Shown: piece by piece, positions 1 to 64,000 of the stretch
Layout: each line of letters opens with the position of its first letter
Numbering within the stretch: the first letter of the stretch is position 1
The notes under the pieces: model-generated
The model's input: only the letters and a program-made list of their open reading frames with translations
What the model was told of the DNA's origin: nothing
Databases searched by the model: none
DNA from: a virus
Virus record (IMG/VR): IMGVR_UViG_3300022562_000333
Location: 1 to 64,000 of that record
Strand: one strand, 5' to 3'
Length of the DNA: 64,000 nucleotides
Program-made: the position numbers and the translations under genes

Positions 1-746
1 TTCCCCTGATCTGCCGTGACCGTCCCATCAACAGTGAGGCTGCCACCCCCATCCGTGACATCCACGGCACCGTCAACCGTGAGGCTTCCCCCGTTGTCCG
101 AAACGGGTTGGACGGCCGGGAAGTTGGTGACCGCTACCGAGCCGTCAACAGTGAGGCTTCCTCCACCATCGGAAACGGGAATGGCTGACTGGTCGGAGGC
201 CACCACAACGGGCGTTGAGGCCACCATCGCTTTCTGGCCGAGGGTGTTGATCCGGGCCGTGAAGGTGGCTTCTGCTAGCCTTGTCGCAAGGGTGGTTTCG
301 GTCGCCGCTCCCGTTGGAAGGGGGAGGGAAGCGGCGGAAATGGGTTGCGTGTCTGACGGGGTGGTCGCGTTGTAGAAGAACGTTCCGTCCGTTAGGCGAA
401 CCGCATGGGGGCTTCCCGCCGTGGTGTGCTCCCCGGCCCTGGTCGCTAACGTCGCCTCGGTTGCGGCCCCCGTGGGAAGAGGCAGGGTGGCAACGCTTAT
501 TGGGAGGTCTGTTCCGCCTGCTACCCCTTGAACCGAGACGACTCCACCAGCGGGGGTACCGGCAACCCCGGCCCCAACAACGACTTGGCGACCCGAGGTG
601 TCAACGAGGATGAACTGAGCATCCCCGCCCCCATCCACCCCAACCGTGATGAAACCACGGGAATTGACCCCCGTAGCAACGCCATCCTTGGTGGCAAGCT
701 CGACGCTGTCCGTCGTATAGAGGATGGTTACCGGGGATTTAGCCAT
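1..746 (-). CDS. Virion structural/fibre-like repeat protein (3' end runs off the window)
   Basis: Not in the ORF track. ATG at 746 lies just after the upstream stop (748-750) and the frame stays open to the window edge: MAKSPVTILYTTDSVELATKDG... It has two LPLPTGAATExTLATR repeats and three D[GN]GGSLTVDG repeats. Confidence 0.75.
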   Translation of the reverse strand, partial: MAKSPVTILYTTDSVELATKDGVATGVNSRGFITVGVDGGGDAQFILVDTSGRQVVVGAGVAGTPAGGVVSVQGVAGGTDLPISVATLPLPTGAATEATLATRAGEHTTAGSPHAVRLTDGTFFYNATTPSDTQPISAASLPLPTGAATETTLATRLAEATFTARINTLGQKAMVASTPVVVASDQSAIPVSDGGGSLTVDGSVAVTNFPAVQPVSDNGGSLTVDGAVDVTDGGGSLTVDGTVTADQG

Positions 747-747
747 G

Positions 748-1242
748 TCACGCTATCGTTCTGGTCCGACTCGTCTCGAAGATGCCCGAGTACGCGATCG
801 TGTCTGTCACGGTAGCTAGAACAGTAGATCCATCGGTGTCGTAGACTTTCCACTCGTCAGTGTTGATGGTCTTGTTGGCGTTGTAGGTGATCGTCTCTTC
901 AACGATCTTGTGGGTCTTGGCCGCACTGGTCCACCAAATGATGGAGGTCGGGAAGGGGTCCGCCGCTGGGAGGGTCTCCTGATAGGCCCCCGAGGCGAAG
1001 CCTTCAAAGGGGCCACCCTCTTCCGCTAGGTGGGTGAGCTGCCGGAGGGTTTGGTGCTGGCTGGCGGTAATCCCCCCACCCCCGGAGCGGGGGTTGAAGG
1101 TCCCCGCCGCATCACGGAACTGAAAGTCCGTACCGTCGTAGTTGAATGCTCCCGCCTGTGATGGCCCGGAAGCGTTGGAGATGAGACGGATCTCCTCATC
1201 TTCCTCCAGCGCTCCGGGGCTACGATCAGGCGTACGGGGCAC
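748..1242 (-). CDS. Hypothetical protein, probably virion-associated (164 aa)
   Basis: Tightly packed ORF, Thr/Gly-rich with a beta-strand-like C-terminus, among structural genes. Confidence 0.65.
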   Translation of the reverse strand: MPRTPDRSPGALEEDEEIRLISNASGPSQAGAFNYDGTDFQFRDAAGTFNPRSGGGGITASQHQTLRQLTHLAEEGGPFEGFASGAYQETLPAADPFPTSIIWWTSAAKTHKIVEETITYNANKTINTDEWKVYDTDGSTVLATVTDTIAYSGIFETSRTRTIA

Positions 1243-1245
1243 GAG

Positions 1246-1905
<660 letters not shown>

Positions 1906-1928
1906 TTTGGATCCTTGTTACATTTGGA

Positions 1929-1965
1929 GAAAACGCCCCGTACCCCACAAGGGAGTACGGGGCGC
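1929..1965 (-). terminator. Rho-independent terminator
   Basis: Minus-strand stem GCGCCCCGTAC...GTACGGGGCGT followed by TTT, just after the stop of the 520-aa gene. Confidence 0.75.
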
Positions 1966-1980
1966 TTCTAGGTCACGTCA

Positions 1981-3543
1981 TCAAGCGTACGGGATGACGC
2001 AGATGACGTCTCCGGTCTTGACGTTGAACTCGAACCGAACCTGCCCGTTGGCGAGCGACGTACCAGGGTAGTAGTCGTTGTTCGCCGAGGCATCGGCACC
2101 CGGACGGAGAAGCTCTCCGTTGAAGAAGAGGTCGTAGTCCGTCAGGAAGGTGCCGGCCGACAGGTTGGGGAGCTGGGTGTCGAGGTTCGTACCACCAGCA
2201 ACGCCGCCGACATCGTTGTCCGCCGACGTGTTGGCCGTGACGTTGGCGTAGACCTTGGTTCCACGAGCACCAACGTTGTATGCCTGGTTGATGGCGTTGA
2301 GGAGGGAGACCTCACCGTAGTTGGTCTCGAAGAGATCCCACTCCGCCGTCGTGTCGGAGAGCTTGATACCGTTCGTCTGCGCCCAGGTCGAACCCGACTG
2401 GTTGCCGTCGTCGAGGTACAGCTCCCCAGCACCGAGAACCCGGAGGTCCGCAGCACCCGTCGTCTCGATAGTCCCGGCCGTCACACCGACGTCGATACGG
2501 GTCGTACCCGTCGCCGTACGGATACCCGAGGCGAAGTCGTTGACGACCGCGTCCACGTTGAAGGTGTCCACGTCCCCGTCGATGGAGACCTGGCTCGTAC
2601 CGCCAGCGCTGCCTTCGATGATGCGGAAGAGGTTGGCTTCGAGGTCGTCACGGATCGCCCAGACGAGGCCCGCACCTTCGAGGTCGAGGGTGGCGTTCGT
2701 CGTCAGGTCAACCGGGGTGGTGCCCTGGTTGTTGTAGGCGTTCTGCCGGGTAACGTCCACGGAGGCCGTGAGGTCCGTGAAGGTGCCGTTGGCGAGGAAG
2801 CACTCCTCCGCAACCGCATCGAGGTTGGTACGGAAGACGTAGGAGTAGTTGATGACGGCGTTCTGGATGTCCGCCACGGGGCAGGCTTCGAGGTCGTCAA
2901 GACCCGCATTCAGACGGACGAAGCTGATCTTCACCCGGTTGCCCGCAGACGTGTCGTTGAAGGCGGCGCCATCGGTGCCCGTGGACTCGTACTGGAGAAG
3001 ACCAAAAACATCTCGACCCGACGACTGGACCGGCTGACCCGTCGTAGCGTTACGGACGAGAGCGAGGTTCTTCGGGCTGATTGCGTTCGCACCAGCGATC
3101 TCGATCAGCTCGTGGACATCGAAGCCGGCGCCGGAAAGGGCAGACTGGGCGACCACCGCACCGTTCTGCGTCAGGGCCACGGCCGCCACTTGGGTCGGGG
3201 TCTCCGAGCTGGCGACCACGAGGATCTTCCAGTTCTGGGTGTTGGGGACCGTAATGTCTGTCAGGAGCTGTGCCCGACAGAGCATCTTCTTCTCCTCAAT
3301 GTCATTGAGGTCGAAGTTGAGGTCGCGGATACCGCGCTTCTTCGAGTTGATCGTCGGGATGTCGTCGTACCAGTTGCCGGCAGAGTCCTGCCAGATCGCT
3401 CGCTTCGCCTGAGAACGAAGGGCGTTGAGGTCGTCCTCGATATGTGCCGGAGCGCTCTCAAGAGTCGAGCCCGCCGCCACGGTATCGTCGTAGACGTCCG
3501 AATTGCGAACCTGGGTGTCTTGACGAATGAAGGTGCGGGCCAT
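1981..3543 (-). CDS. Virion structural protein (520 aa)
   Basis: Gly/Thr/Asn/Asp-rich with SD GAGGAG. C-terminal module LFFNGELL...NDY...FEFNVKTGDVI is typical of phage structural proteins. It has its own terminator. Confidence 0.75.
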   Translation of the reverse strand: MARTFIRQDTQVRNSDVYDDTVAAGSTLESAPAHIEDDLNALRSQAKRAIWQDSAGNWYDDIPTINSKKRGIRDLNFDLNDIEEKKMLCRAQLLTDITVPNTQNWKILVVASSETPTQVAAVALTQNGAVVAQSALSGAGFDVHELIEIAGANAISPKNLALVRNATTGQPVQSSGRDVFGLLQYESTGTDGAAFNDTSAGNRVKISFVRLNAGLDDLEACPVADIQNAVINYSYVFRTNLDAVAEECFLANGTFTDLTASVDVTRQNAYNNQGTTPVDLTTNATLDLEGAGLVWAIRDDLEANLFRIIEGSAGGTSQVSIDGDVDTFNVDAVVNDFASGIRTATGTTRIDVGVTAGTIETTGAADLRVLGAGELYLDDGNQSGSTWAQTNGIKLSDTTAEWDLFETNYGEVSLLNAINQAYNVGARGTKVYANVTANTSADNDVGGVAGGTNLDTQLPNLSAGTFLTDYDLFFNGELLRPGADASANNDYYPGTSLANGQVRFEFNVKTGDVICVIPYA

Positions 3544-3604
3544 GAGCTAGGTCTCCTCGGTGGGGGGGTTGGTCCTCAGTATTCAAGAGCGCATAAAAAG
3601 GTTT

Positions 3605-3928
3605 TCACGGAGCGGTGATGATGTAGTCCGCCGTCAAGTGATCCCCCGGTTTAGGCGCTACCATCATGGTGATCGTGTCGAAGCCGGTCCCCGACCCCTC
3701 GCTTTCGGAGACCATGTAGTCGTCGAGAAGGGTCAACCGCTGCCCGTTGAAATACAGTTGGATCGATAGAAAAGGGAGGTTGTGTACGAAATTCTCTGAC
3801 GAGGGTGTGGTGAAGACGAGGTTGACCCCATCCTTGTCTCCCAACAACCCCTGTCCCGTCCTGTACCGTCCAACAGCTATAAATAGCTGCTGTGCGGTTT
3901 GGAGGTTGAGGAAGTTTATGAGATACAC
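3605..3928 (-). CDS. Small virion protein with a single YFNG..DY..APxxGD module (107 aa)
   Basis: LYFNGQRL...DDY...TITMMVAPKPGDHLTADY is the same module type as the C-terminus of 1981..3543. Confidence 0.65.
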   Translation of the reverse strand: MYLINFLNLQTAQQLFIAVGRYRTGQGLLGDKDGVNLVFTTPSSENFVHNLPFLSIQLYFNGQRLTLLDDYMVSESEGSGTGFDTITMMVAPKPGDHLTADYIITAP

Positions 3929-3967
3929 GCACCGCTCCCACCGCTTTCAATGAACCTCGGCGACACC

Positions 3968-4612
3968 TCACTTGGGAGTTGCGTAGGCGAACGTCGCCGT
4001 AAACGCAACGGTACCTCCTGTAGAACGGACGAACAGGGTGGATACAAGACCAGAGAACCCAGCCAACTCCATACCGGCCACCACCTGCATCTCAGGGCCA
4101 CCAGGGTCGGTGGCTACGAAGAGGGGGTTGGTCGTATCCAGGTTCCGGATGCGGAAGTTGTCCATCGCCCGAGGCAGGTCGATCTGGAGCGAGTTGGCAA
4201 GAGCTGCTCCGACTGGCGCCGTCCCTGAGAACCCCGTCTGAATCGGACCCGTGAAGGGCGGGAGAACCAAGGTGGCGGCTCCGGGCGCCGGGCTAACCAT
4301 CTCCGAAAGGGCTGCGTTTACGTAGACCAGCTTGACCCAGAAGGCGGCATCCGAGAGCGTGTAGTTGCTCGGATTGAAGATCATCCGGACATTTTCGCCG
4401 GGCTGGATCACGTGGTGGTTGCCAGCCACGGCGGGGTCGATCAGGCCCGTTCGCGGAGCCGTCAACACGACGCTGGCGAAAGCCCCGCCAGGATCCGTGT
4501 CCTTCTTGAGCCGGTAGTAGGCCACACCCTCGGACTCCGGCCGGATAGGCGTGATGAGGTCGATCAGACCAGCTTTGCGGCGGAGAATTGAAAACAGACG
4601 AGGGGCACTCAT
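3968..4612 (-). CDS. Hypothetical beta-rich protein, probably structural (214 aa)
   Basis: Overlaps the upstream stop (ATGA-type coupling); beta-strand periodicity. Confidence 0.7.
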   Translation of the reverse strand: MSAPRLFSILRRKAGLIDLITPIRPESEGVAYYRLKKDTDPGGAFASVVLTAPRTGLIDPAVAGNHHVIQPGENVRMIFNPSNYTLSDAAFWVKLVYVNAALSEMVSPAPGAATLVLPPFTGPIQTGFSGTAPVGAALANSLQIDLPRAMDNFRIRNLDTTNPLFVATDPGGPEMQVVAGMELAGFSGLVSTLFVRSTGGTVAFTATFAYATPK

Positions 4613-5019
4613 GTCACCTGCTCCTTAGACACAAGAGGATCATAGGTAGAAGCTGCCTCGTCGCCCTTCTCAACACGGGCTAGCTCTTGAGCCTCTTTCC
4701 AAGAGCCGGTTTCAACCCCGTCATAGTTGGCCTGAAGGCTCGACTTGAAGACGTGGTCTTTCTCCCGCTTGGCCATGACTTCGCGACGGCGGTTGCGGTA
4801 GGCGTTCTCTTTGATTGACTTGCTCGCCCAACCCCCAGACTCCCCTTCACGGAGAATGAAGCCCAGGTTGCCGGGAGCGAAGCCAATTTGAGCCGGAAGG
4901 CCGCAGTTGGAGCACGCGAGCGTCTTCGACCCATCCCTAACTTGATCGTAGTCCGAGTACGAAAGTCGTTGGTCTTTGGTCGTCCCACACTCCAGGCAGT
5001 CCACTTGATAGGTCGGCAC
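4609..5019 (-). CDS. FmdB-like zinc-ribbon protein (136 aa)
   Basis: N-terminal MPTYQVDCLECG ... CSNCG matches the MPxYxYxCxxC..CxxCG pattern; SD GGAG. Confidence 0.75.
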   Translation of the reverse strand: MPTYQVDCLECGTTKDQRLSYSDYDQVRDGSKTLACSNCGLPAQIGFAPGNLGFILREGESGGWASKSIKENAYRNRRREVMAKREKDHVFKSSLQANYDGVETGSWKEAQELARVEKGDEAASTYDPLVSKEQVT

Positions 5020-5031
5020 GGGGATCTCCCT

Positions 5032-5943
5032 TCATTCTGTTTTCATCTGCATTTGGAGCCTAACGGCTTCTTGGAATGCTTCGTGAGCTGTCTTGGCCTT
5101 CGGCTTGACCTTCGGTTGGATCGTCCAACCTCGGACATGACCGATGACAGCCGCTACGTGCTTACACACACGGTTGATACGCTGAGGGTCCTTAATGTTG
5201 GGTGTAGAGGCCGTACCCCGAGGCTTGCCGTCGATGTACTCCTCTCCCTTCGCGTGAAACTCCGAACCTAACCAGCGCCAGGCGGGGCACGAACAGGTGA
5301 AGTTGACGTCCATCTTGGCCAAGGCTTTGACTACCCCTTTGCGGGTCGCCTTGAGTTTGACGATCTTCGATCCGTTACCGCAGTCGACCGAGAAGAGCCA
5401 ACGGAGGTTCCCAATGTCCACACGTTTGACGGACACTGAGCAAGTGCTCGCTCGCTCCGTGACCTTGGGGTTCAACCCCTGCTCGATCTCGGCAAACCGA
5501 GCTGCGATTCGAGCCGACCCGTCAAGAGGTACCAGACGGGAGTGAGCCGTACGTAGAAGCCAGAGCTGGACGACGTTCTCAACGAGAGCGGCGTTGTGCC
5601 GGTTCGGGATCTTGTCCCGATACGGGTACTTCGTCTTCGAGTAGTCGTTGTCCGGACGATCCCCAAGCCCGTTGTAGTTGGGCTTCGCGTGCTCGTGGTT
5701 GATCTCGTCGCCACGTCCCTGTTGCTTCAAGAGGTCGTCGGCGTTGTCGACGTGGTACATCGACTGGTCGTTCTTGGTAGGCTCCCGAGGTCCCTCGTTG
5801 GAGGGCTTATTGTAGGTGGCGGATCCTGGAATGTCTGGGGAGAGAGATACACCCTTCCCGGCCGGGTCACCACTTGGGAGCTTCGACTCCGAAAGCGCTG
5901 GACCTCCCGCTGTACCGTTAGGGGGGCGGAAGACGAACTTCAC
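5032..5943 (-). CDS. SWIM-type zinc-finger protein (303 aa)
   Basis: FTCSCPAW ... VCKHVAAV (CxC-xn-CxH), preceded by a low-complexity N-terminal half and an RIAARF peptide. Confidence 0.75.
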   Translation of the reverse strand: MKFVFRPPNGTAGGPALSESKLPSGDPAGKGVSLSPDIPGSATYNKPSNEGPREPTKNDQSMYHVDNADDLLKQQGRGDEINHEHAKPNYNGLGDRPDNDYSKTKYPYRDKIPNRHNAALVENVVQLWLLRTAHSRLVPLDGSARIAARFAEIEQGLNPKVTERASTCSVSVKRVDIGNLRWLFSVDCGNGSKIVKLKATRKGVVKALAKMDVNFTCSCPAWRWLGSEFHAKGEEYIDGKPRGTASTPNIKDPQRINRVCKHVAAVIGHVRGWTIQPKVKPKAKTAHEAFQEAVRLQMQMKTE

Positions 5944-5949
5944 GGGATC

Positions 5950-6675
5950 TTAACCAGCCTTGTCCTTGACGACGTTCTTGTTTTTTTCCCACTCGTCGGC
6001 GATCTGCTCCAGGTCTTCGTCGGAAAGAGTAGGATTGGCCTTCTTGAAGCCGTCCTTAACCTCTTCGCGGGAGCTAGCTTGGATCGGCCCCATCGCCTGA
6101 ACCGCCTCTTGAGCTGTCTGCGAGAGCGCCATCTTGATACGGTGAAGACCGCCGATGATGACGTGCCGATTCGGATTGGGGTTCTCGTCGATGTAGTCAG
6201 CAAGACCCCGGAGCGCAGCGGATACGAACTTGGTCGAGGCGAGCCGGAGCGTTGCGAACTTCCCGCTCTGTGCTTGTGGGGTGGGCGGTGGGGCAAACGG
6301 GTTCTTGGGTTGAACGTTCGGGGAACGCCGGTCGATATGACGGATCCGTACGTCCTTGAGGACCCGCTCCAGCTCCTCCACCTTCTCCGGCTTGAGCTGT
6401 TGCTTCAACTCCTCGTAGTCCAGGCGTGAGGCCGCGAGCGCTGTAGCGTCCAGAGCCTTGTCCAGACGGAAGAGGGCATCTGGGAGTCCGTAGATGACGT
6501 CCCCAGCCACCTCATAGAAGTGGTCCCGGTGGGTCGACTGCGCAATCAGGCGCACGGCCTTGTCCACGAAACCTTTGAGCTGGTCGCAACGAAGGCGGGC
6601 GTCGGTCAACTCCTCTTGGAGATAGACCAAGGCACCCGCCTCCTTGTCATGCCCCTCGTGCTTCTCGTCAGCCAT
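5950..6675 (-). CDS. Hypothetical helical protein (241 aa)
   Basis: Intact ORF with several K/R-x-A sites and the late-type motif upstream. Confidence 0.7.
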   Translation of the reverse strand: MADEKHEGHDKEAGALVYLQEELTDARLRCDQLKGFVDKAVRLIAQSTHRDHFYEVAGDVIYGLPDALFRLDKALDATALAASRLDYEELKQQLKPEKVEELERVLKDVRIRHIDRRSPNVQPKNPFAPPPTPQAQSGKFATLRLASTKFVSAALRGLADYIDENPNPNRHVIIGGLHRIKMALSQTAQEAVQAMGPIQASSREEVKDGFKKANPTLSDEDLEQIADEWEKNKNVVKDKAG

Positions 6676-6713
6676 CGCAAGACGAGAAGCTACAAGAGAA
6701 GTATGTGAGCCGT

Positions 6714-8000
6714 TTACGCTGCGAACGCCTCGGGGAACTCCTCCAAGAGCAACTTCTTGAAGTCATCCGACTCCGCCGCGAAGATCGCTCGGATCACGTC
6801 CAGGCGATTCTCGAAGTGCAGGCGAATCATGGCAAGACGGCGTTTCCAGTGGTCCCCAAACTCGTAAGTGTCGGGAAAGTCCTGGCAAAGCGCCTTGGCG
6901 ATGCTGCGTCGAGCATCGGCTGTCCCGTCCTTCTCGATCTTGGAGTTGCCTTCTTCCGAGGTCGCTGTCTGTTGGACGGCCTGTGTGTTCGGAAACGCCT
7001 TCTTGGGGCCGTTCGTGTTCTTGAACGTCATCCCCTCAACCGTGACCGTACTCTCCTGAGCCTTCCCGCCCATCCCGGTCGGGTCAGCGATTTCCGTACC
7101 GCCACCCGTGGAAAGGGTCGTCTGGATCCCCTCCGACTGGGTGACCCGCTGGGCCTGCGGGACTTGAGCGACCACGCGGGTCTGAGGTTGAGCCTGAGCC
7201 GCCACGACGGTCCTCTGAGCCGGCTGGGCCGGTCGAGAGCCGGGTTGGTTGTAGCTTGCGAGGTTGGTCGTGGTGGCTTGAGGAGGGACGTAACCTGCCG
7301 TACGGCTCATCACGTCCCCTTTGCGGGCTTCCTTCACGGCCAAGTAGTCCGCCCGTTGCTCTTCCGTCATCATCGACAAGAGCTGGTCTTCCGAGAGCCC
7401 TTGGCCCGGCTGGACCTTGACCAGCTCGGCATCCCGGATAGCCGTACCCACCGTGTTCGGGGTCACCGTCGTCTCTGCCCGAGCCCTCGTCAGAAAGGCT
7501 CGTTCAACGGGAACGCCAAACTCGGCCCCTCCCATCTCGATACCTCGACCCCCACCCGTTTGACGGGCGATGCCACCACCGGCCGTTCTCTGTTGGTGAG
7601 CCCTCACCGCTTGGGTTTGCTGAGAGGCTGCCGATTGACGTTCCCCACGGGACATCACGATACGCTCATCCGACTCGACGGTGGTGATCGCCGTCTTCCT
7701 CGCCGGCTGCAAGGGGTTCTGCCCGAGGTCGTTGGCCGATCGGACTTGGATGTTCGCGGACGGGTTCGCCTCGATAGGCGCCTCCGGATCGTACTCGTCA
7801 GCCGGGATGAGCCAACCGAGCTTGATGGCCCCACGGAGCGTCGGGAGCACGAACTTCACACCCCCTACCTCTACGTTGGTCCCGTCGAAGAGGACTTCCA
7901 TCTGCGCCTGGACCTGGTATCCAGTGGCACCTAGCTGAAAGCTGCGGGTCGAGATGTACGACACCATCTGGCCCGGTCTGAAATTCATCTGCATCGTCAT
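6714..8000 (-). CDS. Hypothetical protein with a Q/T/G-rich central linker (428 aa)
   Basis: Intact ORF with globular ends and a low-complexity middle. Confidence 0.7.
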   Translation of the reverse strand: MTMQMNFRPGQMVSYISTRSFQLGATGYQVQAQMEVLFDGTNVEVGGVKFVLPTLRGAIKLGWLIPADEYDPEAPIEANPSANIQVRSANDLGQNPLQPARKTAITTVESDERIVMSRGERQSAASQQTQAVRAHQQRTAGGGIARQTGGGRGIEMGGAEFGVPVERAFLTRARAETTVTPNTVGTAIRDAELVKVQPGQGLSEDQLLSMMTEEQRADYLAVKEARKGDVMSRTAGYVPPQATTTNLASYNQPGSRPAQPAQRTVVAAQAQPQTRVVAQVPQAQRVTQSEGIQTTLSTGGGTEIADPTGMGGKAQESTVTVEGMTFKNTNGPKKAFPNTQAVQQTATSEEGNSKIEKDGTADARRSIAKALCQDFPDTYEFGDHWKRRLAMIRLHFENRLDVIRAIFAAESDDFKKLLLEEFPEAFAA

Positions 8001-8057
8001 CTGGTCCCAGCCTCTCTATAGGGGGTCTATACCGAAGGCGGGCTTACAAGATGATTA

Positions 8058-8096
8058 ACAACAGAGAGGCGGGCCGTTGGAACGACCCGCCTCTCT
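8058..8096 (-). terminator. Terminator-like hairpin downstream of HU
   Basis: AGAGAGGCGGG..CCCGCCTCTCT inverted repeat followed by GTTGTT on the minus strand. Confidence 0.7.
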
Positions 8097-8113
8097 TATG
8101 ACTTCTTCTGCGG

Positions 8114-8443
8114 TCACTTCTTCCCGCGACCCTTGCCTGAGTCGGGGAGCTGACCCACCGTCACCTTGAGGGCCTTGACGAACCGAGCCTTGAGCTTCTT
8201 CGAGGCCGGCTTGGCAGGTACCGTCATCTGAGCCCCAGTCGCCGGGTTCCGAGCCTTGCGCTCAGGCTTCGGACCGACTTTCACGAGGATCAGCTTCGCG
8301 ATGCCAGGCACCGTAAACTGGTTCTCCTTCTTGAGAGTCTTCCCGCAGACCAAGTTGAGGGCGTTGAGAAACGCCTTCACATGGGTCTTGGTGGTACCGT
8401 CCATCTCCTCAGCAATGGCGCTAATGAGTTGCGTCTTCGTCAT
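8114..8443 (-). CDS. hup: HU/IHF-family DNA-binding protein
   Basis: MTKTQLISAIAE ... VPGIAKL ... RKARNPATG ... VPAK matches the HU signature. Confidence 0.92.
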   Translation of the reverse strand: MTKTQLISAIAEEMDGTTKTHVKAFLNALNLVCGKTLKKENQFTVPGIAKLILVKVGPKPERKARNPATGAQMTVPAKPASKKLKARFVKALKVTVGQLPDSGKGRGKK

Positions 8444-8542
8444 CTGGTTCCTTCCGATCTAGTTCGTATTCAGGGAGGGGCACGCCCATCGTGCGCCATA
8501 GTAGCTAGTTACACCAACAGGTACTCCCCCAAAGCTAAGAAA

Positions 8543-9016
8543 TCAAACAGAAGTTGACTGCCCGTTCATGGACTCCGCCGCCTCAAGCATTTGCTGAAGG
8601 TCGGCGTCACCGGGGTTGGGTTCTTCATGGGTATCTGAGGGATGGTCCGAAACTCTCCAAAGACCATCGGGTAGGCCGGATGTAAGGACCATGAGAGCTT
8701 GCTCTGCGAAGCCCGTTTCAGCTTCCCGAAGCTGACGGAATCCCTGGATGTGAGTCTGAACCCCCTTGAACGAATCCTGTACGGCGGCTTCGTCGGTAGC
8801 CCCAGACCCTTCCCAGGTCAGGTTGAACGAGACCTCCGTACCACCATCTCCGTCGATGCCCTTGGTCCCAACGAGCGAAACCTTGAACTTCCAGACCGCC
8901 AGCCCGATGTCGGAGGGACAGTGCTCGAACGCGAAGATGGTCTTCGTGACGGCTTGCGGATCGATCGCCCTCCCGAGAAAGAGCAGAGCGTCCGAGAGAA
9001 CAGAGAGGTGGCTCAT
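8543..9016 (-). CDS. Hypothetical protein (157 aa)
   Basis: SD GAGGT with the GGTGTA motif directly upstream. Confidence 0.65.
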   Translation of the reverse strand: MSHLSVLSDALLFLGRAIDPQAVTKTIFAFEHCPSDIGLAVWKFKVSLVGTKGIDGDGGTEVSFNLTWEGSGATDEAAVQDSFKGVQTHIQGFRQLREAETGFAEQALMVLTSGLPDGLWRVSDHPSDTHEEPNPGDADLQQMLEAAESMNGQSTSV

Positions 9017-9036
9017 AGGCCACCTCTACACCGGGT

Positions 9037-9699
9037 TTAGGGGGTGTTCGGGTCCGGAACCCAATCAGGGATGGTTGTTCCAACCTGAACTTTATGGAGT
9101 GTTCCGTTGAACGCCGAGCCGGTCCCAACTCCAGCCGGAACAAAACCCACGTAAACATGCGTAGGGTGAAAGGAATCCCACGACGAGGTGGGGTTGACCG
9201 CCCATGTGCCCACGCTTAGGTCGTTCTTGAGGAAGTAACCGTGACGGTTTCCAGAGGCGATCACGGCCTGCGAGTCCCACGCATAACGGTACCGCAAACG
9301 GACTCCGGTACCTTCTGCGGCGAGCTGCCCGGAGATTTGGGCAACGGTGTTCCCCAACGCGTCTCGATGAAAGAGGCTGATTCGGTTGCTGGCGTCCAAG
9401 AGGACTTCGGCGTACTGCCCCGTCGTACTGTTTACCAAGGTAACAAGGGCTCGGGAGCTACCAGCCGCTCCCGTTGTGAACCACACGTCGATGGCCCCCT
9501 GTCGCCCCGTCAGCTTGTCTACGGCGAATTGACCCGGCCCCAATGCGGTGAAAGCCACGCCCGGAAGGGCTGGAGTCACCAAGGGCGCCTTTTGAGAGGC
9601 CCCCTTCATGGGTAGGCCAGCGTTCATGGCGACGTCCCCAATCAGGCCGGTCGGGTAGAGAATGAAGGGCTCGGTCATCTTGAAGAGAAGAGCCGACAA
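9037..9699 (-). CDS. Hypothetical beta-sandwich (LamG/ConA-like) protein
   Basis: Beta-rich, ending VYVG...SAFNGTLHKVQV like LamG-type C-termini; start uncertain. Confidence 0.55.
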   Translation of the reverse strand: MSALLFKMTEPFILYPTGLIGDVAMNAGLPMKGASQKAPLVTPALPGVAFTALGPGQFAVDKLTGRQGAIDVWFTTGAAGSSRALVTLVNSTTGQYAEVLLDASNRISLFHRDALGNTVAQISGQLAAEGTGVRLRYRYAWDSQAVIASGNRHGYFLKNDLSVGTWAVNPTSSWDSFHPTHVYVGFVPAGVGTGSAFNGTLHKVQVGTTIPDWVPDPNTP

Positions 9700-9704
9700 G
9701 AAGA

Positions 9705-10646
9705 TCAGGCAGGTGGTCGACCCACCTTCCGAGGGTGCGGGATGTTGTACATCCTCAAGTAACGGTCGATGGTCGTGTGAGACTGCCCCAAGTCTTTAGC
9801 CATTCGCTTCACCGGCACCCCTTTGGCCGCCAGCTCCCGGAGAAGACTCTCGGGTAGAGCCTGCCTGACTTGGTAGTGCGGCCCTTGAAAGCCGAAATGG
9901 AGCTTGTGCTTCATGCACTCGGGCATGTGGGGCTTCACGAGGGAGATGAAAAGGTGGGCTTGGTCTTCCCCCTCGAAGAGAAAGTCCCCCGTCTTTCCGT
10001 TGTGAATTTCCCACCGGGGCTTGAGATTGAACCTGGCGAGGATTTCTAGGGCTACATCTCGACTGGAGGGCTGCATTCCGAACGTGATGCGGGGCCACCA
10101 CCCAACCGAACCATCGTCCATGAACCATACGGACAAGGCGAAGGCGTCCACGAGGTCTACAACTTTTCGGTCAAGGCGCTTAGGCCCGGTCTCGTCGTAG
10201 AAGGTCGGGTACCATTCGTTGAGGCTCGGGTGAGCTACTGTCTCGAACCGCCACCCTTTGAAGGTGCCTTCGGGTTTTTTCCAAACGACCGGCTTGACCC
10301 CGCTCTTGACCCACGACCCCCACTGAACCGCCTTCCACTCGATGTACTCCCGTTGGGCATCCGAATGGTTTTCAAGGAACCGGGTCGAGTTGGGTAGCCG
10401 ACCCAACCGCCCGTCCCCGAGCATCGACCCTACCAAAAGTGACCGGAGCCTACCTTCGATGGAGGTCACCTCATTGCGTTCCGCCCGAGAGACGGTTTCG
10501 ATTCCGAACCGTTTTCGCCAAGACCGAACCCTCTTGAGTGTGGCGCCTTGTCCGATCCGGTCGACGATGGCCTGGTCGGTGAGCTTCTCGACTTCGTAGA
10601 GTTGGCGTAGGGCTTCGGGAGGAAGGGGGCAGTCGATAGGTCTCAC
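9705..10646 (-). CDS. Free-standing LAGLIDADG homing endonuclease with N- and C-terminal HTH
   Basis: Two motifs, LVGSMLGDG and LSVWFMDDG, with HTH-like segments at both ends. GTG at 10646 is preferred (track start 10682). Confidence 0.88.
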   Translation of the reverse strand: MRPIDCPLPPEALRQLYEVEKLTDQAIVDRIGQGATLKRVRSWRKRFGIETVSRAERNEVTSIEGRLRSLLVGSMLGDGRLGRLPNSTRFLENHSDAQREYIEWKAVQWGSWVKSGVKPVVWKKPEGTFKGWRFETVAHPSLNEWYPTFYDETGPKRLDRKVVDLVDAFALSVWFMDDGSVGWWPRITFGMQPSSRDVALEILARFNLKPRWEIHNGKTGDFLFEGEDQAHLFISLVKPHMPECMKHKLHFGFQGPHYQVRQALPESLLRELAAKGVPVKRMAKDLGQSHTTIDRYLRMYNIPHPRKVGRPPA

Positions 10647-10690
10647 TTGAAGTGAGGTAGCACCTAATTGGTCCGTTAGCAACGAAGTAC

Positions 10691-10731
10691 AAAAGCCGAG
10701 AGGCCACCCCGGTTTCCCGGAGCGGCCTCTC
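10691..10731 (-). terminator. Rho-independent terminator after the major capsid gene
   Basis: GAGAGGCCGCTCCGG-GAAA-CCGGGGTGGCCTCTC followed by GGCTTTT. Confidence 0.8.
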
Positions 10732-10759
10732 AGTTTTGGCTTATTCAGCCTGTTTCGTG

Positions 10760-11632
10760 TCAGACGCGGGTGACGATCAACCGCGTGAGACCACGCGGGT
10801 TGAACGCGCCGATGCCGACATTTTCAAAACAGGAGAAGCCGATGGTGCGGGCCTTCGGGTCGTCCGCCGAGAGGACCGTCAGCTCCGTACGAACCGGGAA
10901 GCGGCCGAAGTTCTCCGGCTCCGCACAGATGTACACGAACCCGGCCGGAACCAGGCGGCTCGTGATGATCTGGGCGCCCCAGAGCGTGGCCTGGAGGCCC
11001 GTCTTGAGGAGGACAGCCTGCGACTCGATGTCGAGGATGTCTCGGCCGAACTTGCGGATGTCCGCGTAGTCCGTCGCGTTCATGTAGATACGGGCAACCC
11101 GGAGGTCGTGCCGCTCCACTTCCGCGAAGGCGTCCGCGAGGACGGACGGCGAGATCGGAGCCACGACGTTGATGTCGGGGTTCGTCTGGCCGGGGAGGGT
11201 GTCGAAGCCCGAGACAGCGATGCTGTCGAGGACCGCGAACACACGCTCGTCTTCCGCCGCCTGGATCTGAGCCTTGGCGAGATCCTGGGACCGCTCGATG
11301 AGGTCGAAGCGGCGCTCCTTGATCTGCGTCAGCGGGATCTCGGGGTTCGAGGCGATCTCGAACAGCGGGAAGATCACACGACGGGGCTTCTGGATGGCAA
11401 GGATGTTCTCGCCCTCCTCGCCGACCACGTACGCCGTGACGTCCGGGTCCTTGTCGTAGATCGGAAGCGCTCCGTCCGGAAGCTGCTCGACCAGGAAGGT
11501 CTTGCGGCCGACCGCCGTGTAGTCACGACGGAGGCGGAGAGGCTGGATCATGGAGGCAGCGAGCTTCGCACGGCCAGCGGCCGTTTTGATGTACTCGCTG
11601 ATGATCTGTTGCTTGACGTCGTTGGAAACCAT
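10760..11632 (-). CDS. Major capsid protein, HK97 fold (290 aa)
   Basis: Last gene of the portal-protease-scaffold-decoration series, with a strong SD, highly biased codons and a terminator. The pattern SMIQPL..FEIASNPEI..QIQAAEDERVF..GFSCFENVG resembles, from memory, Bxz1-like mycobacteriophage capsids. Confidence 0.88.
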   Translation of the reverse strand: MVSNDVKQQIISEYIKTAAGRAKLAASMIQPLRLRRDYTAVGRKTFLVEQLPDGALPIYDKDPDVTAYVVGEEGENILAIQKPRRVIFPLFEIASNPEIPLTQIKERRFDLIERSQDLAKAQIQAAEDERVFAVLDSIAVSGFDTLPGQTNPDINVVAPISPSVLADAFAEVERHDLRVARIYMNATDYADIRKFGRDILDIESQAVLLKTGLQATLWGAQIITSRLVPAGFVYICAEPENFGRFPVRTELTVLSADDPKARTIGFSCFENVGIGAFNPRGLTRLIVTRV

Positions 11633-11656
11633 GTTCGTGCCTTCTTTCCTTTCCGC

Positions 11657-12307
11657 TCAGATCCGGAGATCCAGCACGAGCATGGGGGTGTTGGCGTCGG
11701 GGGCCGCCTTGACGACACCGACGACCGTGGGGACATGCGGGTTGACGGAGTACGCCGCCGCAGTGAAGAGGGTCTCGTACGAGTCGTCCGGGTTGTTCGT
11801 GAGAAGCCCGTTGGCCGAAGCGTAGAGAAGGTCGCCAGCCGCGTAGGTGAGGTTGTCACCAGCGTTGCCGGGGCCGGTCGCCTGGAGGATCTTGGTCTCG
11901 TAGATCGTCACGCCAACGCACGAGCCGGAGCCGCACACGTAGGCGCCACGACCGGAGGCCGGGCCAGGGGTGTTCTCGAAGGCGTTACCAACGGCATCGT
12001 TCAGGAAGATGCCGAGAGGCTTCTGTCCCGCGAGGAAGGTTGGACCAGCCGTGACGGACGGGCCGCCGATGAGGTTGTTGCCTGCCTGCGGTCGCGTGAA
12101 CGCGACCGAGCCGCCGAGAACACCAACTTTGGTGATACCGGCGAGGGTGGTGCTGACGAGAGTTGAGCCCGTGTAGACGCCAGGGTTGGCCTGGGTAAAG
12201 GCATCGGCCGTGAGGGCACCCACGCTGTTGCGGGTGACCACATGGAAGAGATGCACTCGACCGGAGGTCTCCTTGAAGTCACCCGAGCTTTGTCCGCGCA
12301 TGCTCAT
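11657..12307 (-). CDS. Head decoration/cement protein (216 aa)
   Basis: Directly upstream of the MCP; Gly/Ala/Thr-rich with PLGIF..YAAGDLLYASANGLLT..VGVV; SD AGGAG. Confidence 0.72.
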   Translation of the reverse strand: MSMRGQSSGDFKETSGRVHLFHVVTRNSVGALTADAFTQANPGVYTGSTLVSTTLAGITKVGVLGGSVAFTRPQAGNNLIGGPSVTAGPTFLAGQKPLGIFLNDAVGNAFENTPGPASGRGAYVCGSGSCVGVTIYETKILQATGPGNAGDNLTYAAGDLLYASANGLLTNNPDDSYETLFTAAAYSVNPHVPTVVGVVKAAPDANTPMLVLDLRI

Positions 12308-12369
12308 TGAATGCGTCTCCTATGGGCGGGAAAGCGTTGGGGCCTTCACATTCACATCTACATCTAGGC

Positions 12370-12433
12370 AATCACCTTTACGGGTGATTGAAGGATTATT
12401 GGAGACCGAGGGGATTCATTTTGAACCCCCTCT
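12370..12433 (-). promoter_or_regulatory. Two stem-loops in the leader of the decoration-MCP genes
   Basis: Inverted repeats CAATCACC/GGTGATTG and GAGGGG..TTCA/TGAA..CCCCTC. Confidence 0.5.
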
Positions 12434-12438
12434 GCCAT

Positions 12439-13854
12439 TCAACGATCCGTAGGAAGCCCGAAAGCCTCCTTGACGTTCGGGGCCGAACCCCAGAGGGACG
12501 AGAGCTTGTCGACCTCGTTCCCGCTGCGACCCGAAGGACCCCCACCGATCTGACTCACGCCCTGCGTGGGGCGGGTACCAACGGTACGGGTAGAGGCGGT
12601 GCGAACCGCATGAGCCTGCTTCTGCTGACCCTCGCCGCCGTCCTGCGCCTGCTGGGCCTGCTGAGCCTCGTCGTTGGCGAAGAGCTGGCGGAGAACGTCG
12701 TCCTCCGGTCCGAGGGAAACCTCACCGACGTCCATCGACGGGGTCTCCAGCTCGATGTCCATGGCGGCCGGGGCAGCGGGGGCCTGCATCCCGCCGTCCG
12801 AGGCGAGCATCTGGTCGATGAGCTGGTCGTCACCCATCATCATGGGCTCCTGACCCTGAGCCATCGGCATCTGCTGCTGGCCTTGGCCCTGCATCTGCTG
12901 CTGAGCGAGCTGCTGGACGATCTGCTGCGCAGCCTGCATAGGGTCTTGACCCGACTGAACCGCCTGCTGGATCGCAGCCTGAAGCGCCTGCTGTTGTGCC
13001 TGCATCTGCTGCTCGTCAGCCTTCTTCTTGGCAGCCGCCTGGACCGGCATCTGCTGCTGGCCCTGAGCCTGCTGCTGCATCTGGGCGAGCTGCTGCTGCA
13101 TCTGGGCGAGCTGCTGCTGGAGCGCCTGAACCTGCTGCTGCGCCTGCATCTGCTGTTGCTGGGCCTGCTGCTCCTGCTGCGCCTGCATCTGCTGCTGCAT
13201 GGCCTGCTGGACCATCGCCTGGGCCGCTTGAGCGTCACCCTGCTGGAGAGCCTGGACAGCCTGAGCGACCTGATCTTGGTTCGCCTTCTTGTCCTCGCCT
13301 TCCTTCTTGTCCTCGGCCTCTTCCTTCTTCTTCTCCGCGTTCTCCTTGAACTGCGGAGGCATCTCGCCGCCCTGCTTGGCCTGACCCTCTTCCTCGTCAC
13401 CACCCTCCTCTTCCTCGTCGTCGTTGGCGAGGCGGGTGTACGTGGACATGACCTCCGAGTCCGGGAGGTACATGAACGAGATCGACTGCTCCTCGATGTC
13501 CGACTCGGAAGCCGTCTTGGGGAGCATCGCTCGGGCGATGGCAACGCAGAGGGCAGCCTTCTTGGTGAGGACTTCCTCCGAGGCCGTCTTCTCGGGGTGG
13601 TTGAAGGTGTCGCCACGCATCTCGGGCATGCCGATCTCGTTGCGCTTCACCTGCCCACCGCTGTACTCCGCCTCCCACGTCCCGTTGGACGGGTGGACGT
13701 CCTCAGCGAAGGACGAAGGATCCCCAGTCACGTACTTGTCAGCCGGAGGCTGGACCTTCACGTGATCCTGGTTCATGAGGTAGGGGTCGGCCGTCTTGAC
13801 GGTCGCCCGCTTGACGATCTCGTCATGGTTCCAGGTTGAGCGCTCGCGGGGCAT
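12439..13854 (-). CDS. Putative scaffolding/core protein, Gln-rich coiled coil (471 aa)
   Basis: Lies between the protease and decoration/MCP; long Q/A/M coiled coil, acidic patches and many KTA/KKA/KQA sites. Confidence 0.72.
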   Translation of the reverse strand: MPRERSTWNHDEIVKRATVKTADPYLMNQDHVKVQPPADKYVTGDPSSFAEDVHPSNGTWEAEYSGGQVKRNEIGMPEMRGDTFNHPEKTASEEVLTKKAALCVAIARAMLPKTASESDIEEQSISFMYLPDSEVMSTYTRLANDDEEEEGGDEEEGQAKQGGEMPPQFKENAEKKKEEAEDKKEGEDKKANQDQVAQAVQALQQGDAQAAQAMVQQAMQQQMQAQQEQQAQQQQMQAQQQVQALQQQLAQMQQQLAQMQQQAQGQQQMPVQAAAKKKADEQQMQAQQQALQAAIQQAVQSGQDPMQAAQQIVQQLAQQQMQGQGQQQMPMAQGQEPMMMGDDQLIDQMLASDGGMQAPAAPAAMDIELETPSMDVGEVSLGPEDDVLRQLFANDEAQQAQQAQDGGEGQQKQAHAVRTASTRTVGTRPTQGVSQIGGGPSGRSGNEVDKLSSLWGSAPNVKEAFGLPTDR

Positions 13855-13899
13855 CGGGGGGATCCTTTCAGTTGGTGAAGGACTCGTATAAAGACTTTT

Positions 13900-15546
13900 T
13901 TAGAGTCCGAGGGAGTACAATCGGCCCTTCTCCACTAGAAGTGCCTTCTCGGACTCCATGAGGTCGCGTCCGACTACCTTCCGACAAGCCGCAAGGTAGC
14001 TATTTACATCTGCATACCGGCCCGTGCCGCCTACAGCGATCACAGTCCTGTAGACCCGAGCGTCCCCCGCCATGGAGGATCGCTTGGTGAGTCGATCGAC
14101 CAAACGGGACACCACAAGGATCTCCCGTCCTGAAAAGCGGTTTGCACGGCGTACCGCTTCCCATCCTCCATGGTCGTGAAGAATCAAACCTGCCAAGACC
14201 GCTCTTGCGGTTGACGGGGTCTTCACGGAAGCCATGACCACCTTCGCCCGCTCTCGCCACTTGGGGTAACGGAGCGAGGACTTGATCAAAGACTCGTTGG
14301 AGCTGTTCTCGTCGATGATCTTCTTGATCTCACCTTGCTCGCCCTTGGCAAGCTCTTGACGGACTCGCTCAACAACCTTGTCCGTCAAGGTCTGGTATAG
14401 GTCATCGACCACTTTCTTGAAGGGGTCCTCATCTTCTTTGGGGGCCTGCTCGCCACCTTCGCCCCCACCCTCACCAGGGAAGTCCTCTTCCGCCGTCTTG
14501 GCAGAAGCGATCTCTTGGCGACGCGCCGTCAGGTTGGCCTCAGCCCTCTCTTGTGTGGAGAAGGCCGGGGGAGCTTGGAGCACCCCGAGGGACGGGCCAT
14601 CGAAGAGGTAGGCGAGATGGTCGCCGGGGACCGCCTTCACCCCAACTCCTACGGGGGCGAGACGGGCGGCTTTCTGGAGAACGTTGGGATCGAAGGTGCG
14701 AGCCGGCTCCGAGAACGCGACCTGAATCTTCTTCTTCATCGCCTCGGCCATCTGAGCCGAAGCTGGGTCGAGGATGTTGCGGAGGACGGCCCCAGTAAAG
14801 GCGGGGTTGGCGACCCAAGAACCCTCAATGAACTTGACGGACCCCGGCTCGCGGTCGATGTGACCGCACAGCTCGGCGATCTTCCGGCGCTTCCCCATAG
14901 AGTCGAGGAAGAAGTTGCCCTTCTGGTACTTGATATGGCGGCAGAGCTGTAGCTCGTCCTCAGCCACGTTCCCACACTTGGTGCATTGGGTGAACGCGAC
15001 GTGGCAGCCCATCGACAACGTACCGAGCTGGCCGGTAGAGATGGCGTCGATCAGAGCCTTGTGCTTCTTGTCCGTGGCCACGAGGATGTCGACGTAGATC
15101 GAGTCCCCAATGTCCCGAGCGGCGGCGTCGATGATCTTGCCTTTCGACAGCTCCGGGATTTGGATGTGCTCGACGTAGTTCTCTGCGCCGATGAAGGTCT
15201 TGTAGGCCGCGAGGAGGAGCTTGCGCTCCCACGCATCATGGTTGTTGTTGATGTACTTCGTCGTCCCGACCGTGATGTAATAGTCGGGGTACTTCCGGTC
15301 GATCTGCACCCCATCGAACATCTGCTTGCCGAGGGCGCCACCGGGGTTCTCCGTGTCGACCGAAGCAATGATCGAACAATGGGAGAGCAGGAACTTGGAA
15401 GGGTCGTACTGCTGTAGAACGACCTGCGAAGCTGCCCGATCCTTAAATGTGTCAAGGCCGACTGCCGCCTGGCGGATCTCGTCCCAACCGACACGGTTGA
15501 TAGCCGGTTGAACCACCGAGGCGTGGGCGAACTTCGCGAAACCCAT
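13900..15546 (-). CDS. Prohead maturation protease (HK97-like) with a Cys/His insertion (548 aa)
   Basis: His (YVEH), Ser (LSMG) and FIEGSWVANPA match the ExSxVxxPA motif of HK97-type proteases; position upstream of the scaffold. Confidence 0.8.
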   Translation of the reverse strand: MGFAKFAHASVVQPAINRVGWDEIRQAAVGLDTFKDRAASQVVLQQYDPSKFLLSHCSIIASVDTENPGGALGKQMFDGVQIDRKYPDYYITVGTTKYINNNHDAWERKLLLAAYKTFIGAENYVEHIQIPELSKGKIIDAAARDIGDSIYVDILVATDKKHKALIDAISTGQLGTLSMGCHVAFTQCTKCGNVAEDELQLCRHIKYQKGNFFLDSMGKRRKIAELCGHIDREPGSVKFIEGSWVANPAFTGAVLRNILDPASAQMAEAMKKKIQVAFSEPARTFDPNVLQKAARLAPVGVGVKAVPGDHLAYLFDGPSLGVLQAPPAFSTQERAEANLTARRQEIASAKTAEEDFPGEGGGEGGEQAPKEDEDPFKKVVDDLYQTLTDKVVERVRQELAKGEQGEIKKIIDENSSNESLIKSSLRYPKWRERAKVVMASVKTPSTARAVLAGLILHDHGGWEAVRRANRFSGREILVVSRLVDRLTKRSSMAGDARVYRTVIAVGGTGRYADVNSYLAACRKVVGRDLMESEKALLVEKGRLYSLGL

Positions 15547-16314
15547 TTACCGGACCCTCCGCTGAGCCACGGGCGCCACCGGGGGAGCCACAGGGGCGAC
15601 GCCAAACCAGTTGTGAGGCTGCCCGCTCGGCCCGAGAACCGACTGAGGGTCGATCAAGTAGAGGCACTTGGGGCAAGCGAAGACCTTGTGCTTCGCTCCC
15701 TTGTGCATCTTGTACGTGGACTGACGCATCCGCGTAGCGCACTTGGGGCAAGCCGGCTTGCCAGCCCTGATGTCCTCCCCCGTGGCCCGGTACTGACGGT
15801 TCTGAGCCACCCAGTAGGCCCCAGACTTCTCCATCGCCTGTTGAATCCGAAGCTCCCCGGCGTTGCGAGCAAGCCTGTAGAGCTTGCTCACCTCATCCCG
15901 GAGAGCTTCGTCGTCAACATTGGGAGCCAAGGCCCGATAGAGGTCGTCGTAGGCGATGACCTCACTCGCTCCTTTGTGCCACTGTCGAGCAAGCTCGATG
16001 TAGACCGAGGGCTGGAACTGAGCGCTCCGCCAGAGGGGTGCGGATGCCTTCCGCGCCTTCTCGATCTCGACCGACGAGTAGCTCTGATCGAATGCTGGAG
16101 GAAGGTACCGGAGGAACTCCGGGCTGACCTTCACGACGTCGTCTGGGAAGACGCGCTCGTTACCGAACGGCCACTGTACATCGAGGCACCCAATGCCCCG
16201 AAGAACAGCGGTCACGCATCCGACGTAAGGGGACAGCTCCCCAGTAGTGACGTTGATCTTTTGGACCGAGTCACCTTGGGAGTAGTCCTTCGTCAGCTTC
16301 CAGTAGTCGATCAC
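15547..16314 (-). CDS. Hypothetical protein with a C-terminal zinc ribbon (255 aa)
   Basis: CPKC-x18-CPKC and an SH3-like N-terminus. Confidence 0.7.
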   Translation of the reverse strand: MIDYWKLTKDYSQGDSVQKINVTTGELSPYVGCVTAVLRGIGCLDVQWPFGNERVFPDDVVKVSPEFLRYLPPAFDQSYSSVEIEKARKASAPLWRSAQFQPSVYIELARQWHKGASEVIAYDDLYRALAPNVDDEALRDEVSKLYRLARNAGELRIQQAMEKSGAYWVAQNRQYRATGEDIRAGKPACPKCATRMRQSTYKMHKGAKHKVFACPKCLYLIDPQSVLGPSGQPHNWFGVAPVAPPVAPVAQRRVR

Positions 16315-16361
16315 GTTAGCCCCACAAAGGGTGAAGGGTTGTCTTTGAGAACCCCGTGCCT

Positions 16362-19300
16362 TCAGGGGGCGAGCGGCTTGCCGGTCGTCGACTTGCCCTC
16401 GTGGACCGCCTCAGACTGGTCGTCCTTGAACTGGCCCATGTACTTCTCGTCGGCGTCCGTCTGGTGAGGGGCCATGGGCGCGTTGAACGTACCCATGTAC
16501 TTCTCATCGGAGTCCTGCTGGAGCACCTTGGCGAGCTTCGGGTTGGAAGCCGCGAGCACCTCGGTCTGCCGCTTGAGGAGCGAAGCCTCACCAAAGGCAG
16601 CCGCCTCGATCTCATCGGCGGTCTTGTCGAGGTCGTTCACGATTGCCTTGGCCGTATCGAAGTCCATCCCGAACTTCTTGTAGTTCTCTTGGATGAACCC
16701 GGCCGCCTTGTCGAGACGACCCAGAATGGCGTTGGCTTGGTCCTTGGCGAACTTGACGGTCATGGCGTTTCCCTCTGTCTCTTCGGTTGAAAAAGCCACA
16801 CGGTCGGTCGCCGCGTGGACGGTCAACAACGTCTCGTCCGCAGGTTGCGAAGCGAGCTTGGCGAGCATCATGTTGTAAAGCGGGGGCGAGATCGCCCTGT
16901 TGTATCGACTCGCGTGGATCGCGAGGTCCAACGCCGCTCGGAACCGGGCGTCCGGAACCATCCCCTCGATGTCTTTGGCCAACACAGGGGACTTGAGCCA
17001 TTCCTTGGCGGACTTCAGGATGGCGTCGAAGTCCGACGCCCCGAGGTCACAACGATGGGGTTGGTTCCACTTGGTATAAGGAGCGAAACCCTCGTGACCC
17101 TTCGGATAAGGCTCCACCCCGTGATACAGGGCGGTGCGGTCCCGATTGGAAGGCGGAGTGGTACCCATCTGCCATTTTTGGAGCCCATAAGAAGAATAGA
17201 GAGAAGCGCGACGAAGCTGTTTGAGGTCTAGCTTCGCCTTCTCCCGATCCTTCTCACTGAGCTTGCGCAAGTACCCGATGGGTGGTCTCGGAGGCTCAAG
17301 ATCCGGAAGCAACTCAGGCTCAGGCTCGTCGAACGGGGGAGCCCGGTAGGGGTCCTTGGCGTACTTCGCTTCGTGCTTCGTCTTCCGCTTCTCCCAAGCG
17401 TCGTGTTCTTTCTGAGCCGCCTTCTGCTTCGTCTTGTGCTCTTTGTCCTTGCTCTCCCACTCTGATCGCTTCGCGTGGTAGCGCTTGACCTCGTCTTCCC
17501 GGATATGGGTCACCACCTGACGAGCTTTGGCGGGATCTTGGTCGCGGAGTTTTTTGAGGGTTTGGACCTTGAGGATCGTAGCTGGATCAATGACAGACAA
17601 CTCGGACGGGTAGCGTTTACCCGCTTTGCTCATCATGTCTTGCGCTTGACTTAGCTTCCGAGCGACGTCTTCGGGGTCATCCGTAGGTCGAATCGCATCC
17701 CCGGACTTCGGATCCAAAAATCGAGCTTTGGCCTCCCGGTAGTCCTCACCTTGAAGAGCAGCAACCGCAACCTGTTGACCCACGGGGTCCAACTTCTTGA
17801 TCGCCTCTATGAACTTGGTCCGGTCCTTGTCGCTGAGAGTTGGTCTAGTTGTGGTGCGAACCACGTGACCGAACCGCCCGTCGCTCTCTTCCTGCTTCCC
17901 GTAACCAGACGAGGACTGGGTGAAGAGATTGGTAGCCCAGGTCTTGACCTTCTTCTTTCTCTCGGACTCCGACAAGGACCCCGCTGACAGCGTCGCGTGG
18001 GCCAACGAGGTCGATAGGTGCTTGGGGATCCCGTTCCCTACCAACGCTTTCGCAACGCGAGACCTTGAGGCCAAGCTGGCTCCCAGCAACTTCATACGGT
18101 GCTCGTGAACCGCTTGTTGCTTCTGGCCTGGGGTCAACTTGTCAAAGGTGAGTTTCTTCTCAACTTCCTTGCCGTCTTCTTGGACCTTGACCACCCCATA
18201 CTTGGGAAGTGAGGTGACCTCTAGTGGGTCCGACACGTAATTCCGTCCGGCTTCTTGGATCTCTCGTTTGAGGTTCTTGGGGGGATCGAGGGCGTTGAAC
18301 TTCGTGTAAGAAGAGAGGGCGAGCTTGGCGTCTTCCGGATGAAGAGACCCAAGGCGAACTTGAATTTCCGAAGGGAGGGGCGGATCCATGTCCCAGAGGG
18401 CGTTAAGCACCTCCAACCGCTCCTCCTCGGTGGGCGGCTTTCGATTCGGGGGCTTGAAGTCTTTGGCGCTCTGAGCCTTGCGGGCCGCCTCCTCCAGCTC
18501 CTTCTGGTTCTTTTCAGCGGCCTGAGCCTTCTCTTGTTCGGCCTTGGTCGTCTCTCGCTTCGTAAGGTCTGAGGCAGCCCCTTGAAGGTCCGCAATCGAC
18601 TTGGCAGGGAGGTTCAGACCTTTGAGGGCCGGGATTAGTTTTTCGGGCGGGATCCCCTCGATGGGGTGCCCATCTTTCTTGTACTGGTCGAGCTTCTTGG
18701 ACAGCTCACTTTTGGGGTCAGCCAGGGATTGAATCGCAGCCTTGACCTTGGGGTCTAAGGCATCGAGCTTGGAGTCAAGAGACTTCCGCTTCTTCTTCGT
18801 AGCGAAGTCATTGATCAGTCGCGATTGCTCGTTGGGGTCGAGCTGATCCCAAGGGACACGCTTCTTCGACTTAGGGTCATAGAAGTTGCCGGAGTCGTCG
18901 GTTGTAGGGAGGTTCTGGGTGTATTCCTTGAACTCCGGGTGGTTCTGGTAGTTCTTCGCCTTGAACCGCTCCCGGACACGAGCGGCCATCTGCTCCTCAG
19001 AAGAGGAGTCGGGAGCCTTCTTCTCTTCGGGAGCCTTGGGCTCCTCAGCTTTGGGCTCCTCAGCTTTGGGCTCCTCAGCTTTGGGCTCCTCAGCTTTGGG
19101 CTCCTCACCCTTGGGCTCCTCACCCTTGGACTCCTCACCCTTGGACTCCTCACCCTTGGACTCCTCACCCTTGGACTCTTCCTTCGGACCCTCCGGCTTC
19201 TTGGCTCCAGGGGACTCACGCTCCGAACGCTCCTTGTCCTTGACGGGCTTGTAGCGCGAAGGGTTGTTCTTGGCGGTCTGTTCCGGAACTGAAACGACCT

Positions 19301-19601
19301 TCCCACCCTGCTCGGAGTCGGAAACCGAGACGTACTTCTTGGGGCCTGACTCCGCCCTCTTGAAGCGAGCAACAACACGACGAACCAAGACGAGGGAGCC
19401 CCCAACGTTCTTGTAGTTGAGGGACATGTCCGGATCGTTCTTGAGGTCCGTGTCCCCATCGGTATCGGGGTCGCGATCCGTCTGCATCTCCTCGCGGCGA
19501 CGGTCCTTACGAGGCGGCTTCTTCTTGGGTAGAGGACGAACGAGGCGCTCCGCCTCTTCGTCCTCTCGCTCGCCGTGGTCCTTCGTACCGAGGAAGTCCA
19601 T
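16362..19601 (-). CDS. Large charged head-module protein (1079 aa), possibly composite
   Basis: Lies between portal and protease; RVVARF peptide, EE[SP]K[GA] repeats and candidate internal starts at 17168 and 16763. Confidence 0.75.
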   Translation of the reverse strand: MDFLGTKDHGEREDEEAERLVRPLPKKKPPRKDRRREEMQTDRDPDTDGDTDLKNDPDMSLNYKNVGGSLVLVRRVVARFKRAESGPKKYVSVSDSEQGGKVVSVPEQTAKNNPSRYKPVKDKERSERESPGAKKPEGPKEESKGEESKGEESKGEESKGEEPKGEEPKAEEPKAEEPKAEEPKAEEPKAPEEKKAPDSSSEEQMAARVRERFKAKNYQNHPEFKEYTQNLPTTDDSGNFYDPKSKKRVPWDQLDPNEQSRLINDFATKKKRKSLDSKLDALDPKVKAAIQSLADPKSELSKKLDQYKKDGHPIEGIPPEKLIPALKGLNLPAKSIADLQGAASDLTKRETTKAEQEKAQAAEKNQKELEEAARKAQSAKDFKPPNRKPPTEEERLEVLNALWDMDPPLPSEIQVRLGSLHPEDAKLALSSYTKFNALDPPKNLKREIQEAGRNYVSDPLEVTSLPKYGVVKVQEDGKEVEKKLTFDKLTPGQKQQAVHEHRMKLLGASLASRSRVAKALVGNGIPKHLSTSLAHATLSAGSLSESERKKKVKTWATNLFTQSSSGYGKQEESDGRFGHVVRTTTRPTLSDKDRTKFIEAIKKLDPVGQQVAVAALQGEDYREAKARFLDPKSGDAIRPTDDPEDVARKLSQAQDMMSKAGKRYPSELSVIDPATILKVQTLKKLRDQDPAKARQVVTHIREDEVKRYHAKRSEWESKDKEHKTKQKAAQKEHDAWEKRKTKHEAKYAKDPYRAPPFDEPEPELLPDLEPPRPPIGYLRKLSEKDREKAKLDLKQLRRASLYSSYGLQKWQMGTTPPSNRDRTALYHGVEPYPKGHEGFAPYTKWNQPHRCDLGASDFDAILKSAKEWLKSPVLAKDIEGMVPDARFRAALDLAIHASRYNRAISPPLYNMMLAKLASQPADETLLTVHAATDRVAFSTEETEGNAMTVKFAKDQANAILGRLDKAAGFIQENYKKFGMDFDTAKAIVNDLDKTADEIEAAAFGEASLLKRQTEVLAASNPKLAKVLQQDSDEKYMGTFNAPMAPHQTDADEKYMGQFKDDQSEAVHEGKSTTGKPLAP
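19036..19182 (-). repeat. 15-bp coding tandem repeat, about 10 units (EESKG/EEPKG/EEPKA)
   Basis: Contiguous ttgg(g/a)ctcctca(gct/ccc) units with no spacers. Confidence 0.95.
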
Positions 19602-19634
19602 CCCACTCGGGGTCCGTCAAAAGACGAGTATCGG

Positions 19635-21440
19635 TCAGAAGCGACCTTGTTCCTCGGGAGCCGGCTCTGGTTTGACCTTGAGATCCAGGTACTTGGCGAT
19701 CTTGTCCATGATGTCCGTCTTCTCCGCCAACATCCGACCAACCTCGCCGTAAATGCCTCGGATAACCTCGTTGAAGGTCGAGTCGTTGACCGAGAACATG
19801 TCCCGCTCGATCTTCTCTTTGGTGTCTTGCGGATCGATGTTGAACATCTCCAGAATGAGGTCGATGCTGATCGACCCCTTCTGGTACAGGTTGAAGAGGG
19901 CGTCGTACGTATCCTGGCTGTCCCGCAAAGCGAGACGGGTGAACGACAGACGGGGGTAGAGGACGACCTCGTCACCCCACTCATCCTTCTCGACGAAGCC
20001 CTTTCGTCGGGCCACGGGCTTGAAGAGGTACTCTTCGACGTACTCTTGAAGCATCTCCCGAAAGAGGAGGTAACGGGTGTTGAGGACTTCCAGCTTGACG
20101 CGATCCCCGGAGAACGTGCTCTCTCCCGTGAGGAGGGACTCGGTAACCCCTAGCCCGGCGTAGAGCTGCTTGTCCGTGATGTCGTACTCCGAAGACAAGT
20201 CGAGCAGACGATCCCGAGCGCCAATCTCCTCCCAGTGGACCTCGTAGTTGGTGACGATCGAGTAGTCCGGATCCACAAGGGCGAGGTCGACCTGTTCACG
20301 TAGGTCATCCGTATCCACGTCAGAGAGGTTCTCACCCCAAACCAGTCGCTTGGGGGTCATCGCTCGATCGGCGATGAGGGTCTGGGCCTGCCGGAGCTTC
20401 TCGCGGTAGTAGAGGATGCGAAGGCAGCGGTCGAGGAGGCTGGCACCAAGCTCCTCACCAGCCCCACGACGGGCCGCCAAGTGGTAGCAGAACGAACCCT
20501 CATCCGGGTCCGTACCGAGCGGGATGAGCTTCCCGGACTCGATGTAGTCCCTCACTTCTTGAGGGATTTCCTCCGCCATTTGCGAAGCCTTGTCGTCCCC
20601 GGCCTTTGCTTGCTCGATGAGAGCACGGTCCCTATCCGAAGGGATCAGGTCGAGCGTAACCTTGTCCGTGAAGCTGAATGAAGCCAGCCGCACTTGGTCG
20701 ATAGGGAGGATGATGAGCTTGTCCCAGCCCTTGTAGTGCTCTTGGTAGTAGGCTAGCTCCCGGTCTTCCCGGTCCTCCATCTCCGTGATGGATTCCTCAA
20801 CCTCTTCATGCCCGTTCCCCTCTTCATCGAGGGTGGACTTGACGTTCTTGTCAATCTTGTGTCCTACGTTTGCAGGCACATCCACCGAACCATCCTCCGC
20901 GAACAGGAAGACGTTACCGTCGAGGTTGTAGTGGTGGGCGGCTGTAATCAAGCGTTGAAACAGCTTGATCCTTTGGCACATACGTTGAAAGAACGTGAGG
21001 ATGTACTTGCCGTAGTCGTTGGCGTCCTTGAAGCGCTCCGGGTAGGTGCGGGGAGTCGGCTTGGCCAACCGGACCTTGGACAGAGGTAGCTCTGTGTGGA
21101 GGTCGATCGCTTGACCTACAATGGGGTCGGTGTTGTAGAAGTGCCTGTAAATCTCCCGCTTCTCGCGGAGAGATTGAGGCAGCTCCAGAAAGTCTGTCGA
21201 GAGCTGCGGGGAGAAGAACGGGCTCGTCCCGGAAAGGGTCGTGTTCGCCCCTGAGATAGCGTTCGTGGGGAACGACCCCATCGCCGTCTTGTTGGATGCG
21301 GCTACCCGACGCGCCAAGCGCTCCTTCTCGGTAAGGTTCGACACCTTGCCTTTGGATGAGTAGGGAGCATGGGTCCACCGGCCGATCTGAGTATTCAGAA
21401 CGACGCTACTTGACGCGTTGGTGAACCGCTCGGAAGCCAC
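19635..21440 (-). CDS. Portal protein (601 aa)
   Basis: YRHFYNTDPIVGQAIDLHTELPL, DGNVFLF and G.S.L.R.....YREKLRQAQ, plus AGLGVTESLLTGE, are portal-like; downstream of TerL. Confidence 0.85.
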   Translation of the reverse strand: MASERFTNASSSVVLNTQIGRWTHAPYSSKGKVSNLTEKERLARRVAASNKTAMGSFPTNAISGANTTLSGTSPFFSPQLSTDFLELPQSLREKREIYRHFYNTDPIVGQAIDLHTELPLSKVRLAKPTPRTYPERFKDANDYGKYILTFFQRMCQRIKLFQRLITAAHHYNLDGNVFLFAEDGSVDVPANVGHKIDKNVKSTLDEEGNGHEEVEESITEMEDREDRELAYYQEHYKGWDKLIILPIDQVRLASFSFTDKVTLDLIPSDRDRALIEQAKAGDDKASQMAEEIPQEVRDYIESGKLIPLGTDPDEGSFCYHLAARRGAGEELGASLLDRCLRILYYREKLRQAQTLIADRAMTPKRLVWGENLSDVDTDDLREQVDLALVDPDYSIVTNYEVHWEEIGARDRLLDLSSEYDITDKQLYAGLGVTESLLTGESTFSGDRVKLEVLNTRYLLFREMLQEYVEEYLFKPVARRKGFVEKDEWGDEVVLYPRLSFTRLALRDSQDTYDALFNLYQKGSISIDLILEMFNIDPQDTKEKIERDMFSVNDSTFNEVIRGIYGEVGRMLAEKTDIMDKIAKYLDLKVKPEPAPEEQGRF

Positions 21441-21896
21441 TTAGATTTCTCCCCCGTAGAGGTCGTCGATGTCCGCTACGTTCCCTACATTTGCAACGTC
21501 GAGCATAGAAGAGGTCTCCGTGTCTGGCCCAAACAGCTCCGAGAGAAGATCGCGGGGCGGGGCGTGACCGTCTTTGGCCGCCTTCGCTGCCTTGCGCTCT
21601 TGCTTCTCCCTCTGTTCACGCTCCGTGATCTCCATCTCCGTCTTGATGTTGGCCAGCATCCGCTCAAAGACCTGGGCTCGCTTGAGCCCCTGGCTCATCA
21701 GGCCCGCTATCCGTTTCCCACCGTTGGCAAGGTTGAGATACGCGGAGGTGGCCGCATTGGGGTTCTTCTTCGCCCGATGGTACAGAAGGTCGTAGATCCT
21801 CTGGGCTCGTTCGGCCAAAGCCAGCATCTCGGCGTGGGTACGACCCCCCTCCGCGACCAACTCATCCACGGTCATGTGTCCAAGTGTTTTTTCCAT
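21441..21896 (-). CDS. Hypothetical helical protein (151 aa)
   Basis: Abuts the portal start; late-type motif upstream. Confidence 0.65.
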   Translation of the reverse strand: MEKTLGHMTVDELVAEGGRTHAEMLALAERAQRIYDLLYHRAKKNPNAATSAYLNLANGGKRIAGLMSQGLKRAQVFERMLANIKTEMEITEREQREKQERKAAKAAKDGHAPPRDLLSELFGPDTETSSMLDVANVGNVADIDDLYGGEI

Positions 21897-21938
21897 CTAC
21901 ATTTTCTCGGCGAGCACAAGGGGCTCGTTATCAACAGG

Positions 21939-22475
21939 TTACAAGGTCTGAATGGTCATGAAGTTGTTGTTCACGGCTTTGGGGGGTTGGATGACCATAC
22001 CGACCAAACCCCCCAAAAACGGGGCGTCGGCAAGAGGCCCTCGCGGGTCACCAGACAAATCCCACTCATCTTCCTTCGTCCACAGGCCGCGAAGGGATAT
22101 GTATAGGAAATCGCTGGCATTGTAGGTAATTGGAACCAACGGCCCGCCCTGTCGAGACGTCCAGGTGTACGTCTCGAAAGAGGAGGTCGAGAAGAAACAC
22201 CCGCCGCTGAGCATGACTCCAAAGCGGTAGTGAGGTTGGTGGCCCGTGATGGAGGTGAACTTGTCGGCCGGTTCATCGGAGCCCCAGACAAGGAAGCCTG
22301 AGCAGACCCCATCGGCGTAGGTGACGAGAAACTCGTCCTTCGTGGAGTCGGCCCACTTCACACCCTGACCCCCGGCCCACCCGCCTTGAGCCATCGCCTC
22401 GTCGATCGTTACCGGGAGGTTGTCGCCCTTCCGGAAGAGGATGAGATCACGCCCTCGTACAATTTCGGTAGGCAT
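21939..22475 (-). CDS. Minor head decoration protein, paralog of 11657..12307 (178 aa)
   Basis: ATG at 22475 overlaps the TopIB stop (TGATG). ITYNASDFLYISLRGLWT and LVGMVIQPP align with LTYAAGDLLYASANGLLT and VVGVVKAAP. Confidence 0.65.
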   Translation of the reverse strand: MPTEIVRGRDLILFRKGDNLPVTIDEAMAQGGWAGGQGVKWADSTKDEFLVTYADGVCSGFLVWGSDEPADKFTSITGHQPHYRFGVMLSGGCFFSTSSFETYTWTSRQGGPLVPITYNASDFLYISLRGLWTKEDEWDLSGDPRGPLADAPFLGGLVGMVIQPPKAVNNNFMTIQTL

Positions 22476-23545
22476 CAGGCTTTCTCCGGCTCTTGCTTGC
22501 GCCCCGGCATCTTCCCCCAAGTCGTTACGACCGTCTTGAGAAGCTCGTTCTGCACGGGGTCGCCATTGAGGAGCCTCTCCCAAGACCCTCCCTGTTGACG
22601 AAACACCAAACGCATCACGTTGAAGTCGCGATCCTCCACAACCAGCTCATCCCCGAGCATGTGGTCCACGAGCTGCTTGATGATGCGGTTTCCAAAGAGG
22701 AGCGGGGGCTCAGGGGTGCAGTCGAACGAAGCCGCCTTGGCATTCAGCTTGTCGATGACCGAGCCATCATGGAGGTACGCTTCCTCCATCGCTGGTACGA
22801 GGTACTGGCTTCGTAGCGTAGAGGGCTCGTGACCGACCGCCTCGGCAGCCTCCGCTACGGCCTTCTTGAACTCAGCCTTCAGGATCTTGTCCTTGGCTTT
22901 ACGCTCGCGTGGTAGCTCCGGTCCGGCAGAACGGATCTTCTTGAGTCGGTCTTGGACTTCCCGGTTCGCATGAAGACCCCGGATGTCCTTAGCTGTGATG
23001 TCGAAGTCCTTGAGGTACCCGTTGACCGCCTTCGCATCCACACACCCACCGTCATAGGCGAAGATGCAGTCCTCTTTTCCCTTGGTGGAGTTGTACGCCT
23101 CACGAAGAGCCTTGAGGATCTGTGCGTCCGAGACCTTCTTCTCTTGTTTGACCCCTGACTTTCCGACGTACTTGACAGTGGCCGAACCCTTCCCGAAGGA
23201 AAGGTGGCCCCGCTGCCACCCGGTGACGCCAAAGTGCCCGTCATCCGCCGATTCGTCGTTTCCGACCCGCTCGTACGTGTGATCGATGAGGGCGACGGCA
23301 AGGGCCGTCAGCTTCGTGTGCAAGTCCTTGGACTTCAGGTCAGACTTCACCTTCGTCCGGAGCTTTCCCATGGAAGTCCGGAGCTTCTCGACTCGGTCCG
23401 CCTTCTGGTTGTTGCGGTTCGCAACCTGACGAGGCCCGTACTCGTAGACGGTCATCTCGTCCCCGGCGCGAGTTTTGACCTTCTTTTTGGACTTGTACCT
23501 CGCGGCCACCCGGAGCGAGATCGAGTCGAGCGGAGGGAACCTCAT
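22475..23545 (-). CDS. DNA topoisomerase IB (bacterial/poxvirus type) (356 aa)
   Basis: ERVGND (R), YVGKSG (K), TAKDIR (R) and VGH...SQYL (H, Y) form the catalytic pentad. Confidence 0.92.
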   Translation of the reverse strand: MRFPPLDSISLRVAARYKSKKKVKTRAGDEMTVYEYGPRQVANRNNQKADRVEKLRTSMGKLRTKVKSDLKSKDLHTKLTALAVALIDHTYERVGNDESADDGHFGVTGWQRGHLSFGKGSATVKYVGKSGVKQEKKVSDAQILKALREAYNSTKGKEDCIFAYDGGCVDAKAVNGYLKDFDITAKDIRGLHANREVQDRLKKIRSAGPELPRERKAKDKILKAEFKKAVAEAAEAVGHEPSTLRSQYLVPAMEEAYLHDGSVIDKLNAKAASFDCTPEPPLLFGNRIIKQLVDHMLGDELVVEDRDFNVMRLVFRQQGGSWERLLNGDPVQNELLKTVVTTWGKMPGRKQEPEKA

Positions 23546-25545
23546 CTTGACCTTACCCTCGGTACAAGACGATCCCTATGAACCCCGTGCTGGCGCATCC
23601 TAGCCCGCTGATAGTGGGTCATAGAAGCCGGCCCCCTCGGTTGGGTCGGGTAGTTCCGAGGGGCCGTGATCTTGAGGTTGCTGATCCGCTCCAAAGAGAG
23701 CCAGATGGCTCGTACAAGGGCGTCCGTCACGTCATCATGAGCCCCTTGAATCTGAGGAGCCTCTACGATGATCTGGTTCCTAGCCCGCTGCGTAGCCTGG
23801 AGACTGAGGATCTCCTCGATGAGCGGCGAGTGCTTGGATTGAGCCTCCGCTTGCGAAGGTAGCGGATAGTCGTAGAGCGTGATGCGCTTGTCGAACATGA
23901 GTAGCTTCGTCGCCTGGTACATCTTGCTCGTCGTATCAGGCTTGAAAAACTCACTCTTGAACTGCTTCAAGCCCTTCTTGTGGAGCGCCTCTTCGAGCGG
24001 GAGCCCGTTCCAACGGTCGAACAACCCAGCCGAGATGTAGAACTTCTTGGTGAGGAGGTGGATCCAGTTGGCGATCTCCTCGAAGTCAAGTCGCTCTACG
24101 TTCTCCAGGGTTTTGGCGTAGTCAGTGAAAGGAGAGGTGAGGTGGGGGTTGGCTTCCCTCCACGACATGCCTGCGTACCAAGCCTCGTGGTAGTCGAGGA
24201 TGATGTTGGCACCCTCGGTATGAGTGATCGCGACGGTCGTACCGTCGTTGATGAGCCCTACGTCGATCCCCATTTGATGAGGGAAGCGCGGAGGTCCGTA
24301 CGTCTTGGGACGAAGCTCCTTTTGGATGCACTCGATGAGGTCCGCTTCACGTTCGATCCAACCACGAACGCGGTCGGAGAAGAGGGCACCGTGCTCCGTC
24401 ATGAAGACGGAGGGGTCCTCGTGGTACTTCTCCTTGTAGTAGCTCGTTGGGACGGTCGGGTTGACCTCCCAGGTCGGCGCCTGGATGACGAGCATGTTGT
24501 CCGAGCCAGGCCCTCGGCTCATGCCGAGGTGGTACAGCTCGTAGAACTTACCCGCCTTGTTTAGAGGCGAGGAGATGCAGATGATTCGAGCTTCGGACTC
24601 CGTTGCCGATCCATTGATAGGGAGCCCCGTTGCAGGGTCCTTTGGGGAGAAGGCAGCGGTTGACGGCGTGATGGCGTCGTAGATGTCCTTGGCGCTCGAC
24701 TTACCCTTGTCCTGAAAGTGGGCGATCTCGTCGAGGATGATGACGATGTTACCGGACCCTCGAAGACCCTTTGAAATGCTGGCCTTGAAGGTGACGCGGA
24801 TGCTCGCCTTGCCGTTGAACGAAGTGAACTTACCGTCCGAGTGACGGACCGTAGGCCCGAACCTCTCAATGTCGTAGGGGGTTCGGAGCTGGACGTAGGA
24901 GAGCGTGTTGTTGGCGATGTACGGCTGGAAATACTCGCACTTCGCCATGTGCGAGGTCACGTCATTGAAGAGGAGACCCGCCTGGTCCTTGTCCGTGGCG
25001 ACCGAGATGATTTGGATTCGGTTGCCGTTGGGGAGCCCGTAGTACGCTTGCGGGTTGCCCAACGAGAGGAGCCTGTAAAGCTCGTAACTCGCAAAAACAG
25101 CCGATAGGGTGGTCTTCCCAGCACGGCGACCGATGGGGAGGGTGAGCTGTCTACGGAGGTGGTCCTGCTCCCCGATGTTGCACCGACCTTCGTTGTAGAG
25201 GTAGTGCAGGTACTCCTTCTCAGTGAAGGTGTACAACGTCTTCGTGTTGAACATGTCGGAGATTTTGATCCGACGATTCTCGTCCTCCGGGAGCGTGTCA
25301 TCCAGAGGCATGTGGTAGTACAGCTTTACGATGAACCGCTGTACTGGAAACAGCTTCATGTTGAGCCCCCACGGGGACTCGACATACTGAAGCACGTTGA
25401 AAATACGTTGCGTCCGACCGTTGACCGTGACGGTAGCTAGGTCAACCCCATTGACAGCCGCCGTCTCCGTAAGCGCACGGGCACGATGCCCGGCGCTACG
25501 GATCATATGGGCTAGGTTGGACTGTTGCTTCTTTTCGCGAGCCAC
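23542..25545 (-). CDS. terL: Terminase large subunit (667 aa)
   Basis: Walker A GRRAGKT, Walker B IILDE, coupling motif ISSP, and nuclease GIDVG ... HDDVTDA. Confidence 0.93.
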   Translation of the reverse strand: MAREKKQQSNLAHMIRSAGHRARALTETAAVNGVDLATVTVNGRTQRIFNVLQYVESPWGLNMKLFPVQRFIVKLYYHMPLDDTLPEDENRRIKISDMFNTKTLYTFTEKEYLHYLYNEGRCNIGEQDHLRRQLTLPIGRRAGKTTLSAVFASYELYRLLSLGNPQAYYGLPNGNRIQIISVATDKDQAGLLFNDVTSHMAKCEYFQPYIANNTLSYVQLRTPYDIERFGPTVRHSDGKFTSFNGKASIRVTFKASISKGLRGSGNIVIILDEIAHFQDKGKSSAKDIYDAITPSTAAFSPKDPATGLPINGSATESEARIICISSPLNKAGKFYELYHLGMSRGPGSDNMLVIQAPTWEVNPTVPTSYYKEKYHEDPSVFMTEHGALFSDRVRGWIEREADLIECIQKELRPKTYGPPRFPHQMGIDVGLINDGTTVAITHTEGANIILDYHEAWYAGMSWREANPHLTSPFTDYAKTLENVERLDFEEIANWIHLLTKKFYISAGLFDRWNGLPLEEALHKKGLKQFKSEFFKPDTTSKMYQATKLLMFDKRITLYDYPLPSQAEAQSKHSPLIEEILSLQATQRARNQIIVEAPQIQGAHDDVTDALVRAIWLSLERISNLKITAPRNYPTQPRGPASMTHYQRARMRQHGVHRDRLVPRVRSR

Positions 25546-25549
25546 GAGG

Positions 25550-26140
25550 TCACCTCAAGGTGTTCGTAGCTCGTTCCTCCCACCCTTCCATCACGGAGGC
25601 GAAGCGGTTGAAAAAGAGGTTCATAGCCTCTTCCGGGAGCGTCTCCTGTGCTACCTCACGCATCGTCTCGACCCACATGGTGAAGAGCTTCTGCATGCGC
25701 TCGCTGCTCAGGTTGATGGACTCCGAGTCGATCTCTTTGATCTTCAACTCGATGTCGGCGATCTTCTTGAGCGCTTCGATGCGACGAGTTGAGACTTGCC
25801 CCGTCTCCTTGCCTCGCTTCTGCGTTTCGATCCGCTCGAAGTGAAGGCTTGCTGCCTCCGCTGCGACCTCTTTCTTGATGAGGAAGAGAACGTCCAGGGC
25901 ATCCCCGTGCTCCTCGATCTTCTTGAGGACCGGGTCCGAAGAGATGAACGCCTCCCGAGCCCGCGTCATCTCCGCGTGGTACTCAAGGTCGCTCGTGGTC
26001 GGCTTGCGCTCGATCTTGCGGGGTCGACCTCGACCTCGTTTGACCCCCTCCAGACGATGACTGTCGGCGCCGTGAGGAGCGTCTTGCTCCGGGAGCAAGT
26101 GAAGCACCGCTTCCACGCGCTCTGTTCCGTCCTTCTTCAT
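25550..26140 (-). CDS. Putative terminase small subunit with an AT-hook (196 aa)
   Basis: Immediately upstream of terL; helical, with KRGRGRPRK. Confidence 0.6.
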   Translation of the reverse strand: MKKDGTERVEAVLHLLPEQDAPHGADSHRLEGVKRGRGRPRKIERKPTTSDLEYHAEMTRAREAFISSDPVLKKIEEHGDALDVLFLIKKEVAAEAASLHFERIETQKRGKETGQVSTRRIEALKKIADIELKIKEIDSESINLSSERMQKLFTMWVETMREVAQETLPEEAMNLFFNRFASVMEGWEERATNTLR

Positions 26141-26147
26141 GGTCTCC

Positions 26148-26534
26148 TCACTTCACCGATTTAGTGCCGCCCCCACCCTCAGTTTCAATGAGGTATTGGG
26201 AGAGGTTCTTTACAGTAGCATAGCCTTTGTCTTTGGGAATTTGCTTCTTGATGACTTCGGCTAGGTCTTTGCCAGTTTCAGCCAAGTTGCGGACACTGGT
26301 TTGGTCGGGCTTAGGGCTGAATACATCCTCGGGTCGAAGGTCTCTTCGGTTGGGGGAGACGGTTTCATCATGGCCTTCATCCATTGGCTTGCCGTGCTCC
26401 TTGACGATGGAGCGGTCGATGCCTTTGGGTCGGTTGACAGGCTTCACCAAGTCCTTGTCCTTCTTACGCTGGCCAGGAGGCTGGTCGGCGTGGAGGAACC
26501 GGGCTGCTACCCGAAGGATGAGGGCGTCGGACAC
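26148..26534 (-). CDS. Hypothetical head-region protein with N-terminal RVAARF (128 aa)
   Basis: GTG at 26534 directly follows the upstream stop and gives MSDALILRVAARF. Confidence 0.65.
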   Translation of the reverse strand: MSDALILRVAARFLHADQPPGQRKKDKDLVKPVNRPKGIDRSIVKEHGKPMDEGHDETVSPNRRDLRPEDVFSPKPDQTSVRNLAETGKDLAEVIKKQIPKDKGYATVKNLSQYLIETEGGGGTKSVK

Positions 26535-26536
26535 GT

Positions 26537-27160
26537 TCAGTGCCCCCAACCAGAGGTCGTCTCGTAGACAGGCTTCCCGCTCCACTTGTGAGCGTTGTGA
26601 CCATCCACCTTGAAGGAACCCCCAGGGGTCGGGCGAGCCCGAACCGGACCGCTCACGTACTTGCCCTGCTGGGGGGCAACCATGGTGACATTCTTGTCCG
26701 TGCTGACCTCGCGCTTCGCGACCTCACGAACAAGGATGTCCTTCCCCCGGATCTCGACCACCTCGTAGAAGTCCACGTTGGTCTGGTCGTAACCCCAAGA
26801 GGTGTTGTAAATCTCTCCGACTTGGATGCCGTGTTGGTAGTTACGGCGCTCCTCAAGCTGCTTTTGCTTGTACTCAAGGACCCGTTTACGCGAGTCGATG
26901 GCATCCCTGATAGCCGCCTGCCTACTCGCCTCGCTCCGAAACGAGTTGTGGAACATCGGTTTGTTCTGCTTGGCGGCAAACGCGATGGCTAGAAGGAGGG
27001 GTTCTCCCGTCCGCACATTGGGAGACTCGTACGTCCAGATCGCCAAGTCCGTCCCTTGAGGGTCAACGTTGGGGGGCGTACCCCGTACCTCTTTCGGTAA
27101 GTACGATTCCCGTGGGAGGGTGAATCGGGCTGCCACACGGGCGATCAAGGCGAGGGACAT
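26537..27160 (-). CDS. Hypothetical protein with N-terminal RVAARF and an SWGYDQTNVDFY domain (207 aa)
   Basis: Starts MSLALIARVAARF; late-type motif upstream. Confidence 0.75.
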   Translation of the reverse strand: MSLALIARVAARFTLPRESYLPKEVRGTPPNVDPQGTDLAIWTYESPNVRTGEPLLLAIAFAAKQNKPMFHNSFRSEASRQAAIRDAIDSRKRVLEYKQKQLEERRNYQHGIQVGEIYNTSWGYDQTNVDFYEVVEIRGKDILVREVAKREVSTDKNVTMVAPQQGKYVSGPVRARPTPGGSFKVDGHNAHKWSGKPVYETTSGWGH

Positions 27161-27217
27161 GCCTTAGAGCAGGCATAACAAGAGTATCAACCCGCCCCGA
27201 TCGCTAGATTCTCAGCC

Positions 27218-29233
27218 CTACAGGTCGATCTTGTGACCCCCCAGCTCGACAGAGACCGGAGCAGCCTTCGTCGGCTCCGGGTTCAAGTCGATCTCAATCC
27301 CGGACTTCATGCCGAATTCCGCGACGATTGACTTGGTGTTTTGCATGAGGCTGGCGAGGTTGATCTCCGTCGATTGACCCGAGGAGAGGATCTCCTGCTG
27401 TTGAGCCTTCTTGTCGGCGTACGGCGGCTCGTTGACCAGATCCTTGTTGTACTTGGAGCAGTAGCCGACCTTCGTTTGAAGCACGCAGCTAGAGCACTTG
27501 GACCCCAACTTGACGTAGGGGACGAGACGCGAACGGTGGAGCCTTGCCCCTTCCTCGCAACCCTTCGCGTAGTCCCCGTAGACCATCGGATCTACGTAGT
27601 AGATCCCCTGGAGACCTTGCTCCGCCAAGATGGTCTTCAACTCCGGAGCCGCCGCCTTGATGTCTCGGGGATCGAACTGGCGCTTGAGGACCGCCCCAAG
27701 TTGGGTGCCGTAAAGGCCCTCGTTCAAGTATCGGGCGGCCGTCTTGACGATTTCCCGCTTCGTGAGGCCCGCCGTGACGTGCCCATGATCTGCACCACGG
27801 AAGGCTTGCTCGACGTATGATCGCATTGGCGTAGAGTCAGCCTTACCTACCTGAGAGGCGACCCTGTAGATGGCCTTCAGGGCTTCCTTGGGCGTCGGAC
27901 CCCAAGCGATCTTCTCCGCACCCGTCTCCAGCTTGCCCGCCAGACGGTGCTCCCAGATGACTTGCTTGACGGTCTCATCCGTCAGGGGGGTTTCGGTGTT
28001 CGCCGCGAGGGGGCGGCCGTAGATGAGGCAGCGGGACATCTTGTTGTAGATGCACCCGTTGCACTTACCCCCAGCCACGATCGCCTTGACGGTGGGGTTA
28101 TGCTTCGCGAAGAAGTCTGCTCCAACCCCGCAGTCGTCAAAGGAGTCCTGCGTAGCGTAGACGGTCCCGTAGAGGCCCGCTTGATCGATCAAGGGCCGCC
28201 AATGGGAGGCCGTGTTCTTGAGGTCTGAAACCGAGAAGGAGAGCTTCAGAGCATGAACCAGCTCGGGGACGCTACGCCCCTTGAGCATCTCTCGACGAAG
28301 AAGCGACGTGACCTCAAAGGCCGTCCGGTCCTCCCCGGTCTTGACCCCAGCCGTCTTTCCCTCGGGGGTCGGAGGCTGCCACGCCTGCTCAGAGGCCAGA
28401 AGGCGTTGCGCTTCGGTCTGGAAAACAGGGAGGTGAACCTTGCCCGGAGCCGACGCTTGGCGGAGTTGGCGAGCCGGATCGACCACGGGCTTCGGGGTCT
28501 CTACCGACCCCGCAACAGTCACATCCTTGGCGAGATACGCCGCCTGAATACGACCACGGGGATCTGTGGAGGACGCCTGAACTTGCTTCCCCTTGGCCGA
28601 CTGAGAACGCTCGACCGCGTCAGCCAACTCAGGCGTGTAGGGAACCTCCAGAACGATCTTCTTCTTGAAGACTCCACATGTGTCGGCGGAATTGTGGATG
28701 CACCCTTGGCAATCGCTCTTGGCGACCACGAAACGGGCGTCAGCGGCGTAACGCCTGACGAACGTGGTCAACGTCTTCGACGACTGTGCGCAGTTGGTGA
28801 AGTCGGCGGCCGACACGTAGTACCGACCAAGTAGCCCACGCTCCCGCAGAACCGAGGCAAGAGCGGTCTTGGCGTTCGTGATGAGGTCCGTATCGAACCT
28901 GGACGTGAGCGCCTGCTTCAACTGCCCCAGGTTGGTCGTCTGCATGAGCGTGTAGCGAGCCACCTTGATGACCTGCTCCACTGCCGCTTGCTTACCCTGG
29001 TGAGCCTCGCTCAAGGCAGACAGCGACGGAACCTTGTCCTTGTTCGGGACGAGATAAGCCCCTGCCGGCTGGTCCTTGTGATCCCACATGGCCTGGAGGT
29101 CCGGGGAGATGTCGAGGTTTTGCTTCGGGAGCTTGTCCAGGTCCCGATACTGCTGTTCATCGACATCGAGCCAATCGAGGTCGGCGACGGAGCCCTCTTT
29201 CAAGAAGTTGGTGAGATCGCCGAGATCAGCCAT
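27218..29233 (-). CDS. Protein with three Cys4 repeats (about 671 aa)
   Basis: ATG at 29233 with SD GAGG; three GLxGxxY..C..CxxC..C..Y/F units. Confidence 0.75.
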   Translation of the reverse strand: MADLGDLTNFLKEGSVADLDWLDVDEQQYRDLDKLPKQNLDISPDLQAMWDHKDQPAGAYLVPNKDKVPSLSALSEAHQGKQAAVEQVIKVARYTLMQTTNLGQLKQALTSRFDTDLITNAKTALASVLRERGLLGRYYVSAADFTNCAQSSKTLTTFVRRYAADARFVVAKSDCQGCIHNSADTCGVFKKKIVLEVPYTPELADAVERSQSAKGKQVQASSTDPRGRIQAAYLAKDVTVAGSVETPKPVVDPARQLRQASAPGKVHLPVFQTEAQRLLASEQAWQPPTPEGKTAGVKTGEDRTAFEVTSLLRREMLKGRSVPELVHALKLSFSVSDLKNTASHWRPLIDQAGLYGTVYATQDSFDDCGVGADFFAKHNPTVKAIVAGGKCNGCIYNKMSRCLIYGRPLAANTETPLTDETVKQVIWEHRLAGKLETGAEKIAWGPTPKEALKAIYRVASQVGKADSTPMRSYVEQAFRGADHGHVTAGLTKREIVKTAARYLNEGLYGTQLGAVLKRQFDPRDIKAAAPELKTILAEQGLQGIYYVDPMVYGDYAKGCEEGARLHRSRLVPYVKLGSKCSSCVLQTKVGYCSKYNKDLVNEPPYADKKAQQQEILSSGQSTEINLASLMQNTKSIVAEFGMKSGIEIDLNPEPTKAAPVSVELGGHKIDL

Positions 29234-30713
29234 TGGAACCTCTGTCATCGTCTTCGTGCCGGAAGACATCTTGAATGTCGTTGCGGTAGTTGTGCGTGGT
29301 CCAGTCGTACTTGACGTACGGAGGGTCTTGGTGTTCGAGACTCTGCCCAACGTCCATCAAATCTCGGTCGTAGTTGTAGAGGGGTGGCACTTGGTCGCCC
29401 GGCACCCTCGACGACCCGTCATCCGGCAACATACGCCAATCATGAACGTGCTCCCCTTGGTGGGTCACGTTGAATTGGTTGCCCTTGTTACCCTCGAAGT
29501 AGTCCGACCTAGCGACTGGATCCGGGCCGTCAAACGGGAGCTTGGATTCTGCTTGAGGCCCGCACCCACAACCCGCCCAAACGTTACGCTCGACGCCGTC
29601 CAGATACGGACCGGCCCCCTCTTCCGTATCTCGGGTGGGGGCGCCGGGATCGTTCGGGAGGTCGCTGGAGGGGCCGTAAACGCCTCGGCCGTCTGGCGAC
29701 TTGGTGCCGTAACCCTCGGTGCCTCGTCCTTTGGCTCCGTAACCGATGCCGAAGTCCCGCCCTTCCGTCTCCGTGGGGTCGCTGGTCGCGTCAGGGATCG
29801 CTGACTCCCCCCATGCTTCAAGACCAGTCTTGTCGAGCAAGTTGTTGGAGAAGTCCGATTCGTAGTCGTACTCGTCGTCTACCCCTTCGCTGAGACCCCA
29901 CGCATCTTCCGTGAGAGGCTCATCCCGGTTGTATGACCCGTACGGCCCCGTTTGCTCTCCTCGGTCGAGGTGGTCTACCCGAGGGCCTGGGAGGGTGGCT
30001 GGGGAAACAGAGCTGTTCGCCTGCTTCTGCATGGCGTTCTTCACATGCTGCTTGAAAGACTCCCCTTGAGGGATAGCTTCGTTGCCGGCATCCCCACCGC
30101 CAGGCAGCTCAGAGCTTTTGTCCTTCGTCTTGGTCTTCGACTTCGACTTGGGCTTGGGCTTGGTGTTCGGCGTACCCCCTGGGCCATCGTTCTTCTTCTC
30201 GATCTCTTGGACTTCCTTCTCCCCAAACGCCTCCGGGTCCTCAAGAACCTCCTCGGCCTCCTCCATGAACTCGGTCACGTCCTCGGCATCGTTCGCCCCA
30301 AGCTCAGCTAGGCTCGGTTGCCAGTGAGGGGCGTTGATCTCGTCGTGAACCGTATCCGTAATCGAAGAGAGCAGCTCACAAGCCTGCTGGAGCTTGCTGC
30401 GGATGTCCTTGACCTTGGTGACGTAACCTCGACCACCAAGCATTCCGTCCGGTGAGATTCGGGCAGACTTGAGCCGGGTGAATTCCTTGTAGGCAGCGAC
30501 CGCATGTCCGAGCGACACGCTGGACGAGAAGAGCATCCTCGCGAGCGGCTTCAGGGCCTTGGGGTCGAAGTCGTGGTTCTTGGGGATGTTCCGTTTCAGG
30601 CCATCCGATCCCCCGATAAAGGGCGGCGGCGGGGACGGGGAGTCGTCATCCTCGCTCTTGAAGAACCCGCCAGACTTGGCGATGATCAGCCGGACCTTTT
30701 GCTGGGTACTCAA
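29226..30713 (-). CDS. Acidic low-complexity putative inner-head protein (about 495 aa)
   Basis: TTG at 30713 with SD GAGGAGG; helical N-domain, then a D/G/P-rich tail with repeated SxLP motifs. Confidence 0.7.
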   Translation of the reverse strand: MSTQQKVRLIIAKSGGFFKSEDDDSPSPPPPFIGGSDGLKRNIPKNHDFDPKALKPLARMLFSSSVSLGHAVAAYKEFTRLKSARISPDGMLGGRGYVTKVKDIRSKLQQACELLSSITDTVHDEINAPHWQPSLAELGANDAEDVTEFMEEAEEVLEDPEAFGEKEVQEIEKKNDGPGGTPNTKPKPKSKSKTKTKDKSSELPGGGDAGNEAIPQGESFKQHVKNAMQKQANSSVSPATLPGPRVDHLDRGEQTGPYGSYNRDEPLTEDAWGLSEGVDDEYDYESDFSNNLLDKTGLEAWGESAIPDATSDPTETEGRDFGIGYGAKGRGTEGYGTKSPDGRGVYGPSSDLPNDPGAPTRDTEEGAGPYLDGVERNVWAGCGCGPQAESKLPFDGPDPVARSDYFEGNKGNQFNVTHQGEHVHDWRMLPDDGSSRVPGDQVPPLYNYDRDLMDVGQSLEHQDPPYVKYDWTTHNYRNDIQDVFRHEDDDRGSNG

Positions 30714-30723
30714 GGGATCCTCC

Positions 30724-30996
30724 TCAGTACCGGAGAGGCTTTCCGTTGTCGTCGAACTGGCGCTCAATGACCATCGAGCCGTCCGCCTCACGCTTGATGG
30801 CCCACAAGTCCTTCTCGGCCTTGTGGATGAGCGTGTCGTTGCTCAACCTCGTGAACGAGGCGAGGTCTTGGATCGATGCCACCTTCCGACGCCCCGTTGG
30901 GGTGACCATTTGAGGCTCACGAGCGAAGAAGGCGTCCAGGCCGTGGGAGGCTTGGACCTGGAACATGGAGCCGATGTCGAAGTCCTTGTTACTCAT
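30724..30996 (-). CDS. Hypothetical protein (90 aa)
   Basis: SD GAGGT, tight packing and an RKVAS site. Confidence 0.7.
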   Translation of the reverse strand: MSNKDFDIGSMFQVQASHGLDAFFAREPQMVTPTGRRKVASIQDLASFTRLSNDTLIHKAEKDLWAIKREADGSMVIERQFDDNGKPLRY

Positions 30997-31003
30997 CCTG
31001 ACC

Positions 31004-31906
31004 TCACGTTACGACAAGGACAATCTCAACGTCCTGGTAGCTGTTGGAGCTGTAACCAGAAACGCGGAGCTTCTCCGAATAGGTCCCTTGCAACAGGTTG
31101 TCCGGGGGTACGACCGTGACCGTGATATCGGTCGACTCGCTAGAGAGAAGCGTGCCCGAAGACGGAAGGAAGCTCGTGAGCCAGTCGGAGAGCCCCGTGA
31201 GCTTCTGAACCTGGAAGTCCAGAACCGATCCTACCAACCCAGTGTTTTGGACCGTGAAGGTTTGGGTCGGGATCGACGGGAAGGACCCGGACAACGGTTT
31301 GACAACACTGAAGTTGAGTACCGTTGGGTTCGTGTAGATGGTTGCCTTCGGCCGAACCGTGATGGTGACAGGAAACGTCTGCGGGTTGTTGGTCGCTGAG
31401 GGGTCTTGAATCGCGATGGTTTCGTTGTACGGGCTGCTGGTAGCAAGCAGATCCGTCGCATCCACCTCGATTTGAAACTGACCGGACTCGTTCAGGGCGA
31501 GGTTCCCAACGTTCGCTGGGGTTACCCGAACATACGCCGCCGATGTGGTGAGGGTGACCCCTAGAAGCGAGCCGTAGACTCCGTCGTTGGTGATGAGAAC
31601 CACCTCGGGCTCGGCAAAACCACGTCCTTCGTCGACCGTGAAGTTGAGCAACGTCGGAGGTCCGAGCAGGATGTTCGGAGCGAAGTTGGACTTCAACTCG
31701 TCGATCGACTCGGCCATCGCCGAGACAACCTCGCCGGGGATGGGGATGGAGTCCCTCAGTAACCCGTACGGTGACTTGATGTCCCGAACCGAGTAGAGGG
31801 GGTTCGATTGCGACACGTCCAACCGAGTCGTCCACTCCCACTTACCAGCGGCCGTGGCAAACTCGAACTTGTGGTCGTGTGCCCGAAGGTTCGAGACAAG
31901 CGGCAT
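31004..31906 (-). CDS. Protein with tandem Ig-like (BACON-like) domains, probably structural (300 aa)
   Basis: Two repeats of PTxLNF.V...ITN/VQN.G..GS.L...W/Y....P.....L...ES....I.V....L....Y; SD GAGG at the 31906 start. Confidence 0.72.
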   Translation of the reverse strand: MPLVSNLRAHDHKFEFATAAGKWEWTTRLDVSQSNPLYSVRDIKSPYGLLRDSIPIPGEVVSAMAESIDELKSNFAPNILLGPPTLLNFTVDEGRGFAEPEVVLITNDGVYGSLLGVTLTTSAAYVRVTPANVGNLALNESGQFQIEVDATDLLATSSPYNETIAIQDPSATNNPQTFPVTITVRPKATIYTNPTVLNFSVVKPLSGSFPSIPTQTFTVQNTGLVGSVLDFQVQKLTGLSDWLTSFLPSSGTLLSSESTDITVTVVPPDNLLQGTYSEKLRVSGYSSNSYQDVEIVLVVT

Positions 31907-31953
31907 GCGGTTCCTCTTGAACCGCACGCCATAAGAAGAAACGGGCTCTTAGC

Positions 31954-32589
31954 TTAGAAGCACCCGTCCCCACCCCTGTTCGACCACTGGGGCAATTTGA
32001 CCTCGCGCAAGATGTTGAATTTCTTGGACGCGATCGAAGAGAAGACCTTGCTGTACCGAGAGAACCGAGAATCCTCCCCAGCTCGTTTCTCCAGCGTGGT
32101 CACGGCGCCAAAGAAGCGGTGCCGAACTCTGCCCTGCGTAAGACCGAGCCGACTAGCGACTTCTGACTGACACGTGGTCTGCCACATGCCGACCAAGATG
32201 TTCACGTCGATGGGTTTGAACGGTACGTCGGGGAGGTCGCGGCGCATCTCCTCCTCGCTGACTTGGGGGATAGACAGGAGGAATCGAATTCGCTGGAGTC
32301 CTCGGTCGAGTCGGTAGCTGATAGCCGCCTGCGTCACCCCGAAGATTTCGGCGATGTCCGCCTGACGCTTCTTTTGGATGTAGTACAGGTCAATCAAGTC
32401 CGCTTCGCGTTCCGGAATCCGGTCGAGTAGCGGCTTGATCTCGTTCTCGAAGCTGAGCGTTGAGAGCAAGGGCTGGGCGTCGTCACCCTCTTCCTCCTCT
32501 TCCAACTCGTCGAATAAGGGCTCATCGGGGGCTGCGAATCGGTTGGCAAGTTCTGCCGGATCGACCGAAAAGACGTAGCCACCGCTCAT
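31954..32589 (-). CDS. Transcription factor with two tandem sigma70 region-4-like HTH domains (211 aa)
   Basis: LDRIPEREADLIDLYY..QADIAEIFGVTQAAISYRLDRGLQRIR and QSEVASRLGLTQGRVRHRF; no sigma2 region visible. Confidence 0.8.
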   Translation of the reverse strand: MSGGYVFSVDPAELANRFAAPDEPLFDELEEEEEGDDAQPLLSTLSFENEIKPLLDRIPEREADLIDLYYIQKKRQADIAEIFGVTQAAISYRLDRGLQRIRFLLSIPQVSEEEMRRDLPDVPFKPIDVNILVGMWQTTCQSEVASRLGLTQGRVRHRFFGAVTTLEKRAGEDSRFSRYSKVFSSIASKKFNILREVKLPQWSNRGGDGCF

Positions 32590-32606
32590 GATGCCCTCTC
32601 CTCCCG

Positions 32607-34628
32607 TCAGCTCTCGAAATTGAACTGCCCTTGTTGCTGCTTCACGAAACCAACTGAAGTTTGGAAGAACGGGTCCACGATCGGGTCAGCCTGGATGTTG
32701 AGACCCCCTATGGTCTCGGAGGCTGTCTTCGCATCGGGGGTTGGCGGGATCTCCTCGAACGGAAGGTCCGTGAGGAGCGTCATGAGTTTCAAATTGAGAC
32801 GAACTTGGTCCCCCGCTGAACGGATCTTGGCATACTGTTTCGGGGTGGTTCCCGACAGGTTCGATGCCAACATGTCTTCAACAGTGCCGTAGTTCTTCAA
32901 GAGCCCCGTGAGGATTTTGTCGGACACCATAGGGATGCCCGGTATCTCGTCCGAAGTGTCACCCAGCAACGCCCGAAGCTGGACCAAAGATTCAGGCGTG
33001 ACCCCATATTCTTCCACGACTTTATCCCGGTCGTAAAGGGTCTCTTGTCGATTTCCGACCTTGGGTGCTAGCACAATATCGGTAAGTGTCACCAGTTGTA
33101 GGAAGTCTTGGTCCGTGGAGACGATAACGTTGCGTTGTCCTTTGAGTTTTCCCCTGACCAGACACGCAATGATGTCGTCGGTCTCTTCGTCCTTGTTGAA
33201 CGCCTGAGTGACCCCCAGTGTCGGAAGGATGTTCCTGAGTCGGGTCATTTGGTTATCAGGTGTCGTTGCGCCGTTGGATGCCCGCTTTTGGCGACGCTTC
33301 AATTTGTAACCTGGGAACATTTCAATGCGGCGTTGGGGTGATCCATCCCAAACCACGTAGACCTTCGCGTTTGGGAACCGCTTCTTGTAGCTGGTAAGGC
33401 TTTTGAGGAACCCGAAGACCATCCCGGTTGGGTTGCCATCGGAGTCCGTGAGGGGGGTCTTCATCACACCCAGAGCGTTGGCGACTCGGTAGGCGAGGTT
33501 GTGCCCGTCGATGATGATGTTCTCGAACATGTCCGGTCTCCTCCACGTGAGCGCTTCGATGTTGTCCAGGTCCCTAGCGATGGAGTCAAGTCGCCGCACA
33601 ACGTCTTGAAGCCATTGGGTCTCGCGTTGCTTCGTCTTTACCCGCTCGTTGAACCCGTTTAGAATTTGCGTTTCAGACTGGCTCACCACGGGGTCCGTAG
33701 ACACGGAGTAGAAGAAGCCGGGGTTCTTTTGTATGATCGAGGTCATGTGCTTCACGCGCTCATGACGTGTCTTGATCCCAAGGAAGACCAGGCTCCGATC
33801 CTGGCGAAGCCACCCGTTTACGAGACTAAACTCCTCGTGTTTGCGGAGCAGGGGCGCTAGGTCAGCGTCAGGGGTTTGACGTACACGCTCAATGAGCCGC
33901 ATCTGCTCTAGGAGGGGGTCTCGGCGGTGCCACCACCGCATCGCCAGCTCAACGTTCGCGTACCTCTTGATGGCGTGTTCCAAGGGTTGAATGCTGAGCG
34001 GATCCCAGACCAAAAGGGGTCGCACGGCCCGAACCCAATCGCGGATCCTCTCGATTTTGGTGAGGAACGGAGAGAAGGTCGGGAGATCCGACTGATCCTT
34101 GGAAACGAACCGAAGGAAGCTCCTCGGGAGGGTGACGATGGCCTCTTTCGACCTGAGCTTGATGAATACTTGAACGCTGTCGTTCTCCGGGATCTCCTCG
34201 ATGATACGGCCGTTGATGCCCTTGTAGGCGCCGCTCATCACCTGGACTTCGTCCCCGACTTCGATCCCTTGCTCCGTCTCGACGTGGATCTGCTTTCGCA
34301 TCCGCTCGATATCGGAGTCTTGGACGCAGGCCATCTCCCGCACCGTCGTCTTCTTGTCGGAGCGGGCGATCGTCAAGACAGAGGAGATGTACTTCGTGCC
34401 TTCCAGACGGAGGAAGGCGTTGTCTGGTAGTGTTCTACGGATGAACACATAGTTGTCGATCAGCTTGTGGATGACTCGACTGTCCCCTTGAATCGAAATT
34501 GAAGCCGGGATGAAAATCTCGACCGCCTTGTCTCGAATCAGACGCACAAGGGCTGAGGAGAGGACTTCGGGGTCCTCATCCTCCCCTTGAGGGGACAACT
34601 CTAGGACCACCCACTCACGCTTCGCCAC
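32607..34628 (-). CDS. NusG-like (NGN+KOW) domain fused to a 5'-3' exonuclease/flap endonuclease (673 aa)
   Basis: N-terminus has WVVL..IFIP..LIDNYVFI..VGDEVQVMSGAYKGING. C-terminus has IIDGHNLAYR, VVWDG, YKLKR, ETDDIIA, STDQDFLQL and LLGDTSDEIPGI. Confidence 0.88.
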   Translation of the reverse strand: MAKREWVVLELSPQGEDEDPEVLSSALVRLIRDKAVEIFIPASISIQGDSRVIHKLIDNYVFIRRTLPDNAFLRLEGTKYISSVLTIARSDKKTTVREMACVQDSDIERMRKQIHVETEQGIEVGDEVQVMSGAYKGINGRIIEEIPENDSVQVFIKLRSKEAIVTLPRSFLRFVSKDQSDLPTFSPFLTKIERIRDWVRAVRPLLVWDPLSIQPLEHAIKRYANVELAMRWWHRRDPLLEQMRLIERVRQTPDADLAPLLRKHEEFSLVNGWLRQDRSLVFLGIKTRHERVKHMTSIIQKNPGFFYSVSTDPVVSQSETQILNGFNERVKTKQRETQWLQDVVRRLDSIARDLDNIEALTWRRPDMFENIIIDGHNLAYRVANALGVMKTPLTDSDGNPTGMVFGFLKSLTSYKKRFPNAKVYVVWDGSPQRRIEMFPGYKLKRRQKRASNGATTPDNQMTRLRNILPTLGVTQAFNKDEETDDIIACLVRGKLKGQRNVIVSTDQDFLQLVTLTDIVLAPKVGNRQETLYDRDKVVEEYGVTPESLVQLRALLGDTSDEIPGIPMVSDKILTGLLKNYGTVEDMLASNLSGTTPKQYAKIRSAGDQVRLNLKLMTLLTDLPFEEIPPTPDAKTASETIGGLNIQADPIVDPFFQTSVGFVKQQQGQFNFES

Positions 34629-36141
34629 GAACAGACGCCCCTTTTAGCAAAGACGAGCGAAGCTCTTTGAAGATCCGACGCCAAACGCTAGGTGTTACCG
34701 GGTTACGACCATCGCGAAGACGGTTGGCGTCAAATACAAGGGGTTGCTTGGTGTGCTTGTTTGCAGGCAGGTTGGCCGGCATAACCTGCGTATCGAACTC
34801 ACTCAAAGCACAGGGATCCTCCCCCATGTTCCCCAGCTTGGGCTGGGCCACATACTTAGGGGGCGGCGCAGACGGAACCGCCTGGACGGGCGGTAGGGCT
34901 ACCTGAACGGGGGCGGGAGGCGGGGCTGCCTGGACGGGGGGTGAGGCTGCCGGGGGGGCCGGAGACGGGGCTGCCTGGACGGGGGGTGGGGACTCAACCG
35001 GGGCTGCCTGGACGGGAGGTGGGGCTGCCTGGACGGGCGCTACCGCTACGGGCTGAAAGACCTGTTGAGGTTGCGTCTGCATCGCAGGGTCGAGAATCAC
35101 CCCAGCGGCGAGCTGCTTGGCGAGCGTCACGACATCACAGATCAGACCGATCTTCGTGACGTACCGTGAGTGCATGAAGTGCTTGGTGATCTTGATGAGC
35201 TGGTCCCCGTAGAGCTGGTACGCCTTTTGGCTCAGCTCCTTGTCAGCGAAGGTGAAGTCCGCCGTCATGCCGTTCGCCAAGCGGAACGAGGTCATGGCCG
35301 CTTCTGCGATACCCGAAGCAACCTCTTCAGGGGTGACCCGCTCACAAGCCTGGTCGATGAAGTCCAGGGCTTCTTTGGTGGCGCTCGGGATGCGAAGCAG
35401 GATCTCGTAGAAGAGGGAGATGGCGGAGAGGTTGAGGTGGTCGCGGACACTCTCCACCGTGACCGGCCCCATTTGAGCCACCATCTCCAGCTTGTTCAAG
35501 GTGTCGCGAACACCCCCGCCGCAGAAGTCGATGACCGTGAGGACCCCTTCGTCTTGGTGCTCCACGTTCTCTTGTGCGAGCACCATTTTCATCCGAGCGA
35601 GGATGTCGTCTCGGGTGACCTTACGGATCGCGTGCTCCTCGCACCGGGACCGGATCGCCCCACGAACCTTCTCCGGCTCCGTCGTACAAAACATCCCGAC
35701 GAGCTTTTTCTCTTCCAGGGGCTTGAGCAGGACGTCCTGTGCGTCCTTCGACATCCGGTGGCACTCGTCGATGACGTAAACCCTCTTCTTTGCCCCGAAG
35801 ACGGCAAAGGGGAGGTCATCCACGACCTTCCTGACGTACTCGATGGTCCCTCGACTAGCGGCGTCAAATTCGACGATAGCGCCCGCTGCATCGCTCAACG
35901 AAGCCTTGCAGTTGTCGCACTCGTTGCAAGGTTCAGGGTCACTTGGGTCGAGCTGTTGGCAGATCACAGCCCTGGCGAGGATTCTCGCAAGGGTGGTCTT
36001 ACCCTGTCCTGGTCCACCCCAAAACAGGTAGTTCGTGTCCAAGGCGGTGCCGTTCTTGAGCCTCGATTTGAGGATCTGAACGGCACCTTCTTGCCCGAGG
36101 ACGTCAGCGAACTTGAGCGGCCTGTACTTCGTATCCCACAC
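34615..36141 (-). CDS. dnaX: DNA polymerase III clamp loader gamma/tau subunit
   Basis: KYRPLKFADVLGQ, GGPGQGKTTLAR, C..PCNECDNC, IDECHRM, LLKPLEE and IRSRC, with a Pro-rich linker. Confidence 0.93.
   Translation of the reverse strand: MWDTKYRPLKFADVLGQEGAVQILKSRLKNGTALDTNYLFWGGPGQGKTTLARILARAVICQQLDPSDPEPCNECDNCKASLSDAAGAIVEFDAASRGTIEYVRKVVDDLPFAVFGAKKRVYVIDECHRMSKDAQDVLLKPLEEKKLVGMFCTTEPEKVRGAIRSRCEEHAIRKVTRDDILARMKMVLAQENVEHQDEGVLTVIDFCGGGVRDTLNKLEMVAQMGPVTVESVRDHLNLSAISLFYEILLRIPSATKEALDFIDQACERVTPEEVASGIAEAAMTSFRLANGMTADFTFADKELSQKAYQLYGDQLIKITKHFMHSRYVTKIGLICDVVTLAKQLAAGVILDPAMQTQPQQVFQPVAVAPVQAAPPPVQAAPVESPPPVQAAPSPAPPAASPPVQAAPPPAPVQVALPPVQAVPSAPPPKYVAQPKLGNMGEDPCALSEFDTQVMPANLPANKHTKQPLVFDANRLRDGRNPVTPSVWRRIFKELRSSLLKGASVRGEA
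34876..35040 (-). repeat. Coding repeats (PVQAA/PVQVA) in the DnaX linker
   Basis: Recurrent gcctggacggg units. Confidence 0.8.
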
Positions 36142-36154
36142 GATGAAACCTCAC

Positions 36155-36646
36155 TCAGTGAGCGGCGGCTCCAGTCGTTTGGGTCTGTTGAGCATCTACC
36201 CCAGCCGTCATGTAGCTGAGGTCCAGGGTGTTCGCGACCGAGACGAAGTTGACGAGGTCGTCGTTCCAGGCTCCGTGCCTACGGAGGATGGTCGAGAACT
36301 CCTGTACGTCGGGCTCCCGGAGCTTCCACTTCATGTCCCCCGTCTCCTCGTCCTCTTCCCCGAAGCAGCGCTCCAAGAGATGATCGACGAGAGCCGTCCG
36401 CTTGGGTCCGTCGAGGGGGTTCCAGGCATCCAAGGCGACTTCGATGAGGTAGTCTGATTCGATGAGGAAGATCATGAGGTCGCTGCACTTCTTGACCGTG
36501 CCGTAGACGACCTTGCCACCCTTCTTGCCAGCCTTCTCCTTGAAGACGTAGCGGAACCGAGCTGTCGCCAATTCCGGGTGGTGCGCAGGGATGAGCTGGC
36601 TTGCGATAGACTCCACTCCCTCGGCGTTTTCGTACGTCTGACCCAT
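36155..36646 (-). CDS. Phage metallopeptidase-like domain protein with a degenerate site (163 aa)
   Basis: HPELATARFRYVF..DYLIEV..W..L..RTALVDHLLERC..REPDVQEFSTILRRHGAW; HLLER replaces the usual HELxH. Confidence 0.65.
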   Translation of the reverse strand: MGQTYENAEGVESIASQLIPAHHPELATARFRYVFKEKAGKKGGKVVYGTVKKCSDLMIFLIESDYLIEVALDAWNPLDGPKRTALVDHLLERCFGEEDEETGDMKWKLREPDVQEFSTILRRHGAWNDDLVNFVSVANTLDLSYMTAGVDAQQTQTTGAAAH

Positions 36647-36648
36647 GT

Positions 36649-37347
36649 TCACTCCATTTGCGCTAGAAGATACGGCTTGAATCGGTCGTCGCCCCACGCT
36701 TCCCAGAGGTCACCGGGGTCTTTGACTGGTTTGCCTCGCAGGGTGAGCCCTACGGGGTACTCGGGAATACGAACCTCAAATAAGTCCCCGCATTCTTTGC
36801 GGAATGTGGCGCACGCTTTACGGCCGATCGCATCATTATCATAAAAGAGGTAGGTGCGCTTTACAAGACGCTTGAAGGTGCGGAGGAGTACATCACTGAC
36901 CTTGGCGGTCAAGGTGGCAATCGTGAAAGGTACAACGCGCTGCGTTGGAAAGAAGTCGAAGACCCCTTCCACTGGGAGAGCTGACTCGGTCTCCCAAATT
37001 GAAGGCATGGCTTGACCTAGCCCGAAAAAGACTGGCTCTGCGTGCGTGAGGAGGTAGTCCGAGTAGATCCCACCTTCCCGCTCCACACCCCTGAATTGAA
37101 ACCCCTGAATCTCACCAAGAGGGTTGGTGAGCGGGAAGACGTAGCAGTCTTGGAGCTTGCGACCCTTCCAGCACCACTCCAAAAACTCCTCGGGGTACTC
37201 GGCCTCCGGGAGCTTCCTGTCTAGGTAACCTACCCGAAGGAGATCGATCTGCTCGTCTGAGGCGCCACGGGACCAGAGGGCTTCACGGACGCGTTCGTCC
37301 ACCCCCTTTTGCGCGTACTCTACGAGCGTCTCAACCCAGGCTGTCAT
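36649..37347 (-). CDS. DnaG-like primase core (TOPRIM), no zinc-binding domain (232 aa)
   Basis: VFPL..G.I.GFQFR, VEGVFD, LFYDNDAIG and KDPGD. Confidence 0.85.
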   Translation of the reverse strand: MTAWVETLVEYAQKGVDERVREALWSRGASDEQIDLLRVGYLDRKLPEAEYPEEFLEWCWKGRKLQDCYVFPLTNPLGEIQGFQFRGVEREGGIYSDYLLTHAEPVFFGLGQAMPSIWETESALPVEGVFDFFPTQRVVPFTIATLTAKVSDVLLRTFKRLVKRTYLFYDNDAIGRKACATFRKECGDLFEVRIPEYPVGLTLRGKPVKDPGDLWEAWGDDRFKPYLLAQME

Positions 37348-37900
37348 TCGGTCGCACCACCATCAACGTCCGGGGGACGTTGTAGAACTGGAGACCGAGA
37401 TAGTCCCCGACCCTGGTATAGACACCGAGGGCTGGAGGACTGGCAGCAACTAGAGCACATCCTTGAGGAAGTGGGCCTACAACCACCTGTAGACCTTGGA
37501 TCGAAACGGACTCCCCTTCCGAAAGCTCGTGGTCCGATGGGACCACGATGGTCTTCGGGGGGGTGTTCGACTTGTTCATGGCGGCTAGGGCTTCTGGGAT
37601 CCCCCCAAATACATTGGCCCACCCGGAAGTGGTGGCGAGCTGTAGAACGGTGCTGTAGAGCCGCTCCAACACGTCGTTCTCATGGGACGGAGGGCACATA
37701 AAGAAGGCGTACCGAGCGTTCCCCGCCGCCCCACGCTTGCTAGGCAAAAAGAGGCCACGCATGTTCGTGACCAAGAGAGTTTCGACGTTTTCCGGGACTT
37801 GCCGCTCCTCCATAGCCGGAACAGAGAAACCCCCGGCGCTCGCTGCGCGTTGGCGGAGCCGCTCCGTCACGAGCAAGTGGGAAAGAGCGGAAAAGTTCAA
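37331..37900 (-). CDS. Hypothetical protein whose C-terminal half resembles the MCP C-terminal part (189 aa)
   Basis: Manual alignment with the MCP C-terminus (see findings). Confidence 0.6.
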   Translation of the reverse strand: MNFSALSHLLVTERLRQRAASAGGFSVPAMEERQVPENVETLLVTNMRGLFLPSKRGAAGNARYAFFMCPPSHENDVLERLYSTVLQLATTSGWANVFGGIPEALAAMNKSNTPPKTIVVPSDHELSEGESVSIQGLQVVVGPLPQGCALVAASPPALGVYTRVGDYLGLQFYNVPRTLMVVRPNDSLG

Positions 37901-38517
37901 CTCCGGAGCCTCTTAGGCTCCGCTCCGAGAAGGCGGAGGAGCCAAGCCTTCCACCACGGCACAACGGTTTCCACGGGAGCTTCGGGGATCGTAGCCTCAG
38001 CGGCTTCCACGGGAACAGGGGGAGCCTCGGCTTCCCCTACCAGCTCGTCGATCTTCTCCTGAGTCTCAACGATCTGAGGTTGTTCCTTCGCTTCAGTTTC
38101 TTCCAAGAGCCACATGAGGGCGAAGACCTCGGGTAGATGCTCCCGAGCCCACGCCTCGTCCCGGAGCTGCTCGCGAAACTCTTTGAGCAGGTCCGCCTTG
38201 AGCTTCGCAGGCTTGAAGTCCGGACACCTTTTCGCGTCAATCGGGTCCTCGCAAATGGTACCACCCCAGGTCTCGGGGTCGTCCGAGCCGAGCATGCAAA
38301 GACCGATGGTCTGGATGACGGGGAGCCCTCGTCCGTTCGCGATACGGTTGTAGCCTTCGTTGGGCTCCCCATCCACTTGCTTGCGTTGGTCGAGCGGATG
38401 ACGGTGGTTGTGAACGCAGCGATGCGGAAGCCTCTCCGAAGCCTCCGCAATCCGCTTGTTCACCTCTTCCGCTAGGAGCTGGTTGAGGCGAACCCGAACT
38501 TCGGGCTCGCCTCTCAC
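37897..38517 (-). CDS. Hypothetical Cys/His-containing protein (206 aa)
   Basis: Overlapping start/stop coupling; RCVHNH..C..C..C, with amphipathic C-terminus PWWKAWLLRLLG. Confidence 0.65.
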   Translation of the reverse strand: MRGEPEVRVRLNQLLAEEVNKRIAEASERLPHRCVHNHRHPLDQRKQVDGEPNEGYNRIANGRGLPVIQTIGLCMLGSDDPETWGGTICEDPIDAKRCPDFKPAKLKADLLKEFREQLRDEAWAREHLPEVFALMWLLEETEAKEQPQIVETQEKIDELVGEAEAPPVPVEAAEATIPEAPVETVVPWWKAWLLRLLGAEPKRLRS

Positions 38518-39206
38518 GATACGCTCCGCAGCTTTTTCACCACGAACTCCTGCCTTACACCTTGGGTCTTCGAGTCCCCGTGGTACGAGAGAGTCGCGTG
38601 GTCAATGAAAGCGGGCTTGTGGGTTACCATGAGCAGAGACAGATCACTCGTGGCCGCTAGTTTTTGGAGAAACTGTCCCGTCGCCTCGATGTAGTCATCG
38701 GAGACAGCCGCGAGAGTCTCATCAAGCAACAACGTGCGCTGCCGTTTCAGCCGGAGGAGGGTGAGGATCCGAAGAATGAGGCTGGCGATGCTTGACGGAC
38801 CACCCCCGAACGAGTCGAGAGGGGAGCCTTTGATTCCACCGTTGTCCGGGTCGCCTTGGCAGATGTAGAACTCGACCGCGATCTTGTTGTACTTCTGCGA
38901 CACTTCGGCCCGGAAGCTGAGGTCTTGGTCGAAGAAGATCGTACGAAGGCCCTCGGACACGATGGTCTCGATGGTGCGCACCTGACCCATGACCATCTGG
39001 TCCATGAGGACCCGGTATAGTTCCGCGACTTTGGTGAGGACTTCTTGGCGACGGGCTAGCTCCGCGATCTCCACCTCTTTAGAGACCAACTCCCGAGAGA
39101 GTTGATCTCGCATCGTCTTGAGGCGAATCGCGGAGGTCTGTAGATGCCTGACCCGTTGCGCCCAGCCGTCTACTCCTTCGACGGCATGAAGCGGGTCACT
39201 CGGCAT
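38514..39206 (-). CDS. SbcC/Rad50-like ABC ATPase, C-terminal half
   Basis: Short coiled coil, signature-like SFGGG, Walker B LLLDE and H-loop MVTH; no Walker A. Confidence 0.85.
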   Translation of the reverse strand: MPSDPLHAVEGVDGWAQRVRHLQTSAIRLKTMRDQLSRELVSKEVEIAELARRQEVLTKVAELYRVLMDQMVMGQVRTIETIVSEGLRTIFFDQDLSFRAEVSQKYNKIAVEFYICQGDPDNGGIKGSPLDSFGGGPSSIASLILRILTLLRLKRQRTLLLDETLAAVSDDYIEATGQFLQKLAATSDLSLLMVTHKPAFIDHATLSYHGDSKTQGVRQEFVVKKLRSVS

Positions 39207-40411
39207 GAGAACGTACCTTCTGGTTCGACGGTCACGTTGCCGCTTTCGTCCAGGTGAAAGTCATCGATCGTGCGGAACATACCCACTTCCTTGCGGTCCG
39301 CCGACGCTGGGACGATCAGGATGTGGAACTCGACCTCGTTGTTCTTGACCTTCTCCACGAGGTCGATCATGTGGTTCAGGTTGATGTTGAAGCTCCAGTC
39401 ACGGGCCTCGATCATCTCCGTTTCACCCTCTTTCTTGGGGCGAACCCTGACCGGGATGCTGTCCGTCTTGGACGTCCCTTCCGAAACGCCGAACTGAAGC
39501 TGACGCCTCTCGTGGTTGAAGATGATCTTGATCTTGTCGCGGTCCTTGTCCAACTCACTACGCGTGTACTTGAGTGAGTTGAGGAATTGGACCTTGTCGA
39601 TGAGAAAGATGTTCTTGTCGTTCTTGAGAGCGTAGTATTTGAACTGGGGATGGCTCTTGGCGTGCTTGGGCCAACCGAGCACCTGACCCGAAACGTTCTC
39701 CAAGAACGTGAAGTGAGAGCCGATTCGGAACGTCACCTTGCCAGCGCTCTTGCTGAGAAACTGCTGGAGGGGGCCGAGGTGTTGTCCGTGGACCTCGACA
39801 CCTTTGCCGGCGAAGGCGTCGCACCAGAAGTAGTAGGCGCGAACGGAGTCGGCTGCGAAGAGGTGACCGTCACCCTTGGCGTGTTCAGGCTTCGAGCCGT
39901 CGAACACCTGAACCGCCTTGTACTGCTCTTCCGCCTTGGTGTCCGAAGCCTCTGCCATAAACGGCTTCGCCATGTCGATGGCCTGCCTGAGAATGGCCGT
40001 GGGGTAGTCGTACGTCGTCGTGGTGGCCTTCAGATCGTCATCACACGTCGAGAGGAGCCGTGGACTGAATGAGCTTCGCTCCGTACGAGCACCGTTGCCC
40101 GCTTCGTAGCGAACGATGAACCGCTCATCCTCCTTAGCTTCCGCCTCGAAGGTGAGGTTTTGCCCATCGAGGTAGTTGAGAGCTTCGATGTACTCGGCCG
40201 GGTAGACGAACTGGCCGTCCCCGTCCGACTCCTCCAGCTTGAGGTTGGCTCGGGCGACACACTGATCGTTCCGAGAGTAGACCTGGCAATCGAGCCCGGT
40301 CACCACGAAGAGGTACCCGGCTCCCCCTTGAGGGGTCACGGGTCGCGGCTTGACGATCTTGACGAGGTCGAGCGCTGCGATCAAATTCGACGCGTTGAGT
40401 TTGATTTTCAT
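39170..40411 (-). CDS. dnaN: Sliding clamp, DNA Pol III beta-like (413 aa)
   Basis: N-terminus MKIKLNASNLIAALDLV, C-terminus FMP, size consistent with three domains, and dnaX/holA/holB nearby. Confidence 0.72.
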   Translation of the reverse strand: MKIKLNASNLIAALDLVKIVKPRPVTPQGGAGYLFVVTGLDCQVYSRNDQCVARANLKLEESDGDGQFVYPAEYIEALNYLDGQNLTFEAEAKEDERFIVRYEAGNGARTERSSFSPRLLSTCDDDLKATTTTYDYPTAILRQAIDMAKPFMAEASDTKAEEQYKAVQVFDGSKPEHAKGDGHLFAADSVRAYYFWCDAFAGKGVEVHGQHLGPLQQFLSKSAGKVTFRIGSHFTFLENVSGQVLGWPKHAKSHPQFKYYALKNDKNIFLIDKVQFLNSLKYTRSELDKDRDKIKIIFNHERRQLQFGVSEGTSKTDSIPVRVRPKKEGETEMIEARDWSFNINLNHMIDLVEKVKNNEVEFHILIVPASADRKEVGMFRTIDDFHLDESGNVTVEPEGTFSCRVTRFMPSKE

Positions 40412-40418
40412 CTGTTCC

Positions 40419-40694
40419 TCACTTCTTGTCGTAAGCGCTCAGGTTGGTCTCGGCTTCCACAAGGCCCTTCTCGAACTCCTCGATGAGAGACTCAAGCTCT
40501 TGCTGCACCTTGTTGCGGTCCTCGACGAGCGTTTTGGGGTTATACCCCGCCGCCTGGATCTCCTTGACGAGAGCGGCTAGCTCATCCCGCTTGGATCGAA
40601 GCTCACCACCCAACTCCGCCTTGCGTTTTATGAGGTGGCCGTGCCGCGTTTGAAGGTCTTGGATCTTCTCGTTTAGTTCTTCTGGGGAGCGCAT
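40419..40694 (-). CDS. Small coiled-coil protein (91 aa)
   Basis: SD GAGGA; heptad pattern throughout. Confidence 0.7.
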   Translation of the reverse strand: MRSPEELNEKIQDLQTRHGHLIKRKAELGGELRSKRDELAALVKEIQAAGYNPKTLVEDRNKVQQELESLIEEFEKGLVEAETNLSAYDKK

Positions 40695-40702
40695 GGGGGT
40701 CC

Positions 40703-41656
40703 TCACTCGTCGTCAAGGCATAGACCTGGTTCTACTACACCGGGTTTCGGAAGTGCTACTCGGGACTTGCGCCGAAATGAAGCCACCTTCTTGGCCCCAT
40801 CTTCGCAACGTTCCACGTAGGCGCAGAGACGGCAGTGATCCCCAGCTTGCGCCGGGAACCTTTCCTGTCGAAGCTCATCGTGACTTTGGATGAGCCCGGA
40901 AACCTTCTCTAGCTCAGAGACGGATGACCCGATGCGATTCATCGTGGCCAGGATCTCGTTCTGGAGGGCGTTGAGGTCCGCGTTCGTGAACTGGACCCAC
41001 TCGATGGCCCGCTCGTCCTCGAACATCCAGAAGACGTACCCGATCTTGTCAGGGATCACGTTCAACTTGGCTCGGTGAAGCATGGCGTACCACTTGAGCT
41101 GCGTACCTTGGATCTTCTGGCCGGGCTTCAACTCCTTGCCATCGACGTACTTCTCCCGCCACTTGGAGCCCTTACCATCGAGGATCACGAGATCCTCGTG
41201 GGGGGCGATACGCTTGATCACGAAGTCGGCGCGACCCCCAATCATGTGCTCAGCGAAACGATGGTCGAGCTTCATCTCAGCCACCGCATGAGTGCCCAGA
41301 AGGCGGTTCTGGCGGATCGTCTTGACCCCTCGGGGGACAGCTTCCTTCGCAGCGGAGATGACTTCCTCGCGGCTGTGGTAGTTCGACTTCTCGTCGTGCC
41401 AGTCGTACACGCGACCCTTCTGGTCCTTCATCGCCATGTCGAGTGACGGCTCAACGAGCGATAGGAGGTAGTCCAGGTAGTCCACCCGGCGCCAAAGACG
41501 GTCTCGATAGAACGCCTCGAAGACCAGACCCACGGTGCTCCCGTAGAGCGCGTTCACCCCGTTCTCGGCGGAAACCAACGTCTTGTTGACGTATCTGTTC
41601 CAATAAGCGAACGGGCATTCGCCGTACATCTTGAACCCGGAATAGGAGAGGTACAC
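40703..41656 (-). CDS. PD-(D/E)XK nuclease, RecB/AddB/Cas4-like with an Fe-S-type Cys set (317 aa)
   Basis: LSYS...ECP, GRAD, ILDGK, QLKWY and CRLCAYVERC. Confidence 0.85.
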   Translation of the reverse strand: MYLSYSGFKMYGECPFAYWNRYVNKTLVSAENGVNALYGSTVGLVFEAFYRDRLWRRVDYLDYLLSLVEPSLDMAMKDQKGRVYDWHDEKSNYHSREEVISAAKEAVPRGVKTIRQNRLLGTHAVAEMKLDHRFAEHMIGGRADFVIKRIAPHEDLVILDGKGSKWREKYVDGKELKPGQKIQGTQLKWYAMLHRAKLNVIPDKIGYVFWMFEDERAIEWVQFTNADLNALQNEILATMNRIGSSVSELEKVSGLIQSHDELRQERFPAQAGDHCRLCAYVERCEDGAKKVASFRRKSRVALPKPGVVEPGLCLDDE

Positions 41657-41662
41657 GGTGGG

Positions 41663-42640
41663 TCACCCTACGGAGTCGACAAGTTCCAGGTAACGGAGAG
41701 CTTCCTCTCGCACGTTGTCGGCGAAATTCAGGCCCCGGATGTTGGCTTCGATGGAGGAGTTGGGGTCGATCACCCCATCTGAGAGAAGCTGGAGAACGAA
41801 CTGATCGATGTCCCGACGTTCCTTCTCTTGGGCGGCCTTCTTCTCCAGGTCGAAGACCTCCTCGGCGGGAGCAACGGAGAGCGGGATGACCGTCACCTTG
41901 ACATCACCCCCATCGATCTCGACGAGAGCTACCTGCGGGGTTCGTTGAAGGTTCTCCCTTACGAGGGCTCCACGTGAGACAGCCCCGACGTTGATGAACT
42001 GGCGGCCGTGGATGACCTCTACTCCTTGGTCCTTGTGCCAGTGCCCAAAGCACCACGCATCGGGGCCGTTGCGGCTTATGAGGGCCTCGTACGGGAACAC
42101 GGGCTCGTTGAAGAAGTCCTCTGCTTGAGCTGGGGGCTTCTTACCGGCGAGAGCGTGGACCATCGCGATGAGGTGGGTATCGCCAGGCTGCTTCTGGATC
42201 TTGAGCAGGTCGTCCAGGGTTCGAGTCGGGCTGTAAGGGACTCCTACGACCCGTACTTGAAGGTTTCCGTCGTTGAAGACCTGCTCCCGGAGTTGGTGGA
42301 ACACGCCGCTGGCATACAAGACGCCCAGAGGTTGCTTCCCCAGGGTCTCCAGGTTGTTGAACGAGATGTCGTGGTTGCCTTCGATTTCGTATACGGGGCA
42401 TGGGTAACCCCGGTGAACGCGAGCTGACTTCTCCACTAAGGCATGCGAGTTTTTCGACGACGCCTTGACGTGGAAGTAGTCCCCCGCATCGAGAACGGCC
42501 GTGGCTTCTCTAGCCTTAGCGATGGCGCCAATCTGTTCGAGGTTGCTCCAAATCTCGGCTGGGTAGTCACCCTTCCAAGAAATGGGGCTCCGATCCGAGA
42601 CATGAACGTCCGTCCTCGTGAGGAAGGCGAGTCTAGGCAT
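41663..42640 (-). CDS. sbcD: SbcD/Mre11 metallophosphoesterase nuclease
   Basis: TDVH, AGDYFH, GNHD, MVH, FGHWH and NVGA motifs. Confidence 0.9.
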   Translation of the reverse strand: MPRLAFLTRTDVHVSDRSPISWKGDYPAEIWSNLEQIGAIAKAREATAVLDAGDYFHVKASSKNSHALVEKSARVHRGYPCPVYEIEGNHDISFNNLETLGKQPLGVLYASGVFHQLREQVFNDGNLQVRVVGVPYSPTRTLDDLLKIQKQPGDTHLIAMVHALAGKKPPAQAEDFFNEPVFPYEALISRNGPDAWCFGHWHKDQGVEVIHGRQFINVGAVSRGALVRENLQRTPQVALVEIDGGDVKVTVIPLSVAPAEEVFDLEKKAAQEKERRDIDQFVLQLLSDGVIDPNSSIEANIRGLNFADNVREEALRYLELVDSVG

Positions 42641-43859
42641 GGAGGTGACGCCCCGATTGAACCGGCTGCGTACAGGTTGGGCACACGCCGAGAGCGTCCA
42701 CCTCGCCTTGAACGAGCTTCTCCTCCGCCTCGGTAGCGTCCAGCTCGGCCTGAACCTGCTGAATCGACTTCGTGATGGAGGTATGTTTGGAAGCGAACCG
42801 CGTCAGCTCCCGGAGCTTGTCCCGGTTCGTTTCGAGAGGGTCGAGCGCCGGCAAGATGATCTTCTCCGCTGCCTCAAGAGCGGTGAACCTCGCCTTGTAG
42901 GAGCGCATCCGTTGGATCCACTTGTCCAGTTGGCGGATCTTGTCGATGACCTCTTGGAGTCCCTCGATGGCGGGAACCAAACCGAGGAACTTGTCGACCC
43001 ATGAAAGGTTCTTGAAGTCCTCCACCCGTCTGTTTAATTCGTTGGCGAACTTTGTGAGCAGCGTCGCCTTCTTGGACTGTGTGAGGACGGTCTCCAAGTC
43101 GGGTACTGCTACCGAGTTGATCTCCCAGAGCGCTTTGAGTCGAGCAACCAGAGCCCCGGTCGTGGTGATGTATCGGTCCAACACGGTGACGCGTTGAGCC
43201 TCTGATTCCACCCTAACCAGAGCACGGACGGCTGACTCCGTCTTGTCGAGAGCCGCGTCTAGGCCATCGTACGCGGCAAGTCGAACACGAAGCTCCTCCG
43301 CATCCTTCTCGCGGATCTTCTTGGTAGATACGACTTCCCGTCGATCCTTCTCCACCATCTTCGTGGCAGCGGTCACCCGGTCAAGACGAGCCACATCGGA
43401 GATGGCCTCCGCTACGGCTGGCCCAGACTGGTTGAGCAGGAAGATGGGGAAGAACTGGTCCGCAACCTGGATGCTGCCGACGTCATCCCCAACTTTGACT
43501 GGAGCGAAGCCGCTCGTGATGAGGAAGTCGGGGATGCCCTGCCCAGGCTTGTCGTAGACCTGCCCGTTGAACGTGTATTTGTTGACGGAGTCACCCTTCT
43601 CCCAGAGAAGGTCAAACCCTTCTGCCTTGAGGCGAACCGTCGTCTGACACTTGCACGTCTTGGCCCCACGAACGGACCGAGCGCAGTAGGTGGTATGGCG
43701 TACGAACGAGGTCCCGAGGGAGTTGGTGAGGGCGCACTTGATGGCCCTCACCACGGCTGACTTCCCGATGTTGGAGCGACCAACAAGGGCTGTAAAGCCG
43801 TCAATACGAATCGAGACTTGCTCGATTGATTGAAACCCCCGTATTTCGACCTCAACCAT
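42633..43859 (-). CDS. sbcC: SbcC/Rad50-like ABC ATPase, N-terminal half ending in a zinc hook
   Basis: IRGFQS, Walker A GRSNIGKS, Q-loop ADQF, long coiled coil and terminal CPTC. Confidence 0.88.
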   Translation of the reverse strand: MVEVEIRGFQSIEQVSIRIDGFTALVGRSNIGKSAVVRAIKCALTNSLGTSFVRHTTYCARSVRGAKTCKCQTTVRLKAEGFDLLWEKGDSVNKYTFNGQVYDKPGQGIPDFLITSGFAPVKVGDDVGSIQVADQFFPIFLLNQSGPAVAEAISDVARLDRVTAATKMVEKDRREVVSTKKIREKDAEELRVRLAAYDGLDAALDKTESAVRALVRVESEAQRVTVLDRYITTTGALVARLKALWEINSVAVPDLETVLTQSKKATLLTKFANELNRRVEDFKNLSWVDKFLGLVPAIEGLQEVIDKIRQLDKWIQRMRSYKARFTALEAAEKIILPALDPLETNRDKLRELTRFASKHTSITKSIQQVQAELDATEAEEKLVQGEVDALGVCPTCTQPVQSGRHLHA

Positions 43860-45109
43860 TACGCTCCCTCAGCAGGAGCCGCCTCCATACCCTCGACTTC
43901 CACCTCAGCGATCAAGTTGTCGATGGCCTCCGTGTCCACGGTGTCATCGGCGAGGTCGTCATCCCCGATGTCCTCCCGACCGTCCGAAACGATGTCCTCG
44001 TCTTCGACGTTCCCTTGGATCGTCTGCGGAGCCTCAGAGAGTAGAGCTGCGTTGACCTTCTTACGGAGGTCGGCGGCGGCTTTGGGGTTGTCCACGAGGT
44101 ACTGACGGACTTGGTTCTTGCCTCGAAACGCCTCGCCGTTGAACTCGTAGCTCGACCCCGATTGCTTGATGAGCTTGCGAGGGATCGCCGACTCGATGAG
44201 GGACAGGTACTCGTCGAGCCCATGGCCGTAGCGGATGAAGACCTCGGCGTTGTGGCCTTGCTTGCCGTCGAGCTTGTTCTTGGCGACCTTGATCTGGACG
44301 ACGTTACCGAAGGGGATCCGCTTCTTCTTGAGCGTCACCGGATCCTTGGTCTCGATGTAGTCCGAACGAGTCCTCGTGAGCTTGAGGCGGTGGCTCGCGT
44401 AGAACTTGACGGCCTTACCCCCAGCCGTGTTGTCATCCTCCCCAGCGTGGCTGCCCGCCTTGATCAAGGAACGGGTCTGGTTGATGAGCATGACGACCGT
44501 GTTCTTGTCCTTGAGCCACTGAACCATCTTGGAGAGGTTCTGGCTCATGGCGCGGGCAAGGGCGCCGATGCGGGCCTCTTCGTCGAGCTTCTTGTCCAGC
44601 TCAGACTTGGGGACCATCGCCGCAACAGAGTCGACCACGACGAGGTCAAATCCGTGGTGGATGGCGAGGTAGAGCATCTTGTACCCTTCCTCAAGGTTGT
44701 CGGGGGCGAAGCAGGTGGACTGCTTGTTGTCGAACTTGACGCCGATCGCCTTGGCGTACCCGTGGTGGATGGCGTTCTCGAAGTCGAGGTACATGCTGGT
44801 ACCACCAGCCTTCTGGGTGGCAGCGACGGCTCCGAGGGCGAGGGTGGTCTTCCCGCTCGACTCTGCACCGAAGACCTCGATGACCCGACCACGAGCGTAA
44901 CCAGGACAGATCATGCCGCTACCGTCAGGGAGCGGGGTACCCCCGAGGAGGTTGTCGATCTGGATAATCCCCGAGGGGATGTGCGGGAACGTTGTCGTGA
45001 TCGAGTTGGTGGGCTTCTGGCCCGTGACCTTGGCGATGTGAGCGAGCGTGAGCTTCATTACATCGGACGGCTTGGTTGGCTTCTTGGCGGCAGCGGCTTT
45101 GGTGGTCAT
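43859..45109 (-). CDS. recA: RecA recombinase
   Basis: EVFGAESSGKTTLAL, VVVDSVAAMVP, INQTR, GGKAVKFYAS and VAKNKL, with an acidic tail. Confidence 0.95.
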   Translation of the reverse strand: MTTKAAAAKKPTKPSDVMKLTLAHIAKVTGQKPTNSITTTFPHIPSGIIQIDNLLGGTPLPDGSGMICPGYARGRVIEVFGAESSGKTTLALGAVAATQKAGGTSMYLDFENAIHHGYAKAIGVKFDNKQSTCFAPDNLEEGYKMLYLAIHHGFDLVVVDSVAAMVPKSELDKKLDEEARIGALARAMSQNLSKMVQWLKDKNTVVMLINQTRSLIKAGSHAGEDDNTAGGKAVKFYASHRLKLTRTRSDYIETKDPVTLKKKRIPFGNVVQIKVAKNKLDGKQGHNAEVFIRYGHGLDEYLSLIESAIPRKLIKQSGSSYEFNGEAFRGKNQVRQYLVDNPKAAADLRKKVNAALLSEAPQTIQGNVEDEDIVSDGREDIGDDDLADDTVDTEAIDNLIAEVEVEGMEAAPAEGA

Positions 45110-45762
45110 GGCGGGGACTCCGGGAGTTTGGAAAATCTGAAGAAACGCTCATCCTCTCGGTACAAGGTCCCGAGTTGGCGCGTCTCGCCCGCATGCCGGC
45201 CCTTAGAGTAGGTCTTTTCCTTGAGGAACGTGTGCGCCTCCGATGGGAGAAGTACGTCCTTGTCGATACGACCTTCAAGAAGGAGCCAAAAGCGGGCGGC
45301 AAATCTAGCGATATGGTAGGCGTCGGCTTCGTCGCTATTCCACCGAGAGATCCCGGTATCAGCTTTCGCCATCGCCACCATATCGGCCTTGAACATCTTC
45401 CCTCTACGGACGGTCGGGTCCTCTTTGGCAAGGGACTTGACCGTCGATGGGTCGAAGTACACCACGTCCTTTCGGCGGGTGTAGATCGCCTCATTTACAT
45501 AGAGGAACAGACCATAGAGACCCTCGGACCACAGTTCCCCGAACGGGGGTGACTCGACCCCGACGATTTGAATTTCAGGCCAATCGTCGATCAGGTCTCC
45601 GACGCACTCACGGAGGCCCATGTACCTTTCGACGAACACGTCACTGGACGGGCTCGCAAAGCGCCCCTTGTCGACAACGCGCTTCTTACCGAAGGCGTCG
45701 GCGTCATGCAGGCACCATCCGAAACCCGTCAGCGACGGGTCCAGCCCAAGGGACAGGAACAT
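45106..45762 (-). CDS. ruvC: RuvC-like Holliday junction resolvase
   Basis: LGLDPSLTGFGW, VGVE, PSTVK, K.DM and DEADAY. Confidence 0.85.
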   Translation of the reverse strand: MFLSLGLDPSLTGFGWCLHDADAFGKKRVVDKGRFASPSSDVFVERYMGLRECVGDLIDDWPEIQIVGVESPPFGELWSEGLYGLFLYVNEAIYTRRKDVVYFDPSTVKSLAKEDPTVRRGKMFKADMVAMAKADTGISRWNSDEADAYHIARFAARFWLLLEGRIDKDVLLPSEAHTFLKEKTYSKGRHAGETRQLGTLYREDERFFRFSKLPESPP

Positions 45763-45826
45763 CCGTTTACGGAGACGGGGGCCGAAGGTCGGGTAAGACC
45801 CCCGACCCCCTCGCCTCGCCTCCTAC

Positions 45827-46681
45827 TCAGACGTTACCGAGGACGTTGGAGAAGTCCTCGTTGGAGAAGTCCGAGCCCGGCGCCGCAGTACCGCCGCCAC
45901 CCGGCAACCCCAGCTTCTCGCGAAGCTCGTCTGTGCTCATCTCCCGGAAGGGCTTGAGCTTGTCCCCGTAGAAGGTGATGGCCTTCTCCAAGATGCGCCG
46001 CTTGAACGGCTCGTTCCGGAGGTAGATCGCCGGCCCTGCCTGGGTGATCGTGATCTTCTGGAACTGGGTATCGGAGCACGACAGGTGGAGGTCGATCCCG
46101 GAAAGGGAGCTTCCACCCTCTTGAAGACCCCTGTTGATCTTCCGAAGCACGTCGTACTTGTCCGGAGAGAAGCGCCAGGGCTTGATCTGCCACTTCTTGC
46201 CGAGCGCGTCCTTGTCCACCTCACCCTCCCGGTCAGTCGGGTAGATGAGGAGGAGCGTGATGACGTAGTCCCGCTTCTCGCCCAGCTTGCTCCAGACCTT
46301 CAACTCCTCGGGTGTCACGTTCTTCGGCCACGTGACGTACCCGATGTCCTTCTTGAAAGACGACGAGACGGTCTTCACACGCGCTTCGCTCGTGTCGAGA
46401 AGGTCAACCTGATCGAGCTGGTCGACGCTCTTTCCGAGCTTCTCGGCCAACGTCTGACGGACCTTCGCGACGAGAGCCTTGCGCTGCTCTTCGTTGAGGT
46501 CCGGCTTCTGGCGAACAGCCTTCCGAAGCTGCGTCACCTCGAAGCTGTTGAAGTACACGAGAGCGACGCGGTCCGTACGACCCTTCTCTCCCTTGTACCA
46601 GTCGGTCTGGTTCGAGTTGACCTTGCCCTTGTCCTCGTCACCAAAACCAATGTCATCATCCAAATCGATATCGTCGCTCAT
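45827..46681 (-). CDS. Putative single-stranded DNA-binding protein (gp32-like role) (284 aa)
   Basis: Strong SD AAGGAG, highly biased codons, aromatic/basic core, Gly linker and acidic-hydrophobic tail; sits in the recombination cluster. Confidence 0.6.
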   Translation of the reverse strand: MSDDIDLDDDIGFGDEDKGKVNSNQTDWYKGEKGRTDRVALVYFNSFEVTQLRKAVRQKPDLNEEQRKALVAKVRQTLAEKLGKSVDQLDQVDLLDTSEARVKTVSSSFKKDIGYVTWPKNVTPEELKVWSKLGEKRDYVITLLLIYPTDREGEVDKDALGKKWQIKPWRFSPDKYDVLRKINRGLQEGGSSLSGIDLHLSCSDTQFQKITITQAGPAIYLRNEPFKRRILEKAITFYGDKLKPFREMSTDELREKLGLPGGGGTAAPGSDFSNEDFSNVLGNV

Positions 46682-46854
46682 GGCAGCTCCTTGAACGTGC
46701 CTCCCGGATACTCACTGAGGGATTGCCGGAAAGGCTGGTTGTGGACTTGCTACGTGCGGCACACCAACTTGGACGTTGGTTTGAGGTGACCCTCGGACTT
46801 ACTGGTCGGGTGGCGTACCGCTCTGTTGGGTACACCACACAAGCTGAAAACCGA

Positions 46855-47946
46855 TCAGAGGTTCTTGAGGATGTCCGAGAAGTCGAAGTCGTCATCCCCG
46901 CTAGCAGGCGCAGACTTCGCTGGTTTCGGAGCCTCTGCTTTCTTGTCAGCCGTTTTACCGTTCTTTGAGGAAGTGCCGTTTGTTTTTGGCGCTTCTTCCT
47001 TGTCAAGAAAGGCAGCGACTTCCGATTCCGCGACAGACGACGAGGTTTCAGGAGCCTTCTGCTCCACGGCCTCGGTTTTCACCGCAGGTTTCGGAGCTGC
47101 TTCTGGCGTCGCGGACGACCCGGCAGCGACCTCGGCGAGAATGTCGTCGATCGGATCTGGTACCGCTTTTGGTTCCGGCTTGGTTTCAACAGGCTCAGGC
47201 TTCGCCTCTACCACAGGTTCGGGTTCAGGCTTGGGCTCGGGCTTCACCTCTACTACGGGTTCGGCCTTGGGTTCCGGCTTCGCCTCGGCCTTGGGTTCCG
47301 GCTTCGCCTCGGGCTCAGGCTTCGCCTCAACGGGAGCCTCACCCTCGTCTGAGTTGTCCGCCTCAGACGTGTTCGACTCTTGAGACAAGAGGCGCTGGAT
47401 CTCATCCTCGTCGATCCCATCGTCGACTGGCAAGGGCCGACCCTTGCTGTCACGGGGACCGCTAAACTCGTCCCCGTACCCAGTCCCCGTAACCCGGTCG
47501 GCCAGGAGCAGGGAGCGTTGGGTCTTGATGTTGTCGCTCGTCCGAACAAGCTCTTGGTGTCGAAGTCGGACCGCCTTCTCGATCGTCTCCAAGTCAAGAA
47601 GCTGCTGATCCAGTTCGCTGATACGAGACACCCGAGCCGCAAGAAGAACGTTGGCCTGAGCCTCACGGTCCTTGATATTCGGAGCGGCCTTGATCGCAGC
47701 GTTCTCCGCGAGGAGTTGGCTCAGCTCGACCTGATACCCGGCCTTCTCGGCAGCGAGATCCTTGGCAACCCCTCGCTTCTCTCGCTGGATTTCGAGCAGG
47801 ATGGCCGTGACCCGGTTCTGGTAGTTGCGACACGTGGCAACCACTTGGTTGATGTACCGGGGGCCGAGCACCGTGGGATCGGGTTCCAGCTCGATCGCCA
47901 TGCCGAAGATTTCGTCGTAAATCTGCTCAACACGTTTCAGTTCCAT
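46855..47946 (-). CDS. Helical protein (UvsY-like mediator candidate) with a Pro/Glu/Lys linker and acidic tail (363 aa)
   Basis: Coiled-coil N-half with NIKDREA, EAKPEP repeats and C-terminus DDFDFSDILKNL. Confidence 0.6.
   Translation of the reverse strand: MELKRVEQIYDEIFGMAIELEPDPTVLGPRYINQVVATCRNYQNRVTAILLEIQREKRGVAKDLAAEKAGYQVELSQLLAENAAIKAAPNIKDREAQANVLLAARVSRISELDQQLLDLETIEKAVRLRHQELVRTSDNIKTQRSLLLADRVTGTGYGDEFSGPRDSKGRPLPVDDGIDEDEIQRLLSQESNTSEADNSDEGEAPVEAKPEPEAKPEPKAEAKPEPKAEPVVEVKPEPKPEPEPVVEAKPEPVETKPEPKAVPDPIDDILAEVAAGSSATPEAAPKPAVKTEAVEQKAPETSSSVAESEVAAFLDKEEAPKTNGTSSKNGKTADKKAEAPKPAKSAPASGDDDFDFSDILKNL
47165..47332 (-). repeat. Coding repeats (EAKPEP/KPEPKA)
   Basis: Recurrent ggcttcgcctc and ttgggttccggc units. 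Confidence 0.8.
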
Positions 47947-47996
47947 GCGGTGCCTCGAAGGTGGGGGATCAGACCCCACAAAGACACCGGATGGCT

Positions 47997-50222
47997 CTAC
48001 GGAGAGGCAGATTCTTGCATGGGGTTTGATTCTACGGGCGTTCGGAGAGCCTGTACGGCTGAGGTGATGGCTCGCTCAAACCCGGTGTTCCGCTGCAAGA
48101 CCTTGTCGTTAGCGATGGCTTTCGACACGGCCAAGTTGTCCCCAAGCAACCAGACCCGCTTCTTGGCCCGCGTCACGGCTGTATAGAACAGGTTTCTCTG
48201 GAGCATCCGCCCTTGCGTACGAACGATGGGGAGGATCACCGTGTCAAACTCCGAGCCTTGGCACTTGTGGACCGTGATGGCGTACGCGAGCCGGAGCTTC
48301 TGACCAACCTCACGCCGAGGGATTTCCACGAGCATGTCCAGCCCGTCTTCCCCAGCCCCGTGGACCCTAACAGTGAGGTGGTCCGTGTGGATTGACATGA
48401 GCTTCCCCATGTCCCCGTTGTAGACCCCTAGCTCGTAGTCGTTTCGGATGACCATGACGCGGTCACCCTCGCGGAAACGGAGAGTGCCGATCGTTAGCTC
48501 CCTCTTCCCATCCCCTCCTGGGTTGAGGACTTCCCGGAGCTTGTCGTTCAAGTTGTTGACTCCGACGACACCATCGTACTTCGGGGAGAGCACTTGGAAG
48601 TTGGCGTCCCGCCCCTTCAGTTTGACCGCCATCTTGACAGCCAGGTCCACGAGCTTCTCCTCATCCGAGATCGCCACGAAGCGGAAGTCAGATTCGGTCC
48701 CGCCAGGAACGATGGCATCACCCCTATTGATCCGATGGGAGTTGAGGATGATGTCGCTGGCCTCAGCCTGACGGAAGATTTGAGTAAGCCTGACGGTCGG
48801 GATCTCAGGGCATCGAATCAACTCACGGAGAACGTTGCCGGGACCTACAGACGGTAGCTGTGCGTCGTCCCCGACGAACACCAAGATGGTACCCTCTTCC
48901 AAAGCATCGAGGATCCGGAAGAACAGCTCTTGGTCGACCATCGACATCTCATCGACGATGACCGCTCCGATGGGGAACTTGTTGGTGATGCCGTAGCCCC
49001 AATGGTCTCCGTCATACCGAAAGGTCCGGTGGATGGTGGCCGCTGCATGCCCTGTCACCTCGGACAACCGCTTGGAGGCGATGCCGGTAGGAGCCATAAG
49101 CCGGAACGAGATACCCGCCTGCTCGAATAGGTTCACGAAGGTCTTTACAACGGTCGTCTTGCCAGTCCCCGGCAATCCGGTAAGGACCAGCACCCGACTG
49201 CTGAGGAGCTTCTGAACAGCGTCTCGCTGTGCCTCCGAGAGCGAGATTTGGTAGATGGTCTCGTACGTCTTGAGGAACTCGGTAGGCTCCACGTCGAGCT
49301 GCAAGGGCGTCAAGAACCGAGCTAGGTTCTCGGCTGATTGTCTTTCATGCCTGAAGTGGTTGGGTAGATAGACCCCGACGCTTGGATCGACCTTCACTCC
49401 GTCGCGGTCAACCAACCGGGCAACCGCCTTGTTCAACTCCCCTGTGAGGTCGACATCCCCAAAGGGATCGATCTCTGACCCTCGTAGCAGCTCTCTGAGC
49501 TGCGTGGCGATATCCCCTCGTCGAACGCAAAGGTGCCCCGAGCGAGCGGCCTCCCGGAGCACCCAAAGAGCAGCACCCTCGAAACGTCTAGGGTCCTCTC
49601 GGTCCAAACCCATCTTTTCGGCAACTTCATCAACCTCGCCGAAAGAGAAGCCCTCAACTTCCAAGAGGCGGTAAGGGTTTTCCTGAAGGATCTTCTTGGC
49701 TTCGGCACCAAAGGTGTCGAAGAGGGCCTTCATTTGGTTCGAGTTGACCGTGTGGTCCGAGAAGAAGGCGGATAGCTCGGCACTCGTGCGGGCGTATGCC
49801 CAAGTCTCCAAGAGCTGGTCGATGGATTCATCCGTGAAGCCGGACAAGCCTCGGAGCTTCTCAGGCTCTTCCGAGAGGACCCGGAAGAGGTCCACCCCGA
49901 AGGTGTCCACGAGGATAGCGATGGGGGCTTCCTCCAACCCCAGGCAAACCCGGAGGAAGGCTTCGACACCCATCTCCGTGTCCGCCCATGGCCCCCACCC
50001 GTGGAGGTCGAACTGTTGCCCGAATCTTGGGTGGTTCGTCCAGTTGCCAAAGACCTCAAGAGAGACGCCGGGAGTGATCTGCTCTATGCCGAAGATGCGG
50101 CCCTTGCAGACGACTTTGCGACCATACTCGTACCCGTCTCGACCCGCAGGCTCGATGGAGAAGATGTAGAAGTCATCGCTCTTGTGGATGACGTTCCACA
50201 CGCGACCACGGATCGACCGCAT
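47997..50222 (-). CDS. recD2: RecD2-like SF1B helicase (741 aa)
   Basis: N-terminal HPRFGQQF, ENPYRL, GLPGTGKTT, VDEMSM, GDDAQLPSVGPG, AYAITVHKCQGSE and YTAVTRAK. Confidence 0.95.
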   Translation of the reverse strand: MRSIRGRVWNVIHKSDDFYIFSIEPAGRDGYEYGRKVVCKGRIFGIEQITPGVSLEVFGNWTNHPRFGQQFDLHGWGPWADTEMGVEAFLRVCLGLEEAPIAILVDTFGVDLFRVLSEEPEKLRGLSGFTDESIDQLLETWAYARTSAELSAFFSDHTVNSNQMKALFDTFGAEAKKILQENPYRLLEVEGFSFGEVDEVAEKMGLDREDPRRFEGAALWVLREAARSGHLCVRRGDIATQLRELLRGSEIDPFGDVDLTGELNKAVARLVDRDGVKVDPSVGVYLPNHFRHERQSAENLARFLTPLQLDVEPTEFLKTYETIYQISLSEAQRDAVQKLLSSRVLVLTGLPGTGKTTVVKTFVNLFEQAGISFRLMAPTGIASKRLSEVTGHAAATIHRTFRYDGDHWGYGITNKFPIGAVIVDEMSMVDQELFFRILDALEEGTILVFVGDDAQLPSVGPGNVLRELIRCPEIPTVRLTQIFRQAEASDIILNSHRINRGDAIVPGGTESDFRFVAISDEEKLVDLAVKMAVKLKGRDANFQVLSPKYDGVVGVNNLNDKLREVLNPGGDGKRELTIGTLRFREGDRVMVIRNDYELGVYNGDMGKLMSIHTDHLTVRVHGAGEDGLDMLVEIPRREVGQKLRLAYAITVHKCQGSEFDTVILPIVRTQGRMLQRNLFYTAVTRAKKRVWLLGDNLAVSKAIANDKVLQRNTGFERAITSAVQALRTPVESNPMQESASP

Positions 50223-50223
50223 A

Positions 50224-52113
50224 CTACCCGACCAGTTGGAGGAACTCGTCCTCTGTGATGACCTTGGTGCCGTACTTCCGGGCGGTAGCCGCCTTCGTCG
50301 TAGAGCTGTCGGCGGCCACGAGGTAGCTGAGCTTCTTGGTCACGGAGGACTTCACCACACCTCCGTTGGAGGTGACCAAGGATTCTAGCTCGGGGCGCTT
50401 GCGAGCCATTGTGCCCGTGAAACAGAACGTCATGCCGGTGAGTCTGCCCTTCACTCGGTCAATGATCGATACGCCAGCAAGCTGTAGTTCGTCCACCACG
50501 TGCCCGTGGTTCTTGAGCCAAGTGAAGAGGGACTCCGCCTTGACTGGGCCGAGCCCGGTCACCTTCATGAGCTGTTCGAGAGATGCGTCACGGATGGCGT
50601 CGAGGGTATCGATCCCAGCCTCCATCACCATCTTGATCGTGCTCACCGCAACACCTGGGATCGAAAGAGCCCCGAGAACGGTCTCCAAGGGGAGGTCTTT
50701 CTTCTCGTTGAGGTTCGCCAGTACCTTTGCCGCGACCTTCGGTCCCATGCGGTCAAGTCCAGCCACCTGTTCTTCCGTCAGAAGGTAAAGGTCCGGAACA
50801 GATTTTACGAGCCCTGTAGAGACGAGCTTCTCCAAGAGGGTGTCACCCCACTCCAGAACGTTGAGGGTGGCGATCCACTGAGAAAGGCGGCCGGTAACCT
50901 GCGCTGGGCACCCCGTCCAGTTGGGGCACACATGGTACTCCCCGTCTTGGACAACGTTTGCACCACAAACGTCGCAGGTGGCGGGGGGTTGGTTGACCGA
51001 CCCCGAACCTCGGACAAGGGACACTACACGCGGGATAACGTCGTTCGCTCGGGCCACGAGAACGCGGGAACCTACATCGAGGCCGAGGTCTTTGATGTAC
51101 TTCCAGTTGTAGAGGCTGGCGTTCGTTACCTGAGCCCCCATCAAATTCACGGAGTCGAAGACGGCGACGGGGGTGATTCGGCCGGTACCTCCCGTCTGGC
51201 GGAGAATCTGGCGGACGATGGTTTCCCGCGTGACAGGGGCAAACTTGAACGCCACGGCCCCCTTGGGTCGCAAGTCCTTCTCACCTAGCGCGAGCTGTTT
51301 GGCGAGGTTGTTGACCCGGACGACCAACCCGTCGATGTCGTAATCCAGCCGGTCCCGCTTACCTTGCTGGTAGTCCACCCAGATGTCGTGAGGGGTCTTG
51401 ATCCCCATCCACATGCCGGATAGCGACCACCAGGGGGTCACGAAACCAAGCTCTTGAAGGTACCTGAACTGGTCCTCCTCCGTGGTGAAGTTGGCACCCT
51501 CAGCCACGTGGTAGAACATGACCGTGAGGTGGTCACACCCACGCCCATCATACCTCTTGGAAATGCCGCTGGCTGCGTTACGGGTGTTGGCGTAGTCGTC
51601 CTTGAACCACGCCTCGTGGTCGCTCTTGAGCAGTACGATTTCACCGCGAAGTACGAGGTTGAGCTTCTTGGGGAGGCGAGGGAAAATACCCTTCATTTTG
51701 AGAACGTTGGCCGTGATTTCCTCGCCTGTATGCCCATCCCCTCGTGTTGCAGCCTGAACGAGCTTGCCGTTGAAGTATCGGACTTGAACGCTGATCCCGT
51801 CGAGCTTCTCCGTAACGAGCAGAGCCTCTCCGGGAGCGTAGGAATTGACCCAGTCCGTCATCTCCTCCAAGGCGTTGACCTTGTTGAGCGATCCCATCGG
51901 GTGGTCGTGTTTGACCTTCTTCCATTCAGAAACGGGAGCGGCGCCGACTTGAACGACAACGCGGTTGACCGCGTCGAGCATGGACAACTCGTCAACCCAA
52001 GCGTCGTAAACCTCATCGGTGACGTTGGGTTGCTTGTTGTAGTAGTCGTTTCGAGCCTTACCGATGAGCCCTTCAAGCTCGGCGATTCGGGCTCTGCGCT
52101 CCTCGTCGGTCAT
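50224..52113 (-). CDS. ligA: NAD-dependent DNA ligase
   Basis: YY..D..YD, HPMGSL, EKLDG, TRGDG, DGLVV, AFKF, zinc finger, HhH and BRCT. Confidence 0.96.
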   Translation of the reverse strand: MTDEERRARIAELEGLIGKARNDYYNKQPNVTDEVYDAWVDELSMLDAVNRVVVQVGAAPVSEWKKVKHDHPMGSLNKVNALEEMTDWVNSYAPGEALLVTEKLDGISVQVRYFNGKLVQAATRGDGHTGEEITANVLKMKGIFPRLPKKLNLVLRGEIVLLKSDHEAWFKDDYANTRNAASGISKRYDGRGCDHLTVMFYHVAEGANFTTEEDQFRYLQELGFVTPWWSLSGMWMGIKTPHDIWVDYQQGKRDRLDYDIDGLVVRVNNLAKQLALGEKDLRPKGAVAFKFAPVTRETIVRQILRQTGGTGRITPVAVFDSVNLMGAQVTNASLYNWKYIKDLGLDVGSRVLVARANDVIPRVVSLVRGSGSVNQPPATCDVCGANVVQDGEYHVCPNWTGCPAQVTGRLSQWIATLNVLEWGDTLLEKLVSTGLVKSVPDLYLLTEEQVAGLDRMGPKVAAKVLANLNEKKDLPLETVLGALSIPGVAVSTIKMVMEAGIDTLDAIRDASLEQLMKVTGLGPVKAESLFTWLKNHGHVVDELQLAGVSIIDRVKGRLTGMTFCFTGTMARKRPELESLVTSNGGVVKSSVTKKLSYLVAADSSTTKAATARKYGTKVITEDEFLQLVG

Positions 52114-52433
52114 CCCAATTTCCCTTTGGTCCCGCCCTGCATCGCAGATGTGATCTCGATCTTCTGACCTTGCGACGGCTCCCCGACCTCGACCTTCTCA
52201 CCCGCCTCTTGCTGGGCCTTCACCATCGCTTCCAACTCTTCGATGGTGGCAAGGGGGGCGAGAACGACCCTGATCTCACGGCCTTTGAAGGTCTCCAGGG
52301 CGGATTGCACGTCGAACGAGAAGGGGCGCCCGGACTGATCTTCGGTACGGACCACGAAGCGATCCGTCATGGGGTCCTGCTCTACGACGCCTTCCACGAG
52401 GTAGACGCCCATCTTGTCCTTACCCTGAGTCAT
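52110..52433 (-). CDS. Hypothetical protein (107 aa)
   Basis: SD GGAGG before the ATG at 52433; overlaps the ligA start. Confidence 0.65.
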   Translation of the reverse strand: MTQGKDKMGVYLVEGVVEQDPMTDRFVVRTEDQSGRPFSFDVQSALETFKGREIRVVLAPLATIEELEAMVKAQQEAGEKVEVGEPSQGQKIEITSAMQGGTKGKLG

Positions 52434-52509
52434 GTCCAGCCTCCAAATGAGTCGAGCCCCCTCTAGTAACACCGGAGGGGGCTCAAACTGGACGATTTTC
52501 GGTAGGTCT

Positions 52510-54450
52510 CTACCGAATCGGGCAAACGCCTCCTTGGCACTCCTCGGCTTCCATGTCCCCGCCCCGAACGAGCGGGTGGGCGTGGTTGATCTTGCCGTAC
52601 ATGTTTTCGTACACTTCCTGCGAGATTTGCTCGTACGGCGCCTGCTGGTACCCGTGCTTCTTGGGGAGGCAGGACGTGGACTTGAGGAAAGGGACGTACT
52701 CCTTCAGGCACGAGGCCAGCTCGCCCTTTTCTTCTTCGGTGAAGGAAAGGGTCGCACTGACAGCGTTGTCCGCCCACGCATCCTGAACACCCTTCTGGCG
52801 CTCGAATTGCTGGCGGATCGTCTCGTTTTGGACCGTGATCCCCGTGTTGGAGGACTTCGTTGGGAACGCGAAGACCAACGTGTGCCCCGTCTTGTCGTAG
52901 ATGTCCTCCTCGTAGGGGACACCTGCCTCGATCATGGCTCCAGCCATGGGGTCGTTCTTGGCGATCCTCGTACGACGAATGTAGTAGTCGGCGTACGGGG
53001 CGTGGATGCCGGGGCTTGAGCCGTTGAGGAGCGAGATGGTCCCCGAGGGCTTGACGGTGGTGACCGTGATGGGGGCATTGACGCCAAGTTCCGAGGCGTA
53101 CTTCGTGGCCTCTTCACGACATGAGCCGTACCAGTGTCGAAGCTGGGCTCCGTCCCATTTGAAGTCGCAGAGACCCCCCAAGCCGACGCCAACACGCATG
53201 TTGTTGAAGCCCACCTCGCGGCTTCTGTCATCCGTGAGCGGAGAAAGCCGCTGGCGAAGGCAGTAGCGGGTGATGAGCCGGAACACGGTGTCCGGATCAG
53301 TCGAATCCTCGAACTTGGCCGGGAAGACTTCGGCGAGGTTGCACGCCTCCCGATCGTGGAGGAGTTGCTCCCCGCACGGGTTGACCCCCCTGGCGCCAGG
53401 ATCCGTCTTCCACCCGAGAGGTAGATTCAGGATGCCAGGCTCTCCGAATTCGGAGTTGTCCTCGACGAGAGACCGCCAATCGAACCGCTCGATCTGCTCC
53501 CAAGACCGGAAGGTGATCGAGTTGTTGGACGTGTGCCGGTGGCTCGTGACCTTGTCCCAGTCCTTCTTGGCATCGCGGAACGGCTGGTCGTCGGCATCCC
53601 CGAGCACGATGAGGGCGGAGCGGCGGACGTTGCCGGCCTTGATACAGAGGCCGATGAAGTTGGTGATGTCGAGAGCTTCGACAGAGTTGAGGCGGCGTCC
53701 CGCTGCACCCCGAACGATGTCCCAAGCCGAACGAAGAAGGTTCGTGAGCGGGCCGGGGCCACAAGCAATCCCACCGAAGGTGCGGATCGGAAGCCCACGC
53801 GCCCGGACCTGAGAGACATCGACGATGAGGTCCCGAGCCGTGAAAGCAGCGGTGAGGACCCTACGAAGCGCCTCTACCCAGCCTTCACGGGAGTCGGGGA
53901 CCGTGTAGATGGGAGTCTGCCCGTTGAGGAAGTCCTTTCCGTTGGGGTTGACCTCGGTGATGTCCGGGTGGTTCTCGAAGCACCGAACCGAGAACCTAGC
54001 TCCGGGTTCACGTTGAACGACTGGGAGTGACCCGATGTCGTTGAGCCCGACCCCGACCCCACCTCCGAGCATGAGGCAGTTGGCCGTCCAGCACCAATCG
54101 TCGATGCCGTAGAGGGTCGTATACCAACAGTTGAATCGAGCGTCGGCAGGGATACCCTCGATGCCGCCAGTCCAAAGACCTCGACCTGGAGGGAGCGCCT
54201 GACCCGTCCAGAAAAGATGGAAGAGGAGTTGGGCTTCCTTCTCATCTCGATTGAGCGCGTAGGAGATGTTCGACTCGACGACTCGGCGAACCGTGTCCGT
54301 CCACGTCTCCCGGTCTCGACAATACTTGGTCAAGTATGTCGACCGCGCCAGTAGAGACTGGAACGGATCCCCAGCACGATAGTAGGGGCTGAGGAAGTCC
54401 TTGGTAAACCGAAACGGATTCGGTTGCTGCGTCTTTGAGACGATCATCAT
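52510..54450 (-). CDS. nrdJ: Class II (adenosylcobalamin-dependent) ribonucleotide reductase, monomeric RTPR type
   Basis: PPGRGLW, NC, GGGVG, GNVRRSA, NPCGEQ, CNLAE, TVKPSGT and C-terminal CQGGVCPIR. Confidence 0.94.
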   Translation of the reverse strand: MMIVSKTQQPNPFRFTKDFLSPYYRAGDPFQSLLARSTYLTKYCRDRETWTDTVRRVVESNISYALNRDEKEAQLLFHLFWTGQALPPGRGLWTGGIEGIPADARFNCWYTTLYGIDDWCWTANCLMLGGGVGVGLNDIGSLPVVQREPGARFSVRCFENHPDITEVNPNGKDFLNGQTPIYTVPDSREGWVEALRRVLTAAFTARDLIVDVSQVRARGLPIRTFGGIACGPGPLTNLLRSAWDIVRGAAGRRLNSVEALDITNFIGLCIKAGNVRRSALIVLGDADDQPFRDAKKDWDKVTSHRHTSNNSITFRSWEQIERFDWRSLVEDNSEFGEPGILNLPLGWKTDPGARGVNPCGEQLLHDREACNLAEVFPAKFEDSTDPDTVFRLITRYCLRQRLSPLTDDRSREVGFNNMRVGVGLGGLCDFKWDGAQLRHWYGSCREEATKYASELGVNAPITVTTVKPSGTISLLNGSSPGIHAPYADYYIRRTRIAKNDPMAGAMIEAGVPYEEDIYDKTGHTLVFAFPTKSSNTGITVQNETIRQQFERQKGVQDAWADNAVSATLSFTEEEKGELASCLKEYVPFLKSTSCLPKKHGYQQAPYEQISQEVYENMYGKINHAHPLVRGGDMEAEECQGGVCPIR

Positions 54451-54465
54451 GAGTGCCCAACTCCT

Positions 54466-55449
54466 TCAGCTAGCAAGATCGAGAATCGCCATCTCAACGA
54501 GCGTCCTCTTTGAGCGGCTGGTGCTTTTCAGGTCTACATCTAATTTGCATAGGTTCTGCATCACAGAGGCGAGCTTCCGCTTGCTGTGCTTCCCCGCTTG
54601 CTGGAGAAGGGTCTGTTTGAAACGGTACGGGTGGAACCCAATACGAGAGGCGATCTCGTCATGAGCTACACCTGAGTCGAGTAGGGACCGGGTGACGAAC
54701 AGACGCTCCGCCTGCTTCATCATCGCGTACAAGACGGAGATGGCCGGGTCCTCGGCCACGAACTTGTAGAGCGAGGAGAGGGCGTTCAGAGCCTTCTTGG
54801 TGTTCTTGTCGAAGGCTGCGTCGGCGACGGTCCACTGGTCCACGTTGGAACCGGGGGTCATCACTAGCTTGAGGTGGTCGAGCGTGATCGCGGTACCCGC
54901 AGGTACAATGAGCCGGAGCTTTTGGATCTCACTGGCGAGGCGGTAGAGGTCTCCTCCTCCCGCATGAAACATGATGTTCGCCGTGCGGTAGTCGATCGTG
55001 AGCTTGGCGAGCTTCACCTCTTGCTCGATCCACTTCACGACCTCGTTGTTGGAGTCGAAGGTCTTGAGCTTCTTGCGCTCCAACAAGGTGACCTTGTCCC
55101 CGAGCTTCGACCAGAAGACGAGGGGCTTATCCCCTCGGACCACAAGGGCCAAAACGCACCCGAGATCCTTGGGGCCTTTGCCTTCCAAGTACGCCTTCAT
55201 GGCCTTCTCAGGCTTGAACTTGTGAGCGTTGTCTACGACGACCGCTCTAGGCTTCGTACTGGCGGGATCGTCCAGGTCGACGATCAACGTTGCGCACGTG
55301 GATGCCAGCTCGGCGTCATTGGTGTTCGCTCCATCAAGAACGACCACCGAACGGTTGGGCTGGTCACGGAACGAGTTGAGGTCTCGGTCTAGGAAAAAGC
55401 TCTCTTCCCCATAAGACACAGTGACGGGCGTGGTGAAGCGGTACCCCAT
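54466..55449 (-). CDS. holA: DNA polymerase III delta subunit
   Basis: YGEESFFL, GGDLYRLASEIQKL, HPYR and LCKLDVDLKS; SD GAGGT. Confidence 0.88.
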   Translation of the reverse strand: MGYRFTTPVTVSYGEESFFLDRDLNSFRDQPNRSVVVLDGANTNDAELASTCATLIVDLDDPASTKPRAVVVDNAHKFKPEKAMKAYLEGKGPKDLGCVLALVVRGDKPLVFWSKLGDKVTLLERKKLKTFDSNNEVVKWIEQEVKLAKLTIDYRTANIMFHAGGGDLYRLASEIQKLRLIVPAGTAITLDHLKLVMTPGSNVDQWTVADAAFDKNTKKALNALSSLYKFVAEDPAISVLYAMMKQAERLFVTRSLLDSGVAHDEIASRIGFHPYRFKQTLLQQAGKHSKRKLASVMQNLCKLDVDLKSTSRSKRTLVEMAILDLAS

Positions 55450-55453
55450 GACC

Positions 55454-56404
55454 TCACCCGCCGCAGAACGCGTCTGCCAACGCCGACTTGATTTGAAAGC
55501 CAAGGTTAACGTACGAGGATTCGTTCCGAGACCATACGGTTCTCAGGTTGGACCAAAGACGCTGCCACGTATCATCCTTCACTCGATTTCGCATGGCAGC
55601 TACGTCCTCAAGTACATCCTGGTTGATGGCCCGGTTCGGATCGACGCGCACCACCAGCACGTCATGAACTACGAAACAAAGGAATTTCAGGACGAGATTA
55701 AGCTCTTTCGTCAGCTCATCCAAAGAGGCGAAGGCCGACGATAAGTCCCCGGTTGTGCTGGAATGCAGCAATCCAAGGACCCGATCGCGAAAGAGGATTC
55801 GGTTGGCTCCCCAGTAGCGAGCGGCTCTACCTACCGAACCTTCACCCATACGAGCGTAGACAAGTGCTTTATCGGGGTTCGATTCGTACTTGGAGAGCTG
55901 CTCAAACACGAACGATTCGCTGAGTTTTTGACAACCGACCCGCCCACAGCGCGAGCGAATCGTGGGTAGTACGCGGTCGTAAGACTCGGCGAGCATAAAG
56001 AAGCGAGAGAGGGCGGGGGGCTCCTCAAGCGTCTTGAGGATCGCGTTCGAGGCCGGGGCCGTCATGCGGTCGGCTCCGTCGATGATGAAGAACCGATTTG
56101 GGGCGGACGTGGGGTACGATTGCGACTGCGAGACAACATCCCGAATCGCATCAACACCGATCTCCTTGTCGGCCGGAGCCGTCACCAAGGCCACGTCAGG
56201 GTGAGCTGACTGCTCAACCTGTAGGTACTCCGGGCTATCCTTGCCTCGTTGCCTGGCGACGATCTCTTTGATCGCTGCCATGACGGAGAACTTCCTCCCT
56301 GTACCCTCTTCCCCAACGAAGAGCAGGGGCGAAGTAAGGTGGCCTTCGACCACCCGCCGTAGGTAAGCTACGGCCTGTGTTTGACCTTGAACATCACTCA
56401 GCAC
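55454..56404 (-). CDS. holB: DNA polymerase III delta-prime subunit
   Basis: VQGQ, LLFVGEEGTGR, HPDV, IGVDAIR, IIDGADRMT, NAILKTLEEPP and LPTIRSRC. Confidence 0.93.
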   Translation of the reverse strand: MLSDVQGQTQAVAYLRRVVEGHLTSPLLFVGEEGTGRKFSVMAAIKEIVARQRGKDSPEYLQVEQSAHPDVALVTAPADKEIGVDAIRDVVSQSQSYPTSAPNRFFIIDGADRMTAPASNAILKTLEEPPALSRFFMLAESYDRVLPTIRSRCGRVGCQKLSESFVFEQLSKYESNPDKALVYARMGEGSVGRAARYWGANRILFRDRVLGLLHSSTTGDLSSAFASLDELTKELNLVLKFLCFVVHDVLVVRVDPNRAINQDVLEDVAAMRNRVKDDTWQRLWSNLRTVWSRNESSYVNLGFQIKSALADAFCGG

Positions 56405-56597
56405 GACCCACCGGGGGGAGGAGGTTCGATGCTGGCTTCGGGTCCACGGGCTCCAACACGAGCCGAACGAAGTAGTTCTGCCCGCAGAAGCCGCAGACCA
56501 TGCGGAACACTTCCTGTCCGCTCTGACCTAGAACCCCACCGCACCCCGTTTGGGTACACCGCATCAAACCAGTACGGGGCTCGGGAACGTCGCTCAT
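56394..56597 (-). CDS. Small zinc-ribbon protein (67 aa)
   Basis: CTQTGC ... CGFCG; coupled to its neighbours. Confidence 0.55.
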   Translation of the reverse strand: MSDVPEPRTGLMRCTQTGCGGVLGQSGQEVFRMVCGFCGQNYFVRLVLEPVDPKPASNLLPPVGRAE

Positions 56598-57280
56598 GCG
56601 CGTGCTTTACCCCGAGACTGTAGAAACTTGAGAACGTCCCCGTAGACCGGATCGTTGGCCGCTAGGGTACCGTTGCGGATCGCAACCTCCGTATCCGTCA
56701 GCCACTTGTCGATCGCCTTCGGGCTCCACGACATCTTGAAGTAGGCCATCGTCAAGAACTGCTTGCGGATGGAGTCCTTGCGGGCGAACGAGATGTCCCC
56801 CGTGAGCCAGTAGAGGGTGGCGAGAGACATGGCGTAGCCACGTTGCTCCAACCTCACTCGACCCGGAGACGGCCAAGGGGCAAGGCACAGAAGACCGAGC
56901 CCGAAGGCGATGAGAGACCACCACCCGAAGAAGACAGCGAGCACGACCCCGACGATCACGAACGGTACGAAGAGGACTTGCGGGTAGATGTAGCTGAGCC
57001 TGAAGCCGAGCGGACTAGCCTTCGTGTCCAGCAAGTGGACCCGCTCATGCGCAAGCGTCATAAATGACCGTGTCGGGTCACTCTCGTAACGCTCTTGCGT
57101 GGGAAAGTAGACCTTCGGGTAGAAGGTCGTCGTGTAGGAGGTCATGAAGCCGGGGTTGAACGGCTTCATGATTGCCCCGAGCAGCTTTTGGCTGGACGAC
57201 TTGTCCTTCCACGCGAGCTGGAAGCCCGGAACTATGGCTGCTGTGTCGGCCTCGAAGGCTCTGAGGTCTGTGAGATCCAT
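56594..57280 (-). CDS. Membrane-associated HExxH metallopeptidase-like protein (228 aa)
   Basis: AHERVH, then a hydrophobic hairpin, then LEQRGY (candidate third-ligand Glu). Confidence 0.72.
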   Translation of the reverse strand: MDLTDLRAFEADTAAIVPGFQLAWKDKSSSQKLLGAIMKPFNPGFMTSYTTTFYPKVYFPTQERYESDPTRSFMTLAHERVHLLDTKASPLGFRLSYIYPQVLFVPFVIVGVVLAVFFGWWSLIAFGLGLLCLAPWPSPGRVRLEQRGYAMSLATLYWLTGDISFARKDSIRKQFLTMAYFKMSWSPKAIDKWLTDTEVAIRNGTLAANDPVYGDVLKFLQSRGKARA

Positions 57281-57311
57281 CCCGGCAGTAGGGATGGCCC
57301 CGACAAGGAGA

Positions 57312-57539
57312 TTAGATGTTGACTGACCCCCCTACCCCTAGTGTCCAGGTAAGGTGACACGTCACGCATTGATACAAGCGGTTGTGAGCGGCACCAGCGC
57401 CTTCGGGCGCCCCTCCCGTTGGGATCTCGGTGACCTGCATCGAAGGGCAGTCTTCGTTGCGGCACTTCATGTGGTGAACCTTCGGTTCTTTGGTCTCTGC
57501 CTTCAAACCGGGGGTTGTCCCTTTGGGATCGACGCTCAT
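57312..57539 (-). CDS. Small zinc-ribbon protein (75 aa)
   Basis: CRNEDC ... YQCVTCHLTW (TFIIS-ribbon-like spacing); SD AGGAG. Confidence 0.68.
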   Translation of the reverse strand: MSVDPKGTTPGLKAETKEPKVHHMKCRNEDCPSMQVTEIPTGGAPEGAGAAHNRLYQCVTCHLTWTLGVGGSVNI

Positions 57540-57546
57540 AGCGCTC

Positions 57547-57948
57547 CTAGAGATTGGAGGTGGGGAACTCGGTTGGGAACAGGTTGTTCAACAACGTTTG
57601 GATTCGGTTGTACAGCTCTCGGTTCCAAACGTCCCCAACGGACGCGTTGTTGTGCGTGTTGGGGTGTAGAGGCACCGGCTTGGTTACAGGTACAAGCTCG
57701 GTAGCCAAGGTACCGTCTTTCAGGTAGGGGACGATCTTGGCCCAGTCTTCCGTGCGGACCAAGATGTTGACGTCCCCTCCGTTGTTGTGGATCCTGATGC
57801 AAGGAACCTCACCGACCATAAGCCCTTCGATGAGAGCTTGGTTCTTTGTGACGGCCAGAAGCGCGATAGTGAGCTTGGGGACCTCGTTGCGGGTCATCCG
57901 ATAGGGGTACTGTCCGTTGATCTGTAGGCGGCGTTTGCTCACACCCAA
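57547..57948 (-). CDS. Hypothetical protein (133 aa)
   Basis: Intact ORF downstream of groEL; no GroES signature visible. Confidence 0.6.
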   Translation of the reverse strand: MGVSKRRLQINGQYPYRMTRNEVPKLTIALLAVTKNQALIEGLMVGEVPCIRIHNNGGDVNILVRTEDWAKIVPYLKDGTLATELVPVTKPVPLHPNTHNNASVGDVWNRELYNRIQTLLNNLFPTEFPTSNL

Positions 57949-57967
57949 GACCCCGGATAACTAGATC

Positions 57968-60013
<2,046 letters not shown>

Positions 60014-60030
<17 letters not shown>

Positions 60031-60904
60031 CGCACAGATCCATCATGAGGTCGAACACGGTACCCGAGGCCGGGGCCGCCACCCCCGCCAGGCGAGCGAT
60101 TCTTCGGCGGGCGGTTTCAACATACGGTAGCGTCTGTTCCACCCCAACACCATCACCCCAACCCGCCTGGATGGCTCCGACAATCTCTGACCCAGAACCG
60201 GAAAACGGAACGAGCAGCCGCCCGCACCGCGACGCCGGCAAGATGACTTGAGCGAGGTCACGGCAAAGGATTACTGGTTTGGGGGTAGGGTGCGTAGATT
60301 CAGCTCGCTCCAGAGCCGAAGGCTTCGGGCAATGAATCACGTTGGCCGGGTGCTGATTGCCATCGGTTCGCAGATCCCCAACCCCCCACTTCTCCACGTT
60401 CCGTAGAACCGTGCTTTCCGCAAGGGGGCGGCGGGCGAGGACGACGGGTTCGTGGGTTGGGAGCAACTCGGTTCGGCGGTTTTTGGGGACTCCACCGTCA
60501 TGAACCCAAGGCAATGAGTCGCGAATCTCCCAACCCGCATCCTCAACCCCGGCCGCTAGACGATGTACCGTACGCGGAGAACCAAACGCGATAAGCCAAG
60601 CTCCAGGCTTTACTACCCGGAGAGCTTCTGTCGCCCATTGAGTGACCCAGCCTTGGAAGGCTAGGTTGGACTTGCGCCTAAAAGACTCCCGGTCTTGGGG
60701 GGTTCCCCCTCGACCGTAGCCCTTTATTTTGCCCTTGTTCCCGTAACCTTCTCCGCGAGATTGGTAAGCTCGCTGCCGCCCGAAGTCATCCCACCCTTCG
60801 GTCGAGAGGTTGTAGGGAGGGTCACAAAACACTCCATCAAAGGACTCTGACGGGAGGGTCGGGAGTACCGACTCTACGAGTCCGTGTTCGATGACCCAAG
60901 GCAT
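60014..60904 (-). CDS. Amino (N6-A/N4-C) DNA methyltransferase, beta class
   Basis: CDPPY near the N-terminus, HPTPKP, and PFSGSGS near the C-terminus; ATG at 60904 with SD AAGGT. Confidence 0.9.
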
Positions 60905-61041
60905 GACCTTACCTTGAGGTACACCTGCTGTAGAGAGCGGGGGAGGTCTAGCGGAAGGAGGAGGTCCCGACCCCCAGCGAGTTTCCCCGCCCATCGGTTT
61001 TCAAAACCGCGCCAGCGCCCCGGCTGGTTCCCCTTCCAGAT

Positions 61042-61290
61042 TCAACACCACCCGTCGTGGCGACGGCCATCCACGACGTTGCCATCCTTGTCGTACTCGC
61101 GATGGTCGGACGGTTCCTTGTGTCTCATGCAGCGGACTCGAACAAGAACCAGCTCCGTGGTCTTCGCCTGATTCGCCTTGAGCTTGCGCTCGAAGAAGTG
61201 TCCGTCGTTCCAGCCGGCAGAGGGGGTCTCCGGTTGTACTACGGCTACCCCGCAGATCCCGCACACCCCCGGCCTTGCGCTCATCCCCAA
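61042..61290 (-). CDS. Small Cys/His hypothetical protein (82 aa)
   Basis: CGIC ... CMRH; overlaps the upstream stop. Confidence 0.45.
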   Translation of the reverse strand: MGMSARPGVCGICGVAVVQPETPSAGWNDGHFFERKLKANQAKTTELVLVRVRCMRHKEPSDHREYDKDGNVVDGRRHDGWC

Positions 61291-61856
61291 CTCTCCCCAC
61301 GACGAGCCCTCATGGCGTTCATGAAGAGCTTGCCCTGCTCGATCGCGTCATCCAGAGCCACATGGGTATGCTTGTTCTCCGGGAACCACTCTTTGGGCAT
61401 CTTGCCCTTGGTGGCCTCGCGGAACTCACACCCAAGGTACCCCGCGACGTAGCTCGTGAGGTCACGACCAGAGAAGCCGAACGGGCTCCTAATACCGTAC
61501 TTCACGAGGTACCAGTACAGGAACATGAAGTCGAAGGTCGCCGGGTATCCGATGAACACGGCCTTACCTGGAAGGTCGAGGCACCAACCTTGAAAGTCCC
61601 TCAGCGTAGGCTCTATCGGTCGCGGATCCTTCCGGCACACGACCCAAGCCTCGGGGTTCTTGTCCCAAAACTCGGTCTTGGTCACCGGGTCCATCGACGC
61701 TCCCGGTAGTTCCTCTAGGTTCGCCTGGAAGGTGCCGATGGGTTCGTCTTCACCCAACAAGAAGGCCGCCGCTCCAAAAGAGAGCATCGAGTGAGGGCCG
61801 GGGATGGGACCATCGGCTTCCACATCGACAGACAGGTAAATTTCGGGCTTTTGCAT
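61281..61856 (-). CDS. DEDDh 3'-5' exonuclease (Rv2179c-like exoribonuclease family)
   Basis: SVDVEADGP, ATFDF and HVALDDAIEQ. Confidence 0.88.
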   Translation of the reverse strand: MQKPEIYLSVDVEADGPIPGPHSMLSFGAAAFLLGEDEPIGTFQANLEELPGASMDPVTKTEFWDKNPEAWVVCRKDPRPIEPTLRDFQGWCLDLPGKAVFIGYPATFDFMFLYWYLVKYGIRSPFGFSGRDLTSYVAGYLGCEFREATKGKMPKEWFPENKHTHVALDDAIEQGKLFMNAMRARRGESWG

Positions 61857-61872
61857 TGAGGATACCTACACC

Positions 61873-61907
61873 AAAAGGAAACGGGGCCACCTAAGCAGCC
61901 CCGTTTT
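61873..61907 (-). terminator. Terminator after the VWA gene
   Basis: AAACGGGGC..GCCCCGTTT followed by CCTTTT. Confidence 0.7.
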
Positions 61908-61925
61908 CACTCAGAACGCTAATGA

Positions 61926-63536
61926 TTACCAGCGCTTGCTACGAGACTTCCCGAGCTTCTTCGGCTTGGGTTTATCAGCGGGCGCAGGGGAGGCTTGAAG
62001 CTCGCCCGTTCCGAGAGGAGCCGGCCCGGTGAGTGGCGCAGGACCCATGAGGATGCTGTTGGAGGTAACGGTACCGCCTCCCGTCCAAGACATCCCGGCA
62101 CCGAGGTCCGCAATGCCAGCCCCAACGACGACCCCCACACCCGCGAGGTCGTCGGGCGTAGCTGGGGTCGGAGCGGGGGCCGCTGGATCCGGCGCCACGA
62201 AGTTCTGGACCATGAGATCCTGCTGGGCGTTGGAGACCGAGTAACCATTCGAGCGGAGCACCGACTCGTCGGAAGCCGAGAGCCTGGAGGTACCAGCCCC
62301 TCGTGACATCGCTCGTCGGAGCCCACGGCGGTTACCCTCCGTATGCCGGTAGGACTCAGCATTGAGGTACATGGCGTTGACGTGCCCAGCTACGGCGGCC
62401 ACCCCCACGTGACCTCGATCGGCGATCCCCTTTTGGACGTCGTTGAAGAAGGCTGCCGCTGACACGAAGTCCCCGCGAGAGGCCGCCTGCTCGGCCGCAT
62501 CTTGAGCCCTCGTGAGCTGGGCTCGGGCCACGATCTCGTCAACCTCCTTGGTGGGGGTCTTCTGCTGGTCCCCATCCTTGACGAACTGGATCTTACCCTT
62601 GGCTTCACCCGTCTTGGCGACCAGCTTCCCGTCCGAGTCGATGACTTGGTACCGGAGCTTCACATCTACGGCGTTGACTTGGCGAGGTCCCGGTTGCTTC
62701 GTCTGAGCCATCTTCATGGCCAACACAAGGTTGATGGTCTCCTCGCTCAAGACGTGAGGCACCTTGACCTCCACCTCGCCCGTGACCTCTTCCTCGACGT
62801 CGGCATCCGAGAGGACTTCGACGATCTGGTGCCCGTTGTGCGGTGCGATCTCGACCACGATGTCCTGAGCGTACGTGCTCAAAAGGCCACCCAGCTCCTT
62901 CCCGAAGGCGGCGAGGGCGCTGTCAGGGTCCTCGACGAAGGCGTAGTTGCCCTTGCCCTTGGAGGCGAGGTTTTCAAGGAGGGTTTGCTTGGCGTCCCTT
63001 CCGTACCCGAAGGCCGACATGGACGCCCTTCCGCCTTGCTTCTCGATGAGCGTTTGGAGCCCGGCGTCGTCCGTGACGCCATGCGTCGGGGCTCCGTCCG
63101 TGAACATGATGACGCGGCAGATGGTCGACTCGGGGAGGTCCATCTCGTTCGCCACCTGGAAGCCGAGAAGCATACCCCCGGAGAAGTTGGTCGACCCTTC
63201 CGTGTGGTACTTGTGGACGATCGCCCGGAGAGCGTCCTTGTTCTCCGAGGTCATCGGGACGGGCTTGGCATCCACCCTGGCTTGCGAGGAGAAGCTGACG
63301 AGCCCGAGGTAGTCCTCTGCGGACAGGTGCTCGATGAGCTTCAGGATGCTCTGCTTCGCGTAGTCGAGCTTCGCCCCCTGCATCGACCCCGAGATGTCGA
63401 GGACAGGAACGACGCAGATCGGAGGGCGTTTCGCCTGCCAATCGCTCTTAGGGGCCGTGAGACTCACCACGAGGTGGAGGTCGGTATCCTGGTCGTGGCG
63501 GACGGATTCGTAGGTAAATTGAGCCTTCAGTTCCAT
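61926..63536 (-). CDS. von Willebrand factor A domain protein (536 aa)
   Basis: MIDAS DISGSM, GSTN, FTDG, FGYG and GKGNYAFV. Confidence 0.92.
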   Translation of the reverse strand: MELKAQFTYESVRHDQDTDLHLVVSLTAPKSDWQAKRPPICVVPVLDISGSMQGAKLDYAKQSILKLIEHLSAEDYLGLVSFSSQARVDAKPVPMTSENKDALRAIVHKYHTEGSTNFSGGMLLGFQVANEMDLPESTICRVIMFTDGAPTHGVTDDAGLQTLIEKQGGRASMSAFGYGRDAKQTLLENLASKGKGNYAFVEDPDSALAAFGKELGGLLSTYAQDIVVEIAPHNGHQIVEVLSDADVEEEVTGEVEVKVPHVLSEETINLVLAMKMAQTKQPGPRQVNAVDVKLRYQVIDSDGKLVAKTGEAKGKIQFVKDGDQQKTPTKEVDEIVARAQLTRAQDAAEQAASRGDFVSAAAFFNDVQKGIADRGHVGVAAVAGHVNAMYLNAESYRHTEGNRRGLRRAMSRGAGTSRLSASDESVLRSNGYSVSNAQQDLMVQNFVAPDPAAPAPTPATPDDLAGVGVVVGAGIADLGAGMSWTGGGTVTSNSILMGPAPLTGPAPLGTGELQASPAPADKPKPKKLGKSRSKRW

Positions 63537-63711
63537 GGTTCTCACCAAAATCGTGAACGTGGACGCCAAGTCGCGGAGGTTGGACGACCTCCCAAAACCC
63601 GACAGATTTCCGTTACGTCCGCGACTTCGCCCAAACCAAATGGTGCGGCTCCGTCAAAGAGACCCAAGCCGAAGCGCGGTCCCGGATACACATCATACAC
63701 CAAATGACGAC

Positions 63712-63742
63712 GAGGCCCCCGCTCTTTTTGAGCGGGGGCCTC
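63712..63742. terminator. Perfect 13-bp hairpin after the HNH gene
   Basis: GAGGCCCCCGCTC-TTTTT-GAGCGGGGGCCTC; the U-tract is weak. Confidence 0.55.
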
Positions 63743-63776
63743 ACCGGGGCCAGTAGGTCTCCCTTTCAGGAGTCGG

Positions 63777-64000
63777 TTACGCCGCCGTAGCCCCGACGAT
63801 GTAGAACCCATCGCCGTGGGGATGCGCTTTCGAGAGGTCCAGGTACGGACCCCACGCCTCCGGGATCTTCCCAGCGTCAATGAAGACCGGGTGAAGGGGG
63901 AGGGAATGCGGCTTGGCTGGCTTGCGGAGTAGCTTCATGCCCGCCTGCTCCGGCGTGCGTCCGCCCTTTCGGTCGTTGCACGGGTAGCAGGAGGTCACGA
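63777..64000 (-). CDS. HNH endonuclease, C-terminal fragment (5' end outside the window)
   Basis: VTSCYPCNDRKGGRTPEQAGMKLL is the typical tail of McrA-like HNH proteins. Confidence 0.85.
   Translation of the reverse strand, partial: VTSCYPCNDRKGGRTPEQAGMKLLRKPAKPHSLPLHPVFIDAGKIPEAWGPYLDLSKAHPHGDGFYIVGATAA

Follow-up and report, generated by a model that had tools for sequence, protein, structure and literature searches.

A short basic peptide tag on unrelated proteins of huge phages, with capsid loading as a candidate role

Introduction

Why do proteins with no other mutual similarity, several of them encoded among the head genes of a huge uncultured phage, share one short peptide? We considered this question for the window, a stretch of 64,000 nucleotides (positions 1 to 64,000 of IMG/VR record IMGVR_UViG_3300022562_000333) that forms part of an 83-kb contig from a phage of roughly 400-500 kb. 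An initial annotation had noted the hexapeptide R-[VI]-[AV]-A-R-[FY] in head-region proteins and proposed that it targets injected cargo to the capsid.

Results

The motif and its controls

All five main sites of the hexapeptide were confirmed on the minus strand by reading the window sequence (Table 1), and the motif proved more widespread than initially noted. A looser regular expression was run against all six reading frames of the window. Its five matches all fall in long minus-strand ORFs, and the remaining five frames have none. The back-translated DNA pattern matched the 83-kb contig 0 times on the forward and 5 times on the reverse strand, against 0 and 0 in the reversed control. The strict expression was run on 1075 called proteins from this contig and two relatives (83, 672 and 320 called genes, respectively). 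It gave 14 matches, compared with a mean of 0.2 (maximum 1) in 40 residue shuffles, so the comparison with shuffled controls that had been proposed came out in favour of the motif. Ten of the 14 lie at most 30 aa from the ORF start, where 0.025 are expected. A position matrix, whose seeds were drawn from the same proteins, gave 39 matches at 14 bits or more, against 3 in shuffled and 1 in reversed sequences. A reversed DNA control gave 3 matches against 23. Carriers account for 7 of the 83 called genes of this contig, 19 of the 672 of a complete 512-kb relative, and 9 of the 320 of the other relative.

The full tag has about 15 residues, [DE]-x-[LI]-[IV]-x-R-V-[AV]-x-R-[FY]-x-x-A. It is amphipathic, with a mean helical hydrophobic moment of 0.49 versus 0.26 for random 14-mers. 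The placement is mostly N-terminal, sometimes internal, tandem or C-terminal, and small proteins with the tag at both ends occur (G001, 470130-470420). Motif codons vary from copy to copy, as had been noted, and a signal at the RNA or DNA level is therefore rejected; conservation is at the level of the peptide. Paralogy of the carriers was also ruled out: their best pairwise E-value is 0.03, in agreement with the initial description of them as unrelated. In orthologues the tag is conserved while its flanks vary. The hexapeptide forms the core of an amphipathic, basic, helix-like short linear motif that is a modular addition to unrelated proteins.

Table 1. Copies of the tag and genes of the head module in the window
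Feature	Position	Tag core	Gene	Strand	Basis
Tag, extreme N-terminus of 207-aa protein	27113..27160	RVAARF 27122-27139	26537-27160	-	sequence
Tag, N-terminus of 145-aa protein (~128 aa from GTG 26534)	26487..26534	RVAARF 26496-26513	26148-26534	-	sequence
Tag, residues 6-20 of topoisomerase IB	23486..23530	RVAARY 23495-23512	22475-23545	-	sequence
Internal tag, residues ~68-82 of 1079-aa protein	19353..19397	RVVARF 19362-19379 (residue 74)	16362-19601	-	sequence
Internal tag, residues ~139-153 of 303-aa protein	5485..5529	RIAARF 5494-5511 (residue 144)	5032-5943	-	sequence
Large terminase	23542..25545			-	PHROG terminase large subunit, 9e-19
Portal	19635..21440			-	PHROG portal, 2e-27
Head maturation protease candidate	13900..15546			-	phrog_18299, 1.6e-12
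Acidic Gln-rich scaffold-like protein, between protease and major head protein	12439..13854			-	pI 4.5 and sequence
Major head protein	10760..11632			-	phrog_2522, 1.3e-51

Tagged proteins of the window

The 207-aa protein belongs to a family of 324 relatives with a variable N-terminus. Structural matches from the Atlas begin at residues 15-17, past the tag; distant family members in smaller contigs begin at the protein core, and a 1209-aa protein, whose ParB-like match is weak, ends in the same core. The GTG start of the 145-aa protein lies 2 nt past the upstream stop. Its tag is kept in 106 of 120 among the relatives listed; the gene is present in 21 related loci, and 14 of these conserve the tag. 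In topoisomerase IB the tag precedes the Pfam Topoisom_I match (4.2e-25, residues 43-243), which places the protein in the catalytic-core family; orthologues keep the tag across related loci, and the gene start overlaps the terminase stop by 4 nt.

The 1079-aa protein is encoded directly after the portal, and its tag is preceded by a conserved charged N-terminal module of 75 aa. Lineages differ at this place: some have the canonical tag, the closest relatives have it in tandem, and others show just a basic helix. The tag of the 303-aa protein follows a low-complexity N-terminal region, and the orthologue in the closest relative keeps RIAARF. The naming of this protein as a SWIM protein is not upheld, the Pfam SWIM match being sub-threshold only (E 0.21). 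Thus the placement at or near the N-terminus originally described holds for the 207-aa protein, topoisomerase IB and, if it starts at the GTG, the 145-aa protein, but not for the 1079-aa and 303-aa proteins. Sequence searches of Pfam and PDB did not type the 145-aa, 207-aa and 1079-aa proteins.

A further copy had been suggested in the portal (LARRVAAS; RVAAS at 21294..21308, minus strand). It scores 13.3 bits on the matrix, and portal orthologues have LARRIRTSN or MARRASQS at this place; since they do not conserve the string, we consider it a chance resemblance and dropped it.

Carrier repertoire

Besides topoisomerase IB, the carriers include a GNAT acetyltransferase, a DRAT-like ADP-ribosyltransferase, J-domain proteins, which are sometimes tagged internally, and proteins with weak zincin matches, most of which fall below the Pfam cut-offs, as does the ParB match. 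The DRAT-like carrier (1e-10) is encoded in a relative and recalls T4 Alt. Relatives of the GNAT family are fused to ART-PolyVal (3.7e-15, 1.7e-19) and NUDIX domains. Each carrier on this contig has a single domain, and the mobile-element-type domain initially named among the cargo found no confirmation. For 10 carriers of the relative, PHROGs assigned no function. On the basis of these families, the carriers resemble the repertoire of "polyvalent" injected effectors; passages of Iyer et al. (2017, PMC5512222) predict that the GNAT of polyvalent proteins is injected.

Head-module context

The tagged genes of the window sit within the terminase-portal gene string. Five of the 28 genes of the head block are tagged, compared with 0 of 35 in the remainder of the window (Fisher p 0.014). 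The expected enrichment near head genes is therefore seen in the window, but two further carriers of the contig are encoded away from the head module, as are most of those in the complete 512-kb relative. Isoelectric points are 8.8-9.6 for the tagged products of the head block and 4.5 for the scaffold-like protein. The latter has no family match, and Pfam and PDB sequence searches typed neither it nor the protease candidate; Pfam S77 and S78 have no match in the contig. The tag is not followed by a conserved cleavage site, only Ala at +3 being favoured. No clear common promoter motif was observed in upstream regions.

Exchange of tags between phages

Homologues of the carriers in other phages lack the tag; in particular, the GNAT homologues of Atu_ph07 and SCTP-2 begin after it. 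The 207-aa family and the unrelated GNAT family carry the same four alternative N-terminal peptides across different phages. Types a, b, c and d are found in 37, 5, 3 and 6 members of the 207-aa family and in 28, 5, 10 and 3 members of the GNAT family, each among 120 listed. The tag is therefore one member of a set of at least four N-terminal peptides that replace each other on the same families in different huge phages. One genome may hold two tag types.

Phage LR745208.1 has a different tag on eight proteins; a copy of the tag described here lies internally in one of its ORFs, a HAD-TopIB fusion. The strict motif was not found in LR745208.1 or in the cultured relative Tunturi_5; whole-genome matrix scans gave only degenerate copies in the former and no matches in the latter. 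Orthologues shared by LR745208.1 and this clade gave no case of tag swapping, and this clade lacks homologues of the proteins that carry LIRLAH in LR745208.1. A comparison of the tags of 207-aa homologues with those of neighbours within 10 kb was noisy, and no more than about 4-5 of 52 loci stood clearly above controls.

Comparison with known systems

A close analogy is the capsid-targeting sequence (CTS) of T4 internal proteins and Alt. Both are short N-terminal peptides common to unrelated proteins of one phage, though two of the five window copies are internal. In both cases the carriers include basic proteins and an ADP-ribosyltransferase (here in a relative), and the carrier genes vary between relatives. 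However, the tag has no sequence likeness to the T4 signal, is not followed by a protease consensus site, has no T4-type protease match to go with it, and may be internal, tandem or C-terminal. Moreover, several tag types are interchangeable across lineages, and packaging is here a candidate role.

N-terminal regions are also needed for loading cargo into the phage-like particles of contractile injection systems (PVC/eCIS) and for loading in the Dar system of phage P1. Unlike the tag, those signals show little sequence conservation, and they are longer. By eye, the tag does not look like a Sec/Tat export signal either: the residues after it are polar or charged, and no hydrophobic core of about 12-20 residues follows a basic n-region.

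The ART-PolyVal-fused GNAT family, the ADP-ribosyltransferase, zincin-like peptidases and a ParB-linked domain are shared with the polyvalent proteins, which passages of Iyer et al. (2017, PMC5512222) predict to be delivered with the DNA early in infection. In contrast to polypeptides of two to fifteen domains, we see separate small proteins sharing one tag; injection is a prediction in both cases. A literature text search for RVAARF, RVAARY, LIRLAH and YDYDRR gave no match, and the keyword-matched text of two jumbo-phage reviews (PMC7824862, PMC13282480) mentions no such tag. Passages of PMC6102473 give the virion protein list of Atu_ph07 as a supplement.

Discussion

Our best reading of the role of the tag is capsid loading, which we favour with somewhat less than even confidence. 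The tag would dock its bearers onto one common acceptor, most likely a part of the assembling head; candidates are the acidic scaffold-like protein and the portal/terminase vertex. The major head protein is an unlikely acceptor, since it is 84% identical in LR745208.1, where the main tag differs. Accessory enzymes (topoisomerase IB, GNAT acetyltransferase, ADP-ribosyltransferase, zincin-like peptidases, J-domain proteins) would in this way enter the particle and reach the cell together with the DNA, and the tag would take the place of the covalent linkage of polyvalent proteins. The initial view of the carriers as injected cargo is thus retained in part: they resemble enzymes whose carriage in phage heads is known or predicted, but the portal copy was spurious. 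Several observations count against capsid loading. A single head acceptor does not need two tag types in one genome, the T4 signal is N-terminal whereas this tag has internal, tandem and C-terminal copies, and the Atu_ph07 homologue is untagged.

A possible though doubtful alternative is that the tag attaches its bearers to a shared hub unrelated to the particle, such as a chaperone system, a replication/transcription factory or a phage-made compartment. Candidate chaperone hubs are host Hsp70, recruited by the phage J-domain proteins, and a phage GroEL-like protein; one is seen by eye in the window (57968-59632). Hsp70 prefers a hydrophobic core flanked by basic residues, and every tag type has this arrangement, which would suit a chaperone site. 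The tagging of J-domain proteins, the scatter of carriers over the genome of the 512-kb relative, and the internal and C-terminal copies, which fit a general docking motif, point the same way. However, a chaperone site need be neither uniform within a genome nor swapped as a unit between lineages. The untagged replication/transcription part of the window and the stringing of tagged genes with terminase and portal genes also argue against such a hub.

It is unlikely that the tag is a recognition leader for a processing or modifying enzyme, either a protease (timed degron, propeptide) or a RiPP-like modifier. In the 207-aa and GNAT families the conserved core does come directly after the tag, and the preference for Ala at +3 would agree with such a leader. 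On the other hand, a conserved cleavable residue is missing, tandem and C-terminal copies would be odd, none of 5 related genomes has a Radical_SAM match above the Pfam cut-off, and the material examined shows no candidate enzyme that varies together with the tag.

Slightly less probable still is mutual binding of the tags, whose helices would bundle the bearers into a co-assembly (an inner body or condensate) with no separate receptor. Amphipathicity, tandem copies and the small proteins tagged at both ends are consistent with this, but at about four helical turns the tag is short, and having two conserved arginines on the same face is unfavourable for self-pairing. Finally, a chance similarity, which a short motif of common residues in a genome of 60% G+C might suggest, or common ancestry of the carriers is extremely improbable and is already refuted by the shuffled, frame and reversed-DNA controls, the persistence of the tag between varying flanks, and the lack of similarity beyond it.

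Capsid loading can be extended to a broader and more tentative proposal, which we think may well be wrong. A small alphabet of at least four interchangeable address peptides (RVAxRF, LRSKLIRLAH-NPxLR, YSYDRR, xLWKVA) would load the particle with a library of separate, rapidly changing enzymes that attack the host and are to be injected. This library would be an unlinked version of polyvalent proteins, with a topoisomerase and a J-domain protein among its members. Under this proposal, sequence alone could reveal which proteins an uncultured phage injects. Should the tag prove to be a loading signal, sequence data would be enough to list the proteins that huge uncultured phages bring into the cell, and large capsids might be supplied with foreign proteins by means of a short peptide. 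The exchange of tags on two unrelated families provides a natural experiment in which the acceptor may be traced through its co-variation with the tag. Even with another destination, a uniform, swappable docking peptide on about 3% of the proteins of a phage would lead to an unstudied hub.

Occurrence and anatomy of the tag

The initial annotation described a common peptide with the core R-[VI]-[AV]-A-R-[FY] on unrelated proteins of the head region. When the sequence was re-read, all five main copies, in the 207-aa, 145-aa, topoisomerase IB (TopIB), 1079-aa and 303-aa proteins, were as described, and their codons do vary between copies. The additional copy proposed in the portal (LARRVAAS) was discarded, as the portal orthologues have different residues at the same place. 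A looser pattern matched the six-frame translation of the window five times, always in long minus-strand ORFs, with no match in the other reading frames. The back-translated DNA pattern had zero forward and five reverse matches in the contig, and the reversed control had none.

A crude codon-usage caller predicted 1075 genes, 83 in this contig, 320 in its closest relative and 672 in a complete 512-kb relative. In these 1075 proteins the strict pattern matches 14 times, and 40 residue shuffles yielded 0.2 matches on average. The 14 matches include orthologues and thus are not independent; ten of them fall in the first 30 residues of the ORF (0.025 expected). Even alone, the five strict copies of the window are far above chance. 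The carriers have no other common similarity (best pairwise E 0.03). Chance and paralogy were considered as sources of the likeness and excluded. A position matrix seeded with 26 regex-picked instances yielded 39 sites at a threshold of at least 14 bits, 25 of them near ORF starts, versus three in shuffled and one in reversed proteins, although the count of 39 is generous, as the matrix was built from the same proteins. Carriers constitute 7 of 83 called genes in this contig, two of these seven being encoded beyond the window, 19 of 672 in the 512-kb relative and 9 of 320 in the closest relative.

With the aromatic residue as position 0, the tag reads [DE] (-11/-10), [LI] (-8), [IV] (-7), R (-5), V (-4), [AV] (-3), R (-1), [FY] (0) and Ala (+3). 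The helical hydrophobic moment of the tag averages 0.49, compared to 0.26 for random 14-mers drawn from the same proteomes. For the 145-aa ORF the most likely start is GTG 26534, two bases past the upstream stop, which would place its tag at the extreme N-terminus. The Atlas structural matches of the 207-aa protein begin at residues 15-17, and therefore its tag is not part of the fold. The 1079-aa and 303-aa proteins have internal tags, each preceded by a charged or low-complexity stretch, which in the 1079-aa family is conserved from the first Met onward. Some carriers have tandem copies, others, including J-domain proteins, internal ones, and in three proteins of the 512-kb genome the tag is near the C-terminus.

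Genome and head module

The window comprises the initial 64 kb of an IMG/VR record of 83,250 bases, whose completeness CheckV puts at 17%, and nearly all genes called in the window are on the minus strand. The portals of 21 IMG/VR contigs, which reach 512 kb and in four cases have terminal repeats, are 57-86% identical to that of the window; identity is 52% for the uncultured phage LR745208.1 (485 kb), 40% for Tunturiibacter phage Tunturi_5 and 25% for Bacillus phage G. Given these relatives, the window belongs to the genome of a huge phage. Its head and packaging module is the 5 to 29 kb block.

Coordinates of features in the window, in the full 83,250-base record and in LR745208.1
Feature	Record	Coordinates	Strand	Remarks
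Homing endonuclease gene	window	9705-10682		LAGLIDADG/HNH-type (PHROG 4e-11); adjoins major head protein gene
Major head protein	window	10760-11632	minus	
Scaffold-like protein	window	12439-13854	minus	acidic, Gln-rich; pI 4.5
Maturation-protease candidate	window	13900-15546	minus	
1079-aa protein	window	16362-19601	minus	head module; encoded after portal
Portal	window	19635-21440	minus	
Topoisomerase IB	window	22475-23545	minus	Pfam 4e-25
Large terminase	window	23542-25545	minus	
196-aa protein	window	25550-26140		directly upstream of terminase; AT-hook-like GRGRPRK (Pfam AT_hook E 0.38, below cut-off)
GroEL-like protein	window	57968-59632		by-eye call from N-terminal sequence only
Type c carriers	full record	66584-66829, 67255-67581, 71732-72940		beyond window end; start M(S)YDYDRR or YSYDR
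GNAT-like protein (tag)	full record	78097-78114		likely GTG start gives N-terminal tag
EF-Tu-like protein	full record	80676-81935		GHVDHGKTTL motif; by-eye call from N-terminal sequence only
155-aa protein	full record	81963-82430		tag at start; weak zincin-type matches, E 0.02-0.06
Type b carriers (loci L092-L097)	LR745208.1	14562-15269, 20283-20732, 226068-226730, 274678-275832, 351465-352536, 389893-390948, 398171-398575		
508-aa ORF	LR745208.1	404201-405727 (locus L002 21975-23501)		

The 196-aa protein is a candidate small terminase. In three related loci (L016, L018, L024; about 3537 onward) the stop-to-stop frame of the terminase spans about 1120 aa. The terminase match starts only at residue ~556, indicating that the N-terminal part is a large extension or a fusion. 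The proteins encoded after the portal (window and loci L004-L024) have conserved charged N-terminal 75 and C-terminal ~290 residues; the middle ~700 residues are present in some lineages only, producing forms of 365 aa versus 1060-1320 aa. The GroEL-like and EF-Tu-like proteins are phage-encoded.

Conservation and alternative tags

Orthologues of TopIB and of the 145-aa protein retain the tag across related loci; for the latter, 106 of the 120 relatives among the database matches listed have it. The 207-aa family has 324 relatives in the database searched and matches at least 584 stretches in IMG/VR. Distant members on smaller contigs begin directly at the conserved core, and members from huge phages have an N-terminal extension of discrete types, namely a (RVAxR[FY]), b (LIRLAH...NPxLR), c (YSYDRR) and d (xLWKVA); other forms also occur. 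A further type, similar to [IV]AxELLKVAKEL, was observed on proteins of this family in loci L152 (twice), L155, L158, L161 and L205.

The GNAT family (175 relatives, 120 listed) has the same four types immediately before its own conserved core. Types a, b, c and d were assigned to 37, 5, 3 and 6 proteins of the 207-aa family among 120 listed of 324, and to 28, 5, 10 and 3 of the GNAT family among 120 listed of 175, the classes being rough (regex or matrix) and more than half of each family unclassified, with many of the unclassified members resembling degenerate type a. Agrobacterium phage Atu_ph07 (AUZ95136.1) and Salicola phage SCTP-2 have full-length, untagged homologues of the GNAT-like protein, whose N-termini are just past the tag position.

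Three types are also common to other proteins inside one genome. Type a is common to other proteins within this clade. Type b is found on eight proteins of LR745208.1, in seven of the eight at the start, and never in shuffles; type c is found on three proteins of this contig at 64-73 kb, its start peptide occurring three times versus 0.15 in shuffles. The type b leader of LR745208.1, M(T)TLRSKL[IV]RLAHxNPxLRPxLLPLLKEA, spans ~30 residues on eight otherwise unmatched proteins, and the head region of this phage contains two of its bearers. Type a copies in LR745208.1 are degenerate only, one of them within a HAD-TopIB fusion ORF. This 508-aa ORF consists of a HAD-like N-terminal part (DxDGT motif, by eye), a TopIB core and about 50 residues similar to the N-terminus of the 1079-aa family. 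A whole-genome matrix scan detected no type a tag in Tunturi_5. Judging by these sequence patterns, the tag is very probably a real modular address tag, that is, a swappable docking or address peptide.

Destination of the carriers

That the address is the virion, by analogy with proteins known or predicted to be injected, is the leading but tentative reading, with a probability somewhat below even. In the window, 5 of 28 genes of the head block are tagged, versus none of the 35 remaining genes (Fisher p 0.014). Two small tagged genes head the terminase-portal string, and the gene of the 1079-aa protein comes after that of the portal. The terminase stop and the start of TopIB share four bases (ATGA, 23542-23545), an arrangement suggesting that a type IB topoisomerase is translationally coupled to the packaging motor of a phage with a ~0.5-Mb genome. 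Tagged proteins of the head block have basic pI values (8.8-9.6), and that of the scaffold-like protein is acidic (4.5).

The predicted carrier repertoire resembles proteins that phages are known or predicted to inject. GNAT-family relatives are fused to ART-PolyVal and NUDIX; Iyer et al. (2017, PMC5512222) describe such fusions in polyvalent proteins, for which they predict delivery with the DNA. The carriers of the 512-kb relative include one DRAT-like ADP-ribosyltransferase (1e-10), reminiscent of Alt of T4. Several carriers have sub-threshold zincin matches. A protein of 1209 aa that has a ParB-like match close to the threshold ends in the 207-aa core, and a near ESM Atlas cluster of the 207-aa protein, a lead only, is auto-named 'large polyvalent protein associated domain'.

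On the other hand, no cleavage motif was found after the tag in the alignment of its copies, the protease candidate has no S77 or S78 match, and the internal, tandem and C-terminal copies are unlike the T4 signal. In the 512-kb genome most carriers are encoded at about 273-281 kb and 460-491 kb and the head module at 414-419 kb; this distance counts against a head destination, as does the fact that two tag types can coexist in one genome. The scattered genes and the J-domain carriers fit docking on a hub outside the particle, such as chaperones, a factory or a compartment. Such a hub does not readily account for a tag that is uniform and swapped as a unit, or for its linkage to the packaging genes. 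Less probably, the tags may bind one another. For the reading as a recognition leader of a modifying enzyme, no radical-SAM partner scored over the cut-off in any of five related genomes.

If the virion is the destination, the major head protein is not the favoured acceptor: it is 84% identical in LR745208.1, a phage with a different main tag. The scaffold, which evolves fast, the protease or a vertex protein would be likelier acceptors.

The tag strings were not found in the literature searched, and the keyword-matched parts of jumbo-phage reviews make no mention of such a signal. The principle, an N-terminal capsid-targeting peptide common to variable cargo, is already known from T4. New are the tag sequence itself, its helix-like anatomy and its non-terminal copies, and the alternation of the same four tags on two unrelated carrier families of polyvalent type, the 207-aa and GNAT families.

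What the first reader, a model, noticed from the sequence alone, without database searches (positions are those of the whole stretch)
31954..36141. Candidate replication-coupled late-transcription switch: dnaX, NusG-FEN with clamp-binding-like tail, sigma4-sigma4
Seen: these three closely packed genes sit exactly between the replication block and the first late-motif gene (31906). The fusion ends in QGQFNF-ES (32616-32633), and the 211-aa protein has two sigma-region-4 HTHs with no sigma2. Known: beta-clamp ligands use Q-x-x-L-(x)-F-type peptides, and T4 couples late transcription to replication through its sliding clamp (gp45-gp33-gp55). Inference: this may be an analogous but non-homologous system, in which the phage beta-clamp recruits NusG-FEN and hence RNAP, while the sigma4 tandem binds the beta-flap or promoter DNA.
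Basis: inference. Interest (0 to 1): 0.75.

Follow-up and report, generated by a model that had tools for sequence, protein, structure and literature searches.

The report
Huge-phage NusG-nuclease and sigma-4 module
A giant phage with no RNA polymerase of its own keeps, right after its clamp-loader gene, a NusG-type polymerase-riding factor (here fused to the phage's only flap nuclease) and a protein built of two sigma-region-4 DNA-binding domains; the trio recurs in very distant giant phages and probably reprograms the host polymerase, but a T4-like clamp-driven switch is not shown.

Summary
The three genes and their domains are real: DnaX-like clamp loader (34615-36141), NusG(NGN+KOW)-spacer-FEN fusion (32607-34628) and a 211-aa protein with a sigma-region-4 domain plus a second sigma4/LuxR-type HTH and no region 2 (31954-32589), lying between a bacterial-type replisome block and the head/packaging block. 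The order dnaX > NusG-like > sigma4-tandem holds in 45 of 45 close loci, in 9 of 9 distant loci and in LR745208.1; in the distant lineages the NusG-like protein stands alone without FEN, so the conserved core is dnaX + NusG paralog + sigma4 tandem, and the FEN is a clade-specific addition (the clade's only FEN). No phage RNAP was found in four complete relatives. The QGQFNF tail sits in a disordered end, but only 5 of 120 homologs have such a hexamer; a more widely conserved 'FF' helix belongs to the FEN fold. The complex prediction gave no verdict. A conserved 12-nt site precedes the first head-block gene but is single-copy, not a regulon motif. Best reading: a host-RNAP reprogramming pair co-expressed with replication genes; clamp coupling stays a minority hypothesis. 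This scan noted the same pair and fusion before on other DNA; four literature searches found no description.

The parts
34615..36141 (-). dnaX-like clamp-loader ATPase (508 aa): AAA+ core, Pro/Ala/Gln-rich linker, conserved C-terminal ~80 aa
   Evidence: PF13177 6e-24, phrog_5846 9e-58. Upstream neighbour of the NusG-like gene in 43 of 45 close loci (the other 2 are cut by contig ends), in 9 of 9 distant loci and in LR745208.1.
32607..34628 (-). NusG-FEN fusion gene (673 aa)
   Evidence: 117 of the 120 listed homologs cover at least 92% of it.
34275..34616 (-). NGN domain (residues 5-118)
   Evidence: PF02357 23.2 bits; TIGR00922 NusG positions 1-164 of 172, E 1.7e-10, far below its equivalog cut-off; UpxY, LoaP and RfaH models also hit; Foldseek NusG chains.
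34098..34259 (-). KOW domain (residues 124-177)
   Evidence: PF00467 25.1 bits, cut-off 22.3; strands in the model.
33531..34097 (-). Helical spacer (residues 178-366), low to medium model confidence, no family match
   Evidence: Helices 187-362, pLDDT mostly 42-84; no Pfam hit.
32655..33530 (-). Flap endonuclease / 5'-3' exonuclease domain (residues 367-658), acidic active-site columns conserved; includes the 'IVDPFF' helix 648-655
   Evidence: FenA 6c33 Z 29.1, model 367-658 to chain 2-318 of 317. D374, E481, E482, D484, D506, D508, D557, D560 invariant in 67 sequences.
32610..32654 (-).
   Evidence: pLDDT under 50 at 663-673. GF.K in 69 of 120 homologs, Q..[LF].F in the last 12 residues in 5 of 120.
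31954..32589 (-). Sigma4-tandem protein (211 aa): N-terminal conserved peptide (residues 5-18), acidic linker, sigma region 4 (43-109), second HTH (118-188), conserved C-terminal segment
   Evidence: Family of 642 representatives at E <= 1e-3. The six nearest Atlas clusters are 96-100% viral.
31931..31942 (-). Conserved 12-nt site GTTTCTTCTTAT, 24 nt before ATG 31906
   Evidence: Found de novo upstream of the orthologous gene; a recognisable copy in about 29 of 32 distinct loci. It stays with that gene when 1.5-2.1 kb is inserted after the sigma4 gene. Single-copy in relatives.
31004..31906 (-). First gene of the head/packaging block (Ig-like domain protein)
   Evidence: PF22544 Ig-like 2.8e-7. 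Orthologs align from residue 4-12 of the GTG-started ORF, so the start is probably ATG 31906.
39170..40411 (-). Beta-type sliding clamp candidate (413 aa)
   Evidence: Profile of 19 orthologs against PDB: beta clamps 8dt6_A 5.7e-5, 1vpk_A 1.6e-4 (N-terminal ~90 residues only); phrog_947 0.0024.

Best explanation
This is the tail of the phage's replication operon. It carries a three-gene cassette, ancient among huge phages, in which no RNA polymerase gene was found: the DnaX clamp loader, a specialised NusG paralog and a sigma-region-4 tandem protein. The last two are made together with the replication proteins and act together on the host RNA polymerase. The tandem protein would supply sigma-4-type contacts (beta-flap and/or upstream DNA). 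The NusG paralog would bind the elongating enzyme through its NGN domain and carry it through the long co-directional head/packaging block, which begins 47 nt downstream behind a conserved single-copy 12-nt site (a promoter element or an ops-like loading site). In this clade the NusG paralog has additionally captured, through a ~190-residue helical spacer, the clade's only flap endonuclease, which looks catalytically intact. The enzyme that removes RNA primers, flaps or R-loop RNA is thereby tethered to RNA polymerase. Shown: domains, folds, gene order and its depth of conservation, no RNAP beta-family gene found in relatives, uniqueness of the FEN. Inferred: RNAP binding, division of labour, role of the 12-nt site, purpose of the tether.
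For: Domains and folds. Gene order dnaX > NusG-like > sigma4 tandem: 45 of 45 close loci have NusG-FEN directly upstream of the sigma4 tandem gene, with dnaX in 43; 9 of 9 distant loci (5 distinct) and LR745208.1 have it with a stand-alone 177-207-aa NusG-like protein and overlapping or abutting reading frames, while other neighbours differ. Domain fusions among the 150 best sigma4-tandem representatives: 1 NusG(NGN+KOW)>tandem and 2 tandem>KOW, the latter in the reverse of the genomic order. PF00562 (RNAP beta) gave 0 of 5 records, including four complete relatives of 407-529 kb, with the control ringing in 14 of 14 genomes. The fusion holds the only PF02739 hit in complete relative G001. FEN acidic columns are invariant in 67 sequences. 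The best family matches are to specialised antiterminator paralogs as well as NusG (UpxY 2.3e-9, LoaP 6.3e-7, RfaH 4.7e-6). The 12-nt site stays with the downstream gene and is single-copy per genome. No sigma-70-type promoters or terminators above chance in 29000-41000.
Against: Nothing here shows that either protein binds RNAP. NusG similarity is weak by sequence (41 bits against an equivalog cut-off of 135.7). The constant neighbour is dnaX, not late genes: in distant locus L059 the trio is followed by MazG, RecA and an SbcC-like ATPase, which fits a replication-linked job as well. The 12-nt site is not shown to be a promoter, and a PWM scan of this genome gave 10 gene-strand hits against 6.6 +/- 2.5 in shuffles. 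Some fused forms join plain neighbours in genomic order (sigma4 tandem>Ig-like protein in 2 of 150, FEN>sigma4 tandem in 1, and the NusG>tandem form P0221), so part of the fusion evidence may be gene-call read-through.
Confidence: 0.5

Rival explanations
1. One reading: a T4- or Mu-like replication-coupled late switch. The phage beta-type clamp, loaded by DnaX, binds the C-terminal tail of NusG-FEN (and perhaps the N-terminal peptide of the sigma4 tandem) and so brings host RNAP to late promoters.
For: Linkage of the pair to dnaX in every lineage examined. The tail is disordered and lies just after the nuclease core. QGQFNF and the relatives' QEQLNF/QEQLAF fit a loose Q-x-x-[LF]-x-F hexamer. 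Clamp-activated transcription is established for T4 (PMC7892883, passages read) and for Mu MuC with the host beta clamp through terminal motifs close to QL[SD]LF (PMC12867686, abstract and sections 8 and 11 read). The sigma4 tandem has a conserved terminal peptide on an acidic linker, the layout of such motifs.
Against: The hexamer is present in 5 of 120 homologs only. Stand-alone NusG-like proteins of the distant lineages have no FEN and no such tail. The N-terminal peptide of the tandem protein does not fit QL[SD]LF or Qx[D/E][L/M]F. A clamp contact is the ordinary expectation for a flap nuclease and needs no transcription role. Q..[LIVMF].[FL] in the last 30 residues occurs in 5 of the roughly 89 minus-strand ORFs of this record scanned, including this one, so it is not specific.
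Confidence: 0.15
2. The coupling runs the other way: a transcription-primed replication and R-loop processing module. The sigma4 tandem directs host RNAP to an origin-proximal promoter, the NusG paralog keeps the nuclease on that polymerase, the FEN trims or removes the RNA of the R-loop, and DnaX loads the clamp on the RNA 3' end.
For: dnaX, not late genes, is the constant neighbour. The FEN is catalytically intact and the only one in the clade. The primase is a small Toprim-only protein of 232 aa. R-loop-primed origin initiation in T4 is described in PMC12867686, section 11.
Against: Lineages with the stand-alone NusG-like protein have no detectable FEN of this family (0 of 4 such records, one of them complete), so the nuclease cannot be the core of the cassette. 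No origin was identified. The GC skew profile shows no clear switch in the window.
Confidence: 0.2
3. The two small proteins are not RNAP factors at all. They would be DNA-binding or adaptor accessories of the clamp loader or replisome that merely reuse HTH and KOW folds.
For: Strict linkage to dnaX. Sigma4/LuxR-type HTHs are generic DNA binders, with KorA and LuxR-type hits also listed.
Against: The first HTH is specifically sigma region 4 by sequence (SigF region 4 3e-5 in PDB; TIGR02937 7.8e-14 over its cut-off). The partner matches NusG end to end, and NusG-family proteins are only known as RNAP factors (recalled; the review PMC7819879 was seen as abstract and passages only).
Confidence: 0.1

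Closest known systems
Specialised NusG paralogs (RfaH, UpxY, LoaP)
   Same: NGN+KOW architecture; matches to the NusG, UpxY, LoaP and RfaH models. A dedicated paralog encoded beside a long one-directional gene block, with very few candidate target sites per genome.
   Different: All scores are far below those families' cut-offs. Here it is fused to a flap nuclease, always paired with a sigma4 tandem gene and linked to dnaX. No recruitment site is shown.
T4 late transcription: gp45 clamp, gp33 co-activator, gp55 sigma
   Same: A phage without its own RNAP that encodes its own clamp and loader; small RNAP-directed proteins encoded with replication genes; a candidate terminal peptide on a linker.
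   Different: The clamp is beta-type. No region-2 protein lies in the cassette. The proposed clamp motif is not conserved. Homology to gp33 or gp55 was not tested directly; none appeared in the Pfam or PHROG hits.
Phage Mu MuC / Mor with the host beta clamp (Ho and Harshey 2026, PMC12867686)
   Same: An HTH transcription factor proposed to use a beta-type clamp through short terminal motifs.
   Different: MuC carries near-consensus QL[SD]LF motifs; the proteins here do not. MuC works with sigma-70 on a host clamp, whereas this phage has its own clamp.
Bacterial stand-alone flap endonucleases and the Pol I 5' nuclease (M. smegmatis FenA, E. coli ExoIX, Taq, T5 FEN, T4 RNase H)
   Same: Fold (Z 29.1 to 19.5), Pfam domains and conserved acidic residues.
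   Different: Carries ~366 N-terminal residues of NusG plus spacer. No such fusion was found in print.
Bacillus phage SPO1 gp33/gp34 late regulators
   Same: A two-gene late-transcription pair embedded in the replication cluster next to a FEN-type exonuclease (gp32.85), ligase and primase.
   Different: No detectable homology of gp34 to the sigma4 tandem (hhalign probability 3.6%). gp33 was not compared.

Membership tests
NusG/Spt5 family | NGN domain | tested here: met
   PF02357 23.2 bits (cut-off 22.2); TIGR00922 positions 1-164 of 172, E 1.7e-10; Foldseek NusG chains 9a56_B 4.6e-9 and 6gov_G 3.1e-8.
NusG/Spt5 family | C-terminal KOW domain | tested here: met
   PF00467 25.1 bits, cut-off 22.3.
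NusG/Spt5 family | Equivalog-level score for housekeeping NusG, RfaH, LoaP or UpxY | tested here: not met
   41, 26.7, 29.7 and 37.5 bits against cut-offs of 135.7, 144.5, 125 and 100. It is a divergent paralog, not any named one.
NusG/Spt5 family | Binds RNAP clamp helices in elongation complexes | not testable with these tools
FEN / 5'-3' exonuclease (Pol I 5' nuclease) family | N-terminal resolvase-like and H3TH domains | tested here: met
   PF02739 98.7 bits, PF01367 60.2 bits; FenA Z 29.1.
FEN / 5'-3' exonuclease (Pol I 5' nuclease) family | Conserved metal-binding carboxylates | tested here: met
   D374, E481, E482, D484, D506, D508, D557 and D560 are invariant in 67 sequences. Their mapping to the catalytic residues is inferred from position.
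Sigma-70 family sigma factor | Region 4 | tested here: met
   PF04545 53.3 bits; SigF region 4 3e-5; Z 8-9.
Sigma-70 family sigma factor | Region 2 (core binding, -10 recognition) | tested here: not met
   No PF04542 hit in the protein or in the 83-kb record. The model shows only two HTH domains. It is therefore not filed as a sigma factor.
T4-type clamp-activated late transcription | Phage-encoded sliding clamp and clamp loader | tested here: met
   Clamp 39170-40411; DnaX, delta and delta'. They are of bacterial beta/Pol III type.
T4-type clamp-activated late transcription | Region-2-like promoter recognition protein (gp55 role) | tested here: inconclusive
   None in this record. A 338-416-aa protein conserved in 4 of 4 complete relatives has sub-cut-off PF04542 similarity in 2 of them; its PDB profile search was uninformative.
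T4-type clamp-activated late transcription | RNAP-bound factor carrying a clamp-binding motif | tested here: inconclusive
   A loose hexamer in the tail of 5 of 120 homologs; no canonical motif in the sigma4 tandem. Binding is untested.
Beta-clamp-binding motif QL[SD]LF (consensus as quoted in PMC12867686) | Match to the pentamer consensus | tested here: not met
   No Q[LIVM].[LIVM][FLM] in NusG-FEN or in the sigma4 tandem. QGQFNF fits only the looser Q-x-x-[LF]-x-F.
Beta-clamp-binding motif QL[SD]LF (consensus as quoted in PMC12867686) | Conserved among orthologs | tested here: not met
   5 of 120.

The most novel reading that the evidence does not exclude
The NusG paralog and the sigma4 tandem together are a split, sigma-like device for the host polymerase. 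The NGN domain would take the place of sigma region 2 on the beta' clamp helices and the tandem protein the place of region 4 on the beta flap, as gp55 and gp33 do in T4. The device would be tied to the clamp loader and clamp, so that in huge phages replication licenses virion-gene transcription, with the fused flap nuclease working at the same DNA ends where clamps are loaded.
Probability: 0.12. Interest if true: 0.85.

Novelty: new variant of a known kind. Interest (0 to 1): 0.62.

Why it matters
Huge phages of 0.3-0.5 Mb in which no RNA polymerase gene was found must steer the host enzyme through hundreds of genes, and how they do so is largely unknown. A virus-specific family of sigma-4-only proteins (642 cluster representatives), always paired with a NusG paralog and linked to the clamp loader, is a concrete and testable candidate for that control. 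A NusG-flap-nuclease fusion would be a direct physical link between transcription and lagging-strand or R-loop processing. With Mu now joining T4 as a phage that uses a clamp for late transcription, a third, unrelated solution would show that the principle is general.

Tried and rejected
1. Complex prediction of two clamp copies with residues 620-673 of the fusion, both given as alignments: verdict 'no answer', score 0.00, controls not run. This counts neither for nor against binding.

2. I first took the family-wide hydrophobic-x-x-FF element (94 of 120 homologs) for a PIP-like clamp peptide (PIP consensus recalled, from no call). I rejected this. The model gives these helices pLDDT of about 78-97, and they align with the C-terminal helices of FenA, Taq and T4 RNase H (model 367-658 to FenA 2-318 of 317), so they are part of the nuclease fold.

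3. A general 'late promoter' reading of the 12-nt site is rejected as unsupported. It occurs 2-5 times per relative genome at up to 1 mismatch, against 0-16 for the reversed control. The PWM scan of this genome gave 10 hits against 6.6 +/- 2.5. A 5-mer enrichment in intergenic DNA gave nothing sharp. In AT-rich distant loci the PWM is uninformative.

4. The sigma4 tandem as a homolog of SPO1 gp34: hhalign probability 3.6%. The Bacillus phage SBSphiJ4 hit is a 429-aa protein that shares the region 4 plus the start of the second HTH (96.6%); not followed further.

5. The sigma4 tandem as a small terminase subunit: not adjacent to the large subunit (about 6 kb and five genes away), and PHROG hits are sigma and regulator families.

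6. T7-type RNAP search (PF00940): 0 of 5 records, but the control rang nowhere, so it is uninformative.

7. RNA evidence: no RNA holder listed.

8. FEN in the distant lineages: protein query 0 of 5 (nothing rang); family query 0 of 4 such records, with the positive G001 ringing.

9. Sigma-70-type promoter and terminator scan of 29000-41000: at chance level.

10. Supplementary files of papers were not opened. The Mor/MuC motif alignment (SI Fig. S3F of PMC12867686) and the gene tables of the huge-phage papers could bear on the motif and novelty claims.

Literature searches that found nothing: 'NusG'+'huge phages'; 'NusG'+'flap endonuclease'+'phage'+'fusion'; 'NusG-like'+'phage genome'+'exonuclease'; 'NusG'+'megaphage'; 'NusG'+'jumbo phage'. 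NusG, KOW and Spt5 each occur 0 times in PMC7824862.

Full report
What the window is. The window is the first 64 kb of an 83,250-base IMG/VR virus record rated 17% complete, which implies a genome of roughly 0.45-0.5 Mb. Close relatives are 350-529 kb, several with terminal repeats and rated 100% complete. Nearly all genes lie on the - strand.

Check of the observation. The three ORFs are as described.
- The 508-aa protein is a DnaX-type clamp-loader ATPase (PF13177 6e-24; phrog_5846 9e-58).
- The 673-aa protein has NusG NGN (6-110), KOW (124-155) and both 5'-3' exonuclease domains (371-625).
- Its AF2 model (67-sequence alignment, pLDDT 84.2) shows NGN 5-118, KOW 124-177, a long helical spacer 187-362 of low to medium confidence, a nuclease domain, and a disordered end 663-673.
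- The nuclease aligns with M. smegmatis FenA at Z 29.1 (rmsd 2.7 A, 287 residues, model 367-658 to chain 2-318 of 317) and with ExoIX, T5 FEN, Taq and T4 RNase H.
- The N-terminal part matches NusG chains 9a56_B (4.6e-9) and 6gov_G (3.1e-8). It also matches the NCBIfam models for NusG (positions 1-164 of 172, 1.7e-10), UpxY, LoaP and RfaH, all far below their cut-offs.
- The protein ends QGQFNFES, and QGQFNF occupies 32616-32633.
- The 211-aa protein has Sigma70_r4 at 54-102 (2e-14) and no region 2. A 19-sequence profile hits SigF and FliA region 4 in the PDB (3e-5, 0.0014).
- In its AF2 model (pLDDT 78.3), residues 43-109 match sigma region 4 (SigR, BldN, SigH, SigF; Z 8.6-8.9, rmsd 1.2-2.2 A over 57-65 residues). 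Residues 118-188 match LuxR/GerE/NarL-type HTHs and RpoS region 4 (Z 6-7).
- PF04545 also hits the second HTH weakly in this genome (2e-4) and in 4 of 4 relatives.

Upstream lie a primase, a beta-type clamp (profile against PDB beta clamps 5.7e-5), PD-(D/E)XK nuclease, RecA, RecD2, NAD ligase, RNR, delta and delta'. Downstream lie the terminase large subunit, portal and head protease. The observation therefore stands.

How widespread the parts are. The fusion is a family. There are 218 proteins at E <= 0.001 among the 8000 candidates scored. Of the 120 listed, 117 cover at least 92% of the query at 37-74% identity, on contigs up to 512 kb. The sigma4 tandem is a larger family: 642 cluster representatives at E <= 1e-3 and 320 at <= 1e-10, mostly about 200 aa and aligned across both HTHs. 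The six nearest Atlas clusters are 96-100% viral. The family keeps an N-terminal peptide (F-x-x-x-D-P-x-E-x-x-x-R-F in consensus) on a variable acidic linker, then both HTHs and a C-terminal segment.

Gene order.
- Close loci: in 45 of 45 loci found with the tandem protein (57-86% identity; about 32 distinct), the NusG-FEN gene lies directly upstream. The gap is -4 to 214 nt in 44 loci, and one locus has a 1.6-kb insertion. dnaX precedes it in 43 loci; the other two are cut by contig ends. The same four genes follow. About 14 kb is collinear here, so this alone says little.
- Distant loci: a relative only 36% identical to the window's protein brought in 9 loci (5 distinct; GC 38-48%). In all of them the order is dnaX, then a stand-alone NusG-like protein of 177-186 aa, then the tandem protein, with overlapping reading frames. 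The other neighbours differ: MazG, RecA and an SbcC-like ATPase follow in L059, and an amidase and another HTH protein precede in L061.
- LR745208.1 (485 kb) has dnaX (interrupted by an intein-like insert), a 207-aa NusG-like protein and the tandem protein (42% identity).

The conserved core is thus dnaX + NusG paralog + sigma4 tandem, and it is not always at a late border.

Where the nuclease comes from. The FEN is a clade-specific addition. PF02739 rings once in complete relative G001, and that hit is the fusion. It rings nowhere in LR745208.1 or in three records of the stand-alone type, one of them complete at 312 kb. The acidic columns of the nuclease are invariant in 67 sequences, so it is an enzyme and not merely an adaptor.

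Fusions as a hint of joint action. I scanned the 150 best tandem representatives with my own HMMs.
- One protein joins NusG (NGN+KOW) to the tandem.
- Two join the tandem to a KOW-like segment, in the reverse of the genomic order.
- One joins FEN to the tandem.
- Two join the tandem to the downstream Ig-like protein.
The forms that join plain neighbours in genomic order warn that some may be read-through gene calls. The reverse-order forms cannot arise that way.

The tail. Among the 120 homologs, Q..[LF].F in the last 12 residues occurs in 5 (the window and its four nearest relatives). GF.K occurs in 69, and a hydrophobic-x-x-FF element in 94. The last element lies in helices that align with the C-terminal helices of FenA, Taq and T4 RNase H, so it is structural. 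What remains free is residues 659-673.
- It is not conserved, and it fits only a loose pattern that also occurs near the C-terminus in 5 of roughly 89 minus-strand ORFs of this record.
- It does not fit QL[SD]LF, the consensus quoted by Ho and Harshey.
- The one complex prediction gave no verdict and is reported only under Tried and rejected.

Other transcription parts. No RNAP beta-family gene was found in this record or in four complete relatives, with the control ringing in 14 of 14 genomes. The T7-type search was uninformative. Region 2 (PF04542) gave only sub-cut-off hits, in 2 of 4 complete relatives. These lie in a 338-416-aa protein that is conserved in 4 of 4, with a Cys-rich insert and a C-terminal HTH. 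A PDB profile search did not settle its nature. It is a candidate phage sigma elsewhere in the genome, which weakens the need for the cassette to supply promoter recognition.

The site downstream. A motif sampler run on the stretches upstream of the orthologs of the 31004-31906 gene found GTTTyCTTTTAT-like 12-mers, with a recognisable copy in about 29 of 32 distinct loci. The window's copy is at 31942-31931 (18.1 bits), 24 nt before ATG 31906. Where 1.5-2.1 kb is inserted after the tandem gene, the site stays with the downstream gene. It is close to single-copy: 2-5 matches per relative genome at up to 1 mismatch, no more than the reversed control. The exact copies in G004, G012 and G014 are the ones at this position. 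In this genome the matrix finds 10 gene-strand hits against 6.6 +/- 2.5 in shuffles; 6 are intergenic, and the second-best (18.4 bits) lies at 67596, outside the virion block. It is thus a conserved site at the head of the virion block, either a promoter element or an ops-like loading site. It is not a demonstrated late-regulon motif.

Reading. The best-supported account is a host-RNAP reprogramming pair: a specialised NusG paralog plus a sigma-4-type partner, made with the replication proteins. In this clade the phage's only flap nuclease is tethered to it.
- The T4/Mu-like clamp model remains possible. The link to dnaX is striking, and clamp-activated transcription now has two precedents (PMC7892883, passages; PMC12867686, abstract and sections 8 and 11). 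Its specific prop, the tail, fails the conservation test.
- A reverse coupling (transcription-primed replication or R-loop processing) explains the dnaX link and the nuclease. It cannot be the core function, because lineages without the nuclease keep the cassette.
- SPO1 offers an arrangement-level analogy: its FEN-type gp32.85, ligase, gp33, gp34 and primase are neighbours, but without homology.

Novelty. Five term searches for NusG with huge, mega or jumbo phages or with a flap-nuclease fusion found no paper. A comparative study of jumbo phages mentions minimal single-HTH sigma factors and gp33 orthologs in T4-like jumbo phages, but not NusG, KOW or Spt5 (passages and term counts). The NusG review PMC7819879 has no 'fused', 'fusion' or 'nuclease' (term counts). 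Supplements were closed. This scan has noted the NusG-sigma4 pair and the NusG-FEN fusion several times on other genomes. My results agree with those notes and add three points: the depth of the dnaX link, the structural nature of the FF helix, and the rarity of the tail hexamer.

Noticed in passing
L059:4244-5440, L060:4193-5521, L061:4220-5539, L063:4242-5426, L066:3992-5302, L002:7451-9367 (C-termini): The DnaX proteins of the distant lineages carry, 10-35 residues from the C-terminus, a conserved S-L-x-[LMK]-F (P-L-E-L-F in LR745208.1) followed by an amphipathic stretch. This is closer to the QL[SD]LF clamp motif than anything in the NusG-FEN tail. The window's DnaX lacks it in that form.
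   Followed up: no
L002:7481-9367; also L041 and L042 (dnaX hits split by about 1.1 kb): dnaX of LR745208.1 is 628 aa with an insert of about 200 residues right after the Walker B region that looks like an intein. Two close relatives also have dnaX split by about 1.1 kb.
   Followed up: no
L071:1501-2748, L072:1492-2556, L073:793-1806, L074:1270-2448: A 338-416-aa protein conserved in 4 of 4 complete relatives has sub-threshold sigma-region-2 similarity at the N-terminus, a Cys-rich insert in two members and a C-terminal HTH. It is a candidate divergent phage sigma and is absent from the 83-kb record.
   Followed up: partly
G000:C1:74510-74605 (+), beyond the window: A second strong Sigma70_r4 match (45.6 bits) lies in a 129-aa open frame on the opposite strand, in the tRNA-rich part of the record.
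   Followed up: no
window 61882, and G000 positions 65883, 67596, 73741 (- strand): There are further intergenic copies of the T-rich 12-nt site (10.4-18.4 bits), 13-54 nt upstream of small genes outside the virion block.
   Followed up: partly
L014, L015, L020, L025, L030, L043 (between the sigma4 tandem gene and the next gene): Insertions of 1.5-2.1 kb sit at this one intergenic spot in several relatives, which suggests a hot spot for mobile or accessory genes. L030 also has 1.6 kb inserted between NusG-FEN and the tandem gene.
   Followed up: no
window 9705-10682 (-): A LAGLIDADG/HNH-type homing endonuclease gene lies inside the head module (phrog_11023, 4e-11).
   Followed up: no
L002:6527-7030: A 167-aa ORF two genes upstream of dnaX in LR745208.1 weakly matches (E 6e-4) an HMM of the helical spacer of the NusG-FEN fusion. 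This may be a hint at where the spacer came from, or it may be chance.
   Followed up: no
P0146, P0189, P0148: Database proteins join the sigma4 tandem to the downstream Ig-like protein (two cases) or the FEN to the tandem protein (one case). These are real fusions, programmed read-through or gene-call errors.
   Followed up: no

What the first reader, a model, noticed from the sequence alone, without database searches (positions are those of the whole stretch)
32607..34628. NusG/RfaH-like elongation factor fused to a 5'-3' flap exonuclease
Seen: one uninterrupted frame with NGN+KOW (about aa 1-175), a roughly 190-aa helical linker, and a PolI-N/T4 RNase H-like nuclease with its acidic motifs largely intact (aa 367-673). 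Known: NusG binds the RNAP clamp helices, and FEN-type nucleases remove primers and cut RNA:DNA hybrids. Inference: an RNAP-tethered 5' nuclease could resolve R-loops or transcription-replication collisions, act as a torpedo-like terminator, or bring RNAP to Okazaki junctions. I know of no characterised protein with this architecture.
Basis: partly seen in the sequence, partly recalled or inferred. Interest (0 to 1): 0.85.

Follow-up and report, generated by a model that had tools for sequence, protein, structure and literature searches.

The report
Huge-phage NusG fused to flap nuclease
An uncultured huge phage from marine sediment joins a copy of NusG, the factor that rides on RNA polymerase, to its only DNA flap nuclease in one protein, hinting at an unstudied physical link between phage transcription and DNA replication.

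Summary
ORF 32607-34628 (-) is one open 673-aa frame. It has a NusG-like NGN (aa 5-118) and KOW (120-176), a poorly conserved helical spacer (177-366), and a complete PolI-type 5' nuclease (367-~650) with every catalytic carboxylate conserved.

It is not an assembly artefact: 52 of 55 IMG/VR loci keep one frame, 2 are split into overlapping ORFs, and 1 is cut by a contig end.

The window is a fragment (CheckV 17%) of a huge phage. Complete relatives are 407-512 kb. In 5 of 5 (4 complete, 1 94%) the fusion is the only FEN and the only NusG-like gene.

No phage RNAP beta or beta', DnaE or RNase H1 was found. PolA, a beta clamp, a clamp loader, a primase and sigma factors are present.

The gene always lies between the clamp loader and a strongly conserved sigma-region-4 gene. 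Two more distant huge phages keep that order with a standalone NusG-like gene, and one of them (a whole 485-kb record) has no FEN. The nuclease was therefore probably captured later.

RNAP binding is inferred, not shown. An internal start may also yield free nuclease.

I found no paper describing this. The scan has noted the same fusion before, in at least 16 other genomes.

The parts
32607..34628 (-). Whole NusG-FEN fusion ORF, 673 aa, GTG start, stop at 32607-32609
   Evidence: ORF. (domains); 117 of the 120 listed homologues cover at least 92% of it.
34275..34616 (-). NGN domain (aa 5-118), NusG/RfaH/Spt5 fold
   Evidence: PF02357, 23.2 bits against cut-off 22.2. 2lq8 at 6e-8. 8pen_P RfaH NGN at Z 9.3, rmsd 3.0, 97 of 101 residues. 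pLDDT mostly above 90. W6, P41, L56, Y60 and F62 are invariant or nearly so in 117 sequences.
34101..34271 (-). KOW domain (aa 120-176), a beta-barrel; the most conserved part of the protein
   Evidence: PF00467, 25.1 bits against cut-off 22.3. KOW and Spt5 KOW structures at Z 8-9, rmsd 1.2-2. Majority-residue fraction 0.74, against 0.59 for NGN and 0.63 for FEN.
33531..34100 (-). Helical spacer (aa 177-366): long helices, variable in length and poorly conserved
   Evidence: Helices 187-362 at pLDDT about 50-85. Only generic coiled-coil matches, Z about 7. Majority fraction 0.27 and length 124-190 aa across 117 sequences.
33528..33544 (-). Candidate internal start: GGAGGAG (33538-33544), a 7-nt spacer, then in-frame ATG (33528-33530, Met367), seven codons before the first catalytic Asp
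   Evidence: Duplex energy with a generic anti-SD is -9.3 kcal/mol, reached by about 1.3% of 155 internal in-frame ATGs of the window. A start codon sits at -7 in 24 of the 28 relatives where the motif was located. Translation from it is not shown.
33003..33518 (-). FEN catalytic (PIN-like) domain, aa 371-542, with helical arch
   Evidence: PF02739, 3.8e-28. Profile against M. smegmatis Pol I 6vde 3.7e-46 and Taq 1.4e-41. Foldseek against FenA 6c36 2e-17. D374, E481, E482, D484, D506, D508, Y441, K442 and R445 are invariant; D428 and D485 are at least 90% conserved.
32754..33002 (-). H3TH DNA-binding domain of the FEN, aa 543-625
   Evidence: PF01367, 2.9e-16. G556 is nearly invariant; D557, S559 and D560 of the GDxSD motif are invariant.
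32610..32753 (-). C-terminal tail, aa 626-673. It has a partly conserved FF and a GF.K motif. The window and its closest relatives add a short Q-rich extension.
Evidence: Majority fraction 0.34. Residues 665-673 have pLDDT below 50.
34615..36141 (-). Context: DnaX-like clamp-loader ATPase, whose stop overlaps the fusion's start by 14 nt
   Evidence: PF13177, 6.2e-24. phrog_5846, 9e-58. Adjacent in all loci with flank, and also in L057 and L058.
31954..32589 (-). Context: 211-aa protein with sigma-70 region 4 and a second HTH, 17 nt downstream of the fusion
   Evidence: PF04545, 1.9e-14. 50-86% identical to the window's protein in 55 loci. Mean column identity 63%. Also follows the standalone NusG-like gene in L057 and L058.
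36649..37347 (-). Context: Toprim primase-like protein
   Evidence: phrog_47 DNA primase, 3e-15. Toprim_2 at 20.7 bits, below its cut-off of 22.1.
39170..40411 (-). Context: beta sliding clamp (DnaN-like), invisible to Pfam and PHROGs
   Evidence: No Pfam or PHROG hit. ESM Atlas features score 0.95 to viral DNA_pol3_beta clusters; structure TM 0.79/0.86 to a beta sliding clamp cluster.

Best explanation
The gene encodes a bifunctional huge-phage protein.

Shown:
- The N-terminal 176 residues are a divergent member of the NusG/Spt5 family (NGN plus a beta-barrel KOW).
- The C-terminal ~300 residues are a catalytically complete Pol I-type 5' flap endo/exonuclease.
- A 124-190-aa helical spacer under little sequence constraint joins the two.
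- The fusion is conserved across a large clade of 400-510 kb phages.
- It is the only FEN and the only NusG-like gene in complete genomes of that clade.
- It lies in a fixed block: primase, metallopeptidase, clamp loader, NusG-FEN, sigma-4 protein.

Inferred:
- These phages show no RNA polymerase of their own but do encode sigma factors. The NGN therefore most likely docks on the beta' clamp helices of the host RNAP elongation complex, as every studied NGN does.
- The protein would then act first as a phage-specific elongation or antitermination factor for long co-oriented operons. That would be the ancestral job, still done by standalone relatives.
- The captured nuclease would be carried on a flexible arm of several nanometres beside transcribing RNAP. 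There it can remove RNA:DNA hybrids and 5' flaps where transcription meets replication: R-loops, transcripts used as primers after co-directional collisions, and unprocessed Okazaki ends met by RNAP.
- Bulk Okazaki primer removal is probably done by the same domain, possibly as a free ~34-kDa isoform started at Met367.
For: Architecture and fold.

Active-site completeness: D374, E481, E482, D484, D506, D508, D557, D560, Y441, K442 and R445 are invariant in 117 sequences, and D428 and D485 are at least 90% conserved.

The fusion is real and under selection:
- 117 of the 120 listed homologues cover at least 92% of the query at 37-71% identity.
- 52 of 55 IMG/VR loci have one frame.
- NGN, KOW and FEN are each well conserved while the linker is not.

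Sole FEN and sole NusG-like gene: PF02739 finds exactly one hit per genome in 5 of 5 (4 complete, 1 94%), always in the fusion gene; in the split genome G005 it lies in the separate FEN ORF of that gene. PF02357 hits only that gene in 4 of 5, including the N-half ORF of split G005, and finds nothing in the fifth.

PolA is present in 5 of 5 but carries no 5' nuclease domain. RNase H1 is absent in 0 of 11.

No phage RNAP was seen: beta 0 of 5 and beta' 0 of 11. Sigma70_r2 is found in 7 of 11, with 3 over the cut-off.

Synteny holds in all loci with enough flank.

The NusG-like part is the older one. Two more distant huge phages, LR745208.1 (485 kb) and an IMG/VR 113-kb contig, keep primase, metallopeptidase, clamp loader, standalone NusG-like and sigma-4 in the same order. 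LR745208.1 has no FEN anywhere. In a tree of the NusG module, all 41 sampled fused proteins fall in one clade (SH-aLRT 98), separate from a 70-row clade with no fusion.

The hydrophobic NGN motif Y60-V-F62 is invariant and aligns with Y-V-F of T. maritima NusG. The RfaH residue F56 in this patch is required for RNAP binding (PMC7593976, passages read); that F62 corresponds to F56 rests on my recall of the RfaH sequence.

Internal start.

Every ORF given a family or a syntenic homologue in the window lies on the - strand, so co-directional encounters would dominate.
Against: - No direct or predicted evidence of RNAP binding was obtained.
- The two N-terminal Pfam scores barely pass their cut-offs, and the host is unknown.
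- The most conserved part is the KOW, not the NGN. The critical partner may therefore be something other than RNAP.
- One subclade has split the gene into two overlapping ORFs, so covalent linkage is not indispensable.
- A conserved internal start would let the nuclease act free of the NusG part, which weakens the argument that tethering matters.
- The sister group does without any FEN, so the nuclease is not needed for the NusG-like protein's core function.
- Very divergent phage RNAPs of the phiKZ type can escape Pfam models, so 'host RNAP' is not proven.
- The only sigma-NusG fusion found (P0179) is a singleton: none of the 45 other hits covers both halves. It carries little weight.
Confidence: 0.45

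Rival explanations
1. Two independent jobs in one polypeptide. The NusG-like part is a phage elongation or antitermination factor, and the FEN is the replisome's primer-removal nuclease. The fusion would be a tolerated accident of gene capture next to the clamp-loader gene, with no functional coupling. Most working nuclease would be made from the internal start or act regardless of its tether.
For: The linker is unconstrained. A derived fission occurs in one subclade. A start codon lies seven codons before the catalytic Asp in 24 of 28 relatives, with SD-like sequence stronger than background. Sister phages have the NusG-like gene without a FEN. The FEN is the sole primer-removal candidate.
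Against: The fusion has persisted down to about 37% identity in well over 100 protein clusters. Even where it is split, the two ORFs stay adjacent and overlapping. The closest standalone FENs in the near-length search are 12 clusters of 294-310 aa; those checked are halves of split genes or possible contig fragments, and the next hits drop to 40% identity and below.
Confidence: 0.25
2. Replication-coupled transcription switch, analogous in logic to T4 gp45/gp33/gp55. The FEN and tail would bind the beta clamp and nicks or flaps left by replication. The NGN would occupy the beta' clamp helices, and the neighbouring sigma-4 protein the beta flap. Replicated DNA would then recruit or activate RNAP for late genes.
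For: The block clamp loader / NusG-like / sigma-4 is invariant, even in phages without the FEN. The sigma-4 protein lacks region 2, the part that normally binds the clamp helices, and is very conserved. The phage encodes its own beta clamp. FENs commonly bind clamps; this is established knowledge of FEN1-PCNA, recalled.
Against: No clamp-binding motif was demonstrated. The tail is poorly conserved. NusG-family proteins are elongation factors, not initiation factors. No homology to gp33 or gp55 was tested. The sister clade has the block without the FEN, so the FEN cannot be the ancestral coupling device.
Confidence: 0.12
3. The NGN-KOW module has been repurposed as a docking module for a replisome component (clamp, SSB, primase or PolA) or for the ribosome, and does not bind RNAP. 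The protein would simply be a FEN with an unusual targeting domain.
For: It sits in a replication gene cluster. The KOW is more conserved than the NGN. KOW and Tudor-like barrels bind many partners (varied VIA hits).
Against: Standalone relatives always lie next to a sigma-4 gene. The hallmark hydrophobic NGN residues are invariant. All studied NGN domains bind RNAP (PMC7819879, passage read).
Confidence: 0.1
4. Torpedo-like terminator or co-transcriptional RNA 5'-3' exonuclease. The tethered nuclease would degrade nascent RNA from its 5' end, like Rat1/Xrn2 working with Spt5.
For: The logic is analogous to the Spt5-Xrn2/Rat1 and Spt5-FttA complexes (search listings and abstracts; Rat1-Pol II structures appear among the KOW hits).
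Against: The nuclease half is closest to the Pol I 5' nuclease domain (6vde 3.7e-46, Taq 1.4e-41) and has an intact H3TH duplex-DNA-binding motif. Such enzymes act on DNA junctions and RNA:DNA hybrids, not on free RNA (established knowledge, recalled).
Confidence: 0.05
5. Assembly, frameshift or gene-calling artefact that joins two neighbouring genes.
For: None was found. Two relatives do carry the halves in different frames.
Against: 52 of 55 independent metagenomic loci from many samples have a single open frame. There are 163 fused proteins among the 260 collected.
Confidence: 0.01

Closest known systems
Specialised NusG paralogues (RfaH, LoaP, UpxY, ActX/TaA) and housekeeping NusG/Spt5
   Same: It has an NGN plus a single KOW, with the same fold. 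It is an extra, element-encoded copy expected to act on a subset of long operons. The hydrophobic NGN motif is kept.
   Different: It is encoded by a huge phage. It carries a ~150-190-aa helical spacer and a complete 5' nuclease after the KOW. No paralogue described in the NusG review carries a nuclease: the text has 0 occurrences of 'fused', 'fusion' or 'nuclease' (PMC7819879). The recruitment signal is unknown, and the KOW is modelled as a beta-barrel, not an RfaH-type helical hairpin.
Pol I 5' nuclease domain and standalone bacterial or phage FENs (M. smegmatis FenA, E. coli ExoIX/Xni, T5 D15, T4 RNase H)
   Same: It has the PIN-like catalytic domain, helical arch and H3TH, with all metal-binding carboxylates and the YKxxR arch motif. 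It is probably the primer-removal enzyme of a PolA-based replisome.
   Different: It is not attached to a polymerase and does not stand alone. It is fused behind a transcription factor. The phage PolA has lost, or never had, this domain.
Spt5-associated nucleases in termination (yeast/human Rat1/Xrn2 with Spt5; archaeal FttA with Spt4/5)
   Same: A NusG/Spt5-family factor positions a nuclease on the elongation complex (abstracts and listing).
   Different: Those are non-covalent complexes of RNases with other specificities. Here the link is covalent and the nuclease is a DNA-structure-specific FEN. This is an analogy of logic only; no homology is implied.
T4 late-transcription machinery (sliding clamp gp45 with gp33 and gp55)
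   Same: Clamp and clamp-loader genes lie beside RNAP-binding factors, and a partial sigma-like protein is present. Replication may be coupled to transcription.
   Different: No sequence relationship was tested. The RNAP-binding parts here are a NusG-like protein and a sigma region-4 protein. Clamp binding is not shown. The comparison rests on recalled knowledge of T4.

Membership tests
NusG/Spt5 family | NGN domain (alpha/beta fold) | tested here: met
   PF02357, 23.2 bits against cut-off 22.2. phmmer to NusG 2lq8 at 6e-8 over residues 4-168. Foldseek top hits are NusG and RfaH. VIA Z 10.7 (2xhc) and Z 9.3, rmsd 3.0, 97 of 101 residues (RfaH NGN 8pen_P).
NusG/Spt5 family | KOW domain after the NGN | tested here: met
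   PF00467, 25.1 bits against cut-off 22.3. KOW structures at Z 8-9 with rmsd 1.2-2.5. Five-strand barrel at aa 127-176 in both models.
NusG/Spt5 family | Binding of the NGN to the RNAP beta' clamp helices and beta gate loop | not testable with these tools
The only indirect evidence is the invariant Y60-V-F62 motif aligned to Y-V-F of T. maritima NusG and the importance of RfaH F56 (PMC7593976). The residue correspondence to RfaH is recalled.
RfaH-type specialised paralogues | Autoinhibited all-alpha KOW and sequence-specific (ops) recruitment | tested here: inconclusive
   AF2 models show a beta-barrel KOW, but a model cannot exclude fold switching. No recruitment element was searched for.
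Pol I-type 5' nuclease / FEN (PF02739 + PF01367) | PIN-like domain with two clusters of metal-binding carboxylates | tested here: met
   PF02739, 3.8e-28. D374, E481, E482, D484, D506 and D508 are invariant, and D428 and D485 at least 90% conserved, in 117 sequences. They align to the Pol I motifs DG..LA.R, EADD and GD.D in 6vde.
Pol I-type 5' nuclease / FEN (PF02739 + PF01367) | Helical arch with the conserved Tyr-Lys-x-x-Arg | tested here: met
   Y441, K442 and R445 are invariant. Helices 432-471 lie between the core strands in the model. That this motif includes the catalytic lysine of T5 FEN (K83) is recalled; a K83A entry, 1xo1, appears.
Pol I-type 5' nuclease / FEN (PF02739 + PF01367) | H3TH DNA-binding motif (GDxSDN.PG) | tested here: met
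   PF01367, 2.9e-16. D557, S559 and D560 are invariant; G556 and G564 are nearly so.
Pol I-type 5' nuclease / FEN (PF02739 + PF01367) | Flap endonuclease / 5'-3' exonuclease activity | not testable with these tools
   This needs an enzyme assay.
T4-type clamp-coupled late transcription | Clamp-binding tail on the RNAP-bound factors | not tested
   The tail is only partly conserved. No complex prediction was possible.

The most novel reading that the evidence does not exclude
The conserved block of clamp loader, NusG-FEN and sigma-4 protein, together with the phage beta clamp, is a replication-coupled transcription device built from parts never seen in that role.

In this reading the flap nuclease recognises nicks, flaps and clamps left behind the fork. 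Through its NusG arm and the region-2-less sigma-4 partner it hands host RNAP onto freshly replicated DNA. Conversely, it uses RNAP to patrol the 0.5-Mb genome for unprocessed RNA:DNA junctions.

This would be a second, independently evolved solution to the problem T4 solves with gp45, gp33 and gp55.
Probability: 0.12. Interest if true: 0.9.

Novelty: new variant of a known kind. Interest (0 to 1): 0.7.

Why it matters
NusG/Spt5 is the only transcription factor conserved in all life, and its KOW end is known as an adaptor for ribosomes, Rho and RNA-processing enzymes. A natural, widely conserved covalent fusion to a DNA flap nuclease would be the first case of a replication or repair nuclease delivered by that adaptor.

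It offers a simple, testable handle on how very large phage genomes reconcile heavy co-directional transcription with replication: R-loops, mRNA-primed restart, and unprocessed Okazaki ends.

It also shows that a whole group of 400-510 kb phages carries its own NusG paralogue next to a truncated sigma-like protein. This points to an undescribed layer of host-RNAP takeover.

Practically, the protein could serve as a tool for targeting nuclease activity to elongation complexes.

Tried and rejected
The look-up of sequencing runs found one full DNA holder (a marine sediment metagenome, possibly the source) and no RNA holder. Read laying on two runs laid nothing, because only contigs are kept and only 44-59% of them were read. 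There is therefore no read-level or expression evidence either way.

T7-type single-subunit RNAP (PF00940): 0 of 11, but the control genomes did not ring either, so this is uninformative.

DnaG core (PF08275): 0 of 11 over the cut-off. This briefly suggested RNAP-made primers. I rejected that because the 232-aa neighbour matches phage primases (phrog_47, 3e-15).

DnaE (PF07733): 0 of 5.

Linker fold: only generic coiled-coil matches at Z about 7, below the level that is meaningful for helical proteins. No fold was assigned.

Sigma-NusG fusion P0179 as 'Rosetta stone' evidence. A follow-up search found it to be a single cluster on one 18-kb contig, and none of the 45 other hits covers both halves. 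The search for related loci found no relative. I downgraded it to a curiosity.

The C-terminal extension of the NusG-like P0186 group gave only weak winged-helix leads (score 0.86, TM below 0.5). It is not related to the sigma-4 neighbour: the sigma-4 HMM found nothing among the 260 proteins.

Isolated phages (INPHARED). The full-length query matched only through its FEN half: 0 of 206 records cover at least 80%. The N-half matched only LR745208.1.

An alignment of 37 standalone NusG-like proteins was too diverse for the search for related loci. The single proteins P0180 (no relative) and P0182 (one locus) were used instead.

Papers. Searches for NusG with 'huge phages', 'jumbo phage', 'flap endonuclease'+phage, 'bacteriophage-encoded'/paralog, and exonuclease/'domain fusion'/KOW found nothing on this architecture. 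Term searches inside PMC7819879, PMC7162821, PMC7824862, PMC13282480 and PMC12484599 found no NusG-nuclease fusion. The supplementary tables of PMC7162821, the huge-phage paper I recall as the source of LR745208.1 (no call checked this), may list domain annotations that I could not see.

Script slips. The regex was wrong and was corrected. The script crashed, and one search printed stale lines for L058; one search repeated it correctly. Only, and the L057 part, are used.
Full report
OBSERVATION

The ORF 32607..34628 (- strand) is a single open frame of 673 aa. Its GTG start overlaps the stop of the upstream gene by 14 nt, and the next gene begins 17 nt after its stop, so the three are almost certainly co-transcribed.

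- NusG/NGN, aa 6-110: 23.2 bits, cut-off 22.2.
- KOW, aa 124-155: 25.1 bits, cut-off 22.3.
- 5_3_exonuc_N, aa 371-542: 3.8e-28.
- 5_3_exonuc H3TH, aa 543-625: 2.9e-16.

PHROGs calls the two halves 'transcription antiterminator' (phrog_6386, 5e-8) and 'exonuclease' (phrog_107, 9e-23).

The N-terminal Pfam scores are marginal, so I tested that half separately:
- phmmer of aa 1-179 against PDB sequences aligns residues 4-168 with residues 6-169 of T. maritima NusG (2lq8, 6e-8). Further NusG chains follow.
- An AF2 model of aa 1-366, built on 38 sequences (pLDDT 80.7), has NusG and RfaH chains as its best Foldseek matches: 9a56_B 4e-9, 6gov_G 1.4e-8, 8phk_P 9.5e-7.
- In an exhaustive VIA-align search it gives NusG 2xhc at Z 10.7, Spt5 4zn3 at Z 10.2, and RNAP-bound RfaH NGN 8pen_P at Z 9.3, rmsd 3.0 over 97 of 101 residues.

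The full-length model (117 sequences, pLDDT 85.8, pTM 0.58) shows the NGN at 5-118, a KOW barrel at 127-176, long helices at 187-362 with lower confidence, and a very confident FEN at 370-654. The FEN's best structural matches are M. smegmatis FenA (2e-17), a plastid exonuclease, ExoIX, T5 FEN and Taq.

ACTIVE SITE

In an alignment of 117 full-length homologues, D374, E481, E482, D484, D506, D508, D557 and D560 are invariant. So are the arch residues Y441, K442 and R445. D428 and D485 are at least 90% conserved. In the profile-to-PDB alignment these fall on the corresponding Pol I motifs of 6vde.

The nuclease half scores higher against Pol I N-terminal domains (6vde 3.7e-46, Taq 1.4e-41) than against standalone FENs: FenA 1.2e-28, ExoIX 2e-22, T5 2e-12, T4 RNase H 7e-6.

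THE FUSION IS REAL AND CONSERVED

A search of the 5.8-billion-protein collection gave 218 hits. Of the 120 listed, 117 cover at least 92% of the query at 37-71% identity and are 591-682 aa long. JGI's pipeline names many of them '5'-3' exonuclease/transcription antitermination factor NusG'.

IMG/VR holds 55 loci:
- 52 have one open frame with both halves.
- L027 is cut by its contig end.
- L043 and L045 carry the two halves as overlapping ORFs in different frames, the second with its own ATG.

A near-length search with the FEN half alone found 12 clusters of 294-310 aa at 48-68% identity. Of the five I read, three are FEN halves of the split subclade and two come from 1-2 kb contigs and may be fragments. 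The next hits then fall to 40% identity and below. This FEN lineage therefore appears essentially only in, or next to, the NusG-like gene.

WHAT CARRIES IT

The window is the first 64 kb of an 83-kb IMG/VR virus record that CheckV rates 17% complete. The only public run that holds it is a marine sediment metagenome.

Relatives include genomes of 407-512 kb, several with direct terminal repeats and 100% estimated completeness. Family searches in these relatives gave the following:

| Family | Result |
|---|---|
| PF02739 (FEN) | One hit per genome in 5 of 5 (4 complete, 1 94%), always the fusion gene (in split G005, its separate FEN ORF) |
| PF02357 (NusG) | That gene alone in 4 of 5 (in split G005, its N-half ORF), nothing in the fifth |
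| PolA | Present in 5 of 5, in 930-1422-aa frames, without a 5' nuclease domain |
| DnaE | 0 of 5 |
| RNase H1 | 0 of 11 |
| RNAP beta | 0 of 5 |
| RNAP beta' | 0 of 11 |
| Sigma70 region 2 | 7 of 11, three over the cut-off |

Very divergent phage RNAPs could escape these models, so 'no phage RNAP' is probable rather than proven.

The window's neighbourhood is a replication and recombination cluster. Every ORF to which I could assign a family or a syntenic homologue is on the - strand. The assigned genes are:
- Toprim primase-like protein (phrog_47, 3e-15);
- a phage metallopeptidase and a DnaX-like clamp loader;
- a beta sliding clamp seen only by the ESM Atlas (features 0.95; TM 0.79/0.86);
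- a PD-(D/E)XK nuclease, SbcD- and SbcC-like proteins and RecA;
- RuvC-like resolvase;
- RecD2-like helicase, NAD-dependent ligase, RNR and GroEL.

SYNTENY AND HISTORY

The order primase-like, metallopeptidase, clamp loader, NusG-FEN, sigma-4 protein, Ig-like protein, p521, p710 is kept in all loci with enough flank. The 211-aa downstream protein has sigma-70 region 4 plus a second HTH and no region 2. It is more conserved than the fusion itself: 50-86% identity to the window's protein, and mean column identity 63%.

An exhaustive HMMER search with aa 1-366 found 283 relatives. Besides fusions there are N-half-only proteins, more than 50 standalone 165-225-aa NusG-like proteins, and a few with other extensions.

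I built a maximum-likelihood tree of the NusG module with 132 rows: 41 of the 163 fused proteins, taking every fourth plus the window's, and 91 of the 97 others. The six left out matched under 140 model positions.
- All 41 fused rows fall in one 62-row clade (SH-aLRT 98).
- A 70-row clade contains no fusion.
- The verified split forms (P0121, P0122, P0124, P0125; SH-aLRT 98) nest inside fused lineages, so the split is a derived fission.
- The root is a midpoint root, so the direction of change rests mainly on the next point.

Two loci from the non-fused clade could be inspected: GenBank LR745208.1 (uncultured phage, 485 kb) and an IMG/VR 113-kb contig. Both show primase-like, metallopeptidase, clamp loader, standalone NusG-like (at most 207 and 224 aa) and an orthologous sigma-4 protein (E 3e-50 and 9e-49 to my sigma-4 HMM), followed further on by p521 and p710. 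LR745208.1 has PolA but no PF02739 anywhere in its 485 kb.

The simplest reading is this. A clamp loader / NusG-like / sigma-4 block is old in this group of huge phages. A Pol I-type 5' nuclease was later captured at the 3' end of the NusG-like gene in one lineage and has been kept there since.

CONSTRAINT ALONG THE PROTEIN

| Region | Majority-residue fraction |
|---|---|
| NGN | 0.59 |
| KOW | 0.74 |
| Linker | 0.27 |
| FEN | 0.63 |
| Tail | 0.34 |

Linker length ranges from 124 to 190 aa. The KOW is thus the most constrained part, which argues for an important and conserved partner of that domain. The spacer behaves as a length-tolerant helical arm.

The NGN keeps the family's hallmark residues (W6, P41, L56, Y60, F62). 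Y60-V-F62 aligns with Y-V-F of T. maritima NusG. The mBio paper on RfaH evolution states that the beta' clamp helices bind a hydrophobic NGN patch and that RfaH F56 is required for RNAP binding (PMC7593976, passages read). That F62 is the equivalent of F56 is my recollection of the RfaH sequence, not a tool result.

INTERNAL START

An earlier first-stage note pointed to GGAGGAG seven nucleotides before an in-frame ATG (Met367) at the start of the nuclease. I tested this.
- In the window the predicted pairing with a generic anti-SD is -9.3 kcal/mol. Only about 1.3% of 155 internal in-frame ATGs reach this, and it is stronger than the median real start, -6.1.
- I examined 37 non-redundant relatives. 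The catalytic motif could be located by pattern in 28. Of these, 24 have a start codon (21 ATG, 3 GTG) exactly seven codons before the catalytic Asp, and 4 do not. The other 9 could not be scored.
- Upstream SD-likeness has median -5.4 against -2.5 for internal ATGs. It is in the top 5% in 7 of 24 and never above the background median.

The loci are related, so these are not independent counts. The conserved Met may also be structural. A free ~34-kDa nuclease isoform is plausible but unproven.

MECHANISM

Shown:
- the domains;
- an intact active site;
- conservation of the fusion;
- sole-copy status;
- the fixed neighbourhood;
- the probable later capture of the nuclease.

Inferred:
- The NGN binds host RNAP, since all studied NGNs bind the clamp helices and gate loop (PMC7819879, passage read).
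- The protein is first of all a phage elongation or antitermination factor.
- The tethered FEN acts on RNA:DNA hybrids and flaps where RNAP and the replisome share a template.

Because all assigned genes in the window are co-oriented, co-directional encounters should dominate. The known use of a transcript as a primer after such a collision (recalled, not checked here) would create exactly the RNA-primed 5' end that a FEN removes.

I give this reading 0.45. The main rival, at 0.25, is that the two halves work independently and the fusion is merely tolerated. Lesser rivals are a T4-like replication-coupled transcription switch (0.12), an NGN-KOW repurposed for a replisome partner (0.10), and a torpedo-like RNA exonuclease (0.05). 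An artefact is excluded for practical purposes.

COMPARISON WITH THE KNOWN

- The N-half meets the structural criteria of the NusG/Spt5 family. RNAP binding could not be tested.
- The C-half meets every sequence and structural criterion of Pol I-type FENs.
- The combination is not mentioned in the NusG review (PMC7819879: 0 occurrences of fused, fusion or nuclease).
- 'NusG' occurs nowhere in the main text of the huge-phage paper (PMC7162821), the jumbo-phage comparative overview (PMC7824862, which also has no 'KOW'), the 2026 jumbo-phage review (PMC13282480) or the phage G paper (PMC12484599). These were term searches within the texts, not full readings.
- Five library searches found nothing. 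Supplements could not be opened.
- Automatic annotation (JGI) already labels both domains, so the architecture is visible in databases but, as far as I can tell, unstudied.

EARLIER NOTES OF THIS SCAN

The same fusion has been noted before. A word search found 22 findings in at least 16 genomes, several with follow-up reports that reached the same general reading. My results were obtained independently on this window and agree with them.

- The KOW is the most constrained domain.
- There is a tree-based single fused clade with a nested fission.
- The published record LR745208.1 is a FEN-less comparator with the same gene order.
- The phage beta clamp was identified.
- RNase H1 is absent.
- The lone sigma-NusG fusion is a singleton.

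VERDICT

This is a real, conserved and biochemically plausible new architecture: a phage NusG paralogue carrying the phage's only flap nuclease. I class it as a new variant of known kinds. Interest is 0.7. The decisive experiments are simple: RNAP binding, nuclease assays and isoform detection.

Noticed in passing
window 31954-32589 (-): This 211-aa protein has sigma-70 region 4, a second HTH and a strongly conserved C-terminal FNILREV.LPQW..RG.D motif, but no sigma region 2. It is more conserved than the fusion: 56 columns are invariant in 31 sequences. It follows the NusG-like gene even in FEN-less phages.
   Followed up: partly
window 39170-40411 (-): This 413-aa protein has no Pfam, PHROG or PDB sequence match. 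The ESM Atlas places it with beta sliding clamps (features 0.95, TM 0.79/0.86). It is a very divergent phage DnaN.
   Followed up: yes
L024, L025, L037 (clamp-loader frames of 697-912 aa) and L057:6161-8047: The clamp-loader gene next to the fusion is about 200-440 aa longer in some relatives. In LR745208.1 it shows Intein_splicing and HINT matches, so an intein probably lies in the clamp loader.
   Followed up: partly
protein P0179 (JGI, 18-kb contig): A single 541-aa protein joins sigma-70 regions 2 and 4, a Pro/Lys-rich repeat and a NusG-like module of the fused clade. No second example was found.
   Followed up: yes
proteins P0186, P0189, P0196, P0250 (383-406 aa): These NusG-like proteins of the non-fused clade carry a different ~220-aa C-terminal extension, with only weak winged-helix leads. 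This suggests the NusG-like module carries various cargo domains in huge phages.
   Followed up: partly
relatives G001 (1422-aa frame) and LR745208.1 (1763-aa frame): The PolA genes are unusually long, and their Pfam match is broken into pieces. Inteins or large insertions are likely. None has a 5' nuclease domain.
   Followed up: no
window 38514-39206 and 42633-43859 (-): An SMC/AAA_15 N-terminal ATPase head (42633-43859) and a separate ATPase-like ORF (38514-39206, phrog_15167) flank the SbcD-like gene, the PD-(D/E)XK nuclease and the clamp.
   Followed up: no
window 57968-59632, 52510-54450, 50224-52113 (-): The phage encodes a GroEL-type chaperonin, a B12-type ribonucleotide reductase and an NAD-dependent DNA ligase with BRCT.
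   Followed up: no
LR745208.1, whole record: This 485-kb phage has PolA and a clamp loader but no PF02739 FEN. How it removes primers is open; RNase H was not searched in it.
   Followed up: partly
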